NCBI GenBank assembly: GCA_040755875.1
Contig: JBFLZJ010000023.1
Span: 4,977 to 68,976 of the forward strand
DNA from: Pseudomonadota bacterium
GTDB lineage: Bacteria; Pseudomonadota; Gammaproteobacteria; Burkholderiales; Burkholderiaceae_D
Reading direction: 5' to 3'
Length of the DNA: 64,000 bases
Shown: positions 1 to 64,000 of the stretch, piece by piece
Layout of the letters: each line of letters starts with the position of its first letter
How positions within the stretch are numbered: the stretch's first letter is position 1
Notes under the pieces: model-generated
The model's database searches: none
What the model saw: only the letters and a program-made list of their open reading frames with translations
What the model was told of the DNA's origin: nothing
Made by a program: the position numbers and the translations under genes

Positions 1-318
1 GCCGAGTTCCTCGAGCATGCCCAGCAGGAACAGGAGCACGCCGACCGCATCGCCGAGCGCATCGTCCAGCTGAACGGCTCGCCGAACTTCAATCCGGCCA
101 CGCTGACCGCGCGTTCGCACGCGGAGTACGACGATTCCGATGACGTGCAGGCCATGGTGCGCGCCGACCTGATCGCCGAGCGCGTGGCGATCGAGTCCTA
201 CCGCCAGATGATCCAGGTCATCGGCGACAAGGACCCGACCACCCGCCAGATGCTCGTCGAGATCCTCGCCGTCGAGGAAGAGCACGCCGACGACATGCGC
301 GATTTCCTCGTGCCTTGA
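1..318 (+). CDS. Ferritin-like/bacterioferritin-family protein, 5'-truncated by window edge
   Basis: Frame 1 reads AEFLEHAQQEQEHADRIAERIVQL...LIAERVAIESY...EEEHADDMRDFLVP*, with two ExxH-type di-iron motifs. Not in the ORF track because the start is outside the window. Confidence 0.85.
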   Translation, partial: AEFLEHAQQEQEHADRIAERIVQLNGSPNFNPATLTARSHAEYDDSDDVQAMVRADLIAERVAIESYRQMIQVIGDKDPTTRQMLVEILAVEEEHADDMRDFLVP

Positions 319-356
319 ATTCTTCCAACACTACACAACCACAACAGGAGTGCATC

Positions 357-692
357 ATGCTAGACACCACCACCCGCGGCAGCGCCCGTTCGATCGATAG
401 CAGCCTCAACAACGCCAGCGCCGACATGAAGGTCCTGGTCAAGGACGCCCAGGCCCTGCTGACGGCGGCCGCCGCCATGACCGGCGAAAAGGCCGACGAA
501 CTGCGCAGCCGCGGCATGGAGCTGCTGGACCGCGCGATGGGCAAGGCCAGCCAGTACCAGGGTCAAGCCGTCGTCAAGAGCAAGGAACTGGCGCACACGG
601 CCGATGTCTACGTGAAGGACAACCCGTGGCGCACCGTTGCCGCCGCCGCCAGTGTCGGCCTGCTGGTCGGCATTTTCCTGGGTCGTAAATAA
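357..692 (+). CDS. DUF883 / ElaB-YqjD family membrane-anchored protein
   Basis: C-terminal YVKDNPWRTVAAAASVGLLVGIFLGRK signature; AGGAG RBS before ATG 357. Confidence 0.9.
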   Translation: MLDTTTRGSARSIDSSLNNASADMKVLVKDAQALLTAAAAMTGEKADELRSRGMELLDRAMGKASQYQGQAVVKSKELAHTADVYVKDNPWRTVAAAASVGLLVGIFLGRK

Positions 693-710
693 TTTTCGCC
701 GGAGAACGCC

Positions 711-1097
711 ATGGAAAAGACCGAAACCGTCGTGCATGGTCCCGGACTCATGGGCGGCATCTCCGGCCTGGCGAAGAACCTGTTCGGCCTCATCGTGTCG
801 CGTGTGGAACTGGCGGCGCTCGAGTTGTCGGAGGTGCGCAACCACGTGATCGAACTGCTGGCGATCTTCGCCGGAGCAGTGCTCGCCGTCTGGTTCGCAT
901 TGGCCTATGGCACCGCGATGATCGTGGCGCTGGCCTGGGACGCCATGGGCTGGAAGATCCTGCTGGTGCTGTTCCTCGTATTCCTCGTCATCACGGCCGT
1001 GCTCGTGGCCAAGGGACTCGCGATGCTCAAGCAGGGCAAGCTCGCCTTCCCGGAAACGATGAACGAACTGCGTGCAGACCGCGACGCGCTGCTGTAA
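711..1097 (+). CDS. YqjE-like (phage holin superfamily III) membrane protein
   Basis: RVELAALELSE followed by two TM helices; typical position after a DUF883 gene. Confidence 0.8.
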   Translation: MEKTETVVHGPGLMGGISGLAKNLFGLIVSRVELAALELSEVRNHVIELLAIFAGAVLAVWFALAYGTAMIVALAWDAMGWKILLVLFLVFLVITAVLVAKGLAMLKQGKLAFPETMNELRADRDALL

Positions 1098-1118
1098 GCG
1101 CCAACCAGGGGAGGGAAC

Positions 1119-1511
1119 ATGGACAAGCATACACATAGCGACGAACCGACCGGCCTGGCCGGTCACAAGCACAGCCGCGATCCCGCGTTGCGCAAGGCCG
1201 AGCTCCTGCGCGAGGGCGAGTTCTACCGTGCGGGGGTGGCCTACGCACGAGCGCAGGTAAAACACGGCGCGCGGCCCGAAGTCATGTTACATTCTGTATT
1301 CGACCATGCCACATGGGCGTTGCGGACCCGGGCTGATGCTCTACTGAAACCTACGGGCACCAGCGTCTCGGTGATCGCACCCTATGCCTTGGCCGCTTTT
1401 AACTTCGTGCGCCAGCGGCGCATGGGCAAGCAGGCACTGGCAGGCGCGGTATTGCTGGGCGTGGCGGGCTGGTTCATGAACAAGCGGCGTGCTTCGCGCG
1501 AAGTCGCCTGA
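1119..1511 (+). CDS. Hypothetical YqjK-like protein with C-terminal membrane anchor
   Basis: GGAGG RBS; third gene of the DUF883-YqjE operon; C-terminal hydrophobic segment. Confidence 0.65.
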   Translation: MDKHTHSDEPTGLAGHKHSRDPALRKAELLREGEFYRAGVAYARAQVKHGARPEVMLHSVFDHATWALRTRADALLKPTGTSVSVIAPYALAAFNFVRQRRMGKQALAGAVLLGVAGWFMNKRRASREVA

Positions 1512-1623
1512 GCTGTTCGACTGGTCTGTTTCCCGGGCTGTTGCCCGGGTGCCTGGGCGGCGCGACAGCGCCGCTGCACGAAGGCGTCATCCGTGGCGCC
1601 GGCTGAAGAATATGGTGGGGCTT

Positions 1624-1663
1624 GAGCGGCGTCGCAATCGTTGATTGGACGCCGTCTTTTTTT
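1624..1663 (+). terminator. Rho-independent terminator
   Basis: ggcgtc...gacgcc stem followed by a T7 run. Confidence 0.6.
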
Positions 1664-1704
1664 GTGCGGCCGGTGGTGCTTCCGCTGACCTCGGAACGCA
1701 GAGG

Positions 1705-1846
1705 CGTAGGGTGGGCGCCCCTGTGCCCACGCGTGAACCTTGCGCATTGTTGGCGTGCCTCTGGTTGGCGTGCCTCTGGTTGGCGTGCCTCTGTTGCGCT
1801 ATCGCCATGCATGCGTTACGCGTGGGCACGGGGCGCCCACCCTACG
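1705..1846. repeat. GTAG-family REP doublet (REPIN-like) with internal 3x15-bp tandem repeat
   Basis: CGTAGGGTGGGC..GTGCCCACGCGT at 1705-1734 and its inverted copy at 1818-1846; gttggcgtgcctctg x3 at 1749-1793. Confidence 0.85.
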
Positions 1847-1928
1847 GTCCCTAGGTTTGGCAGTGCGCCCATCAGGCAGCATGGGACCTGCGCACATCCT
1901 CGAACGACGCCGTAGAAGACGCCATTGC

Positions 1929-2315
1929 TCAACGCCCCGCGCCCGGCTCCCCGGCGCTGGCCTGCACCGGCGCCTCGCTGCGCAGGGCCGCCATCTCCTG
2001 GCGCCAGGTATCCTGCGCCGCCTTCAGGCAGTCCGCCCTTTCGGCAGCAGGACCCTGCTTGCAGGCATTCTTCGCTTCATCCAGCGCGGCGCCGATTTCC
2101 TTCTGGCGCGTACGCATCCTTTCCTGGCGGGTCGTGTCTTCGCGGTACCAGCGTACCGGATCGCCGCGCGCGATCTCGCGCGCCTGTTTGCTGGCCGCGG
2201 CCGGGGCCACGTTGGCGTCGCTGCTCTGGGCCAGGGCCAGCGGGGCGGCCGCGCCGAGCAGGCCGGCAAGCAGCACGGGACCCAACATCGATCGAACGTT
2301 CATGTGCACCTCCAT
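1929..2315 (-). CDS. Secreted hypothetical protein with one C-X10-C helical-hairpin repeat
   Basis: Signal peptide (LLAGLLGAAAPLALA); CKQGPAAERADC; GGAGG RBS. Confidence 0.7.
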   Translation of the reverse strand: MEVHMNVRSMLGPVLLAGLLGAAAPLALAQSSDANVAPAAASKQAREIARGDPVRWYREDTTRQERMRTRQKEIGAALDEAKNACKQGPAAERADCLKAAQDTWRQEMAALRSEAPVQASAGEPGAGR

Positions 2316-2411
2316 AATGGAAGAGGGCCGGCGCAGGCCGGCCCGTGGGCAGTCGAGGAAGCCGCCGCGGCGCAGGGCGCGCTGGCCGGCCGCGGCGCTC
2401 TTCCCGATTGA

Positions 2412-2876
2412 TCAGTAGCGGTAGACGCGGCCGTCGACCAGGCGCACGCGGTTGCCCACGCGCAGGTCGTAGACGCTGTCCTGGACCACGGTGCGGTATT
2501 CGCCGTTGTCCATGCGCACATTGATCTGGTACATCTCCTGGCCGCCGCCGGCATTGCGGTTGCGTTCGACGTTGTTGCCGATCGCCGCGCCGGCCACGCC
2601 TCCGGCCACGGTGGCCGCCGTGCGGCCGCTGCCGCTGCCGACCTGGTTGCCTGCCAGTGCGCCCACCAGGCCGCCCACGACGGCGCCGGCGCCGCTGGTG
2701 CGGTTCTCGGCCTGGGTCACCTGGATCGACTCGATGGTGCCGTAGCCCATCGACGCGGTGTTGTTGTAGCCGCTGTTGTAGCCATTGTTGCTGTAAGACG
2801 GCGTGTTGCTGGCGCAGCCCGACAGGATCGCGGTGGCCGCGACGACGGCGGCGGCAAGAGTGCGGGTAGTCTTCAT
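2412..2876 (-). CDS. Glycine-zipper 2TM outer-membrane lipoprotein (SlyB-like)
   Basis: Lipobox ILSGC; GAVVGGLVGALAGNQVGSG...GGVAGAAIG glycine zipper; start at MKTTR after an AGGAG RBS. Confidence 0.88.
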   Translation of the reverse strand: MKTTRTLAAAVVAATAILSGCASNTPSYSNNGYNSGYNNTASMGYGTIESIQVTQAENRTSGAGAVVGGLVGALAGNQVGSGSGRTAATVAGGVAGAAIGNNVERNRNAGGGQEMYQINVRMDNGEYRTVVQDSVYDLRVGNRVRLVDGRVYRY

Positions 2877-3067
2877 ATTGTTCTCCTGGCAAAAGGTGTA
2901 GGTCAAGAATAAGGAGGCCAGGGGCGGGGGTCTGTGCGATCACGCACGCTTGTTTGCCTGTTTGATATGTCAAACAATCATCTTCTTGTTGTGTTCGACA
3001 GCGTACAGAAACCCGGCTGTAATCGGCGTAAAACGTTCTTAGCGTGTTGACAAATGGAGCTAAGAAC

Positions 3068-3688
3068 ATGACAACAAGAATGAAAAATGCGCATGCGCTA
3101 CTGATACTCGGTGCGGCCCTGCTGTGGGTCGGCCAGGCCCGCGCCCAGGCCGTGACGACACCGGCGCCGGCAAGCCCGGCCGTCGCCGGCGCGCCGGCCG
3201 CCACCGCCACCGTGCCGGATGCCAAGACTGCCTATGAACGGGCGCGCGACATGGCCAACGCCAACTACAAGACGGCGCGCGCCCGCTGCGACAGCCTCAG
3301 CGGCAACCCGCACGACGTCTGCGAGGCCGAGGCCAAGGCCGAGCGCGTGCGTGCCGAGGAAGAAGCGGGCGCCGCCTACAAGAACACCCTGAAGGCCTAT
3401 ACCCAGGCCCGCATGCGCATCGCCGACGCCAACTATGCGCGCGACAAGGCGCGCTGCGGCGCGCTGGCGGGCAACGACCGCGACGTGTGCCTGAAGCAGG
3501 CCAAGGCGACCCTGGTCGCCGCCCAGGCAGACGCCACCGCGGACCGCAAGACGATCGAAGCGCGCAACAACGCGCGCGAAGACAAACTGACGGCGCAATA
3601 CCGGGTCGCGCTCGAGAAGTGCGACGCGTTTGCCGGCGCGGCGAAGGACCAGTGCGTCCAGGCCGCAAAAACCGCGTACGGCAAGTGA
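3068..3688 (+). CDS. Secreted alanine-rich protein with three C-X10-C repeats
   Basis: Signal peptide ending ARA|QA; CDSLSGNPHDVC, CGALAGNDRDVC, CDAFAGAAKDQC. Confidence 0.75.
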   Translation: MTTRMKNAHALLILGAALLWVGQARAQAVTTPAPASPAVAGAPAATATVPDAKTAYERARDMANANYKTARARCDSLSGNPHDVCEAEAKAERVRAEEEAGAAYKNTLKAYTQARMRIADANYARDKARCGALAGNDRDVCLKQAKATLVAAQADATADRKTIEARNNAREDKLTAQYRVALEKCDAFAGAAKDQCVQAAKTAYGK

Positions 3689-3752
3689 CGTACCGGTCCC
3701 GCTCGCAGTGAGCAACGCTGTAACTTTGACCAACGAAAGAAAGGGATACATC

Positions 3753-4067
3753 ATGAAAATCACCCAACGTCTCGCTACCGCCGTCTTTACCGGCGCCCTC
3801 GCGTTCACCATGGTCGGTTGCGCTTCGGGCCCGCAGCGCGAAAGCGCCGGCGAATACGTCGACGACAGCGTCATCACCGCCAAGGTGAAGGCCGCCTTCG
3901 CTGCCGATCCGACCGTGAAGGCGACCGAGATCAACGTCGAGACCTTCAAGGGCGACGTCCAGCTGTCCGGCTTCGTGGCCCAGCCGAGCGACGCCCAGCG
4001 CGCCGTCGAGGTTGCACGCGGCGTGAAGGGTGTAACATCGGTCAAGAACGACATCCGCGTGAAGTAA
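3753..4067 (+). CDS. BON-domain lipoprotein (OsmY-like)
   Basis: Lipobox MVGC; DDSVITAKVKAAF...INVETFKGDVQLSGFV BON signature. Confidence 0.92.
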   Translation: MKITQRLATAVFTGALAFTMVGCASGPQRESAGEYVDDSVITAKVKAAFAADPTVKATEINVETFKGDVQLSGFVAQPSDAQRAVEVARGVKGVTSVKNDIRVK

Positions 4068-4116
4068 TTCCCGCCGCCGGGGCGGCGCGGACCGGCAAAC
4101 TCATTTCGGCAAACAC

Positions 4117-5361
4117 ATGCAACTCGCCAGTCCTGGCTCGGCTCCAGCCGAGCCGAACAACTCCGCCGCCCCCGAGGCAACTCCGGCAATCACGGCCGAG
4201 GCCGTGAAGCCGGAATCCGTCGTCGGCACGTCCGACGACCTCGCTCTCCACGCCGGAGGCCTGCGCCTCCCCATCCATGTGAACGCCCGCGGCCTGTCGC
4301 TGGGCATCCTGGCCACCGTGGCCTTCGTCTTCGCGCTGCAATGGGCGCAAAAATTCTTCGTGCCGCTCCTGCTCGGCATCTTCATCGCCTATACCCTGAG
4401 CCCGATCGTGCGCTGGCTCGAGCGCGTGCATATCCCGCGCCTGATCGGCGCCACCATCGTCACCGCCGCGCTGCTGGGCGGCATGGGCGCGACCATGTTC
4501 CGCCTGCAGGACGAATTCTTCAACATCCTCGACGAGCTGCCGACCCTGACCCAGAAGGTCAGCAAGCTGGTCGCCAGCGCCGCCGGCGGCGAGGGCTCGA
4601 CCATCCAGCGCGTGCAGAAGGCCGCCGCCGAGCTCGAGCAGGCGACCGCCAATGTCGGCGCCAATCCGCGCCTGGTCCAGCGCCGTCCCACGATGGCCCA
4701 GCAGTCGTCGAGTTTCCGGATCACCGACTGGCTGCTGGCCGGTTCGGTCGGGCTCGCTTCCTTCATCACCCAGGCCACCATGGTGGTGTTCCTGGTGTTC
4801 TTCCTGCTGCTGGCCGGCGACACCTTCAAGCGCAAGCTGGTCAAGCTGACCGGCCCCTCGCTGACGCGCAAGAAGGTGACGGTGCACATCCTGGACGACA
4901 TCAACACCTCGATCCAGAACTACATGTTCATGCTGCTGGTCACGAACATCCTGCTGGCCCTGCTGATGTGGGTGGCGCTGCGCGCAATCGGCCTGAACAA
5001 TGCCGGCGCCTGGGCGATCTTCGCCGGCGTGGCCCACATCATGCCTTACTTCGGCCCCTTGCTGATCACCTCGGCCACCGGCCTGGTGGCCTTCATGCAG
5101 TTCGAGTCGCTGCGCATGGTCATCCTGGTGGCCGGGGCCTCGATGGGCATCGCCACCCTGGTCGGCATGGTCGTCACCACCTGGATGACCGGCAAGATCG
5201 CGAAGATGAACCCGGCCGCCGTGTTCGTCAGCCTGCTGTTCTGGGGCTGGCTGTGGGGGATGTGGGGTTTGCTGCTCGGCGTGCCCGTGGTGGTGGTGCT
5301 GAAGGTGGTCGCCGAGCGGGTCGAGGGAATGGAAGCGCTGGCCGAGCTGCTGGGAGAATAG
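4117..5361 (+). CDS. AI-2E family transporter
   Basis: Multi-TM protein; HIMPYFGP and MNPAAVFVSLLFWGWLWGMWGLLLGVP motifs. Confidence 0.9.
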   Translation: MQLASPGSAPAEPNNSAAPEATPAITAEAVKPESVVGTSDDLALHAGGLRLPIHVNARGLSLGILATVAFVFALQWAQKFFVPLLLGIFIAYTLSPIVRWLERVHIPRLIGATIVTAALLGGMGATMFRLQDEFFNILDELPTLTQKVSKLVASAAGGEGSTIQRVQKAAAELEQATANVGANPRLVQRRPTMAQQSSSFRITDWLLAGSVGLASFITQATMVVFLVFFLLLAGDTFKRKLVKLTGPSLTRKKVTVHILDDINTSIQNYMFMLLVTNILLALLMWVALRAIGLNNAGAWAIFAGVAHIMPYFGPLLITSATGLVAFMQFESLRMVILVAGASMGIATLVGMVVTTWMTGKIAKMNPAAVFVSLLFWGWLWGMWGLLLGVPVVVVLKVVAERVEGMEALAELLGE

Positions 5362-5388
5362 CAGCCGGCCAGGCCGCAAGTCAGTTTC

Positions 5389-6303
5389 CTAGGCCATGCG
5401 CTTGACGTTCTTGGCGCCGGTCTCGTGGTCCGGCTTGTGGCGCAGGCTGCCCAGTTGCAGCGCGTACTGGCGGGCGAATTCCGCGCCGAGGAAGAAGATC
5501 TGGGCCGAGTAATACACCCAGAGCAGCAGGGCGATCAGCGAGCCCGCCGCGCCGAAGCTGTTGGCCGCGCCGCTGTTGCCGATGTACAGGCCGATGCCGA
5601 ATTTCCCCAGCGTGAACATGGCCGCGGTGCCGAGGGCGCCGATGGTCACGTCGTGCCAGGACAGCTTGATGCGCGGCAGCAGCTTGTAGATCACGCCGAA
5701 CAGGGTGGCGATGACGAGGAAGCTGATGCACGAGGAAATCCAGCCGACGATGATCGACGCCTCCTTGTACATGCCGCCGAAGTAGTTCTCGACCACGGCC
5801 ATCGCCGCGCTCACCACCAGCGACACCATCAGCAGGAAACCCAGCACCAGGATCAGGCCGAAGGAGAGCAGGCGCGTGCGCACCGTGTCCCACCAGCTCG
5901 CGTCCTTCGGCGGCGGCACGTCCCAGATCTCGTCCAGGCTGTCCTTCAGTTCGGCGAACACGCTGGTGGCGCCGACCAGCAGCAGGACGGTGGCGATGAT
6001 GGTGGCCAGGCGTCCGGATTCCTTGTTCTGGGCGCCGGCCAGCACGGACTGGATGGTGTCGGCGCCCTGGGCGCCCACGAGGCCGCGCAATTCGTTGAAC
6101 AGCTGGCCCCGGGCCGCATCGGCGCCATAGAAGAAGCCGGCGATCGCGATGACCAGCACCAGGATGGGGGCGAGCGAGAACAGGGTGTAGAAGGCCAGGG
6201 CCGCCCCCTTGCTGGCGGCGCGGTGCTCCAGCCATTCGCTGACCGCGCATTTCATCACATGGATGATCTGGCGTGAGAATGGAAACCATTGTTTTACAGC
6301 CAT
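5389..6303 (-). CDS. YihY / virulence factor BrkB family membrane protein
   Basis: GAALAFYTLFSLAP and FGAAGSLIALLLWVYYSAQIFFLGAEF motifs; the true start may be somewhat downstream. Confidence 0.92.
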   Translation of the reverse strand: MAVKQWFPFSRQIIHVMKCAVSEWLEHRAASKGAALAFYTLFSLAPILVLVIAIAGFFYGADAARGQLFNELRGLVGAQGADTIQSVLAGAQNKESGRLATIIATVLLLVGATSVFAELKDSLDEIWDVPPPKDASWWDTVRTRLLSFGLILVLGFLLMVSLVVSAAMAVVENYFGGMYKEASIIVGWISSCISFLVIATLFGVIYKLLPRIKLSWHDVTIGALGTAAMFTLGKFGIGLYIGNSGAANSFGAAGSLIALLLWVYYSAQIFFLGAEFARQYALQLGSLRHKPDHETGAKNVKRMA

Positions 6304-6570
6304 ACCGGATCCTCCAGAAAAGAGAAAGGGGCGCGAGGCCCCTTAAGGAAGCACTGATGTATTCTGGCGGATGGGATTGGCCATGGAAAAAAGCGGCCGG
6401 CAAGGCGCAAACCGCAGCCATACCGCGTGGTATGGCGAGGATGTGCAACGCAGCAGGACGGTTTTTCTCCAGGCCAAGACCGCCGTCATGAATAACTCAG
6501 CGCTTCCTTCGATGTGTACGGCCAGCGGAGGCCCGGTGGAACAGGCCCTTGCCCCGCCGGCCGGGTCACA

Positions 6571-7611
6571 TTACTGCACGCGCTTTTCGATCGTGATCTG
6601 CTCGACTTCGACGCGGCGGTTCGGCTCCAGGCACTTGATCAGCTCGGAACGCTTCTTCTGGTCGCACTGGACGACAGGGTTTTCCTCGCCCTTGCCGACG
6701 GCGTTCAGGCGGCTGCCGTCGATGCCCTTGCTGACCAGGTAGTCACGCACGGCGTTGGCGCGGCGCTCCGACAGCTTCTGGTTGTACTTTTCCGAACCCA
6801 GGCGGTCGGTGTAGCCGGTGATGTCGACGTTGGTGATGCTGGTGTCGGCCTGCAGGGCGGCGGCGATCTCGTCCAGGCGGGTCTGCGGCATGCGCAGCTC
6901 GGCCTTGTCGAACTCGAACAGCTCGGTTGCCGACAGCGTGACCTTCTCGAAACGGGCCGGCGGTGGCGGCGGCGGAGCGACCGGGGCCGGAGCCGGGGCC
7001 GGGGCTTCGGCGATCGGAGCCGGAGCCGGCGCCGGTGGGGCTGGCGGCGGGTTGAAGGCGTAGTTCAGGCCGACGGTGACGTACTTGTTGTTGCTCTGCT
7101 TGAAGCCATACAGTTCGTCGTCACGCAGGAAGCCGCGCACCGAGCGGATGTCGGCCTGCAGGTTCCACTGCGGGGTCAGGTCGACCTGGAAGCCGACGCC
7201 CATGGTGGCGTACGGCGAGTTCTTGCTGACGCGACGCAGCGGGTTGTCAACCTTGTCGCGCTCGGCGCCGACGCCGAACAGGACGAATGGGCGGAATCGT
7301 TCGCGCGACAGCATCAGCAGCGCATCGACGCCAAGCAGGGTCTGGCGATAGCGCGCAGCGCCGTCTTCGGTGCGGGCGTGGGTGGCGCCAACCTGGATGT
7401 CCCAGTACTGGTGCACCGCCTTACCGAACTTCAGGCCGCCGCCCCAGTCCTTGTCGTCCACGCCGAAGTCGGCGTCGGGCTTGATGCCGACGACGCTGGG
7501 CTGGATGTACCAGGACGGGTTGACGATCGGGGTTGCCGCATCTTGGGCCAGCGAGGAGCCGGCGGCGCAGAGCATGGCGACGGCCAGGGCGATCTTCTTC
7601 GAATTATTCAC
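6571..7611 (-). CDS. ompA: OmpA family outer-membrane protein
   Basis: Signal peptide, beta-barrel, Pro-Ala linker, and C-terminal OmpA domain (GYTDRLGSEKYNQKLSERRA, NRRVE); GTG start inferred. Confidence 0.92.
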   Translation of the reverse strand: MNNSKKIALAVAMLCAAGSSLAQDAATPIVNPSWYIQPSVVGIKPDADFGVDDKDWGGGLKFGKAVHQYWDIQVGATHARTEDGAARYRQTLLGVDALLMLSRERFRPFVLFGVGAERDKVDNPLRRVSKNSPYATMGVGFQVDLTPQWNLQADIRSVRGFLRDDELYGFKQSNNKYVTVGLNYAFNPPPAPPAPAPAPIAEAPAPAPAPVAPPPPPPARFEKVTLSATELFEFDKAELRMPQTRLDEIAAALQADTSITNVDITGYTDRLGSEKYNQKLSERRANAVRDYLVSKGIDGSRLNAVGKGEENPVVQCDQKKRSELIKCLEPNRRVEVEQITIEKRVQ

Positions 7612-8074
7612 AGGAAACTCCCATAAGTTGAAAAGGTAGGGTGACATCGCGTGCCTTGACAGTGATGTTGGAGTGAAGATTACGAGGCCGAGTTCCAAAG
7701 GGTCCGTGCGCTAGCGCACCTATAGGAACTGCTGAGTGACAAAACCGCAACATTGCCATCCTGTTCAAACCGCTCCTCTATATAGAGGGAAGGGCCTTGG
7801 GGGAGAATTGGAGGAATGTTTCTAATTTTCCACATTTCCGTGGTATTTCCACAACAACAGCCTGCCTGGGCCGTATTCCTTGATTTTTTGCAGAGAAGAA
7901 ATTGCCGAAATGCCTGCTGGAATTTTGCCAATGTGGGCTGGCGCACAGACCGGCCGGGCTGACGCAGGCAATCTTGAGGCCAGTTAAGCGGAACCCGAGG
8001 TGTTGTCAGGGTGTCAGACGACACACAGCGACCCGGACCACACAGTCTCTCTCTATCTAACGGAGTACACCAAC

Positions 8075-8689
8075 ATGCATGCAACGACTCATCACAACGC
8101 GGTGCAAGGCGACCACGGCGCAGTGCACACTTCCAGCAACTCAGCGCTGATCGAACGCGTGCCGCCCCAACCGACCGAACGTGCGCCGATCTCGCTGGCG
8201 CCGATCGAGCGTGTGCGGTCGACCTCAGCCACCCAGCGTCGGATCGAGAACATGCAGAAGCTGATCAACGAACTGTCGACCCACGAGATGCTCGCCGACG
8301 AGATCGCATGGTTCCTCAAGTTCTCGCCGTCGGGCGCACGCAAGTACATCCGCGACCTGCGCGAAGCCGGCGTCATCGAACTGGCCCGCTACATCGAAGG
8401 CACCGCCACCTACCTGGGCAAGGCCGTCTACCAGATCTGCCCGGACCAGGAGCGCGTGAAGGCCTTCCTGGCCGCGATCTGCCAGCCGAAGCGCGAAGGC
8501 GCCGCCCCGCGCAAGGAGCGTCCGGGCCTGCGCGAGCAGAGCATGGCCGGCAGCGGCCGCCACTTCCACATCCTGGCCGACGACACCCACTACGCGATCC
8601 GCGTGAACCGCAGCCCGGTCACCCGCGATCCGCTGGTCGCCGCGCTGTTCGGCCCGGCGCCGAACCAGGTCGCCAAAGAGCGCACCTGA
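8075..8689 (+). CDS. Winged helix-turn-helix domain hypothetical protein
   Basis: EMLADEIAWFLKFSPSGARKYIRDLREAGVI resembles an HTH plus wing; GGAG RBS. Confidence 0.7.
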   Translation: MHATTHHNAVQGDHGAVHTSSNSALIERVPPQPTERAPISLAPIERVRSTSATQRRIENMQKLINELSTHEMLADEIAWFLKFSPSGARKYIRDLREAGVIELARYIEGTATYLGKAVYQICPDQERVKAFLAAICQPKREGAAPRKERPGLREQSMAGSGRHFHILADDTHYAIRVNRSPVTRDPLVAALFGPAPNQVAKERT

Positions 8690-8760
8690 GAGTCCTGCCG
8701 GAAGGGCATTGCGGCGGAGACCCGCGGCGCCCTTCCTGATCCGACGATCGCTGTCGTCAC

Positions 8761-8789
8761 GCAAACGCCGCGCACCGCGCGGCGTTTGC
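8761..8789 (+). terminator. 13-bp perfect hairpin downstream of the wHTH gene, probable terminator
   Basis: gcaaacgccgcgc-acc-gcgcggcgtttgc; the U-tract is weak. Confidence 0.5.
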
Positions 8790-8919
8790 CGTTTACCTGC
8801 CACCCGTACTTCCACCCTGCACGGCGCCGGCTTCCTCCACCGTTGAAATCCCGTCAACAGGCCCCAAGTTCGGCGGGTGCGGCGCTCTGCCGCGTCCCGC
8901 TAACGGAAAAGGAAACCCC

Positions 8920-9678
8920 ATGCTGCCAAGTGCCGAATCCCTGGAAGGCAAGCCAGTACCGAGTGTCACCTTCAAGACCCGTCCCGACGACCAGTGGCGG
9001 GACCTGACGAGCGAGGAGCTGTTCAAGGGCAAGACTATCGTCGTGTTCGCGCTGCCCGGCGCCTATACGCCCACCTGTTCCTCGACCCACCTGCCGCGCT
9101 TCAACGAACTGGCGGCCGTGCTGCGCGATAATGGCGTCGACGAGATCGTCTGCGTCTCGGTCAACGACGCCTTCGTCATGAACGAGTGGAAGCGCGGCCA
9201 GGATGCCGACGCCATCACCTTCATCCCCGACGGCAACGCCGACTTCACACGAGGGATGGGCATGCTGGTCGACAAGCGCGAGCTCGGTTTCGGCCAGCGT
9301 TCCTGGCGCTATTCGATGCTGGTGCGCGACGGCATCATCGAGAAGATGTTCATCGAGGCCGAGGGCGAAGACGACGACCCCTTCGAGGTCTCCGACGCCG
9401 ACACCATGCTCAGGCACATCAATCCCGAGGCCGAGGCGCCCGAGCCCATCGTGATGTTCTCGCGTCCCGGCTGCCCGTTCTGCGCGCGCGCCAAGGCCGC
9501 CCTGGCCAGGCATCGCCTGCGCTACACTGACATTTCCCAGAGCCAGAAGATCAATACCAGCGTGCTGCGCGCCGTCAGCGGGCGCATGACCTGGCCCCAG
9601 GTCTTCATTGGCGGCCAGTTGATCGGCGGCGCCGACGAGCTCGAATCGCACCTGGCCGAGCGCACGGCGGCCGCGTGA
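8920..9678 (+). CDS. Hybrid peroxiredoxin (Prx5)-glutaredoxin (PGdx-like)
   Basis: LPGAYTPTCSSTHLP peroxidatic motif plus a C-terminal Grx domain (CPFC, PQVFIGG). Confidence 0.93.
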   Translation: MLPSAESLEGKPVPSVTFKTRPDDQWRDLTSEELFKGKTIVVFALPGAYTPTCSSTHLPRFNELAAVLRDNGVDEIVCVSVNDAFVMNEWKRGQDADAITFIPDGNADFTRGMGMLVDKRELGFGQRSWRYSMLVRDGIIEKMFIEAEGEDDDPFEVSDADTMLRHINPEAEAPEPIVMFSRPGCPFCARAKAALARHRLRYTDISQSQKINTSVLRAVSGRMTWPQVFIGGQLIGGADELESHLAERTAAA

Positions 9679-9712
9679 ACGCAGTTCTGTTTTTTTCGAA
9701 AGAGGCGGGACC

Positions 9713-10582
9713 ATGGAAGCCCTGGTGACGGTGTCCCTGATCGTGGCCGCGCTGCTGCTGGCCTGGGCGGTGCCGCGCTGGCGCCTGCGGCGCGCGCTGT
9801 CGCGTCCGCTGCCGCCGGGCGCCCTGGCCACCATGGAGCGCAACGTCGCGCAGTACCGCGGCATGGACGCCGCGCAGCGCGCCCGCCTCGAACGCCTGGT
9901 GCGCCGCTTCCTGCACGAGAAGACCTTCGTCGGCTGCGCCGGGCTGGAGGTCACCGACGAGATGCGGGTGACGGTCGCGGCCCAGGCCTGTCTCTTGCTG
10001 CTGGGCACCCGCGGCGAGGCGGTCTACCCGACCTTGCACTCGGTGCTGATCTATCCCGGCGCCTTCCTGGTGCCGCGCCGCCAGGTCGACGAGGCCGGCG
10101 TCGTGACCGAGGAGCGCCAGGACCTGCTGGGCGAGTCCTGGGGCGACGGCCGCGTGATCCTGTCCTGGGACCACGTGCAGCGCGCCGACAACGAGGAGCC
10201 GCCCTCGCATAATGTGGTCCTGCACGAGTTCGCCCACCAGCTCGACAGCGAGTCCGGCAGCACCAACGGCGCGCCCTACCTGGGTAGCGCCGAGCGCTAC
10301 CGCAGCTGGTCGGAAGTGCTCTCGCGCGACTTCGCGGCGCTGCGCCACGATGCCTGGTTCGGCCACCGGGGCGTGCTCGACCACTACGGGGCCACCAACC
10401 CGGCCGAGTTCTTCGCCGTCGCGACCGAAGCCTTTTTCGAGCAGCCGCACCGGCTGGCCGAGCGCCACGGCGCCCTGTTCGAGGAATTCCTGAAGTATTA
10501 CCGGGTCGATCCGCGCGCCTGGAGCGCGCCGCCGGCGCCGGAACCGGCATTCCACGGGATGGTCTACGGGCAATGGCAGTAA
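9713..10582 (+). CDS. mtfA: MtfA-like zinc-dependent peptidase
   Basis: HEFAHQLD (HEXXH) and YGATNPAEFFAVATEAFFEQP motifs. Confidence 0.9.
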   Translation: MEALVTVSLIVAALLLAWAVPRWRLRRALSRPLPPGALATMERNVAQYRGMDAAQRARLERLVRRFLHEKTFVGCAGLEVTDEMRVTVAAQACLLLLGTRGEAVYPTLHSVLIYPGAFLVPRRQVDEAGVVTEERQDLLGESWGDGRVILSWDHVQRADNEEPPSHNVVLHEFAHQLDSESGSTNGAPYLGSAERYRSWSEVLSRDFAALRHDAWFGHRGVLDHYGATNPAEFFAVATEAFFEQPHRLAERHGALFEEFLKYYRVDPRAWSAPPAPEPAFHGMVYGQWQ

Positions 10583-10704
10583 GCGTCTGTCCGGCGGGGA
10601 GCGCGCTTCCCGCCGAGTCCGGTCCTGAACTGCGTGCGTTTGCGTACAGAATATGCAGCCCAGCAGGAGCATGCTTCGGATAACCATCGATGCAGGAGAA
10701 TTCC

Positions 10705-11259
10705 ATGTCCACCATCATTGCAGGGCACTTCCAGCTCCAGGACGAGGTCGATGTGGCGCGCCGCGCCCTGGCCGACGCCGGCTTTCCGTCCGAGCGCATC
10801 AGCAGTTTCTACCTGAGCCAGGCCGGCCAGCACGACCTGACGCCGATCGGCGGCGACAACCAGCTCTCGCCCGGCGCCAAGGAAACCCCGGTCGGCGTCG
10901 TGCAGGGCTCGGCCACCGGCGGCGCCGTCGGCGCGGTGCTGGGCGCGGCCACGGCGCCGGTGACGGGGCCGGCAGGGCCGATCGTCGGCGGCCTGGTCGG
11001 GGCGCACGTCGGCTCGCTGTTCAGCTTTTCCAAGATGAAGGAAGCCGGCGAGCAGGAAGAGGGCGGCCGCGCCCCGGTCGAGCAGCGCATGGCCGGGATG
11101 CTGGTCGCCGTGGCCTTCGACGACGCCAACCTGGAGGGACGGGCCGTCGAGGTGCTGCGCAAGCTCGGCGCGCGCCAGATCGAGCGCGCGCGCGGCAACA
11201 TCGTCGATGGCGACTGGGCCGACTTCGACGCCTCGGTCCCGCCCGAGATTCTGCATTGA
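10705..11259 (+). CDS. Glycine-zipper-containing putative general stress protein
   Basis: GSATGGAVGAVLGAA...GGLVGAHVG zipper; AGGAG RBS. Confidence 0.7.
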   Translation: MSTIIAGHFQLQDEVDVARRALADAGFPSERISSFYLSQAGQHDLTPIGGDNQLSPGAKETPVGVVQGSATGGAVGAVLGAATAPVTGPAGPIVGGLVGAHVGSLFSFSKMKEAGEQEEGGRAPVEQRMAGMLVAVAFDDANLEGRAVEVLRKLGARQIERARGNIVDGDWADFDASVPPEILH

Positions 11260-11279
11260 AGCGCCTTACCTGAAGACGT

Positions 11280-11382
11280 AGAGCGCCTAACCAAACCTCC
11301 ATAGCGGCGTTGCAGCTCCGCGCCGTACATGTGTACTGTCTTCGTCGCCGCGCCTTGCTCTGAAGGTTTTGTTAGGCGCTCT
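11280..11382. mobile_element. MITE-like element with 19-bp terminal inverted repeats
   Basis: agagcgcctaaccaaacct (11280-11298) and aggttttgttaggcgctct (11364-11382), one mismatch; non-coding interior; TA/TTA flanks. Confidence 0.55.
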
Positions 11383-11520
11383 TAGCTGACAGCTTTGCGT
11401 CTTGCGTGGCCACAAAGCCACGCTCTTCTGTGCCTTTGATCCAGCTCAAAGTTCCCCTGGCCCCCGCTCCTAGACTTGTCGTTTCCGGCCGGGTGGCCGC
11501 GTTTGACAAGGGGAAAAGAC

Positions 11521-12267
11521 ATGGAAGAAAAACGAGTGGCGCTGGTGACGGGTGGCATGGGCGGCCTGGGCACGGCCTTGTGCCGCCGCCTGCATGATGC
11601 GGGCTTCACGGTCGCACTGACCTATTCACCAAGCAATACCACACCTGAAGCCTGGCTGGCGGCCCAGCGGGACGAGCACTACCGTTTCACCGCCTATCAA
11701 CTCGACGTGACCGACTTCGATGCCTGCGCCGCCACGGTGGCGCGCATGGTGGCCGAACTGGGCCGTGTCGACGTGCTGGTCAACAATGCCGGCATCACGC
11801 GCGACCGCAGCCTGCGCAAGATGACGCTGGCCGACTGGCGGGCCGTGCTGTCGACCAACCTGGACAGCGTGTTCAACATGAGCCGCGCGGTGATCGAGCC
11901 GATGACGGCGCAACGCTGGGGGCGTATCGTGAACATTTCCTCGGTGAATGCGAATGCGGGCGCCTTCGGCCAGGCCAATTACTCGGCGGCCAAGGCGGGC
12001 ATGCATGGTTTCACCAAGGCGCTGGCCCTGGAAACGGCGCGTCACGGCATCACGGTCAACACGGTCTCGCCGGGCTACCTGCGCACCAAAATGGTCAGCG
12101 CCGTGCCGGAAGAGATCATGCAGACCAAGATCCTGCCGCAGATCCCGGTGGGGCGCCTGGGCGAGCCTGACGAAGTGGCGGCCCTGGTGGCTTACCTGGC
12201 TTCGGATGCGGCCGGCTTCGTGACCGGCGCCGACATCGCCATCAACGGCGGCCAGCACATGCGCTAG
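11521..12267 (+). CDS. phaB: Acetoacetyl-CoA reductase (SDR)
   Basis: TGGMGGLG, NNAG, YSAAK and SPGY motifs; C-terminal INGGQHM typical of PhaB. Confidence 0.88.
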   Translation: MEEKRVALVTGGMGGLGTALCRRLHDAGFTVALTYSPSNTTPEAWLAAQRDEHYRFTAYQLDVTDFDACAATVARMVAELGRVDVLVNNAGITRDRSLRKMTLADWRAVLSTNLDSVFNMSRAVIEPMTAQRWGRIVNISSVNANAGAFGQANYSAAKAGMHGFTKALALETARHGITVNTVSPGYLRTKMVSAVPEEIMQTKILPQIPVGRLGEPDEVAALVAYLASDAAGFVTGADIAINGGQHMR

Positions 12268-12270
12268 CCT

Positions 12271-12645
12271 CTAGCGCTTCTCGGCGCGCGTCTGACAGCC
12301 GATGCACAGGCGCGCTTCGGGGCGCGCCTGCAGCCGCGAGTAGCCGATGTCGTTGCCGCATTCCTCGCACATGCCGTAGCTGCCGTCCTCGAACTTGGCC
12401 AGGGCATGGCGCAGCACCTGCATCTGCGCGGCATTGTGCCCCGCGGCTTCCAGCGCAAGATCGTTCAGGAGGCGCACGGTGGCCTTGTCGGCCGGGGAGG
12501 TTTCGATTTCCGGGACGGGGAGATCGTGTCCGTCGCCGGCCTGTGCGTCGGCAACACCGCTCAGCGCATTCAGGCGCGCCTCGAGCGTGGCGCGCAATTG
12601 CGCCAGCTGACCCTGGTCCAGGGCGGCCATGGCGATCGCGGCCAT
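12271..12645 (-). CDS. TraR/DksA C4-type zinc-finger protein
   Basis: DGSYGMCEECGNDIGYSRLQARPEARLCIGCQ; coiled-coil tip SPADKA. Confidence 0.88.
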   Translation of the reverse strand: MAAIAMAALDQGQLAQLRATLEARLNALSGVADAQAGDGHDLPVPEIETSPADKATVRLLNDLALEAAGHNAAQMQVLRHALAKFEDGSYGMCEECGNDIGYSRLQARPEARLCIGCQTRAEKR

Positions 12646-12801
12646 GTCAGTCCCACAGCGCGCCGGACGCCGGCGCGCTTCTCCCAATCTGTTGGAACGA
12701 AGGAAAGCGGTCCATCGCACACTCCCCACATGAATGCCTTGTGGGTTCAGTGTAGCGCGATGCGCCCGGGATGAACATGGGCGCACGCGCGCCGCGCGGT
12801 C

Positions 12802-13350
12802 CTAGCTGGTCTTGGCGGCAGGGGCGGGGGGATTGGTGGCCTCGATGGCTGCCATGTGGGTGCGGATCTTGTCGAGCGCCATGATGATCGGCGCGGCCTG
12901 GCCGGTTGCGGCCGCGCCCGCCAGGTGCAGCAGGCCGGCGACCAGGCCGGCGACGTCGCCGATCCGGGTGATCTTGCGTATCTTCTCGGCCGCCTCGGTG
13001 GTCAGGGCGATCACGCCCTGCTGCGACTTGCCGAGCGACTTGACGATGTAGGTGGCGGCATCGGCATACAGGCCGTTGGCGCGCTGGCGCAGGATGACCT
13101 CGTCTTCCAGCAGCGCGCGTGCGGCGGCCTGGACTTTCTCCGGGACTTCCCGCCCCTCGTAGGCGCGGATGTCGCGCATGATGCGCTCGTGGAGCTGGTC
13201 CGCGCAGGCGGAGAGCTGGTCGGCCAGCTCGACTATCTGGTTCACGCTGGCAAGGCCACTTTGGACCTGGCCGCCAGTGGCGGGCGCCACGGCCGGCGCC
13301 GCCTCGTCGTTCGTGGCGCCCGCCGGCGCCGCCTTGGTGTCGTCTTCCAT
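12802..13350 (-). CDS. Hypothetical alpha-helical protein
   Basis: Codon-biased ORF 16 nt downstream of the lipoprotein gene; hydrophobic VAGLVAGLLHLAGAAA segment. Confidence 0.65.
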   Translation of the reverse strand: MEDDTKAAPAGATNDEAAPAVAPATGGQVQSGLASVNQIVELADQLSACADQLHERIMRDIRAYEGREVPEKVQAAARALLEDEVILRQRANGLYADAATYIVKSLGKSQQGVIALTTEAAEKIRKITRIGDVAGLVAGLLHLAGAAATGQAAPIIMALDKIRTHMAAIEATNPPAPAAKTS

Positions 13351-13366
13351 ACCGCCTCCGCAGATA

Positions 13367-14227
13367 TCAGTCGCCCGACAGGCCTTCGCGGATCATCCGC
13401 AGGTCCCGTCCGTAATTGCCGAGCATGCGCCGCACGTCCGCCTCGGACAGCTTGTGCAGGTTCTCGCGCAGCTTCTGGTGCCCGAGCGCGACTTTCGTCA
13501 GGCCCTGCAGCGCCAGGTCGTAGCGGCGGTCGATCAGCTTGTATTCGCTCGACTTGTTCAGGTAATGCACCTTGGCGAGCGTGACGAGCATGCGGTCGCT
13601 GCTCCTGGTGTTGAACGGCAGCTCGACGTCGAAGATGCCCAGCACGGTCTTCTTCTCATTCTCGTTGGTCTTGTAGTACAGGCGGGTGAGCGAGATCATG
13701 GCTTCCAGCAGGGTCTGGACGTCGGCGTCGCCGTCGCGCACCATGGTTTCCACGCTGCGGTTCTGGTAGCCGGAGGCGATCACCCGCGTCAGCAGGCGCG
13801 TCAGGCCGGTGTAGGCGGCGATGTGGCGCTGCTGCAGGCCGGAGTCGGTATTCGCCTTGAGGCCATTGCCCAGGTCGTCGATGCGCTCGGACAAGTCGTA
13901 GCGCGTGTCGCCGGCCAGCAGGCTCAACGTCTGCATGTAGAGCACGACGGCTTTCTGGACGCTGACGAAGTCCTCGTACACGGCGCGCCGCTTGGCGTCG
14001 TTCTCGCGCGCGAGCTTGTCGGCGCTGGCGGGGAGGTAGGGCTGCTCGCGTTCGTAGGTGTCGCGGTAGCGCCGCGACAGCTCGGAATAGCCGCCCAGGC
14101 GCGCCGAGGCGTCGGCGAATTCGCGCACTTCGGTCAGGCTGACCGGGCCGCCGGTGCTGGCGCAGCCGCTCAGCAGCAGACCGGCGCCCAGCAGGGCGAT
14201 CGCGGCAAGGTGACGAAACATCTTCAT
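13367..14227 (-). CDS. Hypothetical lipoprotein
   Basis: Lipobox LLLSGC; AGAGGAG RBS before MKMFRH. Confidence 0.75.
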   Translation of the reverse strand: MKMFRHLAAIALLGAGLLLSGCASTGGPVSLTEVREFADASARLGGYSELSRRYRDTYEREQPYLPASADKLARENDAKRRAVYEDFVSVQKAVVLYMQTLSLLAGDTRYDLSERIDDLGNGLKANTDSGLQQRHIAAYTGLTRLLTRVIASGYQNRSVETMVRDGDADVQTLLEAMISLTRLYYKTNENEKKTVLGIFDVELPFNTRSSDRMLVTLAKVHYLNKSSEYKLIDRRYDLALQGLTKVALGHQKLRENLHKLSEADVRRMLGNYGRDLRMIREGLSGD

Positions 14228-14313
14228 GGGGTCTCCTCTGAACGGCGAAGATGCCGGTCGGAAAGTCCCCATTTTGGCAAACGCCGCCGCGAGCAGCGTT
14301 GCAGTTGGTCAAC

Positions 14314-14679
14314 TCAAGAGACCTTCTTCAGGTCGAAGTGCGGATTTTCGATGATGCCGAACAGGTTGCCGTAGGGATCGCGCACGGTGGCGACCTTGAT
14401 GCCTTCGCCGACGTCGGCCACCGGCGACTCGACGGTCGCGCCCAGGCCGACCAGCCGCGCCACCTCGGCCTGGGCGTCCGCGGCGCCCCAGTAGGCGGTG
14501 GCGCCGGCAGTGCCCGGCACGCCGTCGGGCACCAGGCCGAGTTCGAAGCCGCCCACCTCGAAGCCGACGTAGAAGGGCTGGTCGAAGTAGGGCGCCTTGT
14601 CGAGCACGCGCCCATACCATGCGGCCGCCTCGCTCAGTTCGGTAACTGGATAGATGACGGTGCGCAGTCCCTGGATCAT
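14314..14679 (-). CDS. VOC/glyoxalase family protein
   Basis: MIQGLRTVIYPV...AAAWYGRVL...ATVRDPYGNLFGIIEN; AGGAG RBS. It is the real 3' part of track ORF 14314..15414. Confidence 0.88.
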   Translation of the reverse strand: MIQGLRTVIYPVTELSEAAAWYGRVLDKAPYFDQPFYVGFEVGGFELGLVPDGVPGTAGATAYWGAADAQAEVARLVGLGATVESPVADVGEGIKVATVRDPYGNLFGIIENPHFDLKKVS

Positions 14680-14738
14680 GCCGGTCTCCTTATTGTTAAG
14701 GAAGCAATCGTGCCAGCAAGCCCGACGCTTGTCAAAGT

Positions 14739-15542
14739 CTAGCTCCGCCGTTCGACCGCCGCCGGGCCGGCCAGTTCGGTGCGCCAGCGCAGGCCTTGCG
14801 CGGTGTCGCCGCGCGGCGTGTACTCGCAGCCGACCCAGCCGCCATAGCCGAGCTCGTCGAGCAGGCGGAACAGGTAGGGATAATTGATCTCGCCCGTACC
14901 CGGCTCGTGGCGCCCGGGCACGTCGGCCAGCTGGATGTGCCGGATCAGGGGCAGGAGTTCGCGCAGGCTGTTGGCGAGGTCGCCCTCCATGCGCTGCATG
15001 TGATAGATGTCGAACTGCAGGAAAAGGTTGTCGGCGCCGCATTCGGCGATGATGGCCTGGGCCTGGCGCGAGCCGGTCAGAAAATAGCCCGGCATGTCGC
15101 GGTCGTTGATCGGCTCGATCAGGAGGGCCAGGCCATGCTCCTTCAGCCTGGCGGCGGCATACTGGAGATTCGAGACATAGGTGGCGTGGGCGCGCTCCTG
15201 CGCCACATTCGGCGGAATCTTGCCGGCCATGCAGTGCAACTGTTTCACGCCGAGTTCGTCCGCGTAATCGAGGGCGAGTTCGACGCTGTCCTGGAACTCC
15301 TGGATGCGGCGCGGATCGCAGGCCATGCCGCGGTCGCCGGCCGCCCAGTCGCCGGGCGGGAAATTGTGCAGCACGAGCTGGAGGTCGTAGCGCGCCAGGC
15401 GCCCCGCGATCCATTCTGGTTCGCAGGCGTAGGGAAACTGGAACTCGACCGCGTCGAAGCCGGCGTCGCGCGCCGCCGCGAAGCGGTCGAGGAAGCTGAG
15501 CTCGGGGAAAAGCGTGCTCAGGTTGGCGGCGAATTTCGGCAT
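14739..15542 (-). CDS. hyi: Hydroxypyruvate isomerase
   Basis: MPKFAANLS..., LIEPIN, FDIYHMQ, HIQLADVPGRHEPGTGEINY and GCEY motifs. Confidence 0.92.
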   Translation of the reverse strand: MPKFAANLSTLFPELSFLDRFAAARDAGFDAVEFQFPYACEPEWIAGRLARYDLQLVLHNFPPGDWAAGDRGMACDPRRIQEFQDSVELALDYADELGVKQLHCMAGKIPPNVAQERAHATYVSNLQYAAARLKEHGLALLIEPINDRDMPGYFLTGSRQAQAIIAECGADNLFLQFDIYHMQRMEGDLANSLRELLPLIRHIQLADVPGRHEPGTGEINYPYLFRLLDELGYGGWVGCEYTPRGDTAQGLRWRTELAGPAAVERRS

Positions 15543-15650
15543 GGGGCTACTCGCATGTTGACAGTCCGCTATCGTAGCATTCGTGTGGCGAAGCTGCCGG
15601 AGACGCTCAATTGTGCGTGCGCGTGACGCGCAAGACGCCGATGCGTTGAC

Positions 15651-15843
15651 CGTAGGGTGGGCACCCTGTGCCCACGCGGAAGCTTGCGTCGTGTTTGCTG
15701 AGCAAGAACCCGGAGAGCCGCGTGTCGCCGGCGTCATTTGGGGATGCTCCGCGAACGCCGAAGGGGAAGGCATCCGATGTCGCCGCGTTCATGAGTTAAC
15801 GTAGCGTTACTTTCCGCGTGGGCACAGAGTGCCCACCCTACGG
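15651..15843. repeat. GTAG-family REP doublet
   Basis: cgtagggtgggcaccctgtgcccacgcg (15651-15678) and inverted copy ccgcgtgggcacagagtgcccaccctacgg (15814-15843). Confidence 0.88.
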
Positions 15844-15860
15844 TTCTCGATGCTGACAAT

Positions 15861-15899
15861 AAAAAAAGGACAGGCCGGCATGACCGGTCCTGTCCTTTT
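15861..15899 (-). terminator. Rho-independent terminator of rhlE (possibly bidirectional)
   Basis: aaaaaaaggacaggccgg-catga-ccggtcctgtcctttt. Confidence 0.8.
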
Positions 15900-15918
15900 G
15901 ATGTCGCGTTAGCGCCGC

Positions 15919-17334
15919 TTAGCGGTCGCGTCCACCCTGGCGCGGCGCGGCGCCGCTGCGCGGACCACGGTTGCCGTTGCCGGAGCGGTTGCCGCCGCCG
16001 TTACCGGCGGGACGTGCGCCATTGCCGCTGCCGCCCGCTGGACGGCCGCCGTTGCCGGCGCCCGCGCTGGCGCTACGTTGGCCCTGGCCCTGGCCGCCGC
16101 GGCTGCCGCCTGGACGGCCGCCGCGGTTGGCGTGGCCCGGCGCGCCGCTGCGCAGCTGGATCGGCTGCGGCTTGGCGTTCAGGTCCGGCTCGAAGCCCGG
16201 GATCACGTGGCGCGGCAGGGTCTGCTTGATCAGCTTCTCGATGTCTTTCAGCATCTGGTGCTCGTCGACGCAGACCAGCGAGACCGCCTCGCCGGTCGCG
16301 CCGGCGCGGCCGGTGCGGCCGATGCGGTGCACGTAGTCTTCCGGCACGTTCGGCAGGTCATAGTTGACCACGTGCGGCAGCTGGTCGATGTCGATGCCGC
16401 GCGCCGCGATGTCGGTCGCCACCAGCACCTGCAGGCTGCCGTCCTTGAACTCGGACAGGGCCTTGGTGCGCGCCGACTGGCTCTTGTTGCCGTGGATCGC
16501 CATCGCGCCGATGCCGTCCTTGCCCAGTTGTTCGACCAGCTTGTTGGCGCCGTGCTTGGTGCGGGTGAAGACCAGCACCTGGTTCCAGCTGTTTTCCTTG
16601 ATCAGGTGGGCCAGCATCGGGTGCTTCTTGTCGCGGTCGACCGGGTGGATTTTCTGCGAGATCACCTCGACGGTCGAATTGCGGCGCGCCACTTCGATCG
16701 AGGCCGGGTTGTCCAGCAGGCGGTCGGCCAGGGCCTTGATGTCGTCCGAGAAGGTGGCCGAGAACAGCAGGTTCTGGCGCTTCGGCGGCAGCAGGGCCAG
16801 CACTTTGCGGATGTCGTGGATGAAGCCCATGTCGAGCATGCGGTCGGCTTCGTCGAGCACCAGGATCTCGATCTTCGAGAGGTCGATCGTGCCCTGGCCC
16901 GCGTGGTCGAGCAGGCGGCCGGGGGTGGCGACCAGGATGTCGACGCCTTGCTTGAGCAGCTTGATCTGCGGGTTGATGCCGACGCCGCCGAAAATCACGG
17001 CCGAGTTCAGGTTGGTGTACTGGCCGTAGAGGCGCACGCTTTCTTCGACCTGGGCCGCGAGCTCGCGGGTCGGGGCCAGGATCAGGGCGCGGATGGCGCG
17101 CGGCGCGCTCTTGTTGCGCAGTGCCGAGCCGATTTTATCGGTCGACAGGCGCTGCAGCAGCGGCAGGGTGAAGCCGGCGGTCTTGCCGGTGCCGGTCTGG
17201 GCGCCGGCCAGCAGGTCGCCGCCGCCGAGCACGGCGGGGATCGCCTGGGCCTGGATCGGGGTCGGCGTGGTATAGCCTTGCTCAGTAACTGCGCGAACAA
17301 TAGCGTCGGACAAGCCGAGGGTAGCAAATGACAT
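15919..17334 (-). CDS. rhlE: DEAD-box RNA helicase RhlE
   Basis: Q-motif, [21 protein letters not shown] and HRIGRTGR motifs; Gly/Arg-rich tail. Confidence 0.95.
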
Positions 17335-17483
17335 AAATTCTTCTGGTAAGGTTGATTCCGCCGCCGGCGCAAGCGGCGCCAGGATCGGATGGGGCAGTCG
17401 ATGCCGACGGCGCGTCATGCGCGCGCCGTTTGGGACCACGACTGATTATAGTGAATTTGTTGCGCTGTGGAAATACGAGTGCG

Positions 17484-17512
17484 AAAGGCCGCCGACATGC
17501 AGTCCGGCGGCC
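17484..17512 (-). terminator. Probable terminator of suhB
   Basis: ggccgccg...cggcggcc stem with a short A-run on the plus strand. Confidence 0.5.
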
Positions 17513-17542
17513 GTCAACCCGCTATTTTACGCGAAGTCGCAA

Positions 17543-18331
17543 TTACGCGAACGGCACCATCAGGGGCACCATCTGCGCGAACACCTTCGGGCCGGCGGCA
17601 ATGATGTCGCCCTTGTTCAGGTATTCGGACTCGCCATTGAACTCGCCGACGATGCCGCCGGCTTCGGTCACGAGCAGCGAACCTGCGGCGATATCCCAGA
17701 TTTTCAAGCCCTTCTCGAAATAACCGTCGACGCGGCCGGCGGCCACGTTCGCCAGTTCCAGCGCGGCCGAGCCGGCGCTGCGCACGCCGTGGCAGCGCGA
17801 GGCGACCACTTCGTACATGCGCAGGTATTCGGCCAGCGCGCGCGGGTCCGGACCATGGCCGGCCGACAGCAGGGCCTTGCCGATGCGGTCGTGGTTGCGC
17901 ACGCGGATGCGCTTGTCGTTCAGGTAGGCGCCGGCGCCCTTGGTGGCGGTGAACAGGTCGTTGCGGACCGGGTCATAGACGACGGCCTGGGTGATCACGC
18001 CGCGCTGCTGCAGCGCGATCGAGATGCAGTAGTTCGGGTAGCCGTGCAGGAAGTTGGTGGTGCCGTCGATCGGATCGATGATCCAGACGTATTCGCTTTC
18101 GTCGTTCAGGTTGCGCGACGGGCCCGATTCTTCGCCGAGGATGGCGTGGTCGGGGTAGGCTTTCAGCAGGGTTTCGACGATGGCTTGCTCGGAAGCCTGG
18201 TCGACGTCGGTGACGAAATCGTTGTGTTGTTTTTCCGAGACGGTAATACGGTCGAGGTCGAAGGACGCGCGGTTGATGACGGTGGCGGCGCGGCGTGCGG
18301 CCTTGATGGCCGTGTTGAGCATTGGGTGCAT
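17543..18331 (-). CDS. suhB: Inositol monophosphatase / Nus factor SuhB
   Basis: [15 protein letters not shown] and WDIAAG motifs; divergent from trmJ, as is typical. Confidence 0.93.
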
Positions 18332-18499
18332 GGAGGCTTTTTCCGTAATTAAATGCTGACGCCCACGCGCAATCGGCGCCGTGAACCGTCGGAGTACAAG
18401 AGTGAATTATAAAGAGCAAAGCGGCGCCGAACCCGTTAGAATTCCGGCCCTTGATGCCGAAAACCCAATGTTCGTCGCCGCGCGATGACGCTATTTTAA

Positions 18500-19258
18500 A
18501 TGAACCCGCCTGATTCCGACATCTCTCTTTTCAAACGACTGCGTTTCGTGCTGGTCGAAACCAGCCGCGCCGGCAATATCGGCTCGGTCGCCCGGGCCAT
18601 GAAAACGATGGGATTTTCCGACCTGGTGCTGGTCGCGCCGCGCTGCGAAGATCCCCTGAACGACCCGGAGGCGGTGGCCTTCGCCAGCGGCGCGACCGAC
18701 GTGCTTGCCGGCGCGCGCATCGTCGGCAGCATCGGCGAAGCGCTCGAGGGCTGCAATTTCGCGGCGGCAGTGTCGGCGCGCCTGCGCGAGTTCTCGCCGC
18801 CGATATGGACGCCGCGGGCCTTCTCCGCCCACGTGGCCGGGCAGAGCGAGCTGCACCCGGCCCTCATCCTCGGCAACGAACGCGTCGGCCTGCCGAACGA
18901 GATCGTCGAGCAGTGCAATGTGCTCATCAATATCCCGGCCAATCCCGCTTACTCGTCGCTCAACCTCTCCCAGGCGGCCCAGGTGCTGGCCTACGAATGC
19001 CGGATGGCGGCCGTCGGCGACGAGGTCGACAGCCGCGGCGTCGGCTTCCAGGGCGACGCCGCCAGCCTGGCCCAGATCGAAGGCATGTACGCCCACCTGG
19101 AAGAAGCCCTGGTGGCGGTCGGCTTCCTGAACGCGAACAACCCGAAGAAGCTGATGCCGCGCCTGAAGCGCCTGTTCTCGCGTACAGGGCTCGAGACCGA
19201 AGAGGTCAACATCCTGCGCGGCATCGCAAGCCAGATCCTGAAGCGCCAGGGCAGGTGA
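18500..19258 (+). CDS. trmJ: tRNA/rRNA SPOUT methyltransferase TrmJ
   Basis: VLVETSRAGNIGSVARAMKTMG, GNERVGL, YSSLNLSQA and EVNILRG motifs. Confidence 0.92.
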   Translation: MNPPDSDISLFKRLRFVLVETSRAGNIGSVARAMKTMGFSDLVLVAPRCEDPLNDPEAVAFASGATDVLAGARIVGSIGEALEGCNFAAAVSARLREFSPPIWTPRAFSAHVAGQSELHPALILGNERVGLPNEIVEQCNVLINIPANPAYSSLNLSQAAQVLAYECRMAAVGDEVDSRGVGFQGDAASLAQIEGMYAHLEEALVAVGFLNANNPKKLMPRLKRLFSRTGLETEEVNILRGIASQILKRQGR

Positions 19259-19328
19259 GGGGGGCCGGGCAGGGCTGTGCGCCCGGCGCTATACTGATGT
19301 GCATTGCCCTCACACCGAAGGAGTCAGC

Positions 19329-20078
19329 ATGCCGTCCACCGAATCGTCTCTTACCGCAGGATCCGCCGGCGCGCAGCAAGTCATCGGCCTGATCGGCGGC
19401 ATGAGCTGGAAAAGCTCGGCCGAATACTACCGCCTCATCAACGAGGACGTGAGCAAACGCCTCGGCGGCCTGCATTCGGCGCGCTGCCTGCTGTGGTCCT
19501 TCGATTTCGCCGACATCGAAGCGCTGCAGCGTACCGACCGCTGGGACGAGGCGGCCGCGCTGATGGTCGACGCGGCCCGCCGGCTCGAGCGCGGCGGCGC
19601 CGACTTCCTCGTCATCGCCACCAATACCATGCACATCGCGGCGCCCCAGGTCCAGGCCGCCACCAGCCTGCCCCTGCTGCACATCGCCGACCCGACCGCC
19701 GAACGCATCAAGGCCGCCGGCCTGCGCCGCGTCGGCCTGCTGGGCACCGCCTTCACGATGGAGCAGGAGTTCTACAAGGGCAGGCTGGCGCGCGAGCACG
19801 GGCTCGACGTGCTGGTGCCGGAAGCGCCGGAGCGCGCCGCCGTCCACCGCATCGTCTACGAGGAGCTGGTGCGCGGCCGCATCCTGGACAGCTCGCGCAT
19901 GGCCTACCGCGAAGTCATCGCGGGGCTGGTCGCACGCGGCGCCGAGGCCATCATCCTGGGCTGCACCGAGATCATGCTCCTGATCGGTCCCGAAGACAGC
20001 CCGGTGCCCCTGTTCGACACCACCGGCCTGCACGCCGAGGCGGCGGTCCTGCGCGCGCTCGGTCTCGCGCAGGCCTGA
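19329..20078 (+). CDS. Aspartate/glutamate racemase family (YgeA-like)
   Basis: IGLIGGMSW, ATNT and ILGCTE motifs. Confidence 0.92.
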   Translation: MPSTESSLTAGSAGAQQVIGLIGGMSWKSSAEYYRLINEDVSKRLGGLHSARCLLWSFDFADIEALQRTDRWDEAAALMVDAARRLERGGADFLVIATNTMHIAAPQVQAATSLPLLHIADPTAERIKAAGLRRVGLLGTAFTMEQEFYKGRLAREHGLDVLVPEAPERAAVHRIVYEELVRGRILDSSRMAYREVIAGLVARGAEAIILGCTEIMLLIGPEDSPVPLFDTTGLHAEAAVLRALGLAQA

Positions 20079-20093
20079 GCCGGCCTCCCATCC

Positions 20094-22247
20094 TTACTGC
20101 GGCAGCCGCCAGGCGCGCAGGCTGGCCAGGACGGTGAGCAGCTCCGCCGGCTCGACCGGTTTTGCCACGTGCATCTGGAAGCCGCTCGCCAGGGCCCGCA
20201 TCCGGTCCTGCACCCTGGCGTAGGCCGTCAGCGCGACGGCGGGGGCGCCGGCGCGGCCCAGGGCTTTCTCGCGCTTGCGCAGTGCGGCGATCAGCTCGTA
20301 GCCATCCGTGTCCGGCATGCCGATGTCGCTGACGATCAGGTCGGGCTCGATGGTCTCGTACAGGACCAGCGCTTCCTGGGCGCTGGCGGCCGTCTCGACC
20401 CTGGCGTGGACGCTCAGGAGGACCGAGGCCAGCATGTGGCGGGCGTCGTCGTCGTCTTCCACCAGCAGGACCAGCGCGCCCGCCAGGCCGAAGGCTTCCG
20501 GGGCCGCGGGCAGCCGCGCCACCGGCGCCGGCGCCGGCGCCGGGTTCGCGGCCGGCTGGTCCGGGCATGCCGGAAGGGGCAGGCGCACGACGAACTGCGC
20601 GCCTTGCCCGACCCCTGCGCTGGCCGCATGCACCGTGCCGCCATGCAGCTCGACCAGGTTCTTCACGATGGCCAGGCCGAGTCCGAGCCCGCCGTGCTTG
20701 CGCGTCGAGGTCGAATCGACCTGGGTGAAGGTGTCGAAGACGCGCGGCAGGTACTCGGGCGGGATGCCGGCGCCGGTGTCGCTGACCACGATCTCGACCT
20801 CCGACGCGCTTTTCTTCAGGACCAGCTGGACCTGTCCGCCGCCGGGCGTGAACTTGATGGCGTTCGACAGCAGGTTCCACACCACCTGCTGCAGGCGCTC
20901 GGGATCGCCCGAGACGGGCCCCGCGAGCGGATCGACGGCCAGCTGCAGGTCGATGTCCTTGGCCAGGGCGGCCGGGCGCAGGGCCTCGGCGGCCGCCTCG
21001 ACCGCGGACTGCGGCGAGAACAGGCGCACATCCAGGCGCAGCTTGCCGTTGACGATGCGCGAGATGTCGAGCAGGTCCTCGACTATCTGGGCCTGCATGC
21101 GGGCATTGCGCTCGATCGTGCCGACGGCGCGCGTGCGCATCGCCTCGTCAAGCCTGCCCGAGCCGAGCATCTGGGCCCAGCCCAGGATCGAGGTCAGGGG
21201 CGTGCGCAGTTCGTGCGACACCGTGGCCAGGAAGTGGTCCTTGGCGTCGTTGGCGCGGGCCGCTTCCTCGTACAGGCGCTGCTTTTCCAGCGCGTCCTGC
21301 TCGGCCCGGCGCCGCGCGAACAGCGCTTCCTGGTAGAGGGCGGCCTTGTTCAGGCCGATCGCGGCCTGCGCAGCCAGGGTCTCGACCAGGCGCTCGTGGC
21401 TTTCGGTGAAGCGGTCGGGCTCGGCGTGGCCGAAGAACAGCCCGCCGATGACTTCGCCATTGCCGAGGCTGACGGGGGCGGCGAGGTAGGAGCAGACCGG
21501 CAGGTGCCCCGGCGGCATGCCGTGGTGGGGCGCCATCTTGCCGTAGCGCGGATCGCGCCGGATGTCGCCGCTGCGGATGGCCTTCTCGCCGCGGAAGGTC
21601 GGGCCGAACAGGTGGGTGGCGCGGGGCAGCGGGAACTGGCTGAAGTGTTCCTTCGGCACCCCGGCAATCGTGTACAGCGTATAGCTTTCGCCCTTTTCGT
21701 CCTTCACGTTGTAGAAGAAGGCGCCGAACTGGGCGCCGGTCAACTGCGTCGCGGCGTCGGTCACGGCCTGCACGATCTTCTCGTGGTCGAGCTCCTGCAG
21801 GATCAGGAGGCCGATGGCGTGCAGGGCGGCGCGCTCCCTTTCCTGCTGGAGATGGGGACGTGCGTCCTGCACCTCGATCACGGTGCCGACCACCCTGCCG
21901 TCGCGATGGACCAGGCTGGCCGTGAAGTGGACAGGATAGAAGCTGCCGTCGCGGTGCACGAAGGTCTCCTCGCCGCGTTCCTGCATGTTCAGGGGCGCGG
22001 CCCGGTCGATCGGGCATTCCGCGAGCGGATAAGGCGAGCCGTCCGGCCGCGTGTGGTGAACGAAATCGTGCAGCGGGGCGCCCAGGACTTCATCGAGGCG
22101 ATAGCCGGTGAGCTGCTCGGCGGCCGGGTTCATGTAGACGCAACACTGGCCTTCGTCCATCACGAAAAGCGCGACGGTGGCGTTCTCGCAGACATCCTGG
22201 AGGTGGGACAGCAGACTTTGATCGAGGGGCGCGGACACGTGCAACAT
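20094..22247 (-). CDS. Hybrid sensor histidine kinase (PAS-GAF-HisKA-HATPase-REC)
   Basis: SHELRTPL H-box, NLLSNAIKF, DTGAGI, GGLGLGL, and a receiver with SDIGMP and KP. Confidence 0.95.
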   Translation of the reverse strand: MLHVSAPLDQSLLSHLQDVCENATVALFVMDEGQCCVYMNPAAEQLTGYRLDEVLGAPLHDFVHHTRPDGSPYPLAECPIDRAAPLNMQERGEETFVHRDGSFYPVHFTASLVHRDGRVVGTVIEVQDARPHLQQERERAALHAIGLLILQELDHEKIVQAVTDAATQLTGAQFGAFFYNVKDEKGESYTLYTIAGVPKEHFSQFPLPRATHLFGPTFRGEKAIRSGDIRRDPRYGKMAPHHGMPPGHLPVCSYLAAPVSLGNGEVIGGLFFGHAEPDRFTESHERLVETLAAQAAIGLNKAALYQEALFARRRAEQDALEKQRLYEEAARANDAKDHFLATVSHELRTPLTSILGWAQMLGSGRLDEAMRTRAVGTIERNARMQAQIVEDLLDISRIVNGKLRLDVRLFSPQSAVEAAAEALRPAALAKDIDLQLAVDPLAGPVSGDPERLQQVVWNLLSNAIKFTPGGGQVQLVLKKSASEVEIVVSDTGAGIPPEYLPRVFDTFTQVDSTSTRKHGGLGLGLAIVKNLVELHGGTVHAASAGVGQGAQFVVRLPLPACPDQPAANPAPAPAPVARLPAAPEAFGLAGALVLLVEDDDDARHMLASVLLSVHARVETAASAQEALVLYETIEPDLIVSDIGMPDTDGYELIAALRKREKALGRAGAPAVALTAYARVQDRMRALASGFQMHVAKPVEPAELLTVLASLRAWRLPQ

Positions 22248-22413
22248 GGAAAAAATATGATTGCCTGATTATACGTGTGCCCGGCAGAAACGCCGCGCAT
22301 GCCGCCGCGTGGGCCGTCGTGTGGCCGCTACGCGGCGCCGGTCGGCCACGCCGGCGAACCGAAGGACTGGCCGGGCCGGGCGACGCGGCCAGGTCCTGGT
22401 CGAGACGGGCGCT

Positions 22414-22893
22414 TCAGCCGCGCCGCGCGGCTTCGATGGCGGCGATGTCGATCTTCCCCATGCCCATCATCGCTTCGAAGGCCCGCTTCGCCGCCGCCGC
22501 ATCGGGGTCGGCGATGGCCTCGGTGAGGACGCGCGGCGTGATCTGCCAGGACAGGCCCCATTTGTCCTTGCACCAGCCGCAGGCGCTTTCCTGGCCGCCG
22601 TTGCCGACGATGGCATTCCACAGGCGGTCGGTCTCCGCCTGGTCGTCGGTCGCCACCTGGAAGGAAAACGCCTCGCTGTGGCGGAAGGCCGGGCCGCCGT
22701 TCAGGCCGAGGCAAGGGATGCCCATCACCGTGAATTCGACGGTCAGGACATCGCCCTGCTTCCCGGCGGGGTAGTCGCCCGGGGCGCGATGCACCGCTTT
22801 GACTTCGCTGTCCGGAAACGTCTCGGCATAGAACTGGGCGGCGTCCAGCGCCGTACCGTTGAACCACAGGCAAATCGTGTTTTTGCTGACCAT
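22414..22893 (-). CDS. VOC family protein (PhnB / 3-demethylubiquinone-9 3-methyltransferase-like)
   Basis: ICLWFNGTALDAAQFY, LNGGP and CGWCKDKWGLSWQI motifs. Confidence 0.92.
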   Translation of the reverse strand: MVSKNTICLWFNGTALDAAQFYAETFPDSEVKAVHRAPGDYPAGKQGDVLTVEFTVMGIPCLGLNGGPAFRHSEAFSFQVATDDQAETDRLWNAIVGNGGQESACGWCKDKWGLSWQITPRVLTEAIADPDAAAAKRAFEAMMGMGKIDIAAIEAARRG

Positions 22894-22965
22894 GGCATTT
22901 CTCCGACGGTTGAGGAAACGATAGCGTGAATCAGGATCGGCGTTCCGGGCGCAATGATGGCCTGC

Positions 22966-23877
22966 TTACGGCGCCAGCGCAATCACTTCGTCGCCCGGCA
23001 TCGGCCGGCACTCGGCGCCCAGCGGCTCCCAGCCCCGCCGCACCACGATGCGCTCGCGGTCGTGGCAGACCTCCACGCGCCGCGTTCCCGGCGCCTCGCG
23101 GCGCACGAAGTCCTCGATCGCGGCGGGCACGCTCACGCGCAGCGCGAGGGCATGGACGTCGTCGAGCGGATGATCGTTCAGGTGCACCAGCGGCACGAAC
23201 TGGCCGGCGAACATCAGCAGGCGCGAGGGAATCCGGACCGGGCCGGCCGTGTAGCCCTGGCCGCGCAGCCAGTCCTGGGCTGCCTCGCGCACGCCAGCGC
23301 GTGCGCCGGCCCGGCTGCCGGGATGGCCCCAGGCGCTGGCGATCAGCTCGGCCAACCACTGGTTGCAGTTCTGGTAGCGCGTGCCGAAGGCATAGGCGTT
23401 GGCGCTGTACTGGCCGGCCAGCAGCGACAGCGCCAGCGGCTTGTCGAGCGCCGCCTGGGCCAGGGATGCGGCTTTGTCCTCGGGCGGGAACAGCAGCGCG
23501 ACGTGGCCGCGCGCGGGCGCATCCGCGCCCAGGGCGAAGCCGGCCACGCCCTGGTCGAACAGGCGCGGGCGCGATTCCTCGCAGGCGTAGTAGAGCTGGC
23601 GCACCGCCCAGGGGCCGCCCGGATTGTCCTTCAGGGCGATGCCGGCATGCGAGTAGAGCAGGCCGAAGCGGGAGAGGTCGACGCCGGCGCGCGCGATCAG
23701 GGCCACCTCCTGGCCCGAGCGTTCGAGCTCGGCCTTGACCGCGCCGGCGAAGCGCAGCACGCGGTCCTGGTCGGCGGCCGTGATCGCCCGCGGCCGCTCG
23801 CAGAAGGTGGGAAGGCCGGCCCAGGCGCCGCCGCAGGCGGACAGCGCAAGCAGGGCGGCGCCGGCGCGCAGGAACAT
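22966..23877 (-). CDS. DUF2145-type secreted protein, probable permuted papain-like fold
   Basis: Signal peptide; ALIARAGVDLSRFGLLYSHAG and YSANAYAFGTRYQNCNQW. It is the real 3' part of track ORF 22966..25581. Confidence 0.8.
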   Translation of the reverse strand: MFLRAGAALLALSACGGAWAGLPTFCERPRAITAADQDRVLRFAGAVKAELERSGQEVALIARAGVDLSRFGLLYSHAGIALKDNPGGPWAVRQLYYACEESRPRLFDQGVAGFALGADAPARGHVALLFPPEDKAASLAQAALDKPLALSLLAGQYSANAYAFGTRYQNCNQWLAELIASAWGHPGSRAGARAGVREAAQDWLRGQGYTAGPVRIPSRLLMFAGQFVPLVHLNDHPLDDVHALALRVSVPAAIEDFVRREAPGTRRVEVCHDRERIVVRRGWEPLGAECRPMPGDEVIALAP

Positions 23878-24341
23878 CAGATCGCGACTTGTTGCGAGCC
23901 CAGTTCGCGGTACCAGTCGTCCTGCAGGGCCAGGAAGAAGGGCTGCTTGTCGTCGGCGTGGGCGAATTCGTAGCCGTAGACGCGCTCGTCGACGCGCACC
24001 AGTTCGCCCGCGTTCACGCCGCGCTCGGCCAGGGCGCGGTTCGGCACGTCGAGGTAGAACTCGCGCACCGGGCCGGCGGCGGTGGCGCGCAGGGTCATAC
24101 GGGTGGTGTCCGTCTTGGCCGGCGCCTGGGCGATGTCGATCACGCGGTATTCGCCCGCGGCCACGCGGCGGTCGTCGCCCGAACTGTCGCTCGAGGCGCC
24201 GATCGAATCGGAAACGCTGCCCGACGAGGCGGAACCCGCGCTCGAGGCCACGGAGGAAGCGCTGTCGGCATGGGCCGGCAGGGCGCAGGCGGCGGCAAGG
24301 GCGGCCAGGCAAATGGCGCGGGAGAAAATAGAAATGGTCAT
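23877..24341 (-). CDS. Secreted hypothetical protein, partner of DUF2145
   Basis: Signal peptide ending PAHA|D; Ser-rich SSVASSAGSASSGSVSDS; translationally coupled to the next gene. Confidence 0.75.
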   Translation of the reverse strand: MTISIFSRAICLAALAAACALPAHADSASSVASSAGSASSGSVSDSIGASSDSSGDDRRVAAGEYRVIDIAQAPAKTDTTRMTLRATAAGPVREFYLDVPNRALAERGVNAGELVRVDERVYGYEFAHADDKQPFFLALQDDWYRELGSQQVAI

Positions 24342-24475
24342 GGAAGTCTTTCGTGGTCGAGCAGAATGCGCATATGGTACAAGCCCGGGGCGCTGCTGAG
24401 AAGGCGCACTCGTGCGGCTTGTCCGATTGTGCCGACGAAGTGGTGAGCGCCAACGCGCTTGCTGGCCCATACCCG

Positions 24476-24640
24476 CAGGGTGGACGGCTCCACCCTGACG
24501 CCCGCGCCCACGCCGCGTGGACGCCGCCCGCGCGTTCAGCCACGCATGCGGGCCGCGGCCGGATCGAAGCCGCTTGAACGCCTGGGCGCCGTCCCGGCAG
24601 CGTGTGCACGCAGGATCGGGCGCAGCCGCCCACCCTACGG
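24476..24640. repeat. Degenerate REP doublet
   Basis: gcagggtggacggctcc...ccgcccgcgcgt on the left; gggcg..cgcccaccctacgg ending at 24640 on the right. Confidence 0.55.
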
Positions 24641-24655
24641 CCGGCGCGCTGCTTG

Positions 24656-24703
24656 TGCAAATAAAATTTGCATCCGGGCCGGCGTATGCAAAGCTTGTTT
24701 GCA
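24656..24703. promoter_or_regulatory. Two TGCAAA-N5-TTTGCA palindromes (putative operator pair)
   Basis: TGCAAATAAAATTTGCA at 24656-24672 and TGCAAAGCTTGTTTGCA at 24687-24703, in the divergent intergenic region. Confidence 0.6.
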
Positions 24704-24807
24704 CAGTTGTCATATTCACCATCATTTCGACGATGTCCTCTAGTTCCTGCCCGGCTAGGCCGCATTGCTTTGGCGTACACTATGGCGATAACAACAAGGA
24801 TCCACCG

Positions 24808-25329
24808 ATGGAGACTAGCCGCAGAACCTTCCTGAAGTCGGGCGCATTGGCCGCGCTCGTCCTGGCCGCCGGCGGCGGCATCTGGCGCGCCACCCAGGCG
24901 CCGGCGCCGCGGCGCTTCGTGCTCGACGGCGAGGCGCGCGCCGCGCTGGGCGCCATCGTGCCGGCGATCCTGGCCGGCGCCTTGCCGCCTGATGCCGCCG
25001 AACGCAAGGCCGCCATCGCCGCCGCCATCGAAGGCGTGCATGCCGCCATCGACAAGTTGCCCCTGGCCGTGCAGAAAGAGATCCAGGACCTGTTCGGCCT
25101 GCTCGCGCTGGCGCCGGCGCGCAGGCTGCTCACGGGGATCTCCGGCGGCTGGGGCGCGGCCCGCGAAAGCGAGGTCGCGGCCTTCCTGCAGGACTGGCGC
25201 ACCCACCGCTTCGCCCTGCTGCGCACCGCCTACGGCGCGCTGCACGACCTGGCGCTGGGCGCCTGGTATACCCAGCCCGCCAGCTGGCACGCGATCGGCT
25301 ATCCCGGCCCGATCAAAGAACTGTCCTGA
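24808..25329 (+). CDS. Twin-arginine signal protein (LaoB-like / gluconate dehydrogenase subunit-3-like)
   Basis: SRRTFLK Tat motif; C-terminal WHAIGYPGP; coupled to the GMC gene. Confidence 0.82.
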   Translation: METSRRTFLKSGALAALVLAAGGGIWRATQAPAPRRFVLDGEARAALGAIVPAILAGALPPDAAERKAAIAAAIEGVHAAIDKLPLAVQKEIQDLFGLLALAPARRLLTGISGGWGAARESEVAAFLQDWRTHRFALLRTAYGALHDLALGAWYTQPASWHAIGYPGPIKELS

Positions 25330-25339
25330 GGAAGCGGCC

Positions 25340-26983
25340 ATGATCGAACAAGCCATCCAACCCGCCGCCGGCATCGTTCCGGACCCGATCAGGGACGGCA
25401 TCGCGCGCGGCTGGAAGATCCTCGACGCCTCGACGCTGGAAACCGACCGGACGCTGGAGGCCGACGTGGTCATCGTCGGCAGCGGCGCCGGCGGCGGCGT
25501 GACGGCCGAGATCCTGGCGCTGGCCGGCCTGAAGGTGCTGATCCTGGAAGAGGGCGCGCTGCGCTCCTCGCGGGACTTCAAGATGCGCGAGGCCGATGCC
25601 TACCCTTCGCTCTACCAGGAGTCGGCCGCGCGCCAGACCCTCGACAAGGGCATCAAGATCCTGCAGGGGCGCACCGTCGGCGGCTCGACCACCGTCAACT
25701 GGACCTCGAGCTTCCGCACCCCCACGCCCACGCTCGACTACTGGCGTGCGAACTTCGGCCTGGCCGGCTTCGACATCGAGTCGATGGCGCACTGGTTCGC
25801 CGTCATGGAAGCGCGCCTGAACGTGAGCGACTGGCAGGCGGCGCCGAACGAGAACAACGACCTGCTCAAGCGCGGCGCCGACAAGCTCGGCATCTCCTCC
25901 GGCCTCATCCGCCGCAACGTCCGCGGCTGCTGGAACCTCGGCTACTGCGGCATGGGCTGCCCGACCAACGCCAAGCAGTCGATGCTGGTCACCACCATTC
26001 CCTCGGCGCTCGACCATGGCGCCCAGCTCGTCACGCGCGCCCGCGCCGAACGCTTCGTGTTCAAGGGCGACCGCGCCGACGAGCTGCTCGCCACCTGCCT
26101 GCAGCCCGACGGCGTGGCGCCGAACGGCCGCAGCCTGCGCCTGCGCGCCAAGCATTTCGTGGTGGCCGGCGGCGCCATCAATTCGCCGGCGCTCCTGATG
26201 CGCTCGAACGCGCCCGACCCCAGGAACCTGCTCGGCAAACGCACCTTCCTGCATCCGACCCTGATCTCGGCCGGCATCTTCCCGCAGCGCGTGGACGCCT
26301 GGGCCGGCGCGCCGCAGACCGTGTATTCCGACCACTTCCTGCACACCGCGCCGATCGACGGCCCGATGGGCTACAAGCTGGAAGCGCCGCCGCTGCATCC
26401 GGTGCTGCTGTCGACGACGATGAACGGCTTCGGCCGGGACCATGCCGCGATGATGCGCCAGTTCCCGCACATCCAGGGCATGCTGGCCCTGTTGCGCGAC
26501 GGCTTCCATGAAGACTCGCCGGGCGGCGCGGTGCGGCTCAAGGACGGCGCCGGCGTGCTCGACTATCCGCTCAACGACTTCCTCTGGGACGGCGCCCGCC
26601 GCGCCCTGCTCACGATGGCGGAAATCCAGTTCGCCGCCGGCGCCAACAGCGTGCGTCCGGCCCACGAGACCGCCCGCGCCTACACGAGCTGGGCCGAGGC
26701 GAAGCGCGAGATCGCGGCGCTGCCCCAGCAACTGCACATGACGCGCGTGGCCTCGGCCCACGTGATGGGCGGCTGCACCATGTCCGGCGACGAGCGCCTC
26801 GGCGTCACCGCGCCCGACGGGCGCTACCGGGGCGTGGCCAACCTGTCCGTGCACGACGGCTCTCTGTTCCCGACCTCGATCGGTGCCAACCCCCAGCTCT
26901 CGATCTACGGCATCACGGCGCGCCTGGCGAGCGGCCTGGCGCACGATCTGACCGGCAGGCCGGCGCCGCGACTCGCGGGGTGA
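25340..26983 (+). CDS. GMC family oxidoreductase (LaoA-like long-chain alcohol dehydrogenase)
   Basis: GSGAGG FAD motif, GRTVGGSTTVN, SAHVMGG and GANPQLSIY. Confidence 0.92.
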   Translation: MIEQAIQPAAGIVPDPIRDGIARGWKILDASTLETDRTLEADVVIVGSGAGGGVTAEILALAGLKVLILEEGALRSSRDFKMREADAYPSLYQESAARQTLDKGIKILQGRTVGGSTTVNWTSSFRTPTPTLDYWRANFGLAGFDIESMAHWFAVMEARLNVSDWQAAPNENNDLLKRGADKLGISSGLIRRNVRGCWNLGYCGMGCPTNAKQSMLVTTIPSALDHGAQLVTRARAERFVFKGDRADELLATCLQPDGVAPNGRSLRLRAKHFVVAGGAINSPALLMRSNAPDPRNLLGKRTFLHPTLISAGIFPQRVDAWAGAPQTVYSDHFLHTAPIDGPMGYKLEAPPLHPVLLSTTMNGFGRDHAAMMRQFPHIQGMLALLRDGFHEDSPGGAVRLKDGAGVLDYPLNDFLWDGARRALLTMAEIQFAAGANSVRPAHETARAYTSWAEAKREIAALPQQLHMTRVASAHVMGGCTMSGDERLGVTAPDGRYRGVANLSVHDGSLFPTSIGANPQLSIYGITARLASGLAHDLTGRPAPRLAG

Positions 26984-26987
26984 AGCG

Positions 26988-27986
26988 ATGAACGCCAGGC
27001 GCATGACACGGCTGGTGCTGCTGGTGCAGGCGCTGGCGGCGCTGGCGATCGGCCTGGCCGTCTGGCGCTGGGGCGGCGCGCCGCCCTGGCTCGCGGCCAT
27101 CGTCGGCCCCGGCTGCGTGGTGCTGGTGCGCCTCCTGATCAACATGAACAACTTCCTGCTCAGCGCCTTCTTCGCCAGCCCGACGCCGCCGGCCTACCGC
27201 GTAGGCCCTGGCGCCTTCGCGCGCATGCTGGCCGCCGAGTTCAGGGCCAGCATGCTGGCCACCTCCTGGCTGATGCCGCGCGCCACGTCCTGCCTGCGCG
27301 TCTATCCGGATGCGCCCACCGTGCCCGTGCTGCTGGTGCACGGCTATGGCTGCAACGGCGGCTACTGGGCCGGTCTCGGCCGGCGCCTCGAGCGCGCGCG
27401 CATCAGCCACGCCACCGTCGACCTGGTGCCGCTGGCCGGCGATATCGATGGCTATGTGCCGCTGGTCGAGCGCGCGGTCGAGGAGCTGCGCGCCGCTACC
27501 GGCGCCGGTCAGGTGGCGATCGTCGCCCACAGCATGGGCGGGCTGGTGGCGCGCGCCTGGATGCGCAGGCACGGCGCCGCGCGGTTGGCGCGCCTGGTCA
27601 CGCTCGGCACGCCGCACTTCGGCACCGGCCTGGCGCGCTTCGGGCTGGGCGTGAACGCCCGGCAGATGGGACGCCGGGGCGACGCCGCCAGCGCCTGGCT
27701 GCGGGCGCTGGCCGACAGCGAGGACCGCGAGCGCCGCGCCCTCGTCACCTCGATCTACTCGCACCACGACAACATCGTTTCGCCCCAGACGTCCAGCGAG
27801 CTGCCCGGCGCGCGCAACATCGCCTTCGGCGGCGTCGGCCACGTGGCGCTGGGACACGATGCGCGCGTGCTGGATGCCGTCATGGACGAGCTGGCGGCGC
27901 TCGCCGCCGGCCCGGGCCAAGCCCCGGGTCAGGCGTCGGCTTGCGCCGCCGATCAGGCATCGCGGCGGGCCGCTCCACCGGCGTGA
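26988..27986 (+). CDS. Membrane-anchored alpha/beta hydrolase (lipase/esterase-like)
   Basis: LVHGY oxyanion motif, AHSMGG nucleophile elbow, DNIV and GHV; N-terminal TM segments. Confidence 0.88.
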   Translation: MNARRMTRLVLLVQALAALAIGLAVWRWGGAPPWLAAIVGPGCVVLVRLLINMNNFLLSAFFASPTPPAYRVGPGAFARMLAAEFRASMLATSWLMPRATSCLRVYPDAPTVPVLLVHGYGCNGGYWAGLGRRLERARISHATVDLVPLAGDIDGYVPLVERAVEELRAATGAGQVAIVAHSMGGLVARAWMRRHGAARLARLVTLGTPHFGTGLARFGLGVNARQMGRRGDAASAWLRALADSEDRERRALVTSIYSHHDNIVSPQTSSELPGARNIAFGGVGHVALGHDARVLDAVMDELAALAAGPGQAPGQASACAADQASRRAAPPA

Positions 27987-27997
27987 TACAGTCCGTC

Positions 27998-28720
27998 ATG
28001 ACGACTTCCGGAGCCAACGTGGCGGCACGCATCCATATCCTCGACGACGATCCCCAGTCCTTTGCCGCCATGGCGCGCCTGTTGCGCGAGCGCGGCCATG
28101 TCGTCAACACCGGCGCCCACGATCCGCTGCCGCCCGACCTGGTGCTGTGCGCCGCGCGCCATGACCGCGCCATCGGCCTGGCGGCAGGCAAGCGCGGCGC
28201 GCTGGTGGTGCTGGCCGGCCCCGGCGAAACCCGCGAGCGCGACGCCCTGCTGGCCGCCGGGTTCGACGGCTACATCGCGCTGCCCTTCGAGGCCGGCAGC
28301 TTCGCCGACGAAGTCGAGGCCTTCCTGCCGGCGCCGGCGCCGGCCCTGCTGCTGGTCGACGACGACGCCTTCATGCTCGAGGTCCTGGCCGACCTGGTGG
28401 AGCAGGAGGGCTGGCGCGTGCTGACCGCATCCTCGGGCGAACAGGCGCTGGCCCGGCTTGCGCGCGAGCCGGCGGCGGTGGTGGTAAGCGACCATTTCAT
28501 GCCGGGCATGCGCGGCGCGGCGCTGCTGGCGCAGGTGCGGCGCCTGTATCCGGCCACGGTGCGCATCCTGCTTTCCGGCGAGGTGGAAGAGGAAGAGATC
28601 CAGGAGGCGCTGGAGAGCGGCGCCGCCGACCGCTTCTACGCCAAGCCCTGGATGGGCGAGGCGTTGATGGCGGCCCTGCGCGAGGCCGCGCTTCTTCAGC
28701 GCAGGCGCGCGAGCGTTTAG
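27998..28720 (+). CDS. Response regulator with a degenerate and an intact receiver, no output domain
   Basis: C-terminal LLVDDD...SDHFMPG...LLSG...KPW; the N-terminal REC is degenerate. Confidence 0.8.
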   Translation: MTTSGANVAARIHILDDDPQSFAAMARLLRERGHVVNTGAHDPLPPDLVLCAARHDRAIGLAAGKRGALVVLAGPGETRERDALLAAGFDGYIALPFEAGSFADEVEAFLPAPAPALLLVDDDAFMLEVLADLVEQEGWRVLTASSGEQALARLAREPAAVVVSDHFMPGMRGAALLAQVRRLYPATVRILLSGEVEEEEIQEALESGAADRFYAKPWMGEALMAALREAALLQRRRASV

Positions 28721-28774
28721 AATCCACGTTCTAGCGGGCGCTCCTACAATGGGCCGATAGCGAATGAGGATGCA

Positions 28775-29335
28775 ATGAACAAGAAGATCAAGGACCTGGA
28801 GCAGGAAGAGGAAGAACTGGCGCGCGCGGTGCGCAGCTCGGCGCAGCAGATCTGGCAGGCGGGCCTGGGCGCCTTCGCCAAGGCCCAGCAGGAGGGCGGA
28901 CGCGCCTTCACCCGCCTGGTGCGCGACGGCACCGAGCTGCAGAAGCGCGCCCGCAAGGTGGAGGACGCGACCGACACGGTGGCGCGCAAGGCCGAGCGAT
29001 CGAGCCGGCGCGCATCGAGCACCTGGGGCAAGCTGGAACAGGTGTTCGAGGAGCGCGTCGCCCGCGCCCTGGCCGTCATCGACGTGCCGGCGCGCAGCGA
29101 GATGGAAGCGCTGAACCACCGCATCGACGAGCTCGAACGCATGCTGGCCGAGCTGAGCGTGGGCGCGCCGAAGCCGCCGGCGCCGAGGAAGCCCGCGGCG
29201 AAGAAGGCGGCGGCCAAGTCAGCCGCCAAACCTGCCGCCAAGCCAGCCGTCGGGAAGGCGGCTGCGAAGACGCCGGCGGCAAGGAAGCCGGCGGCGAGGC
29301 CGACAACGCGGCCGGCGCGCGGCGATGGCGCGTGA
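28775..29335 (+). CDS. PhaF/PhaI-like phasin with AKP-rich tail
   Basis: SAQQIWQAGLGAFAKAQQEGG and WGKLEQVFEERVARAL; C-terminal AAKPAAKP repeats. Confidence 0.88.
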   Translation: MNKKIKDLEQEEEELARAVRSSAQQIWQAGLGAFAKAQQEGGRAFTRLVRDGTELQKRARKVEDATDTVARKAERSSRRASSTWGKLEQVFEERVARALAVIDVPARSEMEALNHRIDELERMLAELSVGAPKPPAPRKPAAKKAAAKSAAKPAAKPAVGKAAAKTPAARKPAARPTTRPARGDGA

Positions 29336-29411
29336 AGCCGGACCGCCGGCAGTGTCGCCGGGGTGGCGTTCGATGTTATGCTTGCGGGTGACACCATAAA
29401 TGCCGCCTTCC

Positions 29412-30101
29412 ATGCTACAGAAAGCTCCACGCCGCACCCGTGAACGCATCCTCGAGCTCTCGCTCAGGCTGTTCAACGAGTTCGGCGAGCCGAACATCAC
29501 GACCACCGTCATTGCCGAGGAGATGAATATCTCGCCCGGCAACCTGTACTACCATTTCCGCAACAAGGACGACATCGTCAACTCGATCTTCGTCCAGTTC
29601 GAAGCCGAGATCGAGCGCATCCTCACGGTCCCGGCTGGACGGCGTTCGAACATGGAAGACGTGTGGCTCTACCTGCACCTGATGTTCGAGCTGATCTGGC
29701 GCTACCGCTTCTTCTACCGCGACCTGAACGACCTGCTCTCGCGCAACCGCAAGCTCGAGCTGCACTTCAAGGCCATCCTCGCGCACAAGATCAAGGTCGC
29801 GCGCCAGCTCTGCGAAGACTTGCGCAGCGAAGGCTCGCTCGACGCCGGCGACCAGCAGATCAGCGCGATGGCGACCAACATGGTGGTCGTCGCCACCTAT
29901 TGGCTGTCCTACGAATACGTGCGCAATCCGCGCAAGTACAGCGAGCAGCAGGCCATCGCCGATGCGCTCGCGCGCGGTTGCTACCAGGTGCTGTCGATGC
30001 TCGGCCCCTACCTGCGCGGCGACACCCGGCTGCTGTTCGAGAAGCTCTCCGAGGAATACCTCAAGAAACTCCCGGAAGAGGGCCGCGACCCCAGCGCTTG
30101 A
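29412..30101 (+). CDS. TetR/AcrR family regulator, PhaD-like
   Basis: RERILELSLRLFNEFGEPN...ISPGNLYYHF...EDVWLYLHL resembles Pseudomonas PhaD as recalled. Confidence 0.88.
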   Translation: MLQKAPRRTRERILELSLRLFNEFGEPNITTTVIAEEMNISPGNLYYHFRNKDDIVNSIFVQFEAEIERILTVPAGRRSNMEDVWLYLHLMFELIWRYRFFYRDLNDLLSRNRKLELHFKAILAHKIKVARQLCEDLRSEGSLDAGDQQISAMATNMVVVATYWLSYEYVRNPRKYSEQQAIADALARGCYQVLSMLGPYLRGDTRLLFEKLSEEYLKKLPEEGRDPSA

Positions 30102-30135
30102 AGGCCCGAGCGCTTCTGAATGTTTTGGATCAAGC

Positions 30136-30690
30136 ATGAAATCTATTGCCGTCTACTGCGGCGCCTCGAACGGCGCCAAGCCCATCTACGCCGACGCGGC
30201 GCGCCTGCTCGCGCGCGCCCTGGTCGACCATAACATCGCGCTGGTCTACGGCGGCGGCAAGGTCGGCCTGATGGGCGTGATCGCCGACGAGGTGCTGCGC
30301 CTGGGCGGCGAAGCCACCGGCGTGATCCCGCGCGCCCTGGTCGAGCGCGAAGTCGGCCACGCCGGCCTGACGCGCCTGTTCGTGGTCAAGGACATGCACG
30401 AGCGCAAAGCCATGATGGCCGACCTGGCCGAAGGCTTCATCGCCATGCCGGGTGGCTTCGGCACGCTGGAAGAACTGTTCGAGATGGTGACCTGGGCCCA
30501 GCTCGGCATCCACGCCAAGCCGATCGGCCTGCTCAATACCGAGGGCTTCTACGACGGCCTGGCGGCCTTTGCGCGCCACCAGGAGCAGGAAGGCTTCGTG
30601 CGCACGGCGCACGTGGACCTGATGAACATCGATGCCGATGCCGAGGCGCTGGTGAAGCGCCTGCGCGCGCTGGCCGGACCCGCGGTATGA
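30136..30690 (+). CDS. LOG family protein (TIGR00730)
   Basis: VYGGGKVGLMG, MHERK and PGGFGTLEE motifs. Confidence 0.93.
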   Translation: MKSIAVYCGASNGAKPIYADAARLLARALVDHNIALVYGGGKVGLMGVIADEVLRLGGEATGVIPRALVEREVGHAGLTRLFVVKDMHERKAMMADLAEGFIAMPGGFGTLEELFEMVTWAQLGIHAKPIGLLNTEGFYDGLAAFARHQEQEGFVRTAHVDLMNIDADAEALVKRLRALAGPAV

Positions 30691-30691
30691 G

Positions 30692-30852
30692 GTAGGGTGG
30701 GCGGCTCCAGTCGGGACTGCGAACCGACGCGCCGGTTGCGCCGCCCACGCGTTCGACAGTCCGGCGCAGACCGCGTCGGTTCACGCAGTCGTTGAACTGC
30801 TTGGCCAACACGACGCAGGCGCCACGCGTGGGCACGGGGGCGCCCACCCTAC
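30692..30852. repeat. GTAG-family REP doublet; left REP has an expanded loop
   Basis: gtagggtgggcgg...ccgcccacgcgt (30692-30752) and an inverted REP at about 30824-30852. Confidence 0.8.
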
Positions 30853-33608
30853 GCCGATGCCGGCGTTTCCGTTTCGTTCGGCTGTAGCTGGGTCAAACTC
30901 CCGCAGCTCCCCGGCCGCGCCACGTGCAGCGCGACCAGCTTCGCGATCTCCTCGGCCGTCACCGGCTTGCTGAACAAATAGCCCTGCATTTCGTCGCATT
31001 CGTTCTCGCGCAGGAACCGGCACTGCTGCTCGGTCTCGACGCCTTCGGCGATCACCTTGAGGTTCAGCTTGTGGCCGAGCGAGATCACCGCCATCGCGAT
31101 CGCCTGGTCGTCGGGATTGTCGGCCAGTTCGCTCACAAAGCTCTTGTCGATCTTCAGGCGGCTGATCGGGAAGCTCTTCAGCGAAGACAGGCTGGAGTAG
31201 CCGGTGCCGAAGTCGTCGATCGACAGCGACACCCCCATCGCCTTCAGTTCGCGCATGGTCCCGACCGACTTCTGCAGGTCGCGCATGATCAGGCTCTCGG
31301 TCACTTCCAGCTCCAGCAGCGCGGGCGGCAGGCCGGAGTCGACGAGGGCGGCGGCAACCCGGTCGACCAGGCGCGCTTCCTCGAACTGGCGCGCCGAGAC
31401 GTTCACCGAGACCGTGATCGGCCCCATGCCGGCTTCGCGCCAGGCCTGGGCCTGGCGGCAGGCGGTGCGCACCACCCAGTCGCCGATCGGCACGATCAGG
31501 CCGCTTTCCTCGGCCAGGCCGATGAAGCGCTGCGGCGGCACCACGCCGTGTTCCGGGTGGCGCCAGCGGATCAGGGCTTCGACGCCGAAGATGCGTCCGC
31601 TCTTCAGGTCGACCTTGGGCTGGTACAGCAGGTAGAAGCTGTTGTCGCCGCCGCCGTCGACGGTCGCCTGGACCGCCTGGCGCAGGCCTTCGAGCAGCAC
31701 CAGCTTTTCCTCGACGCTGGCGTTCATCTCGCGCGCGTAGAACTGGAAGTTGTTGCTGCCCAGGTCCTTGGCGCGGTACATCGCGGCGTCGGCGTTCATG
31801 AGCAGGGCGCTGGCGTCGAGCCCGTCGCGCGGATACATCACCACGCCCATGCTGCAGCTGACCTGCACCGCCTGGCCGGCGACCTGCACCGGTTCGGTGA
31901 CGGCGACGCGGATCTTTTCCAGCAGCGGCGCCAGCGCCTTCGGGTCCTGGCCCTGGCCCTGGTCCGGCAGCAGGATGACGAACTCGTCGCCGCCGAAGCG
32001 CGCCAGGGTATCGTTGCGGCGCAGGCAGGCGCCCATGCGCTTGCTGACCACTTTCAGCAGCTCGTCGCCGGCCTTGTGGCCGAGGCCGTCGTTGACCAGC
32101 TTGAAGCCGTCGAGGTCGACGAAGGCCAGCGCCACGCCCTCGCCGTTGCGCGCGGCGTTGCGGATCGCCTGGTCGATGCGGTCGTGCATCAGGGTGCGGT
32201 TCGGCAGGCCGGTGAGCTCGTCGTGGTGGGCCATGTGGAAGATGCGCTCCTCGGCCAGCTTGCGCTCGGTAATGTCGCGCACGATCGCCACCACGCCGTC
32301 CTCGACCGCCACCACCTGGCGGTGCAGCCAGCGCCCCTGGGCGCTCGGGGCATGGGCCTGCCATTCGCCTTCGCGCGGCTGGCCGGTGGTGGCCACCAGC
32401 GCCAGGTCCTCGAAGATGCCGTTGCTGCGGAAGTGGGGCAGCAGCTCGCACAGGCGGGTGCCGCACAGCGTCTCGTGGTCCATGCCGAAGATGGCTTCGG
32501 CGGCCGAGTTGGCGGCCTCGATCTCGAAATCGAGCACCGTGCCGCGCAGGTCGCGCACCGTGCGCAGCACGACGAAGGCGTCCAGGCTGCCTTCGGATGC
32601 GGCGGCATAGGTCTCCTGGGCGCGGCGCGCGCGGCGCCGTGCTTTCGTCAGCTGCCAGGACCATACCGAGATCACCCCGACCACCGCCAGCAGCAGGGCG
32701 CTGGCGGCGCCGGCGGCCAGCAGCCAGGTGCCGCGGCTCTGCTCGAAGGACGCGAACTGCTCGTCCTGCGCCAGGCCGACCACCACCGCCAGCGGGAAGC
32801 CGTGCAGGCGCCGCACGCTGGTGTAGCGCGCCAGGCCGTCGGGCGCGCCGCGGCGCAGCATCACCGTTTCCTGTGCCGCGTGGCCCAGTTCGATGCGCTG
32901 GCCCCAGCTGACCTCGTCGCCGATGCGCAGCGCGCGCATCACGCCGTCGGTGCCGGCCAGCCCCAGCATGCCGTGCTCGCCATCGCGCCCGTGCTCGTAG
33001 GCGCTGGTGAAATAGGCCGGGTCGACCTCGACGATGGCGATGCCGGCGAAGCGGCCGGCGGCGTCGTTGATGCGGCGCGTGAAGTGCAGGTGGGGCTCGG
33101 ATTTGACGGCGTCGCCGACGGTCGCCCCGACGAAGGGCTGGCCCTCGTCGTTGTCGCGGTGGTAGAGGAAGTAGGCGGCGTTCGAGACGTCGAGCGCGCC
33201 TTCGTCCGGGTTCCTGGCGACGATGCGCCCGTCGCGGTCGGCGATGGCGACCACGAACACCAGCGCGGGGGGCAGCAGGCCCTGCTGGCTCAGCGCGGGC
33301 AGGGCGCCTTGCGTGCCTTTCAGCTCGACCGCGTACTTGAGCACCTTCAGGGTCTGGTCGATGCCGTTCAGGCTGCGCGCCATCTGGGCCTCGTAGGTGT
33401 CGAGCCGCTCGCGCGTGGCCGCTTCGGCGGCGATGCCCGCGGCCTGGCGTTCCGATTCGATGAAGCGCAGCGTCAGCGGCCACATCGCCGCCACCAGCAG
33501 CAGCGCGAACAGGGGCAGGGCCACGTGGGTTTCGAGCGCGCGGCCGAGCCGGCGCGCCAGGCGGCTGCGGCGCGCCGGGCGGCGCGTTGCGAGCTTGGGT
33601 GTCCTCAT
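30849..33608 (-). CDS. Membrane Cache-PAS-GGDEF-EAL c-di-GMP enzyme
   Basis: Two TM helices around a periplasmic Cache-like domain; RRND I-site then RFGGDEF; EAL and DDFGTGYSS intact. Confidence 0.95.
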   Translation of the reverse strand: MRTPKLATRRPARRSRLARRLGRALETHVALPLFALLLVAAMWPLTLRFIESERQAAGIAAEAATRERLDTYEAQMARSLNGIDQTLKVLKYAVELKGTQGALPALSQQGLLPPALVFVVAIADRDGRIVARNPDEGALDVSNAAYFLYHRDNDEGQPFVGATVGDAVKSEPHLHFTRRINDAAGRFAGIAIVEVDPAYFTSAYEHGRDGEHGMLGLAGTDGVMRALRIGDEVSWGQRIELGHAAQETVMLRRGAPDGLARYTSVRRLHGFPLAVVVGLAQDEQFASFEQSRGTWLLAAGAASALLLAVVGVISVWSWQLTKARRRARRAQETYAAASEGSLDAFVVLRTVRDLRGTVLDFEIEAANSAAEAIFGMDHETLCGTRLCELLPHFRSNGIFEDLALVATTGQPREGEWQAHAPSAQGRWLHRQVVAVEDGVVAIVRDITERKLAEERIFHMAHHDELTGLPNRTLMHDRIDQAIRNAARNGEGVALAFVDLDGFKLVNDGLGHKAGDELLKVVSKRMGACLRRNDTLARFGGDEFVILLPDQGQGQDPKALAPLLEKIRVAVTEPVQVAGQAVQVSCSMGVVMYPRDGLDASALLMNADAAMYRAKDLGSNNFQFYAREMNASVEEKLVLLEGLRQAVQATVDGGGDNSFYLLYQPKVDLKSGRIFGVEALIRWRHPEHGVVPPQRFIGLAEESGLIVPIGDWVVRTACRQAQAWREAGMGPITVSVNVSARQFEEARLVDRVAAALVDSGLPPALLELEVTESLIMRDLQKSVGTMRELKAMGVSLSIDDFGTGYSSLSSLKSFPISRLKIDKSFVSELADNPDDQAIAMAVISLGHKLNLKVIAEGVETEQQCRFLRENECDEMQGYLFSKPVTAEEIAKLVALHVARPGSCGSLTQLQPNETETPASA

Positions 33609-33616
33609 ATGTCCTC

Positions 33617-34048
33617 TCAGTTCACCAGCAGGACCTGGCGCACGCTGGGGTCGAGCGCATCGCGCTCGATGTAGCCGATCAGGCCGGGGTCCTCGGCGAC
33701 GGCGCGGCGCACGGCGGCGCTGCCCTGCAGCTCGCGCGGCGGCTGGCCGCGGCCGGTGAACACCATCTTCGACCAGTGCGCCTTGAGCAGGGCCGGGCTC
33801 TTGCCGGCAACGCGCTGGTAGAAGGTGTTGCGTTCTTGGGAGCCGAGCGGCTGGTCGACGGCCTCGGCCAGCGCGCCGCCCGGGAAGCGCGGGCTCTGGC
33901 CGAGGAAGATCGCGGCCACCTGGTCGGGGCGCAGCGTCTCGACGGGACTGCGGGCCGAGACGATCACCACCAGCTCGGCGGCCTGGCCGGCCGCGCAGGC
34001 AAGCAGCAGCGCCGCGGCGGCAAGCAGCCTGGAAATTGGGTTGCGCAT
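33617..34048 (-). CDS. Small periplasmic PBP-like protein (truncated PstS-like fold)
   Basis: Signal peptide; ELVVIVS...IFLG...WSKMVFTGRGQPP...VAEDPGLIGYI. Confidence 0.85.
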   Translation of the reverse strand: MRNPISRLLAAAALLLACAAGQAAELVVIVSARSPVETLRPDQVAAIFLGQSPRFPGGALAEAVDQPLGSQERNTFYQRVAGKSPALLKAHWSKMVFTGRGQPPRELQGSAAVRRAVAEDPGLIGYIERDALDPSVRQVLLVN

Positions 34049-34055
34049 GGCTGCC

Positions 34056-35315
34056 TCAGAACACGAAGTCGAGCGTTGCACTGCTGACGTGCGCCGTCCG
34101 GCCCGAGCGGAAGTCCGGGCCCAGGTTCATCATCGTGCCGCGCGAGCCGGCGCGCGGGGTCACGCGGTCGTACTGCAGCTTGAGGGCGGCGTTCGAGGCC
34201 AGGTCCCAGCGCAGGCCGGCGCTGACGGTGGACTGCGAGGCGATCGTGCGCAGCATCGTCGCGACGCCCTCGTTCAGGGCCGCACCCGCCGCGGCGAGGT
34301 CCGCCGGCAAACCGTCCAGCACCAGCGCATGCGGGCCTTCCGGCTTCTTGCCCCAGATGCGGGCGTAGCTGAGATAGGGGGTGAGCGCGCCGCGACGGAA
34401 GCCGCTGCTGGCATAGACCGAGTTGGTGGTCCCGAGGAAGGAATTGACCCGGTAGTGGCCGGCTTCGGCCATGACGAACCACTGGCCCGGGTCGTAGTTC
34501 ATGCCGATACTGGCGGCGTTGGCGCGCTTGCGCTCGGTGGCGACGGCGCTCGCCACCGCCTCGCCCTGTTCGCCGAAGGCGCGCAGGCCCGCGAACAGCT
34601 GCGGGTAGAGCGACACCGTCAGGCGCGTGGTGAGGATCGAGGCGCGCACGCTCAGGTCGCCGCGCTCGATGGTGTGCGACAGGCCGGCGATGTCGCTGCC
34701 GCGCAGCCGCGCGCCGTCGTACAGCGCGATGTCGGTGCGGCCGGCGAAGGCCTGGGTGGTGCCGCGCAGCGTGTCGCCGTTCCAGCGCCAGCTGAGATCG
34801 AGGCCGTCGCTGCTCGACAGCGGCACGGCGCCATAGACTTCGACCGGCGTGCGCGCCCAGGGATAGGCGTAGCCGACCTTGCGGTAGTCGGCGGCGACGA
34901 ACATCGGCAGCGCGATGCGCCCGACGCGCAGCGCCACTTCCGGCGTCGCCTGGTATTTCACGTTGGCCCATTCCACACGCGGCCGGTAGCTGTAGTCCAG
35001 GCGCTGTTCGCTCACCACCTGCAGCACCGCCGACCAGCGCTGGTCGATGTGCAGGTCGACCTGCGCGCCCAGCTTGCTGTCCACGTGCGGGCTCCAATCG
35101 TGGGTGCGGCCGGCGCCGTCGCCCTTCATCGCCGACGAACTGTAGTCGGCATTGTGCTCGCTCGAATGGGCGGCGCCGAGCGTGCCGAAGCCGGACAGCT
35201 TCCAGGTCGGTGTCGTGTCGTCGGCGGCCTGGGCGGCGCCGGTCAGGGTCATGGCCAGCAGGCTGGCGCGCACGGCGCCGGGCATACGCCTGCCGCAAGA
35301 TTGGAACGGGTGCAT
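34056..35315 (-). CDS. Porin-like outer-membrane beta-barrel protein
   Basis: Signal peptide; WKLSGFGTLG start; amphipathic strands; C-terminal ATLDFVF. Confidence 0.82.
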   Translation of the reverse strand: MHPFQSCGRRMPGAVRASLLAMTLTGAAQAADDTTPTWKLSGFGTLGAAHSSEHNADYSSSAMKGDGAGRTHDWSPHVDSKLGAQVDLHIDQRWSAVLQVVSEQRLDYSYRPRVEWANVKYQATPEVALRVGRIALPMFVAADYRKVGYAYPWARTPVEVYGAVPLSSSDGLDLSWRWNGDTLRGTTQAFAGRTDIALYDGARLRGSDIAGLSHTIERGDLSVRASILTTRLTVSLYPQLFAGLRAFGEQGEAVASAVATERKRANAASIGMNYDPGQWFVMAEAGHYRVNSFLGTTNSVYASSGFRRGALTPYLSYARIWGKKPEGPHALVLDGLPADLAAAGAALNEGVATMLRTIASQSTVSAGLRWDLASNAALKLQYDRVTPRAGSRGTMMNLGPDFRSGRTAHVSSATLDFVF

Positions 35316-35400
35316 GGTGTCAGTGTCCTCAAGAATCCTTCGCGGCGGCGAAGGCGGCGAAGGAAATCGGGCGGCCGCCGAGGCTGGTGCTGGCGGACCG

Positions 35401-35470
35401 GTTACGTGCACGATCTTATGTGCACGATGTTACGCGCACGATATTACGTGCGCGATCCTGCGTGCATGAC
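35401..35470. repeat. Tandem array of 14-bp units NTTACGTGCACGAT (4 good copies plus 1 degenerate)
   Basis: gttacgtgcacgat / cttatgtgcacgat / gttacgcgcacgat / attacgtgcgcgat / cctgcgtgcatgac. Confidence 0.85.
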
Positions 35471-35720
35471 GCACGGAAAGACTTTAGCGAACGCATACGT
35501 GAAAGTCGATAAATTTGCGTGAGGAAACTTAGAGTCGGTCCACTATCGTTGTGCTGCGGCAACGAGTGTTATCGGCGTCATATCGATCGTCATCCGGCTT
35601 GTGCACTGTGCTGGGGCGGACAGGCCGCGCCGGGGTCGCCAGTTTGGCGCGTTAGCAAGTATGATGGCGCATACAGGCCGTCACGTCGACGCCCTCCTCG
35701 CCGGAACCGATCACGAAACG

Positions 35721-36077
35721 ATGCGCCGCTGGGTACTCATCATTCTGCTGCTGGTCTATCCCTTCCAGGTTGCCCTGGCAATGGCCGACCGCTGCTGCGT
35801 GACGACGCCGGCCGGCCTCACCCATCACGTCGCCGCGGACGTGCAGGGCGCCGCGGCGCTCCAGCCGGTATTCGTGGCCGACGACGGCTATTCCCTGCTG
35901 GCCGATCCGCATTGCGCCGCGTGCAGCCTGGGCCACAGTGTCGGCCTTCCTTCCGTTGCGTCGGCCCTGCCTGGCGCTGCGCATCAGTCCAGCGTTGCCG
36001 CCGCCGCGCTGCCTTTCCTGGCGCCGCCCCCGGTGGCCCGTCCCGAACGTCCCAAGTGGCCTGCCGCCGCTGAGTAG
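35721..36077 (+). CDS. CzcI-like periplasmic metal-binding protein
   Basis: MRRWVLIILLLVYPFQ, CC..THH and HCAAC; located directly upstream of czcC. Confidence 0.72.
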   Translation: MRRWVLIILLLVYPFQVALAMADRCCVTTPAGLTHHVAADVQGAAALQPVFVADDGYSLLADPHCAACSLGHSVGLPSVASALPGAAHQSSVAAAALPFLAPPPVARPERPKWPAAAE

Positions 36078-36174
36078 CGCGCAGGTTTTCATCGCAGGAT
36101 CCCCCTGTCGCCGCGAGCCCTTGCCGGCCCGCGCCCGCCTGCGCGCCTGATCGACATTCTTATCAGGAGCAAGC

Positions 36175-37443
36175 ATGAACACGACTACCCGGAGACTGGG
36201 CGCCCTGGCGCTCGTCTCGGCATTGGGCTGCGGCTGCGCCGCAGCCGCTGCAAGCACCACCGCGCTGCCGGCAATGCGCACGGACGCCTCGCCCATCGAC
36301 CTGCCGGCCGCGATCCGCCTCGCGCTCGAACAGCCGCGCCTGCGGGCGGCGGACCACGAAGTGGCGGCCAGCCTTGCCGCCATCGAACAGGCCGGCCGTT
36401 ATCCGAATCCGACCCTGGAATACCTGCGCGAAGGCGAGCAGGCGGGGACCCGGACCACCACCATCCAGCTCAACCAGCCCATCGAACTGGGCGGCAAGCG
36501 CCAGGCCAGGGTCGCGCTGGCCCAGGGCGAGGCGGCGCTCGCGCGCAGCGAGCTGCAGGTCTTGCGCCAGGACCTGCGCGCCGAGGTCATCGCCGCCTTC
36601 CACGGCGTGCTGGTGGCCCAGGAAAGGCAGGCGCTGGCCGCCTTCCTGGCCGAACTGGCCGGCAAGAGCGTCGACGTCGCCGCGCGCCAGGTCGCGGCCG
36701 GCAAGGTCTCGCCGATCGACGCCACCCGCGCGCGCCTGGCCGCGTCCGAAGCCAGGGCCGAACTGAACACGGCGACGGCGGAACTGTCGCTGGCCAGGAT
36801 ACGGCTCGGCGCCCTGGTCGGCAGGCCGGGCGAGACGCTGACGCTGGCCGCCAGCCAGGACGCGCCCCTCCCGAGCCTGGCGCCGCTGCCGCAATTGCAG
36901 GCCAGGCTGTTGCAGGCGCCGCCGCTGCGCCGCGCACGCAGCGCCGTCGCGGCGCAAAGCGCCCAGGCCCAGGTCGAGCGCGCGGCGCGCATTCCCGACC
37001 TCACGCTCTCGGTCGGCAGCCAGCGCGCGGACGAGGTGGGGCGCCGCCAGGCCGTGCTCGGCCTGTCGGTCCCGCTGCCCCTGTTCGACCGCAACAGCGC
37101 CAGGCTGGGCGCGGCGCTGCGGCGCGCCGACAAGGCGCGCGAGGAGCTCGCCGCGGCCGGGACCGCGCTGGCCGCGGACCTGGAGGCCGCCGTCACCCGC
37201 TACGAGGCGGCGAAGGCCGAGGCCGCGCTGCTGCGCGACGACGTGATCCCCGACGCCAGGACCAACCACGCGCTGACCCTGAAGGGTTTCGAACACGGCA
37301 AGTTCGCCTTCCTCGACGTGCTCGACGCCCAGCGCACCCTGGCCCAGGCCCAGGCGCGCCGGTGGGGCGCGCTGCTCGCCGCCTGGCAGGCTTTTGCCGA
37401 CATCGAACGCATGACCGGCGGCGACGCCGCGCAACAGGATTGA
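36175..37443 (+). CDS. czcC: Heavy-metal RND outer-membrane factor
   Basis: TolC-family protein (GRYPNPTL, LSVPLPLFDRN, GKFAFLDVLDAQRTL). Confidence 0.9.
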   Translation: MNTTTRRLGALALVSALGCGCAAAAASTTALPAMRTDASPIDLPAAIRLALEQPRLRAADHEVAASLAAIEQAGRYPNPTLEYLREGEQAGTRTTTIQLNQPIELGGKRQARVALAQGEAALARSELQVLRQDLRAEVIAAFHGVLVAQERQALAAFLAELAGKSVDVAARQVAAGKVSPIDATRARLAASEARAELNTATAELSLARIRLGALVGRPGETLTLAASQDAPLPSLAPLPQLQARLLQAPPLRRARSAVAAQSAQAQVERAARIPDLTLSVGSQRADEVGRRQAVLGLSVPLPLFDRNSARLGAALRRADKAREELAAAGTALAADLEAAVTRYEAAKAEAALLRDDVIPDARTNHALTLKGFEHGKFAFLDVLDAQRTLAQAQARRWGALLAAWQAFADIERMTGGDAAQQD

Positions 37444-37450
37444 GAGAACC

Positions 37451-38656
37451 ATGAACAGGAAACAGACCATCATGATCGCGCTGATGTGCGCGGTCGCCGC
37501 CATCCTCGCCGCGCTGATGCTTTGGCGCCAGCCGCCCGCGCCCTCGAACGGGGAGCACGCCGCGCATCAGGATTCGCACGGCCACGACGACCGCCATCCC
37601 GAGCCGCAGGCGGCCGAGGCTGACGAAGAGAGCGGCATCGCGATGAGCGAGGCCCAGATCCGCGGCAACGGCATCGCGATCGACAAGGCGGGACCCGCCC
37701 GGATCCGGGAACACCTGCACCTGCCGGCCCAGGTCCGGGTCGATGCCGAGCGCAGCGTGGCCCTGGCCGCGCCCGCCCAGGGCATCGTGGAATCGGTGCC
37801 GGTGTCGGTCGGCAGCAGCGTGAAGCAGGGCCAGCCCCTGGTCGTGGTCCGCAGCCCGGCGGTGGCCGGCTGGCGCGCCGACGACGCCAGCGCGCGTGCG
37901 CGGCTGGCGCTGGCCCGCACCACGCATGCGCGCGAGCGCAGCCTGTGGGAGCAGGGCATCTCGGCGCGCCAGGACCTGGACGCCGCCGAGGCCGCCCTGC
38001 GCGAAGCCGGGATCGCCGCCGCCGCCGCGCGCCAGCGCCTCGCGGCCCTCGGCATCAAGCCGGACGAGGAGGTGTCGAGCGCCGTGACGGTGCGCGCGCC
38101 TTTCGACGGCGTGGTGATCGACAAGCCGGCCGTCGCCGGCCAGTCGGTCGGCGAGACCGCGGCCCTGCTGACGCTGGCCGACCTGTCGCAGGTATGGATC
38201 GAGGCGGCGGTGCCGGGCGACAGCCTGGCCCAGGTGGCGACCGGCATGCCGGCCGAGGTGGTCATCGCGGCCCAGCCCGGGCAATTCTCGGGCACGGTCT
38301 CCTTCGTCGGTCCGGTGCTGGGCGAAGCCACGCGCATGGCCACGGCCCGGGTAACGCTGCCCAATCCGGGCCTGCGCCTGCGTCCCGGCATGCTGGCCAC
38401 GGTCGACCTGCTTGGCCAGGAGGCGAGCGTGCCGGTAGCGGTGGCCAGCGAGGCCATCCAGATCGTCCACGAGCGCAGCGTGGTGTTCGTGCGCACGGCA
38501 AGCGGCTTCCGGGCCCAGGAAGTGACGCCGGGACGGTCCGACGGCAAGCGCACCGAGATCCTCAAGGGCCTGGACGCGGGGACCGCGTATGCGGGCAGCG
38601 GCGCTTTTCTCCTGAAGGCGGAGCTCGGCAAGGGCGAAGCCGAGCATGGTCACTGA
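37451..38656 (+). CDS. czcB: Heavy-metal RND membrane fusion protein
   Basis: His-rich N-terminus, VRAPFDGVV, LRPGM and C-terminal KAELGKGEAEHGH. Confidence 0.9.
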   Translation: MNRKQTIMIALMCAVAAILAALMLWRQPPAPSNGEHAAHQDSHGHDDRHPEPQAAEADEESGIAMSEAQIRGNGIAIDKAGPARIREHLHLPAQVRVDAERSVALAAPAQGIVESVPVSVGSSVKQGQPLVVVRSPAVAGWRADDASARARLALARTTHARERSLWEQGISARQDLDAAEAALREAGIAAAAARQRLAALGIKPDEEVSSAVTVRAPFDGVVIDKPAVAGQSVGETAALLTLADLSQVWIEAAVPGDSLAQVATGMPAEVVIAAQPGQFSGTVSFVGPVLGEATRMATARVTLPNPGLRLRPGMLATVDLLGQEASVPVAVASEAIQIVHERSVVFVRTASGFRAQEVTPGRSDGKRTEILKGLDAGTAYAGSGAFLLKAELGKGEAEHGH

Positions 38657-38666
38657 AGGGGCGGCC

Positions 38667-41600
38667 ATGTTCGACAAACTCATTGCCTTCGTCATCGCCC
38701 GCCGCGCGCTGGTGATCTTCGCCGTCCTCTGCCTGTGCGGCCTGGGCGTCTACAGCTATGGACGCCTGCCCATCGACGCCGTGCCCGACATCACCAACGT
38801 CCAGGTGCAGATCAATACGGCCGCGCCGGGCTACTCGCCGCTCGAGGTCGAGCAGCGCATCACCTTCCCGATCGAGACCGTGATGAGCGGCCTGCCCGGC
38901 CTGGAGCAGACCCGCTCGCTCTCGAAGTACGGGCTGTCCCAGGTCACCGTCGTATTCAGGGACGGCACCGACATCTGGTTCGCGCGCCAGCTCGTGAACG
39001 AGCGCCTGCAGGGCGCCAAGGCGGGCCTGCCCGAGGGCCTGGAGCCGGCCATGGGGCCGACCGCCACCGGCCTGGGCGAGATCTTCTACTGGACCGTGGA
39101 AGCGAAGGAGGGCGCGCGCAAGGCCGACGGCAGCCCCTACACGCCGATGGACCTGCGCGAGATCCAGGACTGGATCGTGGCGCCCCAGCTGCGCGGCGTC
39201 GCCGGCGTCACCGAGGTGAACACCATCGGCGGCTACCTGAAGGAATACCTGGTGGCGCCCGACATGGACCGGCTGGCGGCGCACGGGCTGTCGCTGGCGA
39301 CCCTGGTCGCCGCGATCGACCGCAACAACGCCAACGCCGGCGCCGGCTACATCGAGCGCGGCGGCGAGCAGTTCGTGGTGCGCACGCCGGGGCAGGTGAA
39401 GTCGCTGGAAGAGATCCGCAACATCGTGCTCGACGTCGTCGACGGCGCGCCGATCCGGGTGCGCGACGTCGCCGAGGTCGACATCGGACGCGAGCTGCGC
39501 ACCGGCGCCGCCACCGAGAACGGGCGCGAGGTGGTGCTGGGCGCGGTCTTCATGCTGATCGGCGAGAACAGCCGCGCGGTGGCGGAGAGCGCGCGCCGCA
39601 AGCTGGAACAGGTGAACCGTTCGCTGCCGGCCGGCGTGCAGGCGCTGCCGGTCTACGACCGCTCGGTGCTGGTCAACAAGGCGATCGCCACCGTGCGCAC
39701 CAACCTGGTCGAAGGCGCGCTGCTGGTCGTGGCCATCCTCTTCCTTTTCCTGGGCAACCTGCGCGCGGCCCTGATCACGGCCCTGGTGATTCCGCTGACG
39801 ATGCTGATGGTCTTCACCGGCATGGTCGAGGCTGGGGTCAGCGCCAACCTGATGAGCCTGGGCGCGCTCGACTTCGGCATCATCGTCGACGGCGCCGTCG
39901 TCATCGTCGAGAACTGCATCCGGCGCCTCGGCATTGCCCAGGGCGCGGCCGGCCGGCCGCTCACGCGCGAGGAACGCTTCGCCGAGGTCGCCCGGGCCGC
40001 CGCCGAGGCGCGCCGTCCGCTGCTGTTCGGCCAGCTGATCATCATGACGGTCTACCTGCCGATCTTCGCCCTGTCGGGCATCGAAGGGCGGATGTTCCAC
40101 CCGATGGCCATCACCGTGGTGCTGGCCCTGGGGGCGGCGATGATCCTCTCGGTCACCTTCGTGCCGGCGGCGGTGGCGCTGTTCGTCACCCGCGCCGTGC
40201 CCGAGCACGAGAACCGCATCATGGACAGGGCGCGCGGCGTCTACCGGCGCCTGCTCGACTGGGTCCTGCGCAACCGTCCGGTGGCGCTCGGCTTCGCGCT
40301 GCTCAGCGTGCTGCTGTCAGGCCTGCTCGCCACCCGTCTCGGCGCCGAGTTCGCGCCCAACCTGGACGAGGGCGACCTGGCGGTCCTGACCATGCGTATT
40401 CCCGGAACCAGCCTGACCCAGTCGGTGGCGATGCAGCAGCAGCTCGAAGCGGCGCTCCTGAAGCAGTTCCCCGAGATCGAGCGCATGTTCGCCCGCGTCG
40501 GCACGGCCGAGGTGGCGACCGACCCGATGCCGCCGAACGCGGCCGACAGCTACATCATGCTGCGTCCCCAGAAGGACTGGCCGGCGCCGCGCAGGACGCA
40601 TGCCGAGCTGGTGGAGGCGATCACGGCAGCGGCCAACCGCATACCGGGCAACAGCTACGAGTTTTCGCAGCCGATCCAGCTGCGCTTCAACGAGCTGATC
40701 TCCGGCGTGCGCAGCGACATCGCGGTCAAGGTCTTCGGCGACGACACCGAGGCGATGACGGATGCCGCCCAGCAGGTCGCCCGGGTGCTCGGCAAGGTGG
40801 CCGGGGCGGCCGAGGTGAAGGTCGAGCAGACCGAAGGACTGCCGGCGCTGACCCTGAACGTGGACCGCATCAAGGCCGCGCGCTACGGCCTGAACGTGGC
40901 CGACGTCCAGGAGGCCTTCGGCACCCTGGTCGGCGGACGCGACGTCGGCATGGTGTTCGAGGGCGACCGCCGCTTCGCCATCACGGTGCGCCTGCCGGAG
41001 GGCCTGCGCAAGGACCTCGACAGCCTGCGCCGGCTGCCGATGGCGCTGCCGGCGCAGGACGGCCGCGCGGCCAGCATCCCGCTGTCCGAGATCGCCACCC
41101 TGTCCTTCGTGCCCGAAGCGAACCAGATCAGCCGCGAGAACGGCAAGCGGCGCGTGGTGGTGACGGCCAATGTGCGCGGGCGCGACCTCGGCTCCTTCGT
41201 GGCCGAGCTCGAGCGCGGACTGGCGGGGGTGAAGCTGCCGCCGGGGACCTGGCTGAGCCTGGGCGGGCAGTTCGAGAACCTGCAGGCGGCCAGCCAGCGC
41301 CTGGCGCTGGTGATTCCGGCGGCGCTGGCCCTGGTGTTCGCGCTGCTCTACCTGATGTTCAACAGCCTCAAGGACGGCCTGCTGGTCTTCAGCGGCATCC
41401 CCTTCGCCATGACCGGCGGCGTGCTGGCCCTGTGGCTGCGCGGCCTGCCGCTGTCGATCTCGGCGGCGGTCGGCTTCATCGCGCTCTCGGGCGTGGCCGT
41501 GCTCAACGGGCTGGTGATGATGTCGTTCGTGCGCGCGCTGCGCGAACAGGGGCAGGGACCCGAACAGGCCATGCGCGCAGGCGCCGAGGCGCGCCTGCGG

Positions 41601-41813
41601 GCGGTCCTGTTGACGGCCCTGGTCGCCTCGCTCGGCTTCCTGCCGATGGCGCTGGCGACCAGCACCGGGGCCGAGGTGCAAAGGCCGCTGGCGACTGTGG
41701 TCATCGGCGGCATCCTGTCGTCGACGGCGCTGACGCTCTTGATCCTGCCGGCGCTGTACACCTGGGCGCATGGGGGAGGGCGCGGGGGGCGTCAGCGAGT
41801 GCTCCTGGGTTAA
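38667..41813 (+). CDS. czcA: Heavy-metal efflux RND transporter (CusA/CzcA family)
   Basis: LPIDAVPDITNVQVQINT, ALDFGIIVDGAVVIVEN and GAEVQRPLATVVIGG. Confidence 0.95.
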   Translation: MFDKLIAFVIARRALVIFAVLCLCGLGVYSYGRLPIDAVPDITNVQVQINTAAPGYSPLEVEQRITFPIETVMSGLPGLEQTRSLSKYGLSQVTVVFRDGTDIWFARQLVNERLQGAKAGLPEGLEPAMGPTATGLGEIFYWTVEAKEGARKADGSPYTPMDLREIQDWIVAPQLRGVAGVTEVNTIGGYLKEYLVAPDMDRLAAHGLSLATLVAAIDRNNANAGAGYIERGGEQFVVRTPGQVKSLEEIRNIVLDVVDGAPIRVRDVAEVDIGRELRTGAATENGREVVLGAVFMLIGENSRAVAESARRKLEQVNRSLPAGVQALPVYDRSVLVNKAIATVRTNLVEGALLVVAILFLFLGNLRAALITALVIPLTMLMVFTGMVEAGVSANLMSLGALDFGIIVDGAVVIVENCIRRLGIAQGAAGRPLTREERFAEVARAAAEARRPLLFGQLIIMTVYLPIFALSGIEGRMFHPMAITVVLALGAAMILSVTFVPAAVALFVTRAVPEHENRIMDRARGVYRRLLDWVLRNRPVALGFALLSVLLSGLLATRLGAEFAPNLDEGDLAVLTMRIPGTSLTQSVAMQQQLEAALLKQFPEIERMFARVGTAEVATDPMPPNAADSYIMLRPQKDWPAPRRTHAELVEAITAAANRIPGNSYEFSQPIQLRFNELISGVRSDIAVKVFGDDTEAMTDAAQQVARVLGKVAGAAEVKVEQTEGLPALTLNVDRIKAARYGLNVADVQEAFGTLVGGRDVGMVFEGDRRFAITVRLPEGLRKDLDSLRRLPMALPAQDGRAASIPLSEIATLSFVPEANQISRENGKRRVVVTANVRGRDLGSFVAELERGLAGVKLPPGTWLSLGGQFENLQAASQRLALVIPAALALVFALLYLMFNSLKDGLLVFSGIPFAMTGGVLALWLRGLPLSISAAVGFIALSGVAVLNGLVMMSFVRALREQGQGPEQAMRAGAEARLRAVLLTALVASLGFLPMALATSTGAEVQRPLATVVIGGILSSTALTLLILPALYTWAHGGGRGGRQRVLLG

Positions 41814-41917
41814 ACTGCCCGCGTATCGGCGAGTCACGGCGGCTCGCCGGCATGACACGAGCTTGCGCTCGACCGATCGATCCGATCCGGGTGCGCGCAT
41901 TTCGAGGGGAACCGAAC

Positions 41918-42217
41918 GTGACATTCGAAGAATGGGGAGAAGTCGTCAGGACCGGCACGTTCCTGTATGACGGTGCGGTCAGCTGTGACCTGCGGATTGT
42001 CCGCAGCCCCATCCGGTATGGCTCCGGAGACTGGGAAGACCCTCCCGAGATCGCCAACGACCAGGAGCTGGAAACCTTCTACGTCCAGTATGGGAGTTCC
42101 ACGGAGCGCGGACGCTTCAACGCAGGAGGCGGTGGCCATGACACCCTGCGCGACGCCATGGAGGCGACTCAAGCCGCACCCGGCATCGGGCCCACGGTGC
42201 AATGGGACGTCGACTAG
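41918..42217 (+). CDS. Small acidic hypothetical protein
   Basis: GTG start after GAGGGG; FEEWGEVVRTGTFLYDG...QWDVD*. It is the real tail of shadow ORF 38735..42217. Confidence 0.6.
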   Translation: MTFEEWGEVVRTGTFLYDGAVSCDLRIVRSPIRYGSGDWEDPPEIANDQELETFYVQYGSSTERGRFNAGGGGHDTLRDAMEATQAAPGIGPTVQWDVD

Positions 42218-42252
42218 ACATGGCGCGCCATCCGGACAGGGAGATAGGACAG

Positions 42253-42597
42253 ATGGGCTTCTTCAAGAATGCCTGGGACCTGCGGGATCGGGTAAACCGC
42301 TCCCCCGTTGTGATCGCGCTCATGCTGCTATTGCTTGGGGGCTTCACATATTCGATCCACTGGAGAGACGATCCTTCCCGTGATGGGGCCGAGAAGCTCG
42401 TTCGGGCAGATGCGGCGATTGCGCAGGCTGCCGGCGACATACGCCGTGTCAATCTGAAAAGGGTCGCCCATGGGGCGTGTGGACCACAGTGCTCCGCTTA
42501 TACATTCAGCGTAGTCGGCACGCGCGCCATTGTGCGTGTAACGGTCGAGGCCCGGGCCGGCGCTCAGGGGAAGCCGGACCTTCGGATTCCGCGCTAA
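42253..42597 (+). CDS. Small single-TM hypothetical protein
   Basis: MGFFKNAW..., TM segment VVIALMLLLLGGFTY, CGPQC; codon usage atypical for the window. Confidence 0.5.
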   Translation: MGFFKNAWDLRDRVNRSPVVIALMLLLLGGFTYSIHWRDDPSRDGAEKLVRADAAIAQAAGDIRRVNLKRVAHGACGPQCSAYTFSVVGTRAIVRVTVEARAGAQGKPDLRIPR

Positions 42598-42636
42598 GGA
42601 GCTGCGCCAGGTAGCCGGCCCCGGAAACTGGCCTGC

Positions 42637-43590
42637 TCACCCGCGGTAATGCACCTCGATCGTCGAATGCACGATCTCTTCGTGCACCGCGAGCCGCTCG
42701 CGTACCTTGTCCGCGGTGAGGGTGTGGTCGCGCGTGACCACGCCCAGCGCGCAGGCATAGGACTCGCGGCCGACGCGCCAGACGTGCAGGTCGACGATGC
42801 GGGTGTCGCCATCCGCATTGTCTTCCACGACCTCGCGGATCTCGGCGACGACCGGGGCGTCCATCTCGCGGTCGAGCAGGACCTTGCCGGTGTCGACGAT
42901 GAGGTTCTTCGCCCACACCGCCACCAGCACGGCGCCGACGATGCCCATCAGCGGATCGAGCCAGGCCCAGCCGAAGAACCAGCCGCCGAACAGGGCGGCG
43001 ATCGCCAGCACCGAGGTGGCGGCGTCGGCGATCACGTGCACGTAGGCCGACTTCAGGTTCAGGTCGTGGTGGTGGTGACCATGGCCGTGGCCATGGCTGT
43101 GGCCATGATCGTGGCCGTGATGGTGGGCGCCGCCGAGGATGAAGGCGCACACCACGTTCACCACCAGGCCGAGCACGGCAACGATGATCGCGTCGCGGTA
43201 GTGGATGGGCGAGGGCGCGAAGAAGCGCTCGATCGAACTGGTGGCCATGAGGGCGGCGATGCCGAGCAGGGAGACGGCGCTGGTGTAGCCGGCCAGGATC
43301 TCGATCTTCCAGGTGCCGAAGGCGAAGCGCGGGTCGTTCGCATACTTGCGCGCGGCCGCGTAGGCGAAGGTGCTCAGGCCGATCGCCAGGGTATGCGAGC
43401 TCATGTGCCAGCCGTCGGCCAGCAGGGCCATGGAATTGAACCACCAGCCGGCGGCGATCTCGACGACCATCATGACCGCCGTGATCCACATCACCAGTCG
43501 CGTGCCGCGCTCGGCGGCATGGCTGCCTTGATCGAACACGTGGTCGTGGGTCCAGTGGGAGAGGTCGTCGGGCTGTCGGGTGGTGTTCAT
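42637..43590 (-). CDS. dmeF: CDF family Co(II)/Ni(II) efflux transporter DmeF
   Basis: LADGWHMSSH, His-rich loop, NLKSAYVHVIADA and VHSTIEV. Confidence 0.93.
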   Translation of the reverse strand: MNTTRQPDDLSHWTHDHVFDQGSHAAERGTRLVMWITAVMMVVEIAAGWWFNSMALLADGWHMSSHTLAIGLSTFAYAAARKYANDPRFAFGTWKIEILAGYTSAVSLLGIAALMATSSIERFFAPSPIHYRDAIIVAVLGLVVNVVCAFILGGAHHHGHDHGHSHGHGHGHHHHDLNLKSAYVHVIADAATSVLAIAALFGGWFFGWAWLDPLMGIVGAVLVAVWAKNLIVDTGKVLLDREMDAPVVAEIREVVEDNADGDTRIVDLHVWRVGRESYACALGVVTRDHTLTADKVRERLAVHEEIVHSTIEVHYRG

Positions 43591-43612
43591 ATCGTTCCTG
43601 TGGGTCAGGCGC

Positions 43613-43789
43613 TTACTTGCCCGCCAGTTTACTTTCTCGGCGTGCGCGCTCGTTGATGATCTGGTGGCGCCGGTGGTCGGTCATCTTCTTCCATTCGCGC
43701 GCCTCGGGCCGGGTGCGCAGGCAGCCGGTGCAAAAGCCGGTACGGCCATCGAAGCTGCACAGTTCGATGCAGGGGGACTTGACTGCCAT
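43613..43789 (-). CDS. DUF1289 domain small Cys-rich protein
   Basis: MAVKSPCIELCSFD..GFCTGCLRT..E..EW. Confidence 0.85.
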   Translation of the reverse strand: MAVKSPCIELCSFDGRTGFCTGCLRTRPEAREWKKMTDHRRHQIINERARRESKLAGK

Positions 43790-43794
43790 GGCGC

Positions 43795-44070
43795 CTACTT
43801 GAGGTAGCTGCGCACGACCTCGACCAGCTCGTCGGCGCCCTTGCTGCGTTCGCCGGCGTCGAGCGCGGGGGCGGCCACGTGCTCGCGGATGTGGTCCTCG
43901 ATCACCCCGGCCATCAGGCCGTTCATGCCGCCGCGGGCGGCCGCCAGCAGGTGCAGGATCTCGGCGCAGTCCTGCTCGGCCTCGAGGGCGCGCTCGACGG
44001 CCTCGAGCTGGCCGCGGATCCGGCGGACCCGGTTCAGCAGTTTCGTTTTTTCGCGTGCGGTATGGCTCAT
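43795..44070 (-). CDS. dmeR: RcnR/FrmR/DmeR family metal-sensing repressor
   Basis: MSHT...KLLNRVRRIRGQ..., CAEILH and EDHIREHV; GAGGAGG RBS. Confidence 0.92.
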   Translation of the reverse strand: MSHTAREKTKLLNRVRRIRGQLEAVERALEAEQDCAEILHLLAAARGGMNGLMAGVIEDHIREHVAAPALDAGERSKGADELVEVVRSYLK

Positions 44071-44091
44071 GCATCCTCCTCGGGGCGCATC

Positions 44092-44113
44092 ATAGCATAG
44101 GGGGGTAGGGTAT
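44092..44113 (-). promoter_or_regulatory. DmeR/RcnR-type operator
   Basis: Plus strand ATAGCATA-GGGGGG-TAGGGTAT: a G/C6 tract flanked by AT-rich inverted arms, immediately upstream of dmeR. Confidence 0.78.
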
Positions 44114-44218
44114 ACGGCATGGGGTCCGGGGTATGTATGTTGATTCAAGTGCAATCCTCAACGTACACTTGAGCGCGATAGATGTCCGCCACCCTGTCGT
44201 CGACCACCGAGGACCACC

Positions 44219-44953
44219 ATGCCGCATCCGCATTCATCGCCCGGCAAGCGCCCGATCCAGTCCCTTGCCCGCCTGGCCGGCCTGCTCTACCTGCTCGTCA
44301 TCGTCATCGGCGTGCTGGGCGAGGGGCTGGTCAGGGGAACGCTGGTGGTGTCGCGCGACCCGGAAGCGACGGCGCGCAATATCCGCGCGGCCGAGCCGCT
44401 GTGGCGCCTGGGCGTTGCGGGACAGGACCTGCTGCTGGTCTGCGCCCTCGGGATGACCTTCATCTGGTACGTGCTGCTGCGCCCGGTGAACGGCAGGCTC
44501 GCCCTGCTGGCGGTGTTGTTTGGGCTGACGTCGCTGGCCGTCGAGAGCGTCGCCGCGCTGCACCTGCATGCGGTGCTGACGCCGCTGTCCGATGCCGCCT
44601 ACCTGAAGGCGGTGGCCCCGCAGCTGCTGCACCTGATGGCCTACCAGTCGGTGGTCGCGCATGCGCAGGCCTTCGGCCTGGCGCTGATCTTCTTCGGGGT
44701 GGAGTGCCTCATCGTCGGGCACCTGGTCCGCCAGTCGGGCTTCTTCCCCAGGGCGATCGGCACGGCGATGCAGGTGGCGGGCGCCTGCTATCTGGTCAAC
44801 AGCTTCAGCATGATCCTGTCGCCGGCCCTGCAGGACCTGCTGTTCCCCTTCATCCTGCTGCCGCCCTTCCTCGCCGAGAGCGCATTCTGTCTCTACCTGC
44901 TGGTCAAGGGCGTCGACCTGCCCGCCTGGGAGCGGCGCACAGCCTGCGCCTGA
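44219..44953 (+). CDS. DUF4386-type multi-TM membrane protein
   Basis: ARLAGLLYLLVIV, LIFFG..CLIVGHLVRQSGFFPRAIG and E..FCLYLLVKGV. Confidence 0.8.
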   Translation: MPHPHSSPGKRPIQSLARLAGLLYLLVIVIGVLGEGLVRGTLVVSRDPEATARNIRAAEPLWRLGVAGQDLLLVCALGMTFIWYVLLRPVNGRLALLAVLFGLTSLAVESVAALHLHAVLTPLSDAAYLKAVAPQLLHLMAYQSVVAHAQAFGLALIFFGVECLIVGHLVRQSGFFPRAIGTAMQVAGACYLVNSFSMILSPALQDLLFPFILLPPFLAESAFCLYLLVKGVDLPAWERRTACA

Positions 44954-44974
44954 GAGCGGGGCCGCGGCGCCGGC

Positions 44975-45490
44975 TCAGGCCTCGGCCCAGAGCCGCTCGC
45001 CGGTATGCTCCATGTGCGTCAGGTAGAGCCGCAGGTCGAACTCGTACTGGTGGTACTGCGGCTCCATCCAGCAGCACAGCTTGTAGAAGGCCTTGTCGTG
45101 CTGTTTTTCCTTCAGGTGGGCCAGCTCGTGCACGGCGATCATGCGCAGGAACTCGGGCGGGGCGTCGCGGAACACGCTGGCGATGCGGATCTCGTGCTTG
45201 GCCTTGAGCTTGCTGCCCTGGACGCGCGAAATGGCCGTGTGCAGGCCGAGCGCGTGCTGGACCACGTGGATCTTGCTGTCGTAGGCGACCTTCGAGACCG
45301 GTTCGGCGTTGCGCAGGTACTCGTCCTTCAAGTCCTGCACGTAGTCGTAGAGCGCGCGGTCGGTGCGCAGGCCGTGGGCGCGCGGGTAGCGCGTGCGCAG
45401 CAGGGCGCCGAGGCGGTTCTCGGCCAGCAGGCCGGCGGCCTGGCGGCGCAGCTGTTCGGGATAGGCGGTCAGGTACTTGAGCTCTTGCAT
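44975..45490 (-). CDS. YgjP-like metal-dependent hydrolase (M48-like, HEXXH)
   Basis: LKYLTAYP...HELAHLKEKQHDKAFYKLC. Confidence 0.9.
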   Translation of the reverse strand: MQELKYLTAYPEQLRRQAAGLLAENRLGALLRTRYPRAHGLRTDRALYDYVQDLKDEYLRNAEPVSKVAYDSKIHVVQHALGLHTAISRVQGSKLKAKHEIRIASVFRDAPPEFLRMIAVHELAHLKEKQHDKAFYKLCCWMEPQYHQYEFDLRLYLTHMEHTGERLWAEA

Positions 45491-45579
45491 AGGGGCGGGA
45501 ATGTACCACAGGCGTGCGCCGCCGGCGATGGGCTCGTCCTATCCTGTTGGTTTCGACAGCCAACATGAGGAGGACCGCA

Positions 45580-45912
45580 ATGAAACTCGACAACTTCCAG
45601 AGCTGCATCGATGCCTGCAATGCCTGCGCCACGGCCTGCGACAACTGCGCCGCGTCCTGCCTGCGGGAAGAGGACGTCAAGATGATGGCGCGCTGCATCG
45701 CCCTCGACATGGACTGCAGCCAGGTATGCCGGCTGGCCGCCGGCGTGATGGCGCGCGCCAGCGAGCACGCGGCCGCGGTCTGCCGCCTGTGCGCCGACAT
45801 CTGCCGGGCCTGCGCCGAGGAGTGCGGGAAGCACCAGATGGACCACTGCCAGCAATGCGCGGCCGCCTGCCGGCGCTGCGCCGAGGAATGCGAGCGGATG
45901 GCGGCTGCCTGA
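45580..45912 (+). CDS. Four-helix-bundle copper storage protein (Csp3/DUF326)
   Basis: 19 Cys in CX2-3C repeats; no signal peptide; GAGGAGG RBS. Confidence 0.92.
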   Translation: MKLDNFQSCIDACNACATACDNCAASCLREEDVKMMARCIALDMDCSQVCRLAAGVMARASEHAAAVCRLCADICRACAEECGKHQMDHCQQCAAACRRCAEECERMAAA

Positions 45913-46124
45913 GCCAGGCCCGCGTCTGGCCGGCGTACGGCCTGGAGACGCGCGCCTGCGCCGCGCCAGGCGCCGCGCAGGCAAAGAAATGGAAGAGATG
46001 GAGGATGGGAACGGGAAGAAGGCCCCGTCCGGGTCCTTCCCGATCTGACCGGCTCGCCAATCCGGCCCGGCTCATCCGTCGATGGCCCGGGCCGGATTGG
46101 CAGCGCAAGCCACAAGGCCTGCGC

Positions 46125-46481
46125 TTACTGCTCCTTGCCCCCCTGGCGGTTGCCCGCCGACTTGGCGGCGTTGGCCGCGCGGTTTGCCGATTGCCGGCTT
46201 TCGCCGCCCTTGCGACCGATGTCGGCCATGTGTGCACGGTTGCGGCTCACCGCCTCACCGCCTTTCTGCCCGGCGCGGCGCGCTTCTTCGGAATCGAATT
46301 CGTGCGCCGTGCCTTTCTGGTGGGCGGCCTGGCCGCCCTTGCTGGCGATCTCGCGCTGCTGGTTCTGGTCCATCGCCGCGAAACCGCGTTTGGCGGGACC
46401 GCTGCCGCTGCCGCTGCCGCTTTTCTGCGCGCTGCCGCCGGAGCTGCCCGCGCTCTTGCCGCTCTCCTTACTCGTCGCCAT
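46125..46481 (-). CDS. KGG-repeat general stress protein (YciG/GsiB-like)
   Basis: RGFAAMDQNQQREIASKGG, ARRAGQKGG and HMADIGRKGG repeats. Confidence 0.92.
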   Translation of the reverse strand: MATSKESGKSAGSSGGSAQKSGSGSGSGPAKRGFAAMDQNQQREIASKGGQAAHQKGTAHEFDSEEARRAGQKGGEAVSRNRAHMADIGRKGGESRQSANRAANAAKSAGNRQGGKEQ

Positions 46482-46651
46482 GTCGCTCTCCTGGTTGCCC
46501 TGCACATGAATGGAATTGAACGCAGCATTGCCGCGCTCGTGCGGTTAGAGACACAGCCGGTTTGATAGTTCCGTCAGCTTGCTGCGTCATGCAGGGCGCC
46601 ACGGCACGCCGCGCCGACCGCACTCCGGCCGGCGCGGCGTGTCATCGATCA

Positions 46652-47200
46652 TCAGTCGGGCACGCGCGGCGGCAGGCGCATGCCTTCGTGGGGCTCCATC
46701 GCGTCGATGGCGCCCGTCGGCGTGTCGAGGTCTTCGTCGAGCTCGCGCCGCCTGGCCTCGATCCGGCGCGCCAGCGCCACCAGGTCGATGCCCGATGCGC
46801 GCGCGGCCTCGAAGATCTCGCTTTCCTCGCGCGCCACGTGGTGTTCCACTTCCTCGGCGAGCACGGCGACGGTGGCCTCGAAGTGCTCGTCGCCGGGGTA
46901 CATGGTCTCGAGCTGGGCGACCAGTTCGCGCACGCCGGCGTGCTCGACCTCGGCCTCGTCCAGCATCTCGTCGTCCTCCTCGGTGCGCAGCAGCGGGTAG
47001 AAGAGTTCTTCCTCGACGATCGCGTGCAGGGTCAGTTCGTAGCAGATATCGTCGACCAGTTCGGCCATGCGTTCCTCTTCGTCCTCGATGCCGCGCAGGC
47101 GCTCGAATTCGCCGAAGAGCTGGCGGACCTTGTCGTGTTCAAGGCGCAGCAGCGCGAGCGCGTCTGCCGGCCCGTCCTGGCGTTTGCCGGATGTTGCCAT
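46652..47200 (-). CDS. Hemerythrin/HHE domain protein
   Basis: EHDKVRQLF, LHAIVEEELFYP, EVEH and HHVAREE motifs. Confidence 0.9.
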   Translation of the reverse strand: MATSGKRQDGPADALALLRLEHDKVRQLFGEFERLRGIEDEEERMAELVDDICYELTLHAIVEEELFYPLLRTEEDDEMLDEAEVEHAGVRELVAQLETMYPGDEHFEATVAVLAEEVEHHVAREESEIFEAARASGIDLVALARRIEARRRELDEDLDTPTGAIDAMEPHEGMRLPPRVPD

Positions 47201-47227
47201 GGGAGCCTCCGTTCGCTGGTGGTGGCG

Positions 47228-47641
47228 CTAGGCGGGCGCGTGTACCGCCTGCCCGCTGGGCGCGGCGCCGCCGCCGGCGCCCTGCATGAAGTCGCCGGCG
47301 TCGCGCGCGGCCTGCCAGCTGCCGTTGTTGGCGTCGCGCGCCAGGGCCGCGCCGCCGGCGCTGAGCACCTTCATCAGTTCGGTCTGCCAGGTGCGCCAGT
47401 GTTCGGCGGTCGGCTGGGTCTCGCGCATCGCCACCGCGCCCACCTGGAAAGGGTCCTGGCAAGCGGCCAGCGCGCGGCCGAGGCGGATGCTGTCGTCCAT
47501 CATCTGGCGCAGCATGCGCAGGTTCAGTTCGCCGATCTGGCCGAGGGCCTCGGTGGTGTGGCGCGACATCTGGGTGAGGAGGTCGACCTGCGCCTCGAGC
47601 TGCGCGCGCAGGGCTGGATGACTGTTGGGGAAGGCTTGCAT
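47228..47641 (-). CDS. Phasin-family protein
   Basis: Amphipathic helices (QIGELNLRMLRQMM, ACQDPFQ); GAGG RBS. Confidence 0.72.
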   Translation of the reverse strand: MQAFPNSHPALRAQLEAQVDLLTQMSRHTTEALGQIGELNLRMLRQMMDDSIRLGRALAACQDPFQVGAVAMRETQPTAEHWRTWQTELMKVLSAGGAALARDANNGSWQAARDAGDFMQGAGGGAAPSGQAVHAPA

Positions 47642-47816
47642 GGAGGTTCCTCGACATGAGCGGTGGAAGATGTCGCTCCTGACGGCGGGTAAGGTCACAC
47701 CGTCAAGAGGAGCGAAAGGGCGTCGGAGTAGACGCCCGCAAGCCGCACAAGTTCAAGGAAAATGCAGGCGCCCTTTGACTGGATCAAGGGGCGTGCACGT
47801 TAAGACAGACGCCAGC

Positions 47817-48842
47817 TCAGGCGTCGGCGACCTTCAGCACCAGCTTGCCCAGGTTCTTGCCTTCGAAAAGCATGAGCAGGGCGGACGGGAAGTTCTCGAA
47901 GCCCTCGACGACGTGTTCCTTGGCCTTGAACGTGCCTTCCTTCATCCAGCGCGCGATCGTCGCCACGCCTTCCGGGTAGCGCGCGGCATAGTCGGTGACC
48001 AGCATGCCTTCCATGCGCGCGCGGTTGACCAGCAGCGACAGGTAGTTGGCCGGGCCCTTGACCTGGCCGGTCGCGTTGTACTGCGAGATCGCGCCGCAGA
48101 TGACGATGCGCGCCTTCATGTTGATGCGGGTGAGCACGGCGTCGAGGATGTCGCCGCCGACGTTGTCGAAGTAGACGTCGACGCCCTGCGGGCAGTGTTC
48201 CTTCAGGCCCGCGTGCACGGGGCCGGCCTTGTAGTCGATGCAGGCGTCGAAGCCGAGTTCCTCGACCACGAAGCGGCACTTGTCGGCGCCGCCGGCGATG
48301 CCGACCACGCGGCAGCCCATGTTGCGCGCGACCTGGCCGACCGTCATGCCGACCGCGCCGGCCGCGCCCGACACCACCACGGTCTCGCCCGGCTTCGGCT
48401 GGCCGACGTCGAGCAGGCCGAAGTAGGCGGTCATGCCCGGCATGCCGAGCGCGTTGAGCCAGGTCGGCAGCGGGGCCATGGCCGGGTCGACCTTGGCCAG
48501 CATGGCGCCGCGGTCGTCGGCCGGGCCGGTCCACCAGCGCTGCACGCCCATCACGCCCATCACGGTGTCGCCGGCCGCGAACTTCGGCGACTTCGATTCC
48601 TCCACGATGCCAATGCCGCCGGCGCGCATCACTTCGCCGATGGCCACCGGGCGCACATAGGATTTACCCTCGTTCATCCAGCCGCGCATGGCCGGGTCGA
48701 GCGAGAGGTAGAGCAGCTTGACGCGGACTTCGCCGTCCGCGAGCTCGGCCAGCGGCGGCGCGGCGCGCTGCCAGTCGCTGTCCTTCGGCAGGCCGACGGG
48801 GCGGGCGGCGAGCAGGAATTGGTCGTTCGTGGCTGGTGTCAT
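47817..48842 (-). CDS. NADP-dependent oxidoreductase (CurA/YncB, prostaglandin reductase-like)
   Basis: SLDPAMRGWM, SGAAGAVG, YFDNVGG and GKNLGKLVL. Confidence 0.93.
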   Translation of the reverse strand: MTPATNDQFLLAARPVGLPKDSDWQRAAPPLAELADGEVRVKLLYLSLDPAMRGWMNEGKSYVRPVAIGEVMRAGGIGIVEESKSPKFAAGDTVMGVMGVQRWWTGPADDRGAMLAKVDPAMAPLPTWLNALGMPGMTAYFGLLDVGQPKPGETVVVSGAAGAVGMTVGQVARNMGCRVVGIAGGADKCRFVVEELGFDACIDYKAGPVHAGLKEHCPQGVDVYFDNVGGDILDAVLTRINMKARIVICGAISQYNATGQVKGPANYLSLLVNRARMEGMLVTDYAARYPEGVATIARWMKEGTFKAKEHVVEGFENFPSALLMLFEGKNLGKLVLKVADA

Positions 48843-48971
48843 GGGTGTCTCCGTTCAGGGTTGTTGGACTTGAACACTATACCGAAAAATGTACGGTCGT
48901 GCGTTTTCTCGCGTGGCTGTTTTTACAAGCTCATGCGACAATGTTCCACCCCCAACCACGCTCCGCCCATC

Positions 48972-49841
48972 ATGACGCACCCGGAATACATCCTGACCCT
49001 GTCCTGCCATGACCAACGCGGCATCGTGCTGCGCGTCGCGGGCTTCCTGGCCGAGCACGGCTGCAACATCATCGACTCGGCCCAGTTCGGCGATCCGGAG
49101 TCGCAATTGTTCTTCATGCGCGTGCACTTCGCCGCCGAGGATGCGGGCGTGAACGACGCCGACCTGCGCGGCGCCTTCGCCGCCTTGTGCGAGCAGGGCG
49201 GCATGCGCGGCCAGCTGCACGACGCCCACGCCAAGCCGCGCGTGCTGATCATGGTGTCGAAGATCGGTCACTGCCTGAACGACCTGCTGTTCCGCTACAA
49301 GAGCGGGCTGCTGCCGGTCGAGATTCCGGCGATCGTCTCGAACCACATGGACTTCTACCAGCTCGCGGCAAGTTACAATATCCCGTTTCACCACCTGCCG
49401 CTGGCGACCGGCGCCAGCGAGGAAGCCAAGCTGGCGCAGGAAGCGCGCGTCATCGAGCTGCTCGACATGCACAGGATCGACCTGGTGGTGCTGGCGCGCT
49501 ACATGCAGATCCTGTCGCCGGGGCTGTGCGAGGCCTTGAAGGGCAGGGCGATCAACATCCACCATTCCTTCCTGCCGAGCTTCAAGGGCGCGCGTCCCTA
49601 CGCCCAGGCGCACCGGCGCGGCGTCAAGCTGATCGGCGCGACGGCCCACTTCGTCACGGGCGACCTCGACGAGGGCCCGATCATCGAGCAGGACGTCGAG
49701 CGGGTGGACCATGCGATGACGGTCGAGGAACTCACGGCCATCGGCCGCGACGTCGAGTGCGTGGTGCTGGCGCGGGCGGTGAAATGGTTCGTGGAACACC
49801 GGGTTCTGCAAAACGGCGATCGTACGGTCGTTTTTAAATAA
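48972..49841 (+). CDS. purU: Formyltetrahydrofolate deformylase
   Basis: ACT domain, SKIGHCLNDL, LARYMQILS, INIHHSFLPSFKGA and LDEGPIIEQ. Confidence 0.96.
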   Translation: MTHPEYILTLSCHDQRGIVLRVAGFLAEHGCNIIDSAQFGDPESQLFFMRVHFAAEDAGVNDADLRGAFAALCEQGGMRGQLHDAHAKPRVLIMVSKIGHCLNDLLFRYKSGLLPVEIPAIVSNHMDFYQLAASYNIPFHHLPLATGASEEAKLAQEARVIELLDMHRIDLVVLARYMQILSPGLCEALKGRAINIHHSFLPSFKGARPYAQAHRRGVKLIGATAHFVTGDLDEGPIIEQDVERVDHAMTVEELTAIGRDVECVVLARAVKWFVEHRVLQNGDRTVVFK

Positions 49842-49859
49842 TAGAGAAACAGAGTATCA

Positions 49860-50402
49860 ATGGCGCTGAAAGCAACCATCTACAAGGCAGAGCTGCAGAT
49901 TGCGGACATGGACCGCAACTACTACGCGGAGCACGGGCTCACCATCGCCCGCCACCCTTCCGAAACCGACGAGCGCGTGATGATCCGCGTGCTCGCCTTC
50001 GCCTTGCACGCGTCCGACTCGCTGGCCTTCACCAAGGGCCTGTTCGACACCGACGAACCCGACCTGTGGCAGAAGGACCTGACCGGCGCGATCGATACCT
50101 GGATCGAGGTCGGCCAGCCCGACGAGAAGCGCCTCATGAAGGCCTGCGGCCGCGCCGAGCACGTCGTCGTCTACAGCTACAGCGCCACCAGCCACATCTG
50201 GTGGAAGGGCATCGCCAACAAGGTCGAGCGCGCCCGCAACCTCAGCGTGATCAACATCCCGTTCGAAGCCAGCGCCCAGCTCGAAAAGCTGGCCAAGCGT
50301 TCGATGCAACTGCAGTGCACGATCCAGGACGGACAGGTGTGGCTGACCGACAGCGTCGACACCGTGCTGATCGAGCGCGAGACGCTCAAGGCCGGGGCCT
50401 GA
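49860..50402 (+). CDS. yaeQ: YaeQ family protein
   Basis: MALKATIYKA..., ARHPSETDERVMIR and WIEVGQPD. Confidence 0.93.
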   Translation: MALKATIYKAELQIADMDRNYYAEHGLTIARHPSETDERVMIRVLAFALHASDSLAFTKGLFDTDEPDLWQKDLTGAIDTWIEVGQPDEKRLMKACGRAEHVVVYSYSATSHIWWKGIANKVERARNLSVINIPFEASAQLEKLAKRSMQLQCTIQDGQVWLTDSVDTVLIERETLKAGA

Positions 50403-50432
50403 GGCTATAATCGTCCGTCTCTTCCAACCACT

Positions 50433-50933
50433 TTGTCGACCATGACCCGCACACTGCTCTCCCTGCTGGCCGCCGGCCTGTTCTCCACCAGCGCGCTGGC
50501 GCAAACGAGCGCGCAACTGAGCGTCACCGAACCCTGGGTGCGCGCCACGGTGCCGCACGCGAAGAGCGCGGGCGCCTTCATGCGGCTGCAATCGGCCACC
50601 AACGCGCGCCTGGTAAGCGTGAGCACCCCGGTGGCGGGACGCGCCGAGATCCACGAGATGGCGATGGAAAACAACACGATGCGCATGCGCGCCGTGGACG
50701 GCGTCGACCTGCCGGCCGGGAAGCCGGTGAACCTCGCGTCGGGCGGCTACCACCTGATGTTCTTCGACCTGAAGCGCCAGCTGAAGGAAGGCGAGACCGT
50801 CCCGGTCACGCTGGTGGTGCAGGACGCCGCGAAGAAGCGCAGCAGCGTCACGGTCGAGGCCCAGGTCAAGCCGCTGACCTATGTGGCGCCGGCGATGCAG
50901 GGGCACGGGCATGGGCAGCATCAGGGACATTAA
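50433..50933 (+). CDS. Periplasmic copper chaperone PCu(A)C
   Basis: PWVRAT, EIHEM...MRM and GGYHLM; His-rich tail. Confidence 0.92.
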   Translation: MSTMTRTLLSLLAAGLFSTSALAQTSAQLSVTEPWVRATVPHAKSAGAFMRLQSATNARLVSVSTPVAGRAEIHEMAMENNTMRMRAVDGVDLPAGKPVNLASGGYHLMFFDLKRQLKEGETVPVTLVVQDAAKKRSSVTVEAQVKPLTYVAPAMQGHGHGQHQGH

Positions 50934-50970
50934 GCTCTCCGCTGCACCGAACCCCTGAGGCGGCTTGGAC

Positions 50971-51171
50971 CGTAGGGTGGGCACGCCGTGCCCACGCGGA
51001 TGCATGCGCCGTGTTGGCAATTCACATACCGCTGAAAGCCGCGTCATGGCGGTGCCTCTCAAAGCATCCAGTCGACGCCGGCATTCCCGTTTCGCGCCTC
51101 GGGGCGAATCATCGCCGCCGCAAACGCCGGATGAACACGTAACGCGTGGGCACGGCGTGCCCACCCTACGG
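50971..51171. repeat. GTAG-family REP doublet
   Basis: cgtagggtgggcacgccgtgcccacgcg (50971-50998) and its inverted copy at about 51143-51171. Confidence 0.88.
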
Positions 51172-51177
51172 CCGCTC

Positions 51178-51957
51178 TCAGCGCGGCGCGGCGCCGATGC
51201 GCTTCACCTCGCCCGAGCCCACCATCGACTTGCTCACCTGGGGATCGCCGTAGTAATGCACGTCGCCCGATCCGGCGCTCGACACGCTCAGCCGCTCGCG
51301 CGGCCAGACGGTCGCGTCGCCCGATCCCGCCAGGGAGACGCTGGCGCTGCTTGCCTGCACCCGGCCCAGGTCGACGTCGCCCGATCCGCCGATCGAGACC
51401 GACACCTTGCCCGCCGTGCCGCCCGCGACCTGCACGTCGCCGCTGCCGCCCAGCGATACCGAGACCGTCTCGGCTTCGACGCCTTTCAGGTTGATCCGGC
51501 CCGAGCCGCCCAGGTCGAGATCGAGGCGGCGTGCGCGCAGCGGGTCGGCCTCGATGCTGCCCGAGCCGCCCAGCGACAGGCGTTCGATCGCGCGCGCCTG
51601 GACCACGACGCGGATCGCTTTCGACTGCAGGTTCAGGTTGCGCCGCACCGGACGGATCCTCAGCGTGCCGCCGTCGACCACGGTTTCCACCAGCGGCAGG
51701 ACGTTGTCGTCGGCCTCGATGGTCACGCCTTCGGTGTCGCCGATGCGCAGCTCGACCCGGCCCGGCACCGCCAGCGACAGCCCGCTGAAGCCGGACACCT
51801 GGCGCGCCTGCTTGACGATGCGGCCGCTGCCCTGCACCTGCTCGCTGCCCCAGGACCAGGGCGCGGCGCCGGCCTGGACGGCGACCGCCAGGCTGCCGGC
51901 GATGCAGGCGGCCAGCAGGGTGCGGCGGGCGATGGAAGAGAGAGCGGATGTGTTCAT
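51178..51957 (-). CDS. DUF2807 / head GIN-domain beta-helix protein
   Basis: Signal peptide; repeated (L/I)GGSG.(I/V) units; SGDVHYYGDPQV. Confidence 0.88.
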   Translation of the reverse strand: MNTSALSSIARRTLLAACIAGSLAVAVQAGAAPWSWGSEQVQGSGRIVKQARQVSGFSGLSLAVPGRVELRIGDTEGVTIEADDNVLPLVETVVDGGTLRIRPVRRNLNLQSKAIRVVVQARAIERLSLGGSGSIEADPLRARRLDLDLGGSGRINLKGVEAETVSVSLGGSGDVQVAGGTAGKVSVSIGGSGDVDLGRVQASSASVSLAGSGDATVWPRERLSVSSAGSGDVHYYGDPQVSKSMVGSGEVKRIGAAPR

Positions 51958-52194
51958 GATGTTGTCCTCACGGTTATCGATGCTCACAATGTAAGACCGT
52001 GCACCGGCGGGCGCATCCGTTTTGCGACGAACTGCAGGGAAACGGGACTGGAATGCCGCTGGACGGGAGCGGCGCCGGTGCTGGGATCGCGCCAGGGGGA
52101 GCGAGGAGGAGGAGGCGCCGGTCCGCCGGCCGGCTGCTGCCGGCTTGCGGGGCGGCGCCGCGTCGGGCCGGACAGCCCGCGCGGTGGGCAACGC

Positions 52195-53307
52195 TCAGAC
52201 TTCGCTGCTCTTGATGTGGGCCAGCGGCTGCAGGATGCCGGCGTCGAGTTCCTCGAACGCGACCCCATCGACGGCGCGGCGCGGCCAGTCGCGGTTGGCC
52301 AGGGCCGACTTGCCGAGCGCGACGATATCGGCCCCGCCCCCGGCCAGGACCGCGTCGGCCGCTTCAGGCGTGCCCAGCTGGCCGTTCGCGATGACAGGCA
52401 GCTTGCCGAAACGCTTGGCGTAGCCGGCCAGGGTGTCGCCGTCGCTGTTCGCCTCGCCGAAGGCGCTCGCCCGGGCGTCGAACTCGGTGGTGTGGATGTA
52501 GTCGGCGCCGGCGGCCGCCACGCGCGAGAAGACGATCTCGGCATCCTGCTGGCCGTTCGCCCACTTGTGATGGTAGTCGTTGACCTTCCCCTGCGAGATG
52601 CGGATGCCGACCAGGAAATCGGGACCCACCGCCGCGCGCACGGCTTCGATGACCTCGACCAGCAGGCGCACCCGGTTCCCGGTCGAGCCGCCGTAGCGGT
52701 CCGTGCGCGCATTGGCGTAGTCGGTGAGGAACTGGTCGAGCAGGTAGCCGTTGGCGCCATGCACCTCCACGCCGTCGAAGCCAGCCTGTTTGGCGCGTAG
52801 CGCGGCGGCGGCAAAGGACGCGATCACGCCGGCGATCTCCTGTTCCGTGATTTCGCGCGGCATCGGATACGGACCCTGCCCACGGTAGAAGCCCAGTTGT
52901 TCGCCTTTCGGCTGGACGGCCGAGGGCGCGACCGTTTCGCGCGTCCGGTGGTTTCCCTGGCTTAGGGCGCCGGCATGCATCAGCTGCATGACGATCTTCG
53001 CGCCGGCGCCATGGACCGCCTCGGCCACCGCTTGCCACGATTGCGCCTGGGCGTCGTCGCCGATGCCGGGCTGGTAGAGATAGCCCTGGCTGTGGGCCAG
53101 GTCCGGATACACGCCTTCGGTAATGACGAGCCCGAAGCCGCCCGCGGCGAATCTCCGGTAATAGCGAATCATGTTGTCGGTAACCTGCCCGTCCTCGGTC
53201 GCGCTGACGCGTGTCATCGGCGCGACGGCGATGCGATTCCGGAGCGTCAGCCTGCCGAGTTGAACCGGGGTGGACCATCGGTGTTGTGATGCCATTGCGT
53301 TCTCCAT
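52195..53307 (-). CDS. NADH:flavin oxidoreductase (old yellow enzyme family)
   Basis: NRIAVAPMTR, QLMHAG and GFDGVEVHGANGYLLDQF; start may be 53295. Confidence 0.93.
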   Translation of the reverse strand: MENAMASQHRWSTPVQLGRLTLRNRIAVAPMTRVSATEDGQVTDNMIRYYRRFAAGGFGLVITEGVYPDLAHSQGYLYQPGIGDDAQAQSWQAVAEAVHGAGAKIVMQLMHAGALSQGNHRTRETVAPSAVQPKGEQLGFYRGQGPYPMPREITEQEIAGVIASFAAAALRAKQAGFDGVEVHGANGYLLDQFLTDYANARTDRYGGSTGNRVRLLVEVIEAVRAAVGPDFLVGIRISQGKVNDYHHKWANGQQDAEIVFSRVAAAGADYIHTTEFDARASAFGEANSDGDTLAGYAKRFGKLPVIANGQLGTPEAADAVLAGGGADIVALGKSALANRDWPRRAVDGVAFEELDAGILQPLAHIKSSEV

Positions 53308-53597
53308 GAATGATGTGCTTGCGTCCTGACGCATGCGATGCTTTGCCCGGCGTATGTGTTCTTTCGAATCAATGTCCCGGGCAACTCTTGGGAAAGCAGT
53401 GTAGAACCCGCGCCAGCCTGGGCCCTGCACGTTTCGCCTGGGCAGGAAGAGGGTGAGCGCCGCACCGGAATGGTGCGCGGAAGCGACATCCAAGGGGATT
53501 TCGGGCCCGTATCTTCCCTGTTGCGGTGCACGCGTCTCCCACTTCCACTACAATCTTGCCCTTTTTGTCTCCGGCCCTGCCGGAAAGGAAGTGGATC

Positions 53598-54071
53598 ATG
53601 AACCTGGCCCTGTTCACCCTGGCCTTTTGTGTAGGCATCTTTATTTCGGTGCAGGCGGCCGTCAACAGCCAGCTCGCCGGCGCCCTGCATGCCAATTCGG
53701 TGGTGGCGGCCCTGATTTCGTTCAGCGTCGGCACGGTCGTGTTGGGTATTGCCGCGTTCGCGCGCGGCGGCGTCGGCGAAGCGGTCGGCGCCCTGGCCCA
53801 GCAACCGCTGTGGAAGCTCAGCGGCGGCGTGCTCGGCGCGGCCTTTGTCTTCGGCACCGTGTTCCTGGCGCCGCGCATCGGCCTGCTCAACCTGGTCGTG
53901 CTGGTGATCGCCGGTCAGTTGATGATGTCGATGGCCATCGATAACTTCGGCCTGGTGAATATGGCGGTGCGCAAGGTGTCGGCCATCCGCATGGCCGGCG
54001 CCCTGGTGGTGGTCGCGGGCGTGGCCCTGACCTTGTTCGGCGACCGGATCGTGGCGGCGCTTGGTCGCTAG
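53598..54071 (+). CDS. DMT family transporter (YdcZ/DUF606-like)
   Basis: VQAAVNSQL, GGVLGA, APRIG and AGQL...IDNFG. Confidence 0.9.
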   Translation: MNLALFTLAFCVGIFISVQAAVNSQLAGALHANSVVAALISFSVGTVVLGIAAFARGGVGEAVGALAQQPLWKLSGGVLGAAFVFGTVFLAPRIGLLNLVVLVIAGQLMMSMAIDNFGLVNMAVRKVSAIRMAGALVVVAGVALTLFGDRIVAALGR

Positions 54072-54178
54072 CAGCGCCAAATAATTTCTCACCAGCAGAT
54101 GCAATTTCTGGCGAGCATGGTTTTATAATGGTCGACATTGTCTGAACGACACTTCGATTGATCAAAGAGCCACGCCAG

Positions 54179-55300
54179 ATGGAATACCACCAGTCCTCGC
54201 AAATCCCCACGCTGTCGTATATCGAGAACGAAGACCATCCGGTCTTCGGCACGCTGGTCGAGCAGATCCTGCATCTGCTCAATTCCCGCCTGGTGTTCTC
54301 GGACATCATCATCCACCAGAACAGCCCGCTGATGCTGCGCCAGCCGAAGGGGCTGGTGGCGGTGACGGATTCGCCGATCACCAAGGAGGAGCTGGAGGAA
54401 TTCTTCGACGTCATCGAGCCGAACTGGGCCGAGCGCATCGCCGACCGCGCTTTCGATCGCTCGATCGACCTGCACACGGCGCGCATCCGCGCCAACTGCT
54501 TCAGCTTCCAGGGCAAGAAGCGCCTGGGCTGCGTGATCCGCCGCTTCCCCAAGGAGCCGCTGCCGCTCGCCGAACTCGGCCTGTCGAGCGACGCCCAGGA
54601 ATTCGCCCGCCTCGGCAGTGGCCTGGTGCTGATCATCGGCGACACCTGCCAGGGCAAGTCGACCACCATCGCCTCGATGATCGACGAGATCAACAAGCGC
54701 CGCTCGGGCCACATCATCACCATCGAAGACCCGGTCGAGACCCTGATCCCCCAGCGCAAGTGCATCATCACCCAGCGCGAAGTGGGCAAGGACGGCGACG
54801 TCGAGAGCTATTACCTGGGCGCGCTGGACGCCCTGCGCGAGCGGCCGGACGTGATCGTGATCGGCGAGATCCGCGACGCCCAGACCGCCCAGGAAGCCCT
54901 GGCCCTGGCCGAATCGGGCCCGCTGGTGCTGGCTTCGCTGCACGCGCGCTCGACGGAGATGGGCCTGCAGAAGATGCAGCGCCTGCTGGGCAACACCGAG
55001 TCCCAGGCCCAGGCCCTGGCGCACGCCCTGCGCGGCGTGCTGTGCCAGGCGCTGCTGCCTTCGCTCGACGCCAACCGCTACCACCTCGCCACCGAATGCC
55101 TGACGGTGAGCCCCGCTGTCGCGCGCCTGATCGAAGCGGGCGACCTGGGCGCGCTGCGCACCCACATGAACAGCGGCCGCGATCCGGGCTGCCACACCAT
55201 GAACGCCTCGCTCGAGCAGCTCCTGGCCGGCCACAAGGTCAGCGTCGAGGACGCGCGCAACGCCACGACCGACCGGGTAGGATTCGCCGAGCTGGTTTGA
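54179..55300 (+). CDS. PilT/PilU-like secretion-family ATPase, divergent
   Basis: Walker A GDTCQGKST, TIEDPVE, Walker B DVIVIGEIRD, and His-box variant SGPLVLASLH. Confidence 0.85.
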   Translation: MEYHQSSQIPTLSYIENEDHPVFGTLVEQILHLLNSRLVFSDIIIHQNSPLMLRQPKGLVAVTDSPITKEELEEFFDVIEPNWAERIADRAFDRSIDLHTARIRANCFSFQGKKRLGCVIRRFPKEPLPLAELGLSSDAQEFARLGSGLVLIIGDTCQGKSTTIASMIDEINKRRSGHIITIEDPVETLIPQRKCIITQREVGKDGDVESYYLGALDALRERPDVIVIGEIRDAQTAQEALALAESGPLVLASLHARSTEMGLQKMQRLLGNTESQAQALAHALRGVLCQALLPSLDANRYHLATECLTVSPAVARLIEAGDLGALRTHMNSGRDPGCHTMNASLEQLLAGHKVSVEDARNATTDRVGFAELV

Positions 55301-55348
55301 CGGCTTCCCGAGGCGCCTGCCGGCTCGCCCGGCGGCGCGGCCGCCCGG

Positions 55349-55435
55349 ATGCGCCGCGGCCATCTGCGCCGGCTACCGGTCCGCAGCGCGGACGCATCGG
55401 GAACTGTTTGATGATCCTGAAGGTCCGTCACCGAC
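55349..55435. repeat. Degenerate direct repeat, copy 1 (copy 2 at 56272-56355)
   Basis: atgcgccgcggccatctgcgccggc vs atgcgctgcggccgtccgcgtctgc; exact aggtccgtcaccgac at 55421-55435 and 56341-56355. Confidence 0.7.
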
Positions 55436-55471
55436 CCCATAGCAGAATTGGAATCACGTCCACACGGACCT

Positions 55472-55921
55472 TCAGCTCCTTGCGCGAGGCTTCAGGCGGA
55501 AGCTGACGCCAAGCCGGTTGATGGCGTTCATGGCGGCGATGGTCAAGGTCAAGTCCACCAGGTCTTTTTCGCCAAATGCGGCCAACGCGGCTGCGTAGGC
55601 GCCATCAGATGCGTGCGTTTCGCTTACGCGGGTGACTTCCTCCGACCATGCCAGCGCGGCCCGCTCTTGCTCGGTGAAAAGATGCCCGGCTTCGTGCCAG
55701 ACCGGCACCAGCACAGCCTTGTCGACCGATACCCCGTCCTTGATGAGGTCGCGGGTGTGAATGTCGATGCAATGCGCGCATCCGTTGATCTGCGATACAC
55801 GCAGGAAGACAAGATGGATGAGCGTACTGGGAAGGTCCGTGTCGTTCACGACATAGTGATGCAGGACGCCGATTGCCTTTGCGCCCTCGGGCGAGACGGC
55901 GAACCAATTCGCGCGGTTCAT
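55472..55921 (-). CDS. Carboxymuconolactone decarboxylase / AhpD-like protein
   Basis: LRVSQINGCAHCIDIHT and AAMNAINR; AAAGGA RBS; atypical codon usage. Confidence 0.92.
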   Translation of the reverse strand: MNRANWFAVSPEGAKAIGVLHHYVVNDTDLPSTLIHLVFLRVSQINGCAHCIDIHTRDLIKDGVSVDKAVLVPVWHEAGHLFTEQERAALAWSEEVTRVSETHASDGAYAAALAAFGEKDLVDLTLTIAAMNAINRLGVSFRLKPRARS

Positions 55922-55982
55922 GATGTTCTATCCTTTCGAGATATGGTCTTCGACAGGCAGGAATTTGCCCTATCCCATCCAA

Positions 55983-56009
55983 GACGGACGACACCAGCGC
56001 GTTGTGACA
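55983..56009 (-). promoter_or_regulatory. ECF41-type sigma promoter TGTCACA-N16-CGTC
   Basis: Minus strand TGTCACA-acgcgctggtgtcgtc-CGTC, 61 nt upstream of the CMD gene start. Confidence 0.8.
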
Positions 56010-56237
56010 GATCACGAGAAAAACGTTGTTGAACCGCCTGTTTCGGCCAGGTAGCGCCCCTGACGGCCGAGGTGAATCGCCAAGCGGGCAGGCATTATCA
56101 ACGTCACGCCGTGAGAGCCCGCTCTTGGCCGATATCGGGCGTAAAAAGGCTTGTGTGCGGGCCTTGTTGTGCTTATGAAAGATGGGTGGTTCGTAGAGCG
56201 CTCTCAGTCCAGCGGCATAGGGGTCGAGGCCCTCGCC

Positions 56238-56355
56238 GCGCTGCGCGAGCACATGAACAGCGGCCGCTCGCATGCGCTGCGGCCGTCCGCGTCTGCCCGG
56301 GCCGGGACGGACCCCTCAGCAACCAGTTGAAGATTGCTGGAGGTCCGTCACCGAC
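56238..56355 (+). pseudogene. Relic copy of the pilT-like gene 3' end plus downstream sequence
   Basis: gcgctgcgcgagcacatgaacagcggccgc (56238-56267) matches 55151-55180 at 27 of 30 nt (ALREHMNSGR vs ALRTHMNSGR). Confidence 0.62.
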
Positions 56356-56364
56356 ACGCAGCGG

Positions 56365-56994
56365 TCATTCATTCTTGCCCGCACTCGCCGTATCCGGGCA
56401 ATCAGGCGGAATAAACCGCCTGCGTGCTTCGGCCTCGTATTCTTCCAGGCTTTGCAGCCCGACAGCCAGGCGGCGACGGTTGACCAGCTCCCGGTCATCG
56501 ACCGGCTCGAGCGCCAGGCGGCAGCGATCCGACACTGTGAATTGCGTTCCATACTCTTGCGGACGGCCCTCGTGGGCCGCGATGCGGTCGGCAAGGTAGG
56601 CGAGATCGCGCGGCGCCGCGATACCGGCCTTGACCGATGTTTCGAGAAGCGCCTTCGCCTGGCGCTGGAAAGCAAGGTCGCTGTCCGCATGCTGGGCCAG
56701 CAGCCAGGCGCTGTGGCTGTCCGTCTTCGTCCTGGGCCAGCCGCATGCCGCGATGATTTCCTTGAACTGCTTCAGGTTGGCGGCATCGATGTCGCGCCAG
56801 CGTTTTTGCAACCCATCTTTTTCGGCGGCGCCGGCCTGCGGGTTCTGGTTGAGCAGGCTCCACTCCTGCCGGATTTGTTGGTCGGCGCTGGCCAGCCGAT
56901 TCAAGTGGGTACCGACATGTTCACAGTCGACTTGTTGGGCGCTCGCCTGCAAGGCAAAAGCGAACAAGCTCCAGAAAAAGAATTGTTTCTTCAC
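56365..56994 (-). CDS. DUF6624-like secreted protein
   Basis: Signal peptide from GTG (VKKQFFFW...ASA|Q); DQQIR, GWP, AWLLAQHAD, AYLADR and QEYGTQ. Confidence 0.82.
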   Translation of the reverse strand: MKKQFFFWSLFAFALQASAQQVDCEHVGTHLNRLASADQQIRQEWSLLNQNPQAGAAEKDGLQKRWRDIDAANLKQFKEIIAACGWPRTKTDSHSAWLLAQHADSDLAFQRQAKALLETSVKAGIAAPRDLAYLADRIAAHEGRPQEYGTQFTVSDRCRLALEPVDDRELVNRRRLAVGLQSLEEYEAEARRRFIPPDCPDTASAGKNE

Positions 56995-57113
56995 GGGCTG
57001 GCTTTCGAGGGTGACGGGCTGATATCTTTCATTGGCCTGTTGCGACTGACAGCACCCGATTCGAGGTCGACCCATGCAAGAATGCAGGCTGTCGCGCTGA
57101 GCCATGCACGCTG

Positions 57114-57344
57114 CTAACGCGTGTTGCGTAGCCTGTGAAGCTCGACCGGGACCGCAATGAGAACAAGCGCGCCGAGCGCCGCGAGCGAGATCAGGCAGAG
57201 CGCCAACAAGGAGACGTGCTGATCGCGCCAGTACAAGCCGGCCGTGGTGGCGATGACAACACCGACGATGAGCAACCAGCTCCTCCTCAACACGTTTGCA
57301 ACTGCGGTTCTGAACATTCCTCTTCTTTCATCAGTTAAATCCAC
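57114..57344 (-). CDS. Small two-TM hypothetical protein
   Basis: Two hydrophobic helices; the start may be MFRTAV at 57317. Confidence 0.5.
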   Translation of the reverse strand: MDLTDERRGMFRTAVANVLRRSWLLIVGVVIATTAGLYWRDQHVSLLALCLISLAALGALVLIAVPVELHRLRNTR

Positions 57345-57412
57345 GGCCGGTTCCAGACGGTGAGAAAAACCGTACGCGGCTCATTGCTCTCGTGACCATC
57401 GAACGGTTTCAT
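57335..57412 (-). CDS. 25-aa small ORF or truncated gene remnant
   Basis: GGAGG RBS directly after the cytochrome stop; MKPFDGHESNEPRTVFLTVWNRPWI*. Confidence 0.3.
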   Translation of the reverse strand: MKPFDGHESNEPRTVFLTVWNRPWI

Positions 57413-57420
57413 GGAACCTC

Positions 57421-58689
57421 CTAATCCAGCGGCACCGCCCGGTAGCGATTCACCTGCGCGCTCGTCACCGGCGGCGCCGCATTGCCCCAGCTCGCGCGCA
57501 GCCAGGTGATCAGGGTCGCCGCCTGGGCGTCGTCGAGCACGTGGCTGAAGGGCGGCATGCCGTAGGGCCGTGGATTGCCGGCCGTGCCGGGCGGGAAGCC
57601 GCCGTTCAGCACGACGCGGATCGCGTTCACCGGCTCGTCGAGCGTCAGGGCGCGGTTGCCGGCCAGCGCGGGGTAGGGGCCGAGGCCCTCGCCGCGCTCG
57701 CCGTGGCAGGCGACGCAGTGCTGGCGGTACAACTTTGCGCCTTCCTGCAGGACCTGTTCGGGAAGCCGGGGCGCGGGCGCACGCTCGCGCGGCGCGCCGG
57801 CCGGCAGCGACTTCAGGTAGACCGCCATCGCGCCCAGGTCTTCGCGGCTCAGGTGCTGCAGGCTCTGCATCACCACCTCGGCCATCGGTCCGGTCACGCT
57901 GGCGCCGGGCGCCACGCCGGTGCCCAATAACTGCACGATGTGCTCTTCCTTCCACTTGCCCAGTCCCGCCTCGGCGTCCGAGGTGAGCGAGGGCGCATAC
58001 CAGCCTATGGTCGGAATCAGGCCGCCCTCGAGCGCCTCGCCGGATGCGCCCAGGCGGTTGCGGGTGCTGTGGCAGGCGCTGCAGTGACCGAGTCCCTCGA
58101 CCAGGTAGGCGCCGCGGTTCCAGCGCGGGTCGCGGCCGCTCTCGGGCTCGAAGACGCCGGGCTTGAAGTAGAGCAGGCGCCATCCCGCCAGCGCGAGCTG
58201 GCTGTCGTAGGGGAAGCGCAGCGCGTGGGCGTGGTTCTGGACCTGGCGCGGCGGCAGGCTGCGCAGGTAAGCGAACAGGGCGTCCGAGTCGGCGCGCGAG
58301 ACCTTCGTGTAGCTCGTGTAGGGGAAGGCCGGGTAGAGCAGGCGGCCATCCTTCGATTTGCCGTTGTGCAGGGCATGCCAGAAGTCGTCGGCGCTCCAGG
58401 CGCCGATGCCGGTGGCGCGGTCGGGCGTGATGTTGGGCGCGTAGAGGGTGCCGAAGGGCGTTTCCAGCGCCCGCCCGCCGGCGTAGGGGGCGCCGCCGCG
58501 CGCCGTATGGCAGGCCATGCAGTCGCCGGCGCGCGCGAGGTAGGCGCCGCGCGCGATGTTGGCCGAGGTCGCGGCCCAGGCGTCGGGCGAGGCGCTGGCC
58601 ACGAACTGCTCGCGCGGCCAGGCGACGAGGGCGGCGACCGCGAGCGCGCCGAGGACGGCCGCCAGCAGCAGCAGGAGACGGCGCATCAT
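57421..58689 (-). CDS. Triheme cytochrome c (ADH/gluconate dehydrogenase cytochrome subunit-like)
   Basis: CMACH, CSACH and CVACH heme motifs; N-terminal anchor. Confidence 0.92.
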   Translation of the reverse strand: MMRRLLLLLAAVLGALAVAALVAWPREQFVASASPDAWAATSANIARGAYLARAGDCMACHTARGGAPYAGGRALETPFGTLYAPNITPDRATGIGAWSADDFWHALHNGKSKDGRLLYPAFPYTSYTKVSRADSDALFAYLRSLPPRQVQNHAHALRFPYDSQLALAGWRLLYFKPGVFEPESGRDPRWNRGAYLVEGLGHCSACHSTRNRLGASGEALEGGLIPTIGWYAPSLTSDAEAGLGKWKEEHIVQLLGTGVAPGASVTGPMAEVVMQSLQHLSREDLGAMAVYLKSLPAGAPRERAPAPRLPEQVLQEGAKLYRQHCVACHGERGEGLGPYPALAGNRALTLDEPVNAIRVVLNGGFPPGTAGNPRPYGMPPFSHVLDDAQAATLITWLRASWGNAAPPVTSAQVNRYRAVPLD

Positions 58690-59429
58690 GGCGCGCTCCC
58701 GCAGGCCAGCGGCAGGGGACGCGCGCTGCGCTGGGCCGGCCGGGCGTCGGCCGGCGTCGGCTGGGCCGCCAGCCAGGCGGAAATGGCCGCGACGTCGGAC
58801 GGCGCCAGGCGCGCCGCGATGGTCGCCATGCAATCGGGCAGGTGGGCCTGGCGCACGCCGTTGCGCCAGGCGCCGAGCTGGGAGTTCACGTAGTCGCGAG
58901 GCAGGTTCAAGAGGCCCGGAATGGCCGGGGCCACGCCCGTCAGGCGCTCGCCATGGCAGGCGATGCAGGCCGGCACCTTCAGGGCAGTGTCGCCGCGGCG
59001 CACCAGCTGCTCGCCACGCGCGAGGACGGCGGCGGGTTCGCGCGCCGGCGGCGGCGCCGGAACCGACGGGTGCTGGGCCGCGAAATAGTCGGCGATCTCG
59101 TGCAGGTAAGGGTCGGGCAGGTGGTTGACCATCCAGGTCATCAGGGGAAACTGGCGCCGGCCCTCGCGGAAGTTGACCAGCTGGTTGTAGAGGTAGCCGG
59201 CCGGCTTGCCGGCGATGCGCGGGAAGTAGACGCCGCCGGCGCTCGTGCCCTGCGTGTCCTTCGGGGCGTGGCAGGCGATGCAGGCGGCGAGGCGCTGTTC
59301 GAGGGTGTCGGGGACGGCGCGCTGCGCGTGGACGGATGAGCCGAGGGATGACAGGGCCAGCGCAGCGGCGGCCAGGAGCCGCGTCGCGGATGGGTGCAAA
59401 ACGGAAGGGCGGAGCCGGCTGGTCGTCAA
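58686..59429 (-). CDS. Diheme cytochrome c4/c553
   Basis: Two CIACH motifs; FPRIAGKPAGYLYNQL; signal peptide. Confidence 0.92.
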   Translation of the reverse strand: MTTSRLRPSVLHPSATRLLAAAALALSSLGSSVHAQRAVPDTLEQRLAACIACHAPKDTQGTSAGGVYFPRIAGKPAGYLYNQLVNFREGRRQFPLMTWMVNHLPDPYLHEIADYFAAQHPSVPAPPPAREPAAVLARGEQLVRRGDTALKVPACIACHGERLTGVAPAIPGLLNLPRDYVNSQLGAWRNGVRQAHLPDCMATIAARLAPSDVAAISAWLAAQPTPADARPAQRSARPLPLACGSAP

Positions 59430-59496
59430 ATCGGTTTTCCTGTCGTTGCGGGGGCGGCTTGCGCCGCCCCGGGTGTTACGTCGAATCCGCCCTGTG

Positions 59497-59652
59497 TCAG
59501 CTGTTCAGGCAGATGTTGTACTGCTCCCAGCAGTCGTACAGGAAGGGATCGCAGACCTGGTAGAACTTCCAGCAGCGGTCAGGATCGCCGGCGTGTGCCG
59601 CCGACATGCCGAGACCCAGGGCGAACAGGAACAGTGCAAGTTTGCGCTTCAT
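59497..59652 (-). CDS. Secreted 4-Cys peptide A (51 aa; 30-aa mature)
   Basis: GGAGA RBS; MKRKLALFLFALGLGMSAAHA|GDPDRCWKFYQVCDPFLYDCWEQYNICLNS*. Confidence 0.8.
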   Translation of the reverse strand: MKRKLALFLFALGLGMSAAHAGDPDRCWKFYQVCDPFLYDCWEQYNICLNS

Positions 59653-59723
59653 TTCATCTCTCCGGGGACAGACGTGATGACAGAATGATACCGCGCCGTC
59701 TGGTCGCGCGGCATCATTGTTGC

Positions 59724-59759
59724 AAAAAAAGAAGAGGGCGCGGCAGGGCCGGGCCGCGC
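59724..59759 (-). terminator. Terminator between the two peptide genes
   Basis: Minus strand gcgcggc-ccggccct-gccgcgc followed by cctcttcttttttt. Confidence 0.6.
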
Positions 59760-59767
59760 GGCGCCTG

Positions 59768-59923
59768 TCAGCGTTCCAGGCAGGCGAGCAGCTGGGCGTA
59801 GCAGATGTCCGGATCGTCGCCGCAGAGTTCGTAGATCTTGTTGCAATGACGTGGGTCGGCGGCCTGGGCTGCCGAGATGCCGAGGCCGAGGGCGAACAGG
59901 AACAGTGCAAATTTGCGCTTCAT
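59768..59923 (-). CDS. Secreted 4-Cys peptide B (51 aa; 30-aa mature)
   Basis: Same RBS context; MKRKFALFLFALGLGISAAQA|ADPRHCNKIYELCGDDPDICYAQLLACLER*. Confidence 0.8.
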   Translation of the reverse strand: MKRKFALFLFALGLGISAAQAADPRHCNKIYELCGDDPDICYAQLLACLER

Positions 59924-60045
59924 TTCATCTCTCCGGTTGTGCAGACGTGGGGACGCAAGGACGCCGCGCCGTCTGCTCACGCGGCGTCGCCTTGAAAGGA
60001 AACGGAGAGCGCGCGACCGAAGACCCGCACGCCAGGCGCCGGGAC

Positions 60046-60504
60046 CTAGTTCGACTGCGCCACCGTCTGGGGCACGATGCCCGCGTGCTTCAGGGCCTCG
60101 TCGTAGACGGGCGGCATGAAGCCGTCGATGCGGCGGTTGCCGATCAGGATCAGGGGGACGCCCTTGCCATCGAGCTTGCCGAAGGCTTCCCTGGCGGCGG
60201 GCGACTTCTGGACGTCGTAGTCGGCGAAAGCGATGCCGCGCTCGCGCAGGTAGTCGCGCGCCTTGGCGCAGTAGGGGCAGGTCGACGTGCCGTACATCAC
60301 GACCTTGGTGCTGGGGTTGGGGAAGTAGGCGGCGTAATTACCTTCGGTGTAGTCGCCCTTGAGCCACTGCGGCACGCGCGGGGCCAGGGTGCCGATGGCG
60401 ATGCCGGCGGCGATGATGAGGAGGTAAGAAAAGACGGTTTTCAGGTGTTTCAATGCATTCTCCCGTGGTGACTGGGTCACTTGTTTTGTTGGCGTTGTCG
60501 CCAC
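60046..60504 (-). CDS. Membrane-anchored glutaredoxin/NrdH-like protein
   Basis: N-terminal TM (VFSYLLIIAAGIAIG), CPYC active site and GVPLILIG; exact start uncertain. Confidence 0.88.
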   Translation of the reverse strand: MATTPTKQVTQSPRENALKHLKTVFSYLLIIAAGIAIGTLAPRVPQWLKGDYTEGNYAAYFPNPSTKVVMYGTSTCPYCAKARDYLRERGIAFADYDVQKSPAAREAFGKLDGKGVPLILIGNRRIDGFMPPVYDEALKHAGIVPQTVAQSN

Positions 60505-60596
60505 GGGAATAGTACCGCCTGAATTGTTAAGCGGAAGCAGTCAACAATGATAGGTTTCTGATAGGTTTTTAGTGCTAGGGAATAATTTCTGGGCGT

Positions 60597-61229
60597 TCAG
60601 GCAGCGTCCTGGGCGCGCCAGCGGCGGTAGATGCGCAGGGCGACATGGGCGTCGTCGGCCGCGTACAGGATCTGCTTCTCGCTCAGGCGCGGCAGCGCCC
60701 AGTTGGTGGTGGTGATGCGCTTGGATTTCTGCATCTCCTTGCCGAAGAAGCGCGCCACCGCGGTCTTGGCGCCCAGCGGATTGCGTTCGCCGCGGCGGCG
60801 CAGGGCGGTGGAGAGGTCGAGCACGTTGCGCGGCTCGATGCCGAGCTTGGCGCGCACGCGGCGCAGGTCGTCGCCCAGGCCGAATCCCACCTTCAGGATG
60901 GTTTCCGACTCGAGCACGGCGCGCAGGACGTCGAGGAGCGGCGCGACGGACGGCGCGTTGGCCGCGACCTCCCGTTGCGCACCGATCTGGAACAGCCAGG
61001 CGCCTTCGTCGGTGGCAAGCTGCACCAGGTGCGGCCCGGTCGATTCCTCGCCCTTGGCGAAGGTCGGCTTGGACTCGGTGTCGAAGCCGACGGCATCCGA
61101 TGCGGCGAGCGCCGCCAGGGCCGCGGCGGCATCGGCCGCGGTCTTTACCAGCACGACGTCGGCCAGCCTGATCCCGTCATAGGGCGGCAGGCTGGCGTCA
61201 AGCGTCGCGCTCATCGGCGGCGCAATCAA
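60597..61229 (-). CDS. 3'-5' exonuclease (DnaQ-like, RNase D/WRN type)
   Basis: GFDTES (ExoI), DLRR and QILYAADDA (ExoIII); start may be 61214. Confidence 0.9.
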   Translation of the reverse strand: MIAPPMSATLDASLPPYDGIRLADVVLVKTAADAAAALAALAASDAVGFDTESKPTFAKGEESTGPHLVQLATDEGAWLFQIGAQREVAANAPSVAPLLDVLRAVLESETILKVGFGLGDDLRRVRAKLGIEPRNVLDLSTALRRRGERNPLGAKTAVARFFGKEMQKSKRITTTNWALPRLSEKQILYAADDAHVALRIYRRWRAQDAA

Positions 61230-61789
61230 TTGCGCGAGAACTTGGAGGCCAGCTGCTGCAGCTTTTCCTGGCGCAGACGCGCCGCTTCCGCTTCGGCCGC
61301 GGCGGCTTTTTCCGCCTTCTTGCGTTCCGCTTCCTTCTTGAAGCGCTGCTGCAATTGCTCTTTGGCGTGGCTGCGGTGGGTATCGGTCACCTCCGCGCCG
61401 GCCACGCCGTCGAGGTCGTAGCGGACGGTCGCCTTTTCCATCGAGCGCAGGTAGCGCATCGAGCCGGTGTGGATGCCGAGCGCGGCGCGCATGGTCTTGC
61501 GGTCCAGGCCGGGCATGCGGGCCAGCAGTTGCTTGTCGATGCCGATGGCCAGCGGCAGGCAGTCGCGGAAGGCGGGGAATTGCTGCTGCAATTGCTTGAG
61601 CAGGGCGCGTGCCGAAGGCGCAGGGCTTGCCGCGGCGGCGGGCGCCGCGGTGGTAGCCGAACCGGCATCCGACGTGTTTGCCGGCGCGGCGCTCGACGTG
61701 CTCGCTTCCGTGGCGGTGTTCTCGGCGGGATTGCTGGTATTGACGTCGGTGGCTTCGGCGGCAGGACTAATGGTGTTCATTGACTTCAT
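61226..61789 (-). CDS. proQ: ProQ/FinO family RNA chaperone
   Basis: PLAIGIDKQL...ALGIHTGSMRYL...RYDLDG...HAKEQL. Confidence 0.9.
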   Translation of the reverse strand: MKSMNTISPAAEATDVNTSNPAENTATEASTSSAAPANTSDAGSATTAAPAAAASPAPSARALLKQLQQQFPAFRDCLPLAIGIDKQLLARMPGLDRKTMRAALGIHTGSMRYLRSMEKATVRYDLDGVAGAEVTDTHRSHAKEQLQQRFKKEAERKKAEKAAAAEAEAARLRQEKLQQLASKFSRN

Positions 61790-62143
61790 GGTAATAGCAG
61801 GAAAGCGAAGGATAGCATGCTGGCTCGCACAAGTGCGCTGCCAATCGTGTGACTTTCGCGGCAGCGGCCGTTCGGGCAGGGGCGCGCGAGTGCCCGGATG
61901 CACGATCGGATGAGTGACCCGAGGCAAGCTCGCGCCGCCGTCCGCGAAATCGTGTATGATCCGCCCCTTGCCTTGCGCACGGCTTGCGCCGGCGCAGATG
62001 GACGGAAGAGTCGTCCGTGGACGGTTAGACAACAGTATGTGATTTGTTTATATCCATTATTGGATATTTCAATTATCACCAATTCTTGCTTTGAGGCATA
62101 ATGTTGTCTGTCCTCTCTATTCTTCCTAAACCAAGATAGAACC

Positions 62144-62172
62144 AAGCCCGTTTCACCCGACGGGCTTTTTTT
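62144..62172 (+). terminator. Rho-independent terminator in the proQ-rpoD intergenic region
   Basis: aagcccgt-ttcacccg-acgggctt followed by a T-run. Confidence 0.75.
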
Positions 62173-62394
62173 CGTTCCAGCATGCACACCGCGATTTTGA
62201 TCACTGCCCATCGAATCCCTGCCACCCGCGCATCCGGCCAGGCCGCATGCCGCCGCAGGGGAAGGCGTGCTTGATTTGCGGCCTGTGCGCCCTTAATTAG
62301 GGCCATCCCCGTTTCCTTTTCCCCGGCCTGGACCAGGCCATGGTGAATTATTGACCTCGCAGGCGCGCATCCGCCTCGACAGGAGAGTTTTTTT

Positions 62395-64000
62395 ATGAAG
62401 AACACCGCCAAGACCCTGACACTGACAGCGAAAAAGGCGCCGGCCAAGACCGCCACGGCGCAGCTGGCCGTGCCGAAAACCGCGACCTCCTACTTCCTCG
62501 AAACGGAAGCGGCGGCCAAGGTGACGGTGGTCAAGACCCGTTCGCGTCTGGCCTCGCTGAAGGCCCAGGCCGAGGCGGTGGCGAACGACGCAGTCACGGC
62601 CGAGCCGGCCGCGGCAGCGCCGGAAGCTGTCGAGGCCGCGCCGGCCGCCGTGGAAGCCGCGCCGCCTGCCGCCGAGGCGGCGCCGGTCGCCGAGGCCCCG
62701 GCCGCAGCGGCGCCTGCCGACCTTGAACCGTCCGAGGCCCAGGCGCCCGACGAGCAACCGTATTTCGCGGCGCCGGCCACGCCGGCCGTGGCGCCCGTCA
62801 TCGTGCGCAAGCGCACCTCGAAGCTGGCCGCGCTGAAGGCGGCCGAAGCCCCGGCCCCGGCCCCGGTGGCCGCGCCTGTCGCCGCGCCTGCCCCGGTTGC
62901 CGAGGAAGCCCCGAAAGTCGTGCGCACCCGCACCCGCCGCGTCGAACCGGCGGCAGCGGCTCCGGCCGCCGCCAGGACCGGCGCCGGCAGCACCGTCAGC
63001 AAGACCACCGACGCCGCCGCCCTGGCCGCGATCGACACCTCGGGCTACCTGCTGCCGCAGGTCAAGGTCCCGGGCCGCCGCGGCCGCAAGCCGAGCGAAT
63101 TCATGCCGGAGAACGACGAAGTCGCCGCGCTGAACGCGGTCGAGCGCGCCGAACTGAAGGCCGTGTCGAAGGCGCGCGAGCGCAAGGCCAAGGGCCTGGC
63201 CGGCCTGAGCGAGGAAGGCTTCTCGGGCGAGGAGCTGGAAAAGCGCCGCCAGCAGTTGCGCAACCTGATCAACATGGGCAAGGAGCGCGGCTACCTGACC
63301 CATGCGGAGATCAACGACCACCTGCCGGAAAACATCATCGATCCGGAAGCGATCGAAGGCATCATCGCGACCTTCAACGACATGGGCATCGCCGTCTACG
63401 AGCGTGCGCCGGAAGCGGAAATGATGCTGCTGTCGGACAACGCCGTGACCCCGACCAGCGAGGACGAAGTCGAGGCCGCCGCCGCGACCGCGCTGTCGAC
63501 CGTCGACTCCGACTTCGGCCGCACCACCGACCCGGTCCGCATGTACATGCGCGAAATGGGCGCGGTGTCGCTGCTGACCCGCGAAGGCGAGATCGAGATC
63601 GCCAAGCGCATCGAGGAAGGCCTGAAGGACATGGTCCAGGCGATCTCGGCCTGCCCGATCACGATCTCGGAAATCATCGCGCTGTCGCACAAGATCGCCA
63701 GCGACGAGCTGAAGATCGACGAAGTGGTGGACGGTTTCGTCGACCTGAACGAATCGTCGACGCCGGCGCCGAGCACCTCTGCCGCTGCCTCGGACGATGA
63801 GGAAGAGGAAGAAGAGGAAGAAGTCGAGGAAGAAGAAGGTGCGGCGGGCGGCGGCGCGGCCGGCTATTCGGCCGAGCAGCTGGCGCAGCTGCGCAAGAGC
63901 GCGCTGGAAAAGTTTGCCCTGATCGAAGAGCAGTTCGACCGCATGGGCCACGCCTTCAAGAGCACCGGCTACGGTTCGGCCGCCTACAACAAGGCGCAGG
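62395..64000 (+). CDS. rpoD: Sigma-70 factor RpoD, 3'-truncated, with about 280-aa N-terminal extension
   Basis: Open frame from ATG 62395 (AGGAG RBS) through region 1.1 (LINMGKERGYLTHAEINDHLP), 1.2 (TTDPVRMYMREMG, EGEIEIAKRIE) and the acidic NCR; absent from the track because there is no stop. Confidence 0.93.
   Translation, partial: MKNTAKTLTLTAKKAPAKTATAQLAVPKTATSYFLETEAAAKVTVVKTRSRLASLKAQAEAVANDAVTAEPAAAAPEAVEAAPAAVEAAPPAAEAAPVAEAPAAAAPADLEPSEAQAPDEQPYFAAPATPAVAPVIVRKRTSKLAALKAAEAPAPAPVAAPVAAPAPVAEEAPKVVRTRTRRVEPAAAAPAAARTGAGSTVSKTTDAAALAAIDTSGYLLPQVKVPGRRGRKPSEFMPENDEVAALNAVERAELKAVSKARERKAKGLAGLSEEGFSGEELEKRRQQLRNLINMGKERGYLTHAEINDHLPENIIDPEAIEGIIATFNDMGIAVYERAPEAEMMLLSDNAVTPTSEDEVEAAAATALSTVDSDFGRTTDPVRMYMREMGAVSLLTREGEIEIAKRIEEGLKDMVQAISACPITISEIIALSHKIASDELKIDEVVDGFVDLNESSTPAPSTSAAASDDEEEEEEEEVEEEEGAAGGGAAGYSAEQLAQLRKSALEKFALIEEQFDRMGHAFKSTGYGSAAYNKAQ

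What the first reader, a model, noticed from the sequence alone, without database searches (positions are those of the whole stretch)
2933..46553. Recurrent YGT-N10-ACAGA box at near-fixed distance upstream of stress genes: candidate unknown regulon
In gene orientation the sites are: CGTGCGTGATCGCACAGA (core 2948-2933, lipoprotein), TGTTCGACAGCGTACAGA (2992-3007, C-X10-C protein), TGTGGGCTGGCGCACAGA (7932-7947) and TGTCAGACGACACACAGC (8012-8027, wHTH gene), CGTGCGTTTGCGTACAGA (10633-10648, glycine-zipper protein), and TGTCTCTAACCGCACGAG (46553-46538, KGG protein). Four share YGT.(C/G)G....CGYACAGA. Four lie about 56-60 nt from the inferred ATG and one about 47 nt. TGT-N10-ACA is the geometry of CRP/FNR-family boxes such as NtcA and Clr. 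The inference is that a CRP-family factor drives a general-stress regulon.
Basis: partly seen in the sequence, partly recalled or inferred. Interest (0 to 1): 0.65.

Follow-up and report, generated by a model that had tools for sequence, protein, structure and literature searches.

The report
CRP-family activator box of stress promoters

Summary
Sites 1, 2, 3 and 5 fit one motif, TGTnCG-N4-CGyACAGA. That is 4 exact pattern hits in the window against 0.01 expected. Site 4 is weak and site 6 (KGG gene) is not a site. A fifth good box at 7703-7720(-) was missed.

The box is a 16-20 bp palindrome. A TAnnnT -10 hexamer starts 20 nt after it, there is no -35, and the box centre falls at about -41.5. 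This is the classic class II CRP/FNR layout.

The boxes recur at orthologous promoters in other genera. In this genome they also precede genes for CsbD, BON, PRC-barrel, glycine-zipper and GSP26-like proteins, and two small RNAs.

The likely binder is a 243-aa CRP/FNR-family protein. Its gene ends contig C3, which joins the window's contig, so it lies about 5.4 kb upstream of the window.
- Members of its subfamily have a box within 1.5 kb in 50 of 56 loci across Burkholderiales.
- 24 of 25 box-rich genomes encode the subfamily.
- LuxR-type receptors and the window's own wHTH protein fail the same test.

The regulator lacks the cAMP-binding arginine and carries invariant Cys/His residues. I found no description of it in the searchable literature. 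I file it as a new member of a known kind. Nothing here has been tested experimentally.

The parts
2931..2948 (-). Box 1, CGTGCGTGATCGCACAGA, for the glycine-zipper lipoprotein gene
   Evidence: 21.4 bits. The orthologous box GGTGCG..CGCACAGA followed by CTATTCT/CTATCCT is present in other genera.
2906..2911 (-). Predicted -10 hexamer TATTCT, starting 20 nt after box 1
   Evidence: Read; spacing rule.
2412..2876 (-). Target gene: glycine-zipper 2TM lipoprotein (154 aa)
   Evidence: Pfam Rick_17kDa_Anti/Gly-zipper; gene call.
2992..3009 (+). Box 2, TGTTCGACAGCGTACAGA, for the secreted 206-aa protein and probably the BON gene behind it
   Evidence: 22.4 bits. A gene-oriented box of at least 14.7 bits followed by GTAAAAC/GTATAAC lies upstream of the ortholog in 13 of 29 loci from other genomes of the family.
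3029..3034 (+). Predicted -10 hexamer TAAAAC, starting 20 nt after box 2
   Evidence: conserved as GTAAAAC in other genera.
3068..4067 (+). Target genes: 206-aa exported Cys-repeat protein (3068-3688) and BON-domain protein (3753-4067)
   Evidence: Co-transcription of the two genes is inferred.
7703..7720 (-).
   Evidence: 17.8 bits; sequence; an equivalent box lies next to the ortholog in locus L159.
6571..7611 (-). Target gene: OmpA-family outer-membrane protein; start re-set to the GTG at 7611
   Evidence: Pfam OmpA + OMP_b-brl; RBS GGGAG and GTG start read.
7932..7949 (+). Box 3, TGTGGGCTGGCGCACAGA, with -10 CAATCT at 7969-7974, for the wHTH gene
   Evidence: 24.4 bits. Orthologous boxes of 21.8-24.4 bits followed by CAATCT/CATTCT are seen in at least L151, L152, L153 and L159 (part of that output was cut).
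8075..8689 (+). Target gene: 204-aa winged-helix protein (P0001), possibly a secondary regulator
   Evidence: Weak HTH_24/HTH_11 hits; 81-97% identical across genera but found in only 18 of 81 genomes.
10633..10650 (+). Box 5, CGTGCGTTTGCGTACAGA, with -10 CATGCT at 10670-10675
   Evidence: 22.7 bits; an orthologous 17.6-bit box is present in L151.
10705..11259 (+). Target gene: 184-aa glycine-zipper protein
   Evidence: Pfam Gly-zipper_Omp, below its cut-off.
8012..8029 (+).
   Evidence: 7.2 bits; no orthologous box of at least 13 bits at this position in the visible part.
46536..46553 (-).
   Evidence: -9.4 bits; no hit of 9 bits or more anywhere in that intergenic region.

Best explanation
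The box T-n-TGTnCG-N4-CGnACA-G-A is the binding site of a homodimeric CRP/FNR-family transcription factor. This 243-aa protein is encoded at G000:C3:474860-475591, about 5.4 kb upstream of the window start in the same conserved 'stress island'.

The site is centred at about -41.5 of promoters that have a TAnnnT -10 hexamer and no -35 hexamer. The factor therefore most likely works as a class II activator: it replaces the -35 contact and recruits RNA polymerase.

The regulon has two parts.
- The island itself: glycine-zipper lipoproteins, BON proteins, OmpA-family proteins, DUF5670, DUF4398, AsmA-family, an exported Cys-repeat protein and a wHTH protein.
- Scattered general-stress genes: CsbD, a 425-aa BON/LEA-like protein, PRC-barrel, a GSP26-like Pyrid_ox protein, a YdeP-like oxidoreductase, a metallophosphoesterase, and two RF02278-type small RNAs.

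The palindromic box next to the regulator gene probably also drives that gene (positive autoregulation).

The signal is unknown. The cAMP phosphate-binding arginine is absent, and an invariant Cys147/His151/Cys224-x-Cys226 set suggests a metal, Fe-S or redox input.

Shown: the motif, its enrichment, its fixed spacing to the -10, its conservation, and its linkage and co-occurrence with the regulator family. Inferred: binding, activation, sigma factor, signal and autoregulation.
For: Enrichment.
- The pattern occurs 4 times in the window against 0.01 expected.
- With the matrix at 12 bits or more, the genome has 53 noncoding hits; reversed or permuted matrices give 7-26. Gene-oriented hits 20-150 nt from a start number 28 against 1-5. 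Hits with TAnnnT at +19..21 number 15 against 0-2.

Architecture.
- Among 100 distinct boxes of 18 bits or more, the only information downstream is T-A-n-n-n-T at box positions 37-42 (A 85%, T 77%). The rest of the spacer is uninformative and no -35 is present.

Conservation.
- Boxes recur at orthologous promoters across genera in a syntenic island.
- The box upstream of the regulator gene is essentially invariant (one base, A or T, varies) in 79 of 80 Massilia loci, while its surroundings vary.

Regulator.
- Pfam HTH_Crp_2 (52.6 bits) and cNMP_binding (28 bits) are both above cut-off. Foldseek top hits are all CRP/FNR proteins.
- The gene is linked to the window: the end of C3 joins the start of C23. 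In other genera it lies 9-10 kb from, or directly beside, the ortholog of window gene 3068-3688.
- 26 of 29 loci in the same family and 24 of 27 loci in the wider order have a box within 1.5 kb of the regulator gene (15 bits or more; 14 bits or more). 30 control loci, 90 kb in total, have a single hit of 12 bits or more.

Phyletic pattern.
- Genomes with the subfamily have a median of 6 pattern hits; those without have a median of 1. The reversed-pattern control averages 2.1 against 1.7 (Fisher p = 3e-7).
- 24 of 25 box-rich genomes encode the subfamily.

Specificity logic.
- The residue aligned with CRP Glu181 is Val and Arg180 is kept.
- In the box, the base pair that Glu181 reads in CRP is degenerate (A/G/T), while the G read by Arg180 is invariant.
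Against: - No experiment supports the model: there is no binding assay, no mapped TSS and no expression data.
- Two genomes carry many pattern hits but no detectable regulator homolog even at E 0.001: G051 (27 hits) and G068 (7 hits). Both assemblies are fragmented and 93% complete.
- The subfamily has paralogs. There is one more in this genome (40% identity, Glu at the 181 position), and Glu-type paralogs in other families also sit beside boxes. Which paralog binds which box is therefore not resolved.
- A site overlapping the -35 region could also serve a repressor.
- The AF2 model is of modest quality (pLDDT 64.5), so the Cys/His cluster could not be checked in three dimensions.
Confidence: 0.72

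Rival explanations
1. The same CRP/FNR-family protein binds the boxes, but as a repressor that occludes the -35 region. The stress promoters are then -10-only promoters, for example RpoS-dependent ones, that fire when the repressor leaves.
For: The box covers -49 to -32. The genome encodes RpoS, and sigma-S promoters can do without a -35. No expression data exist.
Against: The spacing between box and -10 is fixed to within 1 bp over 100 sites from many genera. That is expected for a protein-polymerase contact, not for occlusion. It is also the canonical -41.5 class II position of CRP, FNR and NtcA (established knowledge). One palindrome appears to serve two divergent promoters at the same spacing.
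Confidence: 0.12
2. The box is bound by another regulator: a TraR/LuxR-type quorum-sensing receptor (the tra box ATGTGCAGATCTGCACAT is very similar, recalled from memory), or the window's own wHTH protein P0001, which has a box in front of it.
For: The box resembles the tra box and sits at a LuxR-like position near -42. One Autoind_bind protein exists in the genome. P0001 is highly conserved and sits in the island.
Against: Autoind_bind proteins show no association with box counts: the median is 5 with and 5 without, and only 11 of 25 box-rich genomes have one. P0001 is present in only 18 of 81 genomes and in 12 of 25 box-rich genomes, and it is present in G001, which has no boxes. Neither is linked to boxes outside the island, whereas the CRP subfamily is.
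Confidence: 0.06
3. The conserved half CGyACAGA is a -35-like element read directly by an alternative sigma factor. The upstream half is incidental.
For: The promoter-proximal half is better conserved than the distal half. The targets are stress genes, which many bacteria control through alternative sigma factors.
Against: The element is a two-fold symmetric 16-20 bp palindrome; perfect palindromes occur between divergent genes. The 19-nt gap to the -10 does not fit a 16-17 nt sigma spacing. Box counts follow the CRP subfamily.
Confidence: 0.04
4. The similarity among the sites is chance in a GC-rich genome.
For: Sites 4 and 6 of the original list are indeed no better than chance.
Against: 4 hits against 0.01 expected in the window; control matrices; cross-genus conservation.
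Confidence: 0.01

Closest known systems
E. coli CRP (CAP) at class II promoters such as galP1
   Same: Same protein family (Pfam, Foldseek). The site is a 16-bp palindrome with the same half-site spacing (TGTGA-N6-TCACA against TGTnCG-N4-CGnACA). It is centred at -41.5, there is no -35 hexamer, and Arg180 and its G contact are conserved.
   Different: Sequence identity is only about 20%. The cAMP phosphate-binding Arg82 is replaced. Glu181 is Val and Arg185 is Lys, so the site has new specificity at the CG step and none at CRP base pair 7. There is an extra C-terminal helix with a Cys-x-Cys motif. The regulon is stress and envelope genes, not carbon catabolism.
NtcA of cyanobacteria (GTA-N8-TAC, -41.5, TAN3T -10)
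   Same: TGT-N10-ACA geometry; activator-dependent promoters with only a TAnnnT -10; Val at the position of CRP Glu181 (from memory of the NtcA helix).
   Different: NtcA senses 2-oxoglutarate and controls nitrogen assimilation. It is not an ortholog: no NCBIfam or PDB match at a useful level.
SdrP of Thermus thermophilus (stationary-phase CRP-family activator; from memory)
   Same: A CRP/FNR-family activator without a cyclic-nucleotide effector that turns on stress and stationary-phase genes from class II sites.
   Different: Different phylum and only distant sequence relationship. SdrP did not appear among the top 50 Foldseek matches (the top one is a different Thermus CRP-family protein, 4ev0). 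SdrP has no Cys/His signature.
lxa locus and its Anr/FNR-type motif in Burkholderia cenocepacia (PMC3721108)
   Same: A stress-protein island in a betaproteobacterium, peppered with CRP/FNR-type palindromes and encoding its own CRP-family regulators.
   Different: The lxa motif is TGA-N6-TCA (FNR/Anr type) and responds to low oxygen. The box here is TGTnCG-N4-CGnACA, and its regulator lacks the N-terminal FNR cysteine cluster.

Membership tests
CRP/FNR superfamily of transcription factors (the proposed regulator) | C-terminal winged HTH of the Crp type | tested here: met
   Pfam HTH_Crp_2 at 52.6 bits against a cut-off of 27; aligned to the HTH of 3dv8.
CRP/FNR superfamily of transcription factors (the proposed regulator) | N-terminal beta-barrel (cNMP-binding-like) domain followed by a long dimerisation helix | tested here: met
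   Pfam cNMP_binding at 28.0 bits against a cut-off of 27.5. The AF2 secondary structure shows strands over residues 34-112 and then a helix over 124-149. Foldseek top 50 are all CRP/FNR proteins, probability 1.00, although TM-scores are only 0.36-0.54.
cAMP-dependent CRP proper | Phosphate-binding cassette Arg-Ser/Thr-Ala (CRP R82-S83-A84) that holds cAMP | tested here: not met
   By manual alignment (not a tool result), the corresponding stretch is H-Q-T-A in this protein. The Arg position is Q/D/E/L/V in orthologs.
FNR proper | N-terminal Cys cluster and an E--SR recognition helix that reads TTGAT-N4-ATCAA | tested here: not met
   There are no N-terminal cysteines. The helix is RRVGVTK. 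The genome has a separate true FNR at C7:288954.
Class II activator-dependent promoter | Dimer site centred near -41.5, overlapping a missing or poor -35, at fixed distance from the -10 | tested here: met
   The TAnnnT hexamer starts 20 nt after the box in a profile of 100 sites, and no -35 signal is seen. The TSS is inferred, not mapped.
Class II activator-dependent promoter | Transcription depends on the bound activator | not testable with these tools
   This needs a deletion mutant, a reporter or in vitro transcription.
Regulon of this regulator (membership of each reported site) | A matrix score comparable to conserved sites, with a correctly spaced -10 | tested here: inconclusive
   Met for sites 1, 2, 3 and 5 and for 7703-7720 (17.8-24.4 bits). 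Not met for site 4 (7.2 bits) or site 6, the KGG gene (-9.4 bits).

The most novel reading that the evidence does not exclude
This CRP/FNR subfamily is marked by an invariant Cys-x3-His at the start of the DNA-binding domain plus a C-terminal Cys-x-Cys. It may be a metal-, Fe-S- or redox-sensing master activator of a general envelope, desiccation and stationary-phase stress programme across Betaproteobacteria, also carried on Burkholderia, Cupriavidus and Ralstonia plasmids or chromids. That would be an activator-based counterpart or partner to RpoS, and it would include control of the widespread double-hairpin (bdhR/NcS27-type) small RNAs in some lineages.
Probability: 0.25. Interest if true: 0.75.

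Novelty: new member of a known kind. Interest (0 to 1): 0.58.

Why it matters
KGG, CsbD, BON and glycine-zipper genes are the hallmark general-stress proteins of many bacteria. How Betaproteobacteria switch them on is poorly described beyond RpoS.

This analysis provides three things: a defined DNA site, a fixed promoter design and a named candidate regulator gene. With them the regulon becomes directly testable by one deletion, one EMSA and one RNA-seq experiment, and it can be predicted in hundreds of soil and plant-associated genomes.

The invariant Cys/His set points to a sensing mode not described for CRP/FNR proteins. The link to two RF02278-type small RNAs offers a first candidate transcriptional input for members of that widespread sRNA family.

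Mechanistically it remains an ordinary CRP-type class II system. Earlier findings of this scan have already met the same module in other genomes.

Tried and rejected
- **KGG site and second wHTH site:** both score at chance level.
- **P0001 (window wHTH protein) as the binder:** rejected on phyletic pattern.
- **LuxR/TraR-type receptor as the binder:** no association with box counts.
- **Rfam scan of the window:** nothing at gathering thresholds.
- **Box upstream of RF02278 sRNAs in general:** 30 loci from other families of the order have none. Only the tandem pair at C14 in this genome carries boxes, so the upstream motif reported for the B. cenocepacia homologs (PMC5688073, Fig. S3, an image that is not held) could not be compared.
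- **Literature:** searches for the consensus, for Crp/Fnr stress regulators in Oxalobacteraceae, for the lxa motif, for Bcam1349, for YeiL and of a CRP/FNR superfamily motif survey found no description of this box or subfamily. The lxa motif is a different, FNR-type site.
- **Names and solved relatives:** only generic 'Crp/Fnr family' labels; the best PDB sequence match is 3dv8 at E = 2e-4.
- **AF2 model:** too uncertain at residues 136-150 and 225-243 to test whether the invariant Cys and His residues cluster.
- **Gene caller:** my first two home-made versions picked antisense ORFs and were discarded. The third, trained on GC-position-filtered ORFs, was used.
- **G051 and G068:** a looser search for the regulator found nothing. 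This remains unexplained.

Full report
**1. The observation**

The six strings exist where stated.

The shared pattern YGTNSGNNNNCGYACAGA matches four times in the window: 2931-2948(-), 2992-3009(+), 7932-7949(+) and 10633-10650(+). Dinucleotide-preserving shuffles give 0.01 expected.

I laid the whole genome (5.6 Mb, 66% GC, 36 contigs; the window is C23:4977-68976) in the Python box. I called genes with a home-made dicodon model; two earlier versions were discarded. Genome-wide the pattern has 7 hits. Six are intergenic, and all six are oriented towards a gene start within 120 nt.

Sites 1, 2, 3 and 5 are therefore one motif. Site 4 (8012) is marginal, and site 6 (the KGG gene) is not a site. 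A fifth good box, GGTGCGCTAGCGCACGGA at 7703-7720(-), precedes the OmpA-family gene, whose start I re-set to the GTG at 7611.

**2. Anatomy**

Other strong copies in the genome showed that the motif is a palindrome. Between two divergent genes on C7 the sequence reads TCTGTACGCCGGCGCACAGA in both directions.

I profiled 100 distinct boxes of 18 bits or more: 16 from this genome and 84 from syntenic loci of other genera. The profile gives T-n-T-G-T-n-C-G-N4-C-G-y-A-C-A-G-A.

Downstream of the box there is no information at all except at positions 37-42, which read T-A-n-n-n-T (A 85%, T 77%). That is a -10 hexamer starting 20 nt after the box. No -35 hexamer is present.

If the hexamer occupies -12 to -7, the palindrome centre is at -41.5. 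In the window the hexamers are:
- TATTCT at 2906-2911(-)
- TAAAAC at 3029-3034
- TAATCT at 7677-7682(-)
- CAATCT at 7969-7974
- CATGCT at 10670-10675

Site 3 lies 125 nt from its ATG.

**3. More than chance, genome-wide**

| Measure (matrix at 12 bits or more) | Real matrix | Reversed or permuted matrices |
|---|---|---|
| Noncoding hits / all hits | 53 / 126 | 7-26 / 59-114 |
| Gene-oriented hits 20-150 nt from a start | 28 | 1-5 |
| Noncoding hits with TAnnnT at +19..21 | 15 | 0-2 |

Thirteen of the real hits are the training sites. The excess remains after removing them.

**4. What the boxes precede**

In the window the targets are:
- a glycine-zipper 2TM lipoprotein
- an exported 206-aa Cys-repeat protein followed by a BON protein
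- an OmpA-family protein
- a 204-aa winged-helix protein (P0001)
- a glycine-zipper protein

Elsewhere in the genome the targets are:
- CsbD
- a 425-aa BON/LEA-like protein
- a PRC-barrel protein
- a YdeP-like molybdopterin oxidoreductase, divergent from a metallophosphoesterase
- a 498-aa glycine-zipper protein
- a Pyrid_ox_like (GSP26-type) protein
- DUF72, DUF4398, DUF5670 and AsmA-family proteins
- two tandem RF02278-like double-hairpin small RNAs, each with box, TATAGT and terminator

The KGG gene is not in it.

**5. Conservation**

Orthologs of window gene 3068-3688 occur in 56 of 81 sampled genomes of the GTDB family. In 13 of the 29 fetched loci from other genomes, a gene-oriented box of at least 14.7 bits sits upstream. 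It is followed at the same spacing by GTAAAAC or GTATAAC. The divergent lipoprotein box with CTATTCT or CTATCCT is there too.

I fetched 20-kb syntenic regions from twelve other genomes. They show boxes at the orthologous promoters of sites 1, 2 and 3, of the OmpA gene and of site 5, together with several more boxes in the part of the island that lies just outside the window.

**6. The regulator**

One weaker palindrome in the genome-wide list lies 119 nt upstream of a 243-aa protein at the very end of contig C3.

*Family assignment.* The protein has Pfam HTH_Crp_2 and cNMP_binding domains, both above cut-off. It is one of five CRP/FNR proteins in the genome. The others are a true FNR, a Dnr-like protein, one 40%-identical paralog and one more distant member.

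*Linkage to the window.* A complete relative, Telluria sp. B2, shows that the end of C3 continues into the start of C23. The gene therefore lies about 5.4 kb upstream of the window, in the same island.

*Conservation of its own box.* In 79 of 80 Massilia loci the box GTATGT(a/t)CGGTGACGCACGGAA upstream of the gene is otherwise invariant, while the flanks vary in sequence and length.

*Linkage in other genera.* The gene lies 9-10 kb from, or directly beside, the ortholog of 3068-3688.

*Boxes next to subfamily genes.*

| Loci examined | Identity to the regulator | Loci with a box within 1.5 kb |
|---|---|---|
| Same GTDB family | 44-83% | 26 of 29 (15 bits or more) |
| Other families of the order | 41-58% | 24 of 27 (14 bits or more) |
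| Control loci (RF02278 sRNAs, 90 kb in total) | not applicable | 1 hit of 12 bits or more in 30 loci |

*Phyletic pattern.* Among 81 genomes, those with the subfamily have a median of 6 pattern hits and those without have a median of 1. The reversed-pattern control averages 2.1 and 1.7 (Fisher p = 3e-7). 24 of 25 box-rich genomes have the subfamily.

These comparisons are not corrected for phylogeny. Two fragmented genomes, G051 and G068, are unexplained exceptions.

**7. Rivals tested**

- P0001, the window's own wHTH protein with a box in front, occurs in only 18 of 81 genomes. It is absent from many box-rich genomes and present in G001, which has no pattern hits. It is a target, perhaps a secondary regulator, not the binder.
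- The box resembles the TraR tra box (from memory), and one LuxR-type receptor exists in the genome. Autoind_bind proteins show no association with box counts.
- An alternative-sigma -35 reading does not fit the two-fold symmetry or the 19-nt gap.
- RpoS is present. Which sigma factor reads the -10 is open.
- A repressor role cannot be excluded without expression data. The 1-bp-precise phasing to the -10 across genera argues for a polymerase contact, that is, activation.

**8. Specificity and signal (inference)**

Aligned to CRP and to 3dv8, the recognition helix G-V-R-R-V-G-V-T-K keeps Arg180, has Val for Glu181 and has Lys for Arg185. The BLAST alignment to CRP is not significant on its own, but it is in register.

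In CRP, Arg180 reads the G of TGTGA and Glu181 reads base pair 7 (established knowledge). In the box that G is invariant, and the position equivalent to base pair 7 is A/G/T. This fits the loss of Glu181.

The cAMP phosphate-binding Arg is not conserved.

Across 56 loci at 41-83% identity, Cys147, His151 and the C-terminal Cys224-x-Cys226-Tyr are invariant or nearly so; His151 is replaced at three loci. This points to a candidate metal, Fe-S or redox site. The AF2 model has pLDDT 64.5 and is low exactly at those segments, so it could not test the clustering. Its Foldseek matches are all CRP/FNR proteins.

In the regulator's own direction, the palindrome is followed after 20 nt by a conserved TAcgCT. 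This suggests positive autoregulation.

**9. Comparison with what is known**

The system works like CRP, FNR or NtcA class II activation and belongs to the CRP/FNR superfamily. It is neither cAMP-CRP nor FNR proper (see the membership table).

I found only generic names and no close solved structure. No paper in the searchable library describes this box or subfamily. The B. cenocepacia lxa motif is a different, FNR-type site.

Homologs at 42-52% identity lie on plasmids or chromids of Burkholderia, Cupriavidus, Ralstonia, Variovorax and others. A B. multivorans plasmid locus shows a variant box, (C/G)GTACG-N4-CG(T/G)AC(C/G)GA, in front of CsbD and glycine-zipper genes beside such a homolog.

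Five earlier findings of this scan, in other genomes, describe the same box and regulator family. They agree with my reading, but they are AI notes, not independent evidence.

**10. Verdict**

The finding is real and largely correctly interpreted. It is a conserved class II box of an uncharacterised CRP/FNR-subfamily regulator that controls an envelope and general-stress regulon. I file it as a new member of a known kind. All functional steps still await experiment.

Noticed in passing
window 62109-62173 (+): This stretch matches Rfam RF02278 (Betaproteobacteria toxic / double-hairpin sRNA) at 36.4 bits, below the gathering score. It lies between proQ and the rpoD-like gene. The genome has 7 such matches. 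This is the 'AT-rich island with terminator' flagged by another first-stage note. It has no box.
   Followed up: partly
G000:C14:81254-81520 (-) (L001:2255-2472): Two tandem RF02278-like sRNA genes. Each is preceded by a strong box (25-27 bits) and a TATAGT at +20/21, and each ends in a terminator. Only these 2 of the 7 paralogs carry boxes. The best-matching homologs in other families of the order do not.
   Followed up: yes
regulator protein, G000:C3:474860-475591 (residues 147, 151, 224, 226): Cys147, His151 and Cys224-x-Cys226-Tyr are invariant or nearly so (His151 is replaced at three loci) across 56 subfamily loci at 41-83% identity. This is a candidate metal, Fe-S or redox site, unlike the N-terminal cluster of FNR.
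   Followed up: partly
G000:C3:474790-474830 (leader of the regulator gene; conserved in L011-L090): A second conserved element, ACATTTGCAAACAA, contains the 8-bp palindrome TTTGCAAA. It lies between the box and the regulator's start codon in nearly all Massilia loci. It may be another operator or a leader element gating the regulator's own expression.
   Followed up: no
G051 and G068 (handles): Two fragmented genomes carry 27 and 7 pattern hits but have no detectable homolog of the regulator, even at E 0.001. The cause could be an assembly gap (here too the gene sits at a contig end beside a repeat) or a real exception.
   Followed up: partly
window 8075-8689 (+): This 204-aa winged-helix protein has no Pfam family above its cut-off. 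It is 81-97% identical across genera, more conserved than the regulator itself, and always sits behind a strong box. It is a candidate second-tier regulator.
   Followed up: partly
L223 (B. multivorans plasmid NZ_CP090706.1, 20222-38824): A plasmid-borne mini-island holds CsbD, glycine-zipper, DUF3309 and DUF3096 genes and a 45%-identical Crp/Fnr gene. It uses variant boxes GTACG-N4-CG(T/G)AC at the same spacing to a CAnCnT -10.
   Followed up: partly
G000:C2:347473-347492, about 280-390 nt upstream of the rpoH-like gene: A moderate palindromic box (18.2 and 11.6 bits in the two directions) lies upstream of the sigma-32 homolog. A possible link between this regulon and the heat-shock sigma factor was not examined.
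   Followed up: no
G000:C1:123357-123374 (+): A 22.7-bit box with a TATTCT -10 points at no called gene; a short ORF or sRNA may start near 123430. The other direction of this palindrome faces the PRC-barrel gene, and an SDR gene lies beyond it.
   Followed up: no

Follow-up and report, generated by a model that had tools for sequence, protein, structure and literature searches.

The analyzed window is a 64-kb stretch of DNA from a Massilia genome. On its minus strand, three tightly packed open reading frames follow one another in the order porin, half-protein, and GGDEF-EAL enzyme. The features of the locus are the following:

35316..35600, no strand assigned: upstream non-coding region, common to the porin unit and a divergent czc-like efflux operon
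35402-35466: tandem array of period 14 bp, 4.6 copies, consensus TTACGTGCACGATC (Tandem Repeats Finder)
34056..35315, minus strand: outer-membrane porin gene, 419 aa (open reading frame and sequence)
33617..34048, minus strand: exported single-lobe PstS-like protein ("half-PBP", here the half-protein), 143 aa
30849..33608, minus strand: predicted inner-membrane c-di-GMP enzyme, 919 aa (Pfam, NCBIfam, hydropathy, and sequence motifs)
32721..33482, minus strand: sensor domain on the periplasmic side of the enzyme, residues 43-296, assigned to "group D" in the survey below (between hydrophobic segments)
32259..32531, minus strand: cytoplasmic PAS domain, residues 360-450 (PAS_4, 42.8 bits)
31752..32231, minus strand: GGDEF domain, residues 460-619 (PF00990, 159.3 bits, profile positions 1-160 of 161)
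30963..31646, minus strand: EAL domain, residues 655-882 (PF00563, 246.6 bits)

The porin gene is separated by 7 nt (ggcagcc) from the half-protein ATG at 34048, and 8 nt (gaggacat) lie between the half-protein stop at 33617 and the enzyme ATG at 33608, in agreement with an earlier, sequence-only reading of this DNA that described three genes with 7-8 nt gaps. A GAGGA motif sits 10 nt upstream of the porin ATG. Within the unit, no promoter-like or terminator-like site was found on its own (minus) strand; the sole terminator-like match is on the plus strand (30851-30866). The 14-bp array is not conserved 5' of orthologous porin genes. A motif search for ABC transporter genes found no gene with Walker A and LSGGQ in the 64-kb window, in line with the earlier remark that no ABC permease or ATPase is encoded nearby.

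The porin has a signal peptide ending in TGAAQA and the C-terminus LDFVF with an aromatic last residue. Translation from a second in-frame ATG at 35285 would yield a 409-aa porin, the form picked by gene callers for a 99% identical protein. The AlphaFold model (pLDDT 77.5) contains 16 strands and a helix-bearing loop at residues 136-167. Its top Foldseek matches in the PDB are OmpC, chitoporin, OmpF, and Omp32 (E-values from 1e-13 to 1e-12), and the chitoporin VhChiP is among the matches. The Pfam domain Porin_4 (PF13609) is carried by relatives of the porin; the window porin itself has only a sub-threshold match to OMP_b-brl. In family-wide alignments the constriction loop is strongly conserved, with the pattern RxGRxxxPxFxx(S/A)DxRxVGYAxPWxRPPxExY. 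Neither a lipobox nor an OmpA_C domain was found in the porin by Pfam and sequence inspection. Judged from the model, the 16 strands, the inward loop 3, and the C-terminal aromatic residue are those of a general Gram-negative porin with the OmpC/OmpF fold, which bears out the initial assignment of an outer-membrane beta-barrel with a C-terminal phenylalanine.

The half-protein carries a signal peptide (cleavage at AAGQA|AELVV) that leaves approximately 120 mature residues. It has no Pfam match at E ≤ 0.01 and no NCBIfam match, and a phmmer search of the PDB yields a weak match to residues 80-185 of PstS1 (4EXL). The AlphaFold model has a pLDDT of 95.8. All of its best 39 Foldseek matches in the PDB are PstS-type phosphate-binding proteins, aligned over one lobe (approximately 120 columns of chains of 240-320 residues, rmsd 2.0-2.2 Å), and, of the 50 matches listed, all but a few are periplasmic binding proteins such as PstS and ModA. 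Thus, the description as a single-lobe protein similar to periplasmic binding proteins can be narrowed to one lobe of PstS. Invariant alignment columns include F76, W92, F97, G99, P103, P104, and Y126. No lipobox or peptidoglycan-binding domain was found in this protein or in the porin. The family comprises 4829 clusters at 50% identity (E ≤ 1e-3), nearly all of 130-160 aa, under the database name "phosphate ABC transporter substrate-binding protein", which is very probably a misannotation. In a natural fusion, a BlaR1-type M56 transducer carries two tandem half-protein domains at the place of its extracytoplasmic sensor. With PBP_like_2 (PF12849; cut-off 27), the fusion relative P0284 reaches 21.9 bits; the window half-protein has no match to this profile and does not reach its gathering score.

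The phosphate-binding residues of PstS lobe II are R135 and S139-G140-T141 in E. coli numbering. In a structural register that differs from the HMMER alignment, most half-proteins retain a Gly-Ser where the strand turns into the helix, and the position of R135 is occupied by Gln66 or Leu. The ligand loop has diverged from that of PstS and is clade-specific. A conventional ligand site in the half-protein is doubtful, because isolated lobes of periplasmic binding proteins generally lose ligand binding (PMC10601554) and because R135 is replaced with Gln in the structural register.

The enzyme is predicted to consist of a first transmembrane segment, a periplasmic double-PDC/dCache domain, a second transmembrane segment, PAS, GGDEF, and EAL. 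Two hydrophobic segments (residues 24-42 and 297-315) flank 254 periplasmic residues. In a sequence search, this periplasmic fragment matches PDB 3LIF, a sensor domain from a GGDEF protein, over residues 77-246 of the fragment (E 8.2e-12). The dCache_1 score of 28.8 bits is under the Pfam cut-off of 45. The length of approximately 250 aa between two transmembrane helices and the double-PDC similarity suggest a dCache sensor, consistent with the Cache-like periplasmic domain proposed initially. The translation contains the I-site RRND five residues ahead of the GGDEF motif and all the usual catalytic EAL motifs (EALIRW, NVS, ELEVTE, DDFGTGYSS, KIDKSF, EGVE, QGY). Together with full-length Pfam matches, these intact motifs, noticed already in the sequence-only reading, point to a bifunctional GGDEF-EAL enzyme. 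The cytoplasmic PAS domain was absent from the earlier description.

Genomic distribution and partners of the pair

The locus survey covered 81 loci from about 57 genomes. A porin homolog adjoins the half-protein on the same strand in 79 of the 81. In a separate sample of 401 genomes, strong half-protein matches occur in 56 genomes and the porin family likewise in 56, with both in 55, and each porin match adjoins a half-protein match. About 15% of the Pseudomonadota genomes sampled have the pair, in as many as six copies. The genome of the window encodes exactly two porins of this family and two half-proteins, and the partner of the second cassette copy is a chemoreceptor.

An immediate membrane-sensor neighbor was observed in 61 of the 81 loci. 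The partners are chemoreceptors (23 loci), GGDEF-EAL proteins (13), GGDEF proteins (13), histidine kinases (10), and HD-GYP proteins (2), with about 20 loci having none; in terms of Pfam domains, the 61 neighbors comprise 26 with GGDEF (13 of them with EAL), 23 with MCPsignal, 10 with HATPase_c, and 2 with HD_5. Nearly all have the topology of a periplasmic domain between two transmembrane segments. The GGDEF and kinase partners overlap the pair or lie within 30 nt of it in 26 of 33 same-strand cases, including overlaps of stop and start codons; the chemoreceptor partners are placed more loosely (4 of 20 within 30 nt). The remaining 15-20 pairs, about a quarter, have no adjacent sensor and stand beside unrelated metabolic genes. 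The pair may therefore have a function of its own.

Linkage of the half-protein to pstCAB or another ABC importer was not found: 77 of 80 loci, within 6 kb, and the window are devoid of ABC ATPase-like genes. Such a gene occurs within 6 kb in only three of the 80 loci, and ABC-like genes lie directly upstream at one locus, L055. Habitual linkage to ABC transporters would have spoken against a signaling role, and the survey instead shows the pair recurring with sensors that contain diguanylate cyclase or phosphodiesterase, chemoreceptor, and kinase modules.

Among 80 close relatives, most of them Massilia, at least 57 retain the half-protein gene and, after it, a gene for a GGDEF-EAL enzyme whose periplasmic domain is the same; the full order of porin, half-protein, and enzyme is seen in 40 of them. 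This conservation as a functional unit upholds one part of the trans-envelope relay suggested previously; the likeness to YfiBNR invoked for it is one of logic only, with no homology. The proposal of a c-di-GMP-specific system does not stand, because the output types are interchangeable and about a quarter of the pairs have no sensor beside them.

Association with sensor input domains

The periplasmic domains of the neighboring sensors form five BLAST groups that cut across output types. Thus, group B (about 120 aa) is found on GGDEF proteins, GGDEF-EAL proteins, and kinases, and group C on GGDEF, GGDEF-EAL, and HD-GYP proteins. Group D domains, the type present in the window, also occur 3' of the pair at loci L033, L034, L037, and L067. 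The half-protein and porin lineages track the periplasmic input domain of the neighboring sensor, while the outputs are swapped. On the half-protein tree, the input groups require four changes, which is the minimum (shuffled mean 25.7, shuffled minimum 21), and output type requires 15 (32.8 after shuffling). When a half-protein is compared with its nearest relative from another taxonomic family, the input groups agree in 44 of 51 cases (after shuffling, 14.3 on average and 25 at most) and the outputs in 36 of 51; for the nearest porin from another family, the input groups likewise agree in 44 of 51.

In 12 genomes, two copies each occur beside sensors of different input groups, and therefore the match of input groups does not simply follow species phylogeny. 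Co-diversification is also expected of any co-inherited cassette. The five groups of sensor domains are unrelated to one another by hhalign, so that a single docking mode would need to adapt to several folds.

Possible role of the cassette

Given the constant pair, the variable third gene, the scarcity of ABC genes, and the lineages that track the input domain, the porin and the half-protein are most plausibly a portable sensory front end whose site of action is the periplasm. Our main reading, to which we assign a probability of roughly 0.55, is that they form an obligate two-gene sensory front end that serves, in the window, the dCache domain of the GGDEF-EAL enzyme. The dedicated porin with its family-conserved constriction loop would let a solute in. 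The half-protein would meet this solute in the periplasm, possibly as a dimer or through a composite site with the sensor domain, and would then dock onto the periplasmic dCache domain. Docking would shift the balance of cyclase and phosphodiesterase activities of the enzyme and hence the c-di-GMP level. We infer any physical contact, that there is a ligand and what kind it is, and in which direction c-di-GMP would change.

The same genes could be arranged in other ways. The half-protein might partition between the periplasmic face of the porin and the sensor domain and report porin assembly, outer-membrane integrity, or envelope spacing without any small-molecule ligand. The YfiB-YfiR-YfiN and RcsF-OMP-IgaA systems are precedents for such logic. 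A relay of protein contacts would fit the strict one-to-one pairing, as well as the way in which the porin diversifies together with the sensor group, and a single lobe in which the PstS arginine is replaced may bind a protein rather than a solute. However, the barrel is a diffusion porin of the classical 16-stranded type and is most conserved in its constriction loop, which points to selective passage and not to a periplasmic docking face; neither protein has the lipobox or peptidoglycan-binding domain, and no homology to YfiB, YfiR, or RcsF is seen; we regard this scenario as unlikely. Less probable again is a stand-alone device for acquisition or retention of a scarce solute, e.g., a phosphorus compound, with the half-protein as a sink in the periplasm where the porin opens and the sensors nearby only by co-regulation. 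Descent of the half-protein from PstS, the 15-20 pairs that stand without a sensor beside unrelated metabolic genes, and the ABC-like genes directly upstream at locus L055 agree with it. On the other hand, there is no net uptake by a sink unless a transporter goes with it, and 77 of 80 loci have no ABC genes. Co-regulation alone also leaves unexplained both the stop/start overlaps with GGDEF and kinase genes and the match, across families, between cassette lineage and the type of sensor periplasmic domain.

That the two genes obligately adjoin and co-occur would also follow if the half-protein were a dedicated periplasmic chaperone or assembly factor for the porin and the sensor were functionally independent. 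This is the least probable of the explanations considered, since the lobe of a periplasmic binding protein is no known chaperone fold, and the match to sensor input domains would again be unexplained. In the BlaR1-type fusion, moreover, the half-protein domain is a sensor module that occurs without a porin domain. General porins are not known to need a private chaperone.

Beyond the front end serving the enzyme of the window, a more tentative and broader proposal is that the porin and the single-lobe PstS derivative represent an unrecognized, widespread class of plug-in co-receptors, in which the half-protein completes a ligand site only by pairing with a second copy of itself or with the periplasmic domain of the sensor (a "split Venus flytrap"). 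If so, chemoreceptors, histidine kinases, HD-GYP proteins, and GGDEF/EAL enzymes would all reach a signal that needs its own outer-membrane channel, and the half-protein family would be the first large one in nature made up of functional single-lobe binding proteins. In the literature, we found no paper describing the cassette of porin, half-protein, and sensor.

Several known systems share parts of this organization. YfiB-YfiR-YfiN (TpbB) and HmsCDE are likewise tripartite operons spanning the outer membrane, the periplasm, and the inner membrane and include a c-di-GMP enzyme, but no part of them is homologous to the cassette. YfiB is an OmpA/Pal-like peptidoglycan-binding lipoprotein, whereas the outer-membrane part of the cassette is a 16-stranded porin. 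YfiR belongs to DUF4154, whereas the half-protein is a PstS lobe without a Pfam match to that family, and the 50 Foldseek PDB matches listed for it do not include YfiR. In the Yfi type of system, the repressor in the periplasm binds the cyclase and is sequestered by its partner in the outer membrane. YfiN lacks the EAL and dCache domains that the cassette enzyme has.

Cooperation of a binding protein with a receptor, and with a porin, has precedents in MalE-Tar with LamB and in CBP-ChiS with ChiP. The LamB-MalE-Tar system of E. coli and the ChiP-CBP-ChiS system of Vibrio have the same tiers of an outer-membrane channel, a periplasmic binding protein, and an inner-membrane receptor. There, a full-size binding protein primarily feeds an ABC importer, and the genes do not form one cassette. 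The present cassette comes without an importer, and in 79 of 81 loci its porin gene adjoins the half-protein gene.

With PstS and PBP_like_2 the half-protein shares the lobe II fold and the core motifs W..xxFTGxG..P and PGxIGY, but it is half the size, lacks lobe I, falls below the Pfam threshold, and is not linked to pstCAB. In the PstS-CtpL system of Pseudomonas aeruginosa, which mediates phosphate chemotaxis, a PstS-fold protein also acts with the periplasmic domain of a chemoreceptor, the partner type of 23 of the 81 cassettes. In that system PstS is the whole phosphate-binding protein that belongs to the Pst transporter (PMC8050422), whereas only lobe II remains in the cassette and, by the structural register, the phosphate-binding arginine is probably not kept.

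A similar layout is that of NspS-MbaA of Vibrio cholerae, tabulated along with PstS-CtpL in PMC8050422, and of ScrB-ScrC and PruR-DcpA. In all of them, as here, a secreted partner with the fold of a binding protein is found beside an inner-membrane GGDEF-EAL protein with a periplasmic domain. As in NspS-MbaA, ABC genes are absent, signaling would proceed without an ABC transporter, and the predicted output is c-di-GMP. In receptors of this type, the binding protein changes the output by contacting the periplasmic domain directly; for the cassette, co-diversification with the input domain would speak indirectly for such contact. NspS is PotD-like, has both lobes, and binds a known polyamine ligand, whereas the half-protein, with its one PstS lobe of 120 mature residues, does not form the two-lobe Venus flytrap that closes on a ligand. 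Unlike NspS-MbaA, the pair described here has its own porin and would also serve chemoreceptors, kinases, and HD-GYP proteins.

The three-gene unit and its surroundings

The part of the window that carries the unit has a G+C content of 68-72%, and the three genes are co-directional:

35315-34056, minus strand: ORF for an outer-membrane protein of 419 aa (the porin)
34048-33617, minus strand: ORF for an exported small protein of 143 aa, after a 7-nt gap from the porin gene
33608-30849, minus strand: ORF for a membrane enzyme of 919 aa, after an 8-nt gap from the small-protein gene

Neither promoter-like nor terminator-like sites were found inside the unit on the genes' own strand. Names on close homologues identify the host as Massilia (family Oxalobacteraceae). 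Both flanks are unrelated to the unit: upstream lies a divergent czc-like RND efflux operon (OEP, HlyD), and downstream a convergent LOG-family gene is followed by genes for TetR, phasin, and a response regulator. No gene for an ABC ATPase with Walker A and the ABC signature is present across the entire 64-kb window.

The model of the outer-membrane protein is a barrel of 16 strands with a helix-bearing third loop (pLDDT 77.5); its Foldseek matches are OmpC, OmpF, chitoporin, and Omp32 (E about 1e-13), and its relatives belong to Pfam Porin_4. The small protein has no match in Pfam or NCBIfam. Its model is highly confident (pLDDT 95.8), and each of its best 39 PDB matches is to a phosphate-binding protein of the PstS type, with alignments that span ~120 columns at 2.0-2.2 A. 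As modeled, it is exactly one PstS lobe, and we refer to it as the half-protein. A YfiR-like or other named family was also considered and rejected, as none appears in Pfam, in NCBIfam, or among the PDB matches listed. The enzyme has 254 periplasmic residues between two hydrophobic segments, which match the double-PDC sensor domain of 3LIF (E 8e-12), followed in the cytoplasm by PAS, GGDEF (with the RRND I-site and the GGDEF motif), and EAL with all usual catalytic motifs. The ORFs, gaps, fold matches, domains, and motifs thus bear out the sequence-only reading of this locus as an operon of a porin, a mini periplasmic binding protein, and a Cache-GGDEF-EAL enzyme; the PAS domain had not been mentioned there.

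Two further features lie between the porin gene and the czc-like operon. A 14-bp tandem array (35402-35466, 4.6 copies, consensus TTACGTGCACGATC) is confirmed there, but it is not conserved ahead of the orthologous porin genes of other Massilia. When the array was tested as a conserved operator, CGTGCACG looked over-represented in front of orthologous porins (in 20 of 76 loci); all occurrences except one (L177), however, fall within the conserved coding sequence of an HExxH protein, and the operator reading was rejected. An ORF of 158 aa (35601-36077, plus strand) stands between the array and the czcC-like gene; since it has no Pfam match and was not chosen by the codon-position gene caller, it is unlikely to be a real gene.

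The porin and half-protein pair and its neighbors

The half-protein belongs to a very large, unnamed family of 4829 clusters at 50% identity (E<=1e-3), nearly all of 130-160 aa. Of 401 evenly sampled Pseudomonadota genomes, 56 give strong matches, and a single genome can carry as many as six copies; among the named carriers are Vibrio, Shewanella, Alteromonas, Halomonas, Thalassotalea, Gilvimarinus, and one magnetococcal genome. Public annotation names these proteins 'phosphate ABC transporter substrate-binding protein' or hypothetical. The former label is probably a systematic misannotation, because the proteins reach only half the length of PstS and show no linkage to transporters, and such a name misleads the annotation of phosphate metabolism.

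From this sample we took 80 loci, in which genes were predicted by a codon-position model fitted to confirmed genes and neighbors were classified by BLAST clustering and Pfam scans of representatives; the gene calls are our own, and ORF starts may run too far upstream. A same-strand porin homolog adjoins the half-protein in 79 of 81 cases (porin first in 60, half-protein first in 19). When the same 401 genomes were searched with a diverse porin alignment, the porin family was found in 56, of which 55 are genomes with the half-protein, and each porin match adjoins a half-protein match. Two porins and two half-proteins are present in the genome from which the window comes. Given this adjacency and co-occurrence, the two genes form an obligate pair. 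Some loci carry more than one copy of a component: half-protein, porin, half-protein, and porin stand in series at L102 and L105, two porins precede one half-protein at L039, and two pairs lie inside 4 kb at L049.

In 61 of 81 cases, the gene immediately next to the pair encodes a membrane sensor. Pfam assigns to these sensors GGDEF (26, 13 of them with EAL), MCPsignal (23), HATPase_c (10), and HD_5 (2). The GGDEF and kinase partners overlap the pair or lie within 30 nt of it in 26 of 33 cases. Among 80 close relatives, mostly Massilia, at least 57 have a half-protein gene and, after it, a gene for a GGDEF-EAL enzyme that shares the periplasmic domain of the window enzyme. The neighborhood survey is thus positive, as the pair recurs with DGC/PDE, chemoreceptor, and kinase sensors. 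One more such cassette, i.e. the pair with its sensor, is found in the same genome:

G000:C2:248722-251500 (locus L045, ~4764-8058): porin of 408 aa, half-protein of 135 aa, chemoreceptor of 530 aa

Its half-protein is 43% identical to that of the window, and the periplasmic domain of its chemoreceptor (~150 aa) is not recognized by Pfam.

Between 15 and 20 of the 81 pairs have no adjacent sensor and stand beside unrelated genes, such as those for RecG, YcaO, PEPCK, peptidases, and permeases. Besides sensors, no recurrent third partner was seen among immediate neighbors (no cluster larger than two). The sequence-only reading would have been undermined by a usual linkage of the pair to ABC transporters; this does not apply, since an ABC ATPase-like gene lies within 6 kb at only 3 of 80 loci. 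L055 (~2300-4700) is the only surveyed locus where a possible ABC transporter immediately precedes the porin in the same orientation, with genes for proteins of 277 aa, 240 aa (Walker A and LSGGQ), and 277 aa.

A different context is provided by the metagenomic protein P0284 (744 aa), the sole multi-domain member among the best 150 representatives. In it, a membrane peptidase of the BlaR1-type M56 kind is joined through a long, acidic linker of low complexity to two half-binding-protein domains in tandem (491-607, 625-738). Because two copies occupy the position of a BlaR1-type sensor, this architecture shows that the domain can act as an extracytoplasmic sensor module, and their tandem arrangement hints at dimers.

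Periplasmic input domains and cytoplasmic outputs

BLAST sorts the periplasmic domains of the sensors into five groups, which cut across the outputs.

Groups of periplasmic input domains, with approximate length and associated outputs
Group A, ~155 aa: chemoreceptors only
Group B, ~120 aa: GGDEF, GGDEF-EAL, kinases
Group C, ~265 aa: GGDEF, GGDEF-EAL, HD-GYP
Group D, ~250 aa: the group of the window enzyme
Group E: kinases

Pfam lists dCache_3 for 6 of the 61 sensors as well as for the group C member L110; by these matches, group C probably consists of dCache_3-type sensors. The group A domain is common to 21 chemoreceptor loci (e.g., L043, L053, and L081). No Pfam ligand-binding domain (4HB_MCP, TarH, or similar) is among the 25 families listed for the 61 sensors, and group A may represent an unnamed chemoreceptor ligand-binding domain. 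A hidden domain common to all five groups was rejected, with hhalign probabilities all below 2%.

On the maximum likelihood tree of 81 half-proteins, which has few columns for its 81 rows and many unresolved deep forks, the input groups require four changes, the minimum (shuffled labels: mean 25.7, minimum 21), and output type requires 15 (32.8 when shuffled). Kinship was controlled for by pairing every half-protein with the closest relative that comes from another taxonomic family. Of 51 such comparisons, 44 agree in the input group of the sensor (with shuffling, 14.3 on average and at most 25) and only 36 in the output; for the porin, the test likewise shows agreement in input group for 44 of 51. 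Twelve genomes have two copies whose neighboring sensors belong to different groups. Since both the half-protein and porin lineages track the input group across families, the evolutionary unit is the porin, the half-protein, and the periplasmic input domain, onto which cytoplasmic outputs are swapped. Tracking of input rather than output is the pattern expected if the functional contact is periplasmic.

Proposed mechanism and related systems

The most likely scenario, to which we assign a probability of about 0.55, is that a solute would enter through the porin and be recognized by the half-protein, acting by itself, as a dimer, or together with the dCache domain, and that the half-protein would then modulate the GGDEF-EAL enzyme. 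Several observations count against this scenario. Isolated lobes of binding proteins usually lose binding (PMC10601554), and, on an inferred register, the key PstS arginine is apparently a glutamine in the half-protein and the loop is clade-specific. The mutual unrelatedness of the five sensor-domain groups by hhalign and the orphan pairs, about a quarter of the total, point the same way.

Sensing of the envelope state in the manner of YfiBNR or RcsF is improbable as an alternative. It is rather unlikely that the pair is a stand-alone uptake or retention device. Least credible, and very unlikely, is that the half-protein is a porin-specific chaperone; here the obligate pairing has to be set beside the fusion of its domain in P0284.

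In the host organism, the unit is a candidate for feeding signals into the c-di-GMP control of biofilm and motility. The signals of most bacterial sensors are unknown, and one accessory module common to four output classes would be a general entry point, present in about one-seventh of the sampled Pseudomonadota genomes. Finding the porin substrate or the half-protein ligand for one clade would yield the signal for many receptors. The family is also relevant to the evolution of two-lobe binding proteins; in the literature, natural single-lobed ones count as rare, with no clear purpose (PMC10601554).

No description of the cassette was found in the full-text literature searched, and a review of binding proteins in signaling lists full-size proteins only (PMC8050422). 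The relay of the sequence-only reading resembles YfiBNR in logic, but the cassette falls outside that family, because neither of two defining YfiBNR features that were tested was found. Among the systems closest to it in logic are LamB-MalE-Tar, ChiP-CBP-ChiS, NspS-MbaA, and PstS-CtpL. The cassette differs from all four in its single-lobe binding protein, its obligately adjacent porin gene, and its lack of an importer.

Follow-up and report, generated by a model that had tools for sequence, protein, structure and literature searches.

What do two short, tandem open reading frames on the minus strand of a Burkholderiales contig encode, and what purpose might their products serve? The frames, denoted genes A and B (Table 1), lie within the window, which is the entire 64,000-nucleotide stretch of DNA that was analyzed, and their neighbors code for a glutaredoxin, cytochromes c, an exonuclease, and ProQ. 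With moderate confidence, we favor the interpretation that the locus holds a two-component module in which exported hairpin peptides are paired with a dedicated oxidoreductase of the glutaredoxin fold, and that the peptides act in competition or signaling.

Table 1. Features of the peptide locus, numbered by position in the window.
Feature	Positions	Strand	Description
Gene A	59497..59652	minus	51-aa precursor (ORF translation), MKRKLALFLFALGLGMSAAHA followed by GDPDRCWKFYQVCDPFLYDCWEQYNICLNS; stop codon TGA
Gene A upstream element	59669..59715	minus	9-bp stem GATGCCGCG...CGCGGTATC, 11-nt loop with CAGACGG, then CACGTCTG and Shine-Dalgarno
Terminator	59738..59759	minus	Intrinsic-terminator-like hairpin and T-run, directly 3' of gene B
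Gene B	59768..59923	minus	Paralog of gene A; 51-aa precursor (ORF translation), MKRKFALFLFALGLGISAAQA followed by the 30-aa core ADPRHCNKIYELCGDDPDICYAQLLACLER
Gene B upstream element	59942..59988	minus	Second hairpin copy, GACGCCGCG...CGCGGCGTC; compensatory T-A to C-G change
Glutaredoxin-fold partner	60046..60504	minus	152 aa; N-terminal membrane helix at residues 23-41; CPYC; 122 nt upstream of gene B

Two paralogous genes for short peptides with Sec-type leaders

The two genes belong to a duplicated unit of approximately 272 nucleotides, which by direct-repeat comparison of the A and B regions takes in 47 nucleotides of upstream non-coding sequence. The initial annotation had described two 51-aa ORFs with an identical ribosome-binding-site context, near-identical Sec signals, and divergent cores with fixed Cys residues, and all three descriptions hold. 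The segment CCGGAGAGATGAAATG precedes both genes, and direct counts on the translations give 18 of 21 identical residues in the leaders and 10 of 30 in the cores, which share Cys at mature positions 6, 13, 20, and 27 (C-x6-C-x6-C-x6-C). The assignment of the leaders as Sec-type signals is supported by an MKRK start, a hydrophobic core, and an AxA motif, which is A-H-A at the end of the 21-aa signal of the gene A product and A-Q-A in the gene B product. When the four-Cys profile was searched against the PDB, the sole sequence match was between the leader and the cleaved Sec signal of a periplasmic binding protein. Judged from this signal anatomy, signal peptidase I would cut the precursors after AHA or AQA. 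The 30-aa core of the gene A product is acidic and aromatic-rich, and the net charge of the peptides ranges from -3 to -6.

That A and B are real genes, far beyond chance, is confirmed at the level of sequence by purifying selection in the minus-strand frames, a coding GC3 signature, and an invariant Cys framework. Homologs that preserve the frame and the Cys pattern were found in other assemblies; across these 20 proteins, residues C27, K29, Y31, C34, C41, C48, and L49 are invariant, and insertions and deletions are confined to the loop between Cys2 and Cys3. The GC content at third codon positions (GC3) is 0.83 for gene A and 0.79 for gene B, versus 0.40 and 0.42 at second positions (GC2), and the antisense ORFs on the other strand lack this signature. 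Synonymous changes are in excess among orthologs, with core dN/dS values of 0.12-0.37 overall (0.12-0.24 for gene A and 0.19-0.37 for gene B), and the gene B orthologs of genomes G018 and G034 differ by three synonymous and no nonsynonymous changes (dN/dS 0). Type A orthologs in these same genomes keep every Cys, and gene B orthologs are also represented in G015 and by proteins P0003-P0020. Values of dN/dS near 1 are seen only when paralogs A and B are compared. The hypervariable core proposed in the initial annotation is not what was found, given that each paralog type is conserved between species and only A and B have diverged from each other. Likewise, standard annotation had been expected to miss both genes, but pipelines do call the homologs, as 'hypothetical protein'.

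The region is overlapped by long antisense ORFs, a conserved hairpin element stands before each frame, and this element outlives the lost coding sequences in G063 and G001. One might therefore suppose that the frames are duplicates without function, or ORFs that arose by chance in GC-rich DNA, and that the real feature of the region is instead the hairpin element or an antisense gene. We regard this idea as exceedingly improbable, and it is effectively refuted by the homolog conservation, dN/dS, and GC3 results described above. Moreover, the Cys framework is invariant in approximately 20 four-Cys and more than 50 six-Cys homologs, and the gene boundaries are matched by RNA contigs.

These contigs come from runs X26 and X27, which provide assembled contigs rather than reads and whose 'RNA' label is a guess of the tool. 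Over positions 59300-60600 (1.3 kb), the sole full-length contigs in the two runs are for gene A (depth 26 and 4.9) and gene B (depth 12.7); the former span 59480/59487-59657/59665, and the latter spans 59783-59956. Across 20 kb, the full-length contigs of X26 are limited to A, B, and one KGG stress protein. According to the contigs of these runs labeled RNA, A and B are separately transcribed as short units. A terminator between the genes had been noted initially, and both the hairpin with its T-run and the separate short contigs agree with its presence; this terminator-like hairpin would split A and B into individual transcription units. A scan of the locus found no sigma-70 promoter.

A wider six-Cys family and the predicted fold

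The peptides had been put forward as a candidate new disulfide-rich family, and nothing credible was indeed found in Pfam or NCBIfam for A, B, and four six-Cys paralogs. However, they are not free-standing and instead form a four-Cys branch of a wider uncharacterized family whose members have six Cys residues. An exhaustive hmmsearch of 1.84 billion proteins linked the four-Cys peptides to six-Cys peptides whose leader is the same (E 5e-6 to 7e-4). Both A and B carry the leader type of this family, M-[KN]-[KR]-K-x-A-x-F-L-F-A-x-G-L-G; when their leaders are aligned with those of six-Cys members, F10 never varies, and conservation reaches 90% or more at K4 and G13. The six-Cys scaffold, C-x3-C-x6-C-loop-C-x6-C-x3-C, is present only in part in A and B, whose four Cys residues correspond to C2-C5; D or N stands in place of C1, and a stop codon in place of C6. 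Classified in this manner from alignments, A and B are a derived four-Cys subfamily, restricted to Massilia/Telluria, of an unannotated six-Cys family, and they would have arisen by loss of the outer Cys pair with a stop at the former Cys6. The six-Cys family occurs as tandem arrays in several Burkholderiales. These arrays are multi-copy, with strongly divergent cores and a patchy, quickly turning over distribution, and the genome studied here has three six-Cys clusters (C2, C7, and C10).

Selenocysteine at the TGA that occupies the Cys6 position was considered and rejected. The G015 ortholog ends in TAA, Cys1 is absent, and the read-through frames are not conserved, with an indel separating those of the type A genes of G018 and G034. 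A tRNA-SeC is present in the genome.

For the mature part of the gene B product, AlphaFold predicts helices at residues 3-12 and 17-29 in a helix-turn-helix arrangement (pLDDT 84.8). This model, together with the restriction of indels to the Cys2-Cys3 loop, supports as a prediction the two-disulfide helical hairpin that was suggested at the outset. With Cys residues at i/i+7 on two packed helices, the geometry would match that of structural disulfides, and by analogy with glycocins, whose double C-X6-C spacing is identical, these may be nested as C1-C4 and C2-C3. Foldseek searches of both AlphaFold models against the PDB gave no matches, the queries being too short.

Disulfide-stapled helical hairpins recur in small, highly stable bioactive peptides, including glycocins, plant alpha-hairpinins, and scorpion and nemertean toxins. 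When the superfamily profile was searched against the PDB, its best matches were hairpins of this type, namely nemertean neurotoxin B-IV (1VIB, E 0.007), for which all six Cys columns align, and then the vicilin-buried hairpinin 7UV1. Neurotoxin B-IV is a helical hairpin cross-linked by disulfides, but this animal toxin has eight Cys residues and is basic, and the match concerns the six-Cys relatives; the four-Cys profile alone finds no hairpin in the PDB (not 1VIB, glycocin F, or sublancin). Because the 1VIB score derives mainly from the Cys columns, convergence is the likeliest cause of the resemblance. Plant alpha-hairpinins are helix-loop-helix peptides with two (or three) disulfides that are made with a signal peptide, and their motif is C-X3-C-X(4-20)-C-X3-C, or six Cys with X3 spacings (PMC11591084). 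A twin C-X3-C peptide is carried by the most distant members of the module (G232 and G154). In contrast, neither A and B nor their six-Cys relatives (C-X3-C-X6-C...C-X6-C-X3-C) have the hairpinin motif, and hairpinins, which come from plants and in many cases are released from larger precursors, show no detectable homology to A and B.

An adjacent membrane-anchored glutaredoxin-like gene

The initial annotation was correct in stating that no RiPP-modifying enzyme is adjacent to the peptide genes, but it overlooked the thiol-disulfide oxidoreductase gene that adjoins them. This adjacent gene for a membrane-anchored glutaredoxin-like protein is the strongest functional clue at the locus. The protein matches Pfam Glutaredoxin (E 1e-14) but does not reach the threshold of any NCBIfam glutaredoxin equivalog (best 65.5 vs 88.55); these scores and the N-terminal membrane helix set it apart from classical soluble cytoplasmic glutaredoxins. 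A single TM helix with a +3 N-flank predicts an N-in/C-out topology that would place CPYC on the periplasmic side, and both CxxC and the cis-Pro are invariant in 13 homologs. Identity is 44-57% to array-embedded homologs in the same taxonomic family, and 35% to the homolog that stands beside the twin C-X3-C peptide in G232.

In a sample of 201 genomes, the peptides are found in 11, the glutaredoxin-like gene in 12, and both in 10, and the two are adjacent in all 10. When the three six-Cys clusters of the present genome are set aside, such a gene adjoins 12 of the 13 distinct array loci, and the same pairing occurs in two other families of the order. Within the genus, close orthologs exist only where this locus exists. 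Relatives also show the module in decay: G001 has lost both peptide genes and has a glutaredoxin-like pseudogene without CPYC, and G063 has retained the enzyme gene and lost the peptides at this locus. G076 has the gene without a peptide, and an adjacent copy is absent from clusters C2, C7, and C10 and from one array in G187. Given these unaccompanied clusters and array, as well as G076 and G063, the pairing is strong but not obligate.

No other recurrent neighbor (transporter, immunity protein, or modifying enzyme) was evident among the array neighbors examined, and no obvious electron donor or acceptor partner for the one-helix protein is encoded nearby. We rejected the idea that the module works together with the cytochrome c genes downstream, as the proQ-exonuclease-cytochrome backbone is retained where the module is missing, and the slot of the module is filled by unrelated genes in other species. 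From the strict adjacency, the co-distribution, and the decay of the module in relatives, we infer that the glutaredoxin-fold protein is probably a dedicated thiol-disulfide oxidoreductase (oxidase or isomerase) for A, B, and the six-Cys paralogs elsewhere in the genome. Probably, it makes the disulfide bonds of the peptides.

Candidate roles for the peptides and the upstream hairpin

Under the interpretation that we favor, A and B would each be transcribed as a short unit, translated to 51-aa precursors, and exported by Sec. The 30-residue products would then adopt the predicted helix-turn-helix, with Cys pairs on facing helix sides that become joined by two nested disulfides, and would serve as stable extracytoplasmic bioactive peptides. 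An exported peptide for competition or signaling is the most likely role, and the cleavage site, disulfide connectivity, enzyme-substrate relation, and localization given here are those that we infer from sequence. The weakest step is departure from the periplasm. To our knowledge, a route of this kind has been documented in Gram-negative bacteria for one peptide only, the E. coli heat-stable enterotoxin STII (STb). Guided by a Sec signal, this small peptide reaches the periplasm, where its two disulfides are formed, and MacAB-TolC then carries it across the outer membrane (PMC5985334); perhaps A and B leave the cell by a TolC-type pump in an analogous manner. However, STII has no sequence relation to A and B and is served by the housekeeping DsbA rather than by a dedicated adjacent enzyme. 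The array neighbors examined include no linked immunity gene, exporter, or receptor, and therefore a reading of the peptides as bacteriocins or signals is weakened. The peptides are acidic, unlike typical cationic antimicrobial peptides, which is an observation against an antimicrobial role.

Gram-negative Sec export delivers to the periplasm, and with no exporter linked, it is conceivable that the peptides stay there and form with the glutaredoxin-like protein a thiol/disulfide relay, an oxidant sink, or a buffer for soft metals (Cu, Cd, Hg). The enzyme would then keep the peptides reduced or recycle them, and the peptides could be likened to CHCH proteins such as Cox17, in which Cys residues on a helical hairpin are put to use. 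CHCH proteins (twin C-X9-C) and small Tim proteins (twin C-X3-C) are helix-turn-helix proteins with Cys pairs on facing helix sides that are oxidized by Mia40. They resemble A and B in this fold and in having a dedicated, compartment-specific oxidoreductase, but they reside in the mitochondrial intermembrane space of eukaryotes, have other spacings and no signal peptide, and show no homology. A redox or metal function would suit peptides that are acidic and Cys-rich and a partner of the glutaredoxin rather than the DsbA type, and the identity of the one other full-length contig of X26, a KGG-repeat general stress protein, hints at stress-phase expression. Even so, we find such a function rather unlikely. 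Housekeeping redox or metal functions do not usually come with divergent, multi-copy arrays and patchy turnover, and the i/i+7 Cys geometry fits structural disulfides. In addition, the peptides have no His/Met-rich motifs, neither metal-resistance genes nor a DsbD/CcdA-type electron source is found nearby, and the adjacency of the cytochrome c genes is incidental given that their backbone is conserved without the module.

A different possibility is suggested by the glycocins, in which a loop connects two alpha-helices and two nested disulfides hold them together (PMC6405829), and whose precursor genes adjoin dedicated thiol-disulfide oxidoreductase genes (BdbAB, GccCD, and EnfB; PMC12457901). 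Of the glycocins compared (sublancin 168, glycocin F, pallidocin, and thermoglycocin), sublancin and glycocin F have a double C-X6-C spacing equal to that of A and B (2MIJ, C7/C14/C29/C36; 2KUY, C5/C12/C21/C28). The helix-turn-helix, by prediction in A and B, and the placement of an oxidoreductase gene beside the precursor gene are also shared (PMC12457901, PMC6405829). Thus, A and B might be glycocin-like or other RiPP bacteriocins whose precursors are modified (e.g., glycosylated) and exported by machinery encoded elsewhere. We judge this to be very improbable, because no homology is detectable by hhalign (probability 13.7% for glycocin F and 0.4% for sublancin), and because A and B have a classical Sec signal rather than a double-glycine leader. 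Glycocin leaders are cut by a C39-peptidase ABC transporter, and neither such a transporter nor a glycosyltransferase of the SunS/GccA type is present at this locus or beside the other arrays whose neighbors were examined. Furthermore, the Cys2-Cys3 loops of A and B (DPFLYD and GDDPDI) offer no Ser, Thr, or Cys for glycosylation. Glycocins also come from Firmicutes and use a thioredoxin-like/DsbB-like pair, whereas A and B are Gram-negative and acidic and adjoin a gene for a single-pass glutaredoxin-fold protein.

Our preferred reading of an exported peptide module can be extended to a broader proposal, which is possible but which we advance only tentatively. The locus might exemplify a self-contained Gram-negative system for producing ribosomal, unmodified, disulfide-stapled hairpin effectors by means of a Sec leader and a dedicated periplasmic foldase. 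In tandem arrays, the core would diversify while the Cys ladder stayed fixed, and the four-Cys peptides would be the minimal two-rung version of that ladder. The products would form a novel class of bacteriocins, toxins, or pheromones in Proteobacteria, on a scaffold physically like that of glycocins, plant hairpinins, and some animal toxins, though independently evolved. A literature search revealed no relevant paper on Cys-rich peptides of Oxalobacteraceae with glutaredoxin or on bacterial hairpinins, and no ribosomal, Sec-dependent hairpin family with its own folding enzyme is described in Proteobacteria in the literature searched. If they prove active, A and B would offer new scaffolds for the engineering of stable peptides, and they would add a new class to the molecules of microbial interaction in those Oxalobacteraceae that live in soil or with plants. 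Their partner would become the first membrane-anchored periplasmic oxidoreductase of the glutaredoxin fold to be characterized with a dedicated peptide substrate, and its role would bear on the evolution of specialized disulfide formation beside the general Dsb system. The module is small, comprising two or three genes, and should be easy to express and assay.

The hairpin elements upstream of the two genes constitute direct repeat D2. A role for the hairpin as a genome-wide regulon motif was rejected, as it is present in the genome before genes A and B only, and a search of Rfam gave no meaningful match (a microRNA at E 0.97 only). In an alignment of the element, 95% of cells are paired and two pairs are compensatory, a result that is equaled by 77 of 500 shuffles and hence is not statistically decisive. 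The hairpin has been kept before all seven of the seven four-Cys genes from four species.

Two constrained peptide genes

Genes A and B each encode a 51-residue precursor of a peptide with the cysteine pattern C-x6-C-x6-C-x6-C, and CCGGAGAGATGAAATG lies upstream of both. Their 21-residue leaders, identical at all but three positions, consist of MKRK, a hydrophobic core and AHA or AQA and are computed to be of the Sec type; signal peptidase I would be expected to cleave after AHA or AQA. The mature 30-residue cores have 10 residues in common, including cysteines at mature positions 6, 13, 20 and 27. The duplicated unit measures ~272 nt and takes in 47 nt of non-coding upstream DNA. On re-examination, everything that the initial annotation had stated as fact about this pair (ORFs, ribosome-binding sites, leaders, cores, cysteine positions and terminator) was correct, and the location of both genes on the minus strand is a point absent from its description.

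Features of the peptide locus and associated genes (window positions unless a contig is named)
Feature	Position	Strand	Remarks
Gene A	59497-59652	minus	51-codon ORF
Gene B	59768-59923	minus	51-codon ORF
G+C-rich hairpin with T-run	59759-59738	minus	3' of gene B
Upstream hairpin element, two copies	59669-59715 and 59942-59988	minus	9-bp stem, 11-nt loop with CAGACGG, then CACGTCTG
Glutaredoxin-like (Grx-like) gene	60046-60504	minus, as A and B	152 aa; 122 nt upstream of gene B; Glutaredoxin domain, E 1e-14
KGG-repeat (YciG-like) general stress protein	46125-46505	minus	126 aa; full-length contig in run X26
Secreted protein adjoining the peptide pair of contig C7	G000:C7:22068-22439	minus	123 aa; outside the window

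Both genes are real and constrained, and they are probably well transcribed. GC3 is 0.83 for A and 0.79 for B, versus GC2 values of 0.40 and 0.42, which is typical for genes of this 68% G+C genome; the overlapping antisense ORFs lack this codon-position signature. Among 36 further genomes of the genus, three have orthologs (both genes in G018 and G034, only B in G015), with all cysteines in register. The B genes of G018 and G034 differ by three synonymous and no nonsynonymous changes. In a large protein collection, the four-cysteine family forms 19 clusters of 50-57 residues or short N-terminal variants, each labelled 'hypothetical protein' and from Massilia/Telluria wherever a source is named. 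Residues C27, K29, Y31, C34, C41, C48 and L49 are invariant across these clusters, and length varies only in the Cys2-Cys3 interval (5-9 residues).

The cores had been described as hypervariable, and this applies between paralogs only: A versus B gives a dN/dS of 0.75-1.33 for the core and 0.08-0.23 for the leader. Across species, however, each paralog type retains 70-90% identity, and ortholog cores give 0.12-0.37 (Nei-Gojobori). These comparisons show an old duplication and divergence that gave way to constraint, rather than continuing hypervariation.

Public sequencing runs whose RNA label is a tool's inference, and whose data are assembled contigs from a 95-99% identical strain, contain matches to gene A (59480/59487-59657/59665, depths 26 and 4.9) and gene B (59783-59956, depth 12.7), and no contigs assembled across the flanking genes. 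In one run (X26), full-length contigs over the final 20 kb of the window exist only for A, B and the KGG-repeat stress protein. Within the limits of assembled contigs, these matches support abundant, separate and short transcripts of A and B. Because the stress protein is among the full-length contigs, there is also a hint of peptide expression in stationary phase or under stress.

The upstream hairpin, together with CACGTCTG, precedes every four-cysteine gene in four species and has no further copy in the source genome (G000). It has also outlasted the deleted coding sequence in two relatives, G001 and G063. Covariation is not significant among the seven sequences. Changes that stay compatible with G·U pairing agree with a sense-strand RNA structure, which might serve as a 5'-UTR stabilizer or operator.

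A wider six-cysteine superfamily

When 1.84 billion representative proteins were searched exhaustively with a profile, only six representatives of the four-cysteine family were recovered at E<1e-10, followed, at E 5e-6 to 7e-4, by a series of 57-71-residue proteins that share the leader of that family and have six cysteines (C-x3-C-x6-C-loop-C-x6-C-x3-C). By joint alignment, the cysteines of A and B are the inner four (C2-C5) of this scaffold, and a helix-1 Tyr is common to both groups. Four-cysteine genes carry D or N at the C1 position and, precisely where C6 would stand, a stop codon, which is TGA in six of the seven genes. Because the change from TGC or TGT to TGA is one step, this arrangement fits a possible derivation of A and B from the six-cysteine scaffold by truncation. 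The proposal of a new peptide family stands insofar as homologs preserve the frame and cysteines and superfamily members are without a match to any Pfam or NCBIfam model, but computation places A and B as a derivative within the wider superfamily.

This superfamily exceeds 50 clusters, and every one with a named source (Janthinobacterium, Massilia/Telluria, Rugamonas, Pseudoduganella or unclassified Oxalobacteraceae) is labelled 'hypothetical protein'. Of 201 genomes sampled from the taxonomic family, 11 (in 6 genera) carry superfamily members, which usually form arrays of 2-6 genes. At least eight six-cysteine paralogs of the source genome make up three tandem clusters (contigs C2, C7 and C10); an additional one is the 123-residue protein of C7, a long-loop member whose C-x3-C-x6-C and C-x6-C-x3-C halves are separated by a ~70-residue loop.

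Immediately downstream of dxs are both the C2 cluster (G000:C2:431421-431804) and the arrays of two further genera (g31 and g85; loci L038, L041 and L042). The family seems to have its ancestral, syntenic home at this site. The dxs-site arrays of these two genera include a Grx gene, and the only one in the source genome is at the window locus. A 677-residue secreted repeat protein (P0030) gives nine matches to the four-cysteine profile (E 3e-5) through repeated ...C-DKLYEVC... units, and may be an unrelated cysteine-ladder repeat or a distant relative. The source genome also has a tRNA-SeC (117734-117829; aragorn) and thus uses selenocysteine somewhere; despite this, such use does not apply to the peptide genes.

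A probable membrane-anchored glutaredoxin-like partner

The strongest result here is the computed tight linkage of the peptides to a periplasm-facing CxxC protein of the glutaredoxin fold. The Grx-like protein does not reach the cutoff of any curated glutaredoxin equivalog and has one hydrophobic helix (residues 23-41) with an N-flank of +3 and a neutral C-flank. Because these charges indicate an N-in/C-out orientation, the CPYC domain is predicted to reside in the periplasm, the compartment that the peptides enter. Homologs always retain the CxxC motif (CPYC, CPFC, CGYC, CSYC, CQYC or CPHC) and likewise the cis-Pro.

At E<1e-30, homologs exist in 8 of 41 genomes of the genus. Five of these mark loci orthologous to this module of Grx-like and peptide genes; among the three distant homologs (43-50% identity), two adjoin another secreted cysteine-rich peptide and one is at a contig end. 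Among the 201 genomes, 12 carry the Grx-like gene, 11 the peptides and 10 both, and in all ten a single Grx-like gene is peptide-flanked or within ~150 nt of a peptide gene. By tblastn, it is inside or beside the array at 12 of 13 distinct array loci, a count that leaves out the three six-cysteine clusters of the source genome. Order-wide, only two full-length homologs fall outside the taxonomic family (G353 and G366), each followed by a canonical six-cysteine peptide. No other recurrent gene family was found beside the arrays, where the neighbors are unrelated housekeeping genes. The pairing has exceptions: G076 has the Grx gene without a peptide. One G187 array and the three clusters of the source genome have no adjacent Grx gene, and a single enzyme serving all paralogs in trans would be compatible with this. 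Downstream of a 35%-identical homolog, G232 and G154 encode a Sec peptide bearing a twin C-X3-C motif, which points to a Grx family that serves hairpin peptides of differing cysteine ladders. G035 (L043) has two membrane-Grx copies 4.6 kb apart (4437-4835 and 9033-9431), the first followed by a six-cysteine peptide; the retrieved sequence ends within the stretch behind the second.

The genus shares a conserved backbone of proQ, exonuclease, slot and dihaem cytochrome c. This slot, which has the RNase D-like exonuclease on one side and the cytochrome on the other (window 59430-60600; L051-L058), is a variable insertion hot spot, holding by species the module, a decayed module, a methyltransferase, a lipoprotein cytochrome c, a repeat protein of at least 478 residues, or nothing. 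Because its contents vary on a conserved backbone, the proximity of the module to the cytochrome is incidental; a functional link was rejected in view of module-free backbones and unrelated slot genes. In the closest relative, G001, the Grx gene carries a frameshift and a deletion of ~170 nt that removes CPYC, and neither peptide gene is left. This joint decay supports functional coupling between enzyme and peptides. G063 keeps the Grx gene and upstream hairpin element, and its peptide coding sequence is gone.

Predicted fold, possible roles and known systems

The helical hairpin anticipated by the initial annotation agrees with AlphaFold, which, with the family alignment, predicts the mature part to be a helix-turn-helix with helices at 3-12 and 17-29 (pLDDT 84.8) and gives the full precursor these two helices and a signal helix (pLDDT 69). 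Cysteines spaced i/i+7 on one helix face, with antiparallel packing, would put C1 opposite C4 and C2 opposite C3, and we therefore infer two nested disulfides (C1-C4 and C2-C3). Foldseek returned no matches for these very short models. The best PDB matches of the superfamily profile are nemertean neurotoxin B-IV (1VIB, E 0.007, all six cysteine columns aligned) and a vicilin-buried hairpinin (7UV1), both disulfide-stapled helical hairpins. Because the scores are mostly borne by cysteines, this likeness is likely to reflect convergence.

It seems reasonable to propose that the Grx-like protein forms or proofreads the disulfides of the peptides, and we consider the structural and module part of the explanation to be quite probable. 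The products of A and B might then be exported bioactive peptides for competition or signaling, since the tandem arrays, the divergence of cores on a fixed cysteine ladder, the patchy occurrence and the fast turnover by gain and loss all favor an interaction molecule over a periplasmic redox or metal role. However, the peptides are acidic (net charge -3), and no exporter, immunity or receptor genes linked to the arrays were found among the neighbors, which disfavors a classical bacteriocin and keeps the periplasmic role alive. The exported-bioactive role is tentative, and the explanation as a whole (structure, module and exported-bioactive role) is somewhat favored.

Two glycocins, sublancin (2MIJ: C7, C14, C29, C36) and glycocin F (2KUY: C5, C12, C21, C28), match the double C-X6-C of A and B exactly. 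In glycocins, nested disulfides hold two helices together, and thiol-disulfide oxidoreductases are encoded within the gene clusters (PMC6405829, PMC12457901). However, the features that define the class are missing: no glycosyltransferase or C39-peptidase transporter lies among the neighbors surveyed at this locus and beside other arrays, and A and B have neither a double-glycine leader nor a glycosylatable loop residue. They are therefore not glycocins, and no sequence homology to glycocin F or sublancin is detectable. By analogy, they may work like an unglycosylated glycocin scaffold. An exit through MacAB-TolC is possible for A and B by analogy with enterotoxin STII, a small Sec-exported peptide that is oxidized in the periplasm and leaves the Gram-negative cell by this route (PMC5985334). 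A literature search found no publication on these peptides or the module. Systems that combine a disulfide-stapled hairpin peptide and its own oxidoreductase are of an already-known kind; what is new here is the peptide family, its Sec route and a partner of the glutaredoxin type.

Alpha-hairpinins are plant peptides that require a C-X3-C spacing (PMC11591084), which A and B do not have. A hairpinin-like C-X3-C pattern does occur here in bacteria, in the 50-residue peptides (…DCYKRCMKELDDKEKCERICKDET) of G232 (L046 2383-2535) and G154 (L064 1927-2079), whose membrane-Grx partners are the most distant (31-35% identity).
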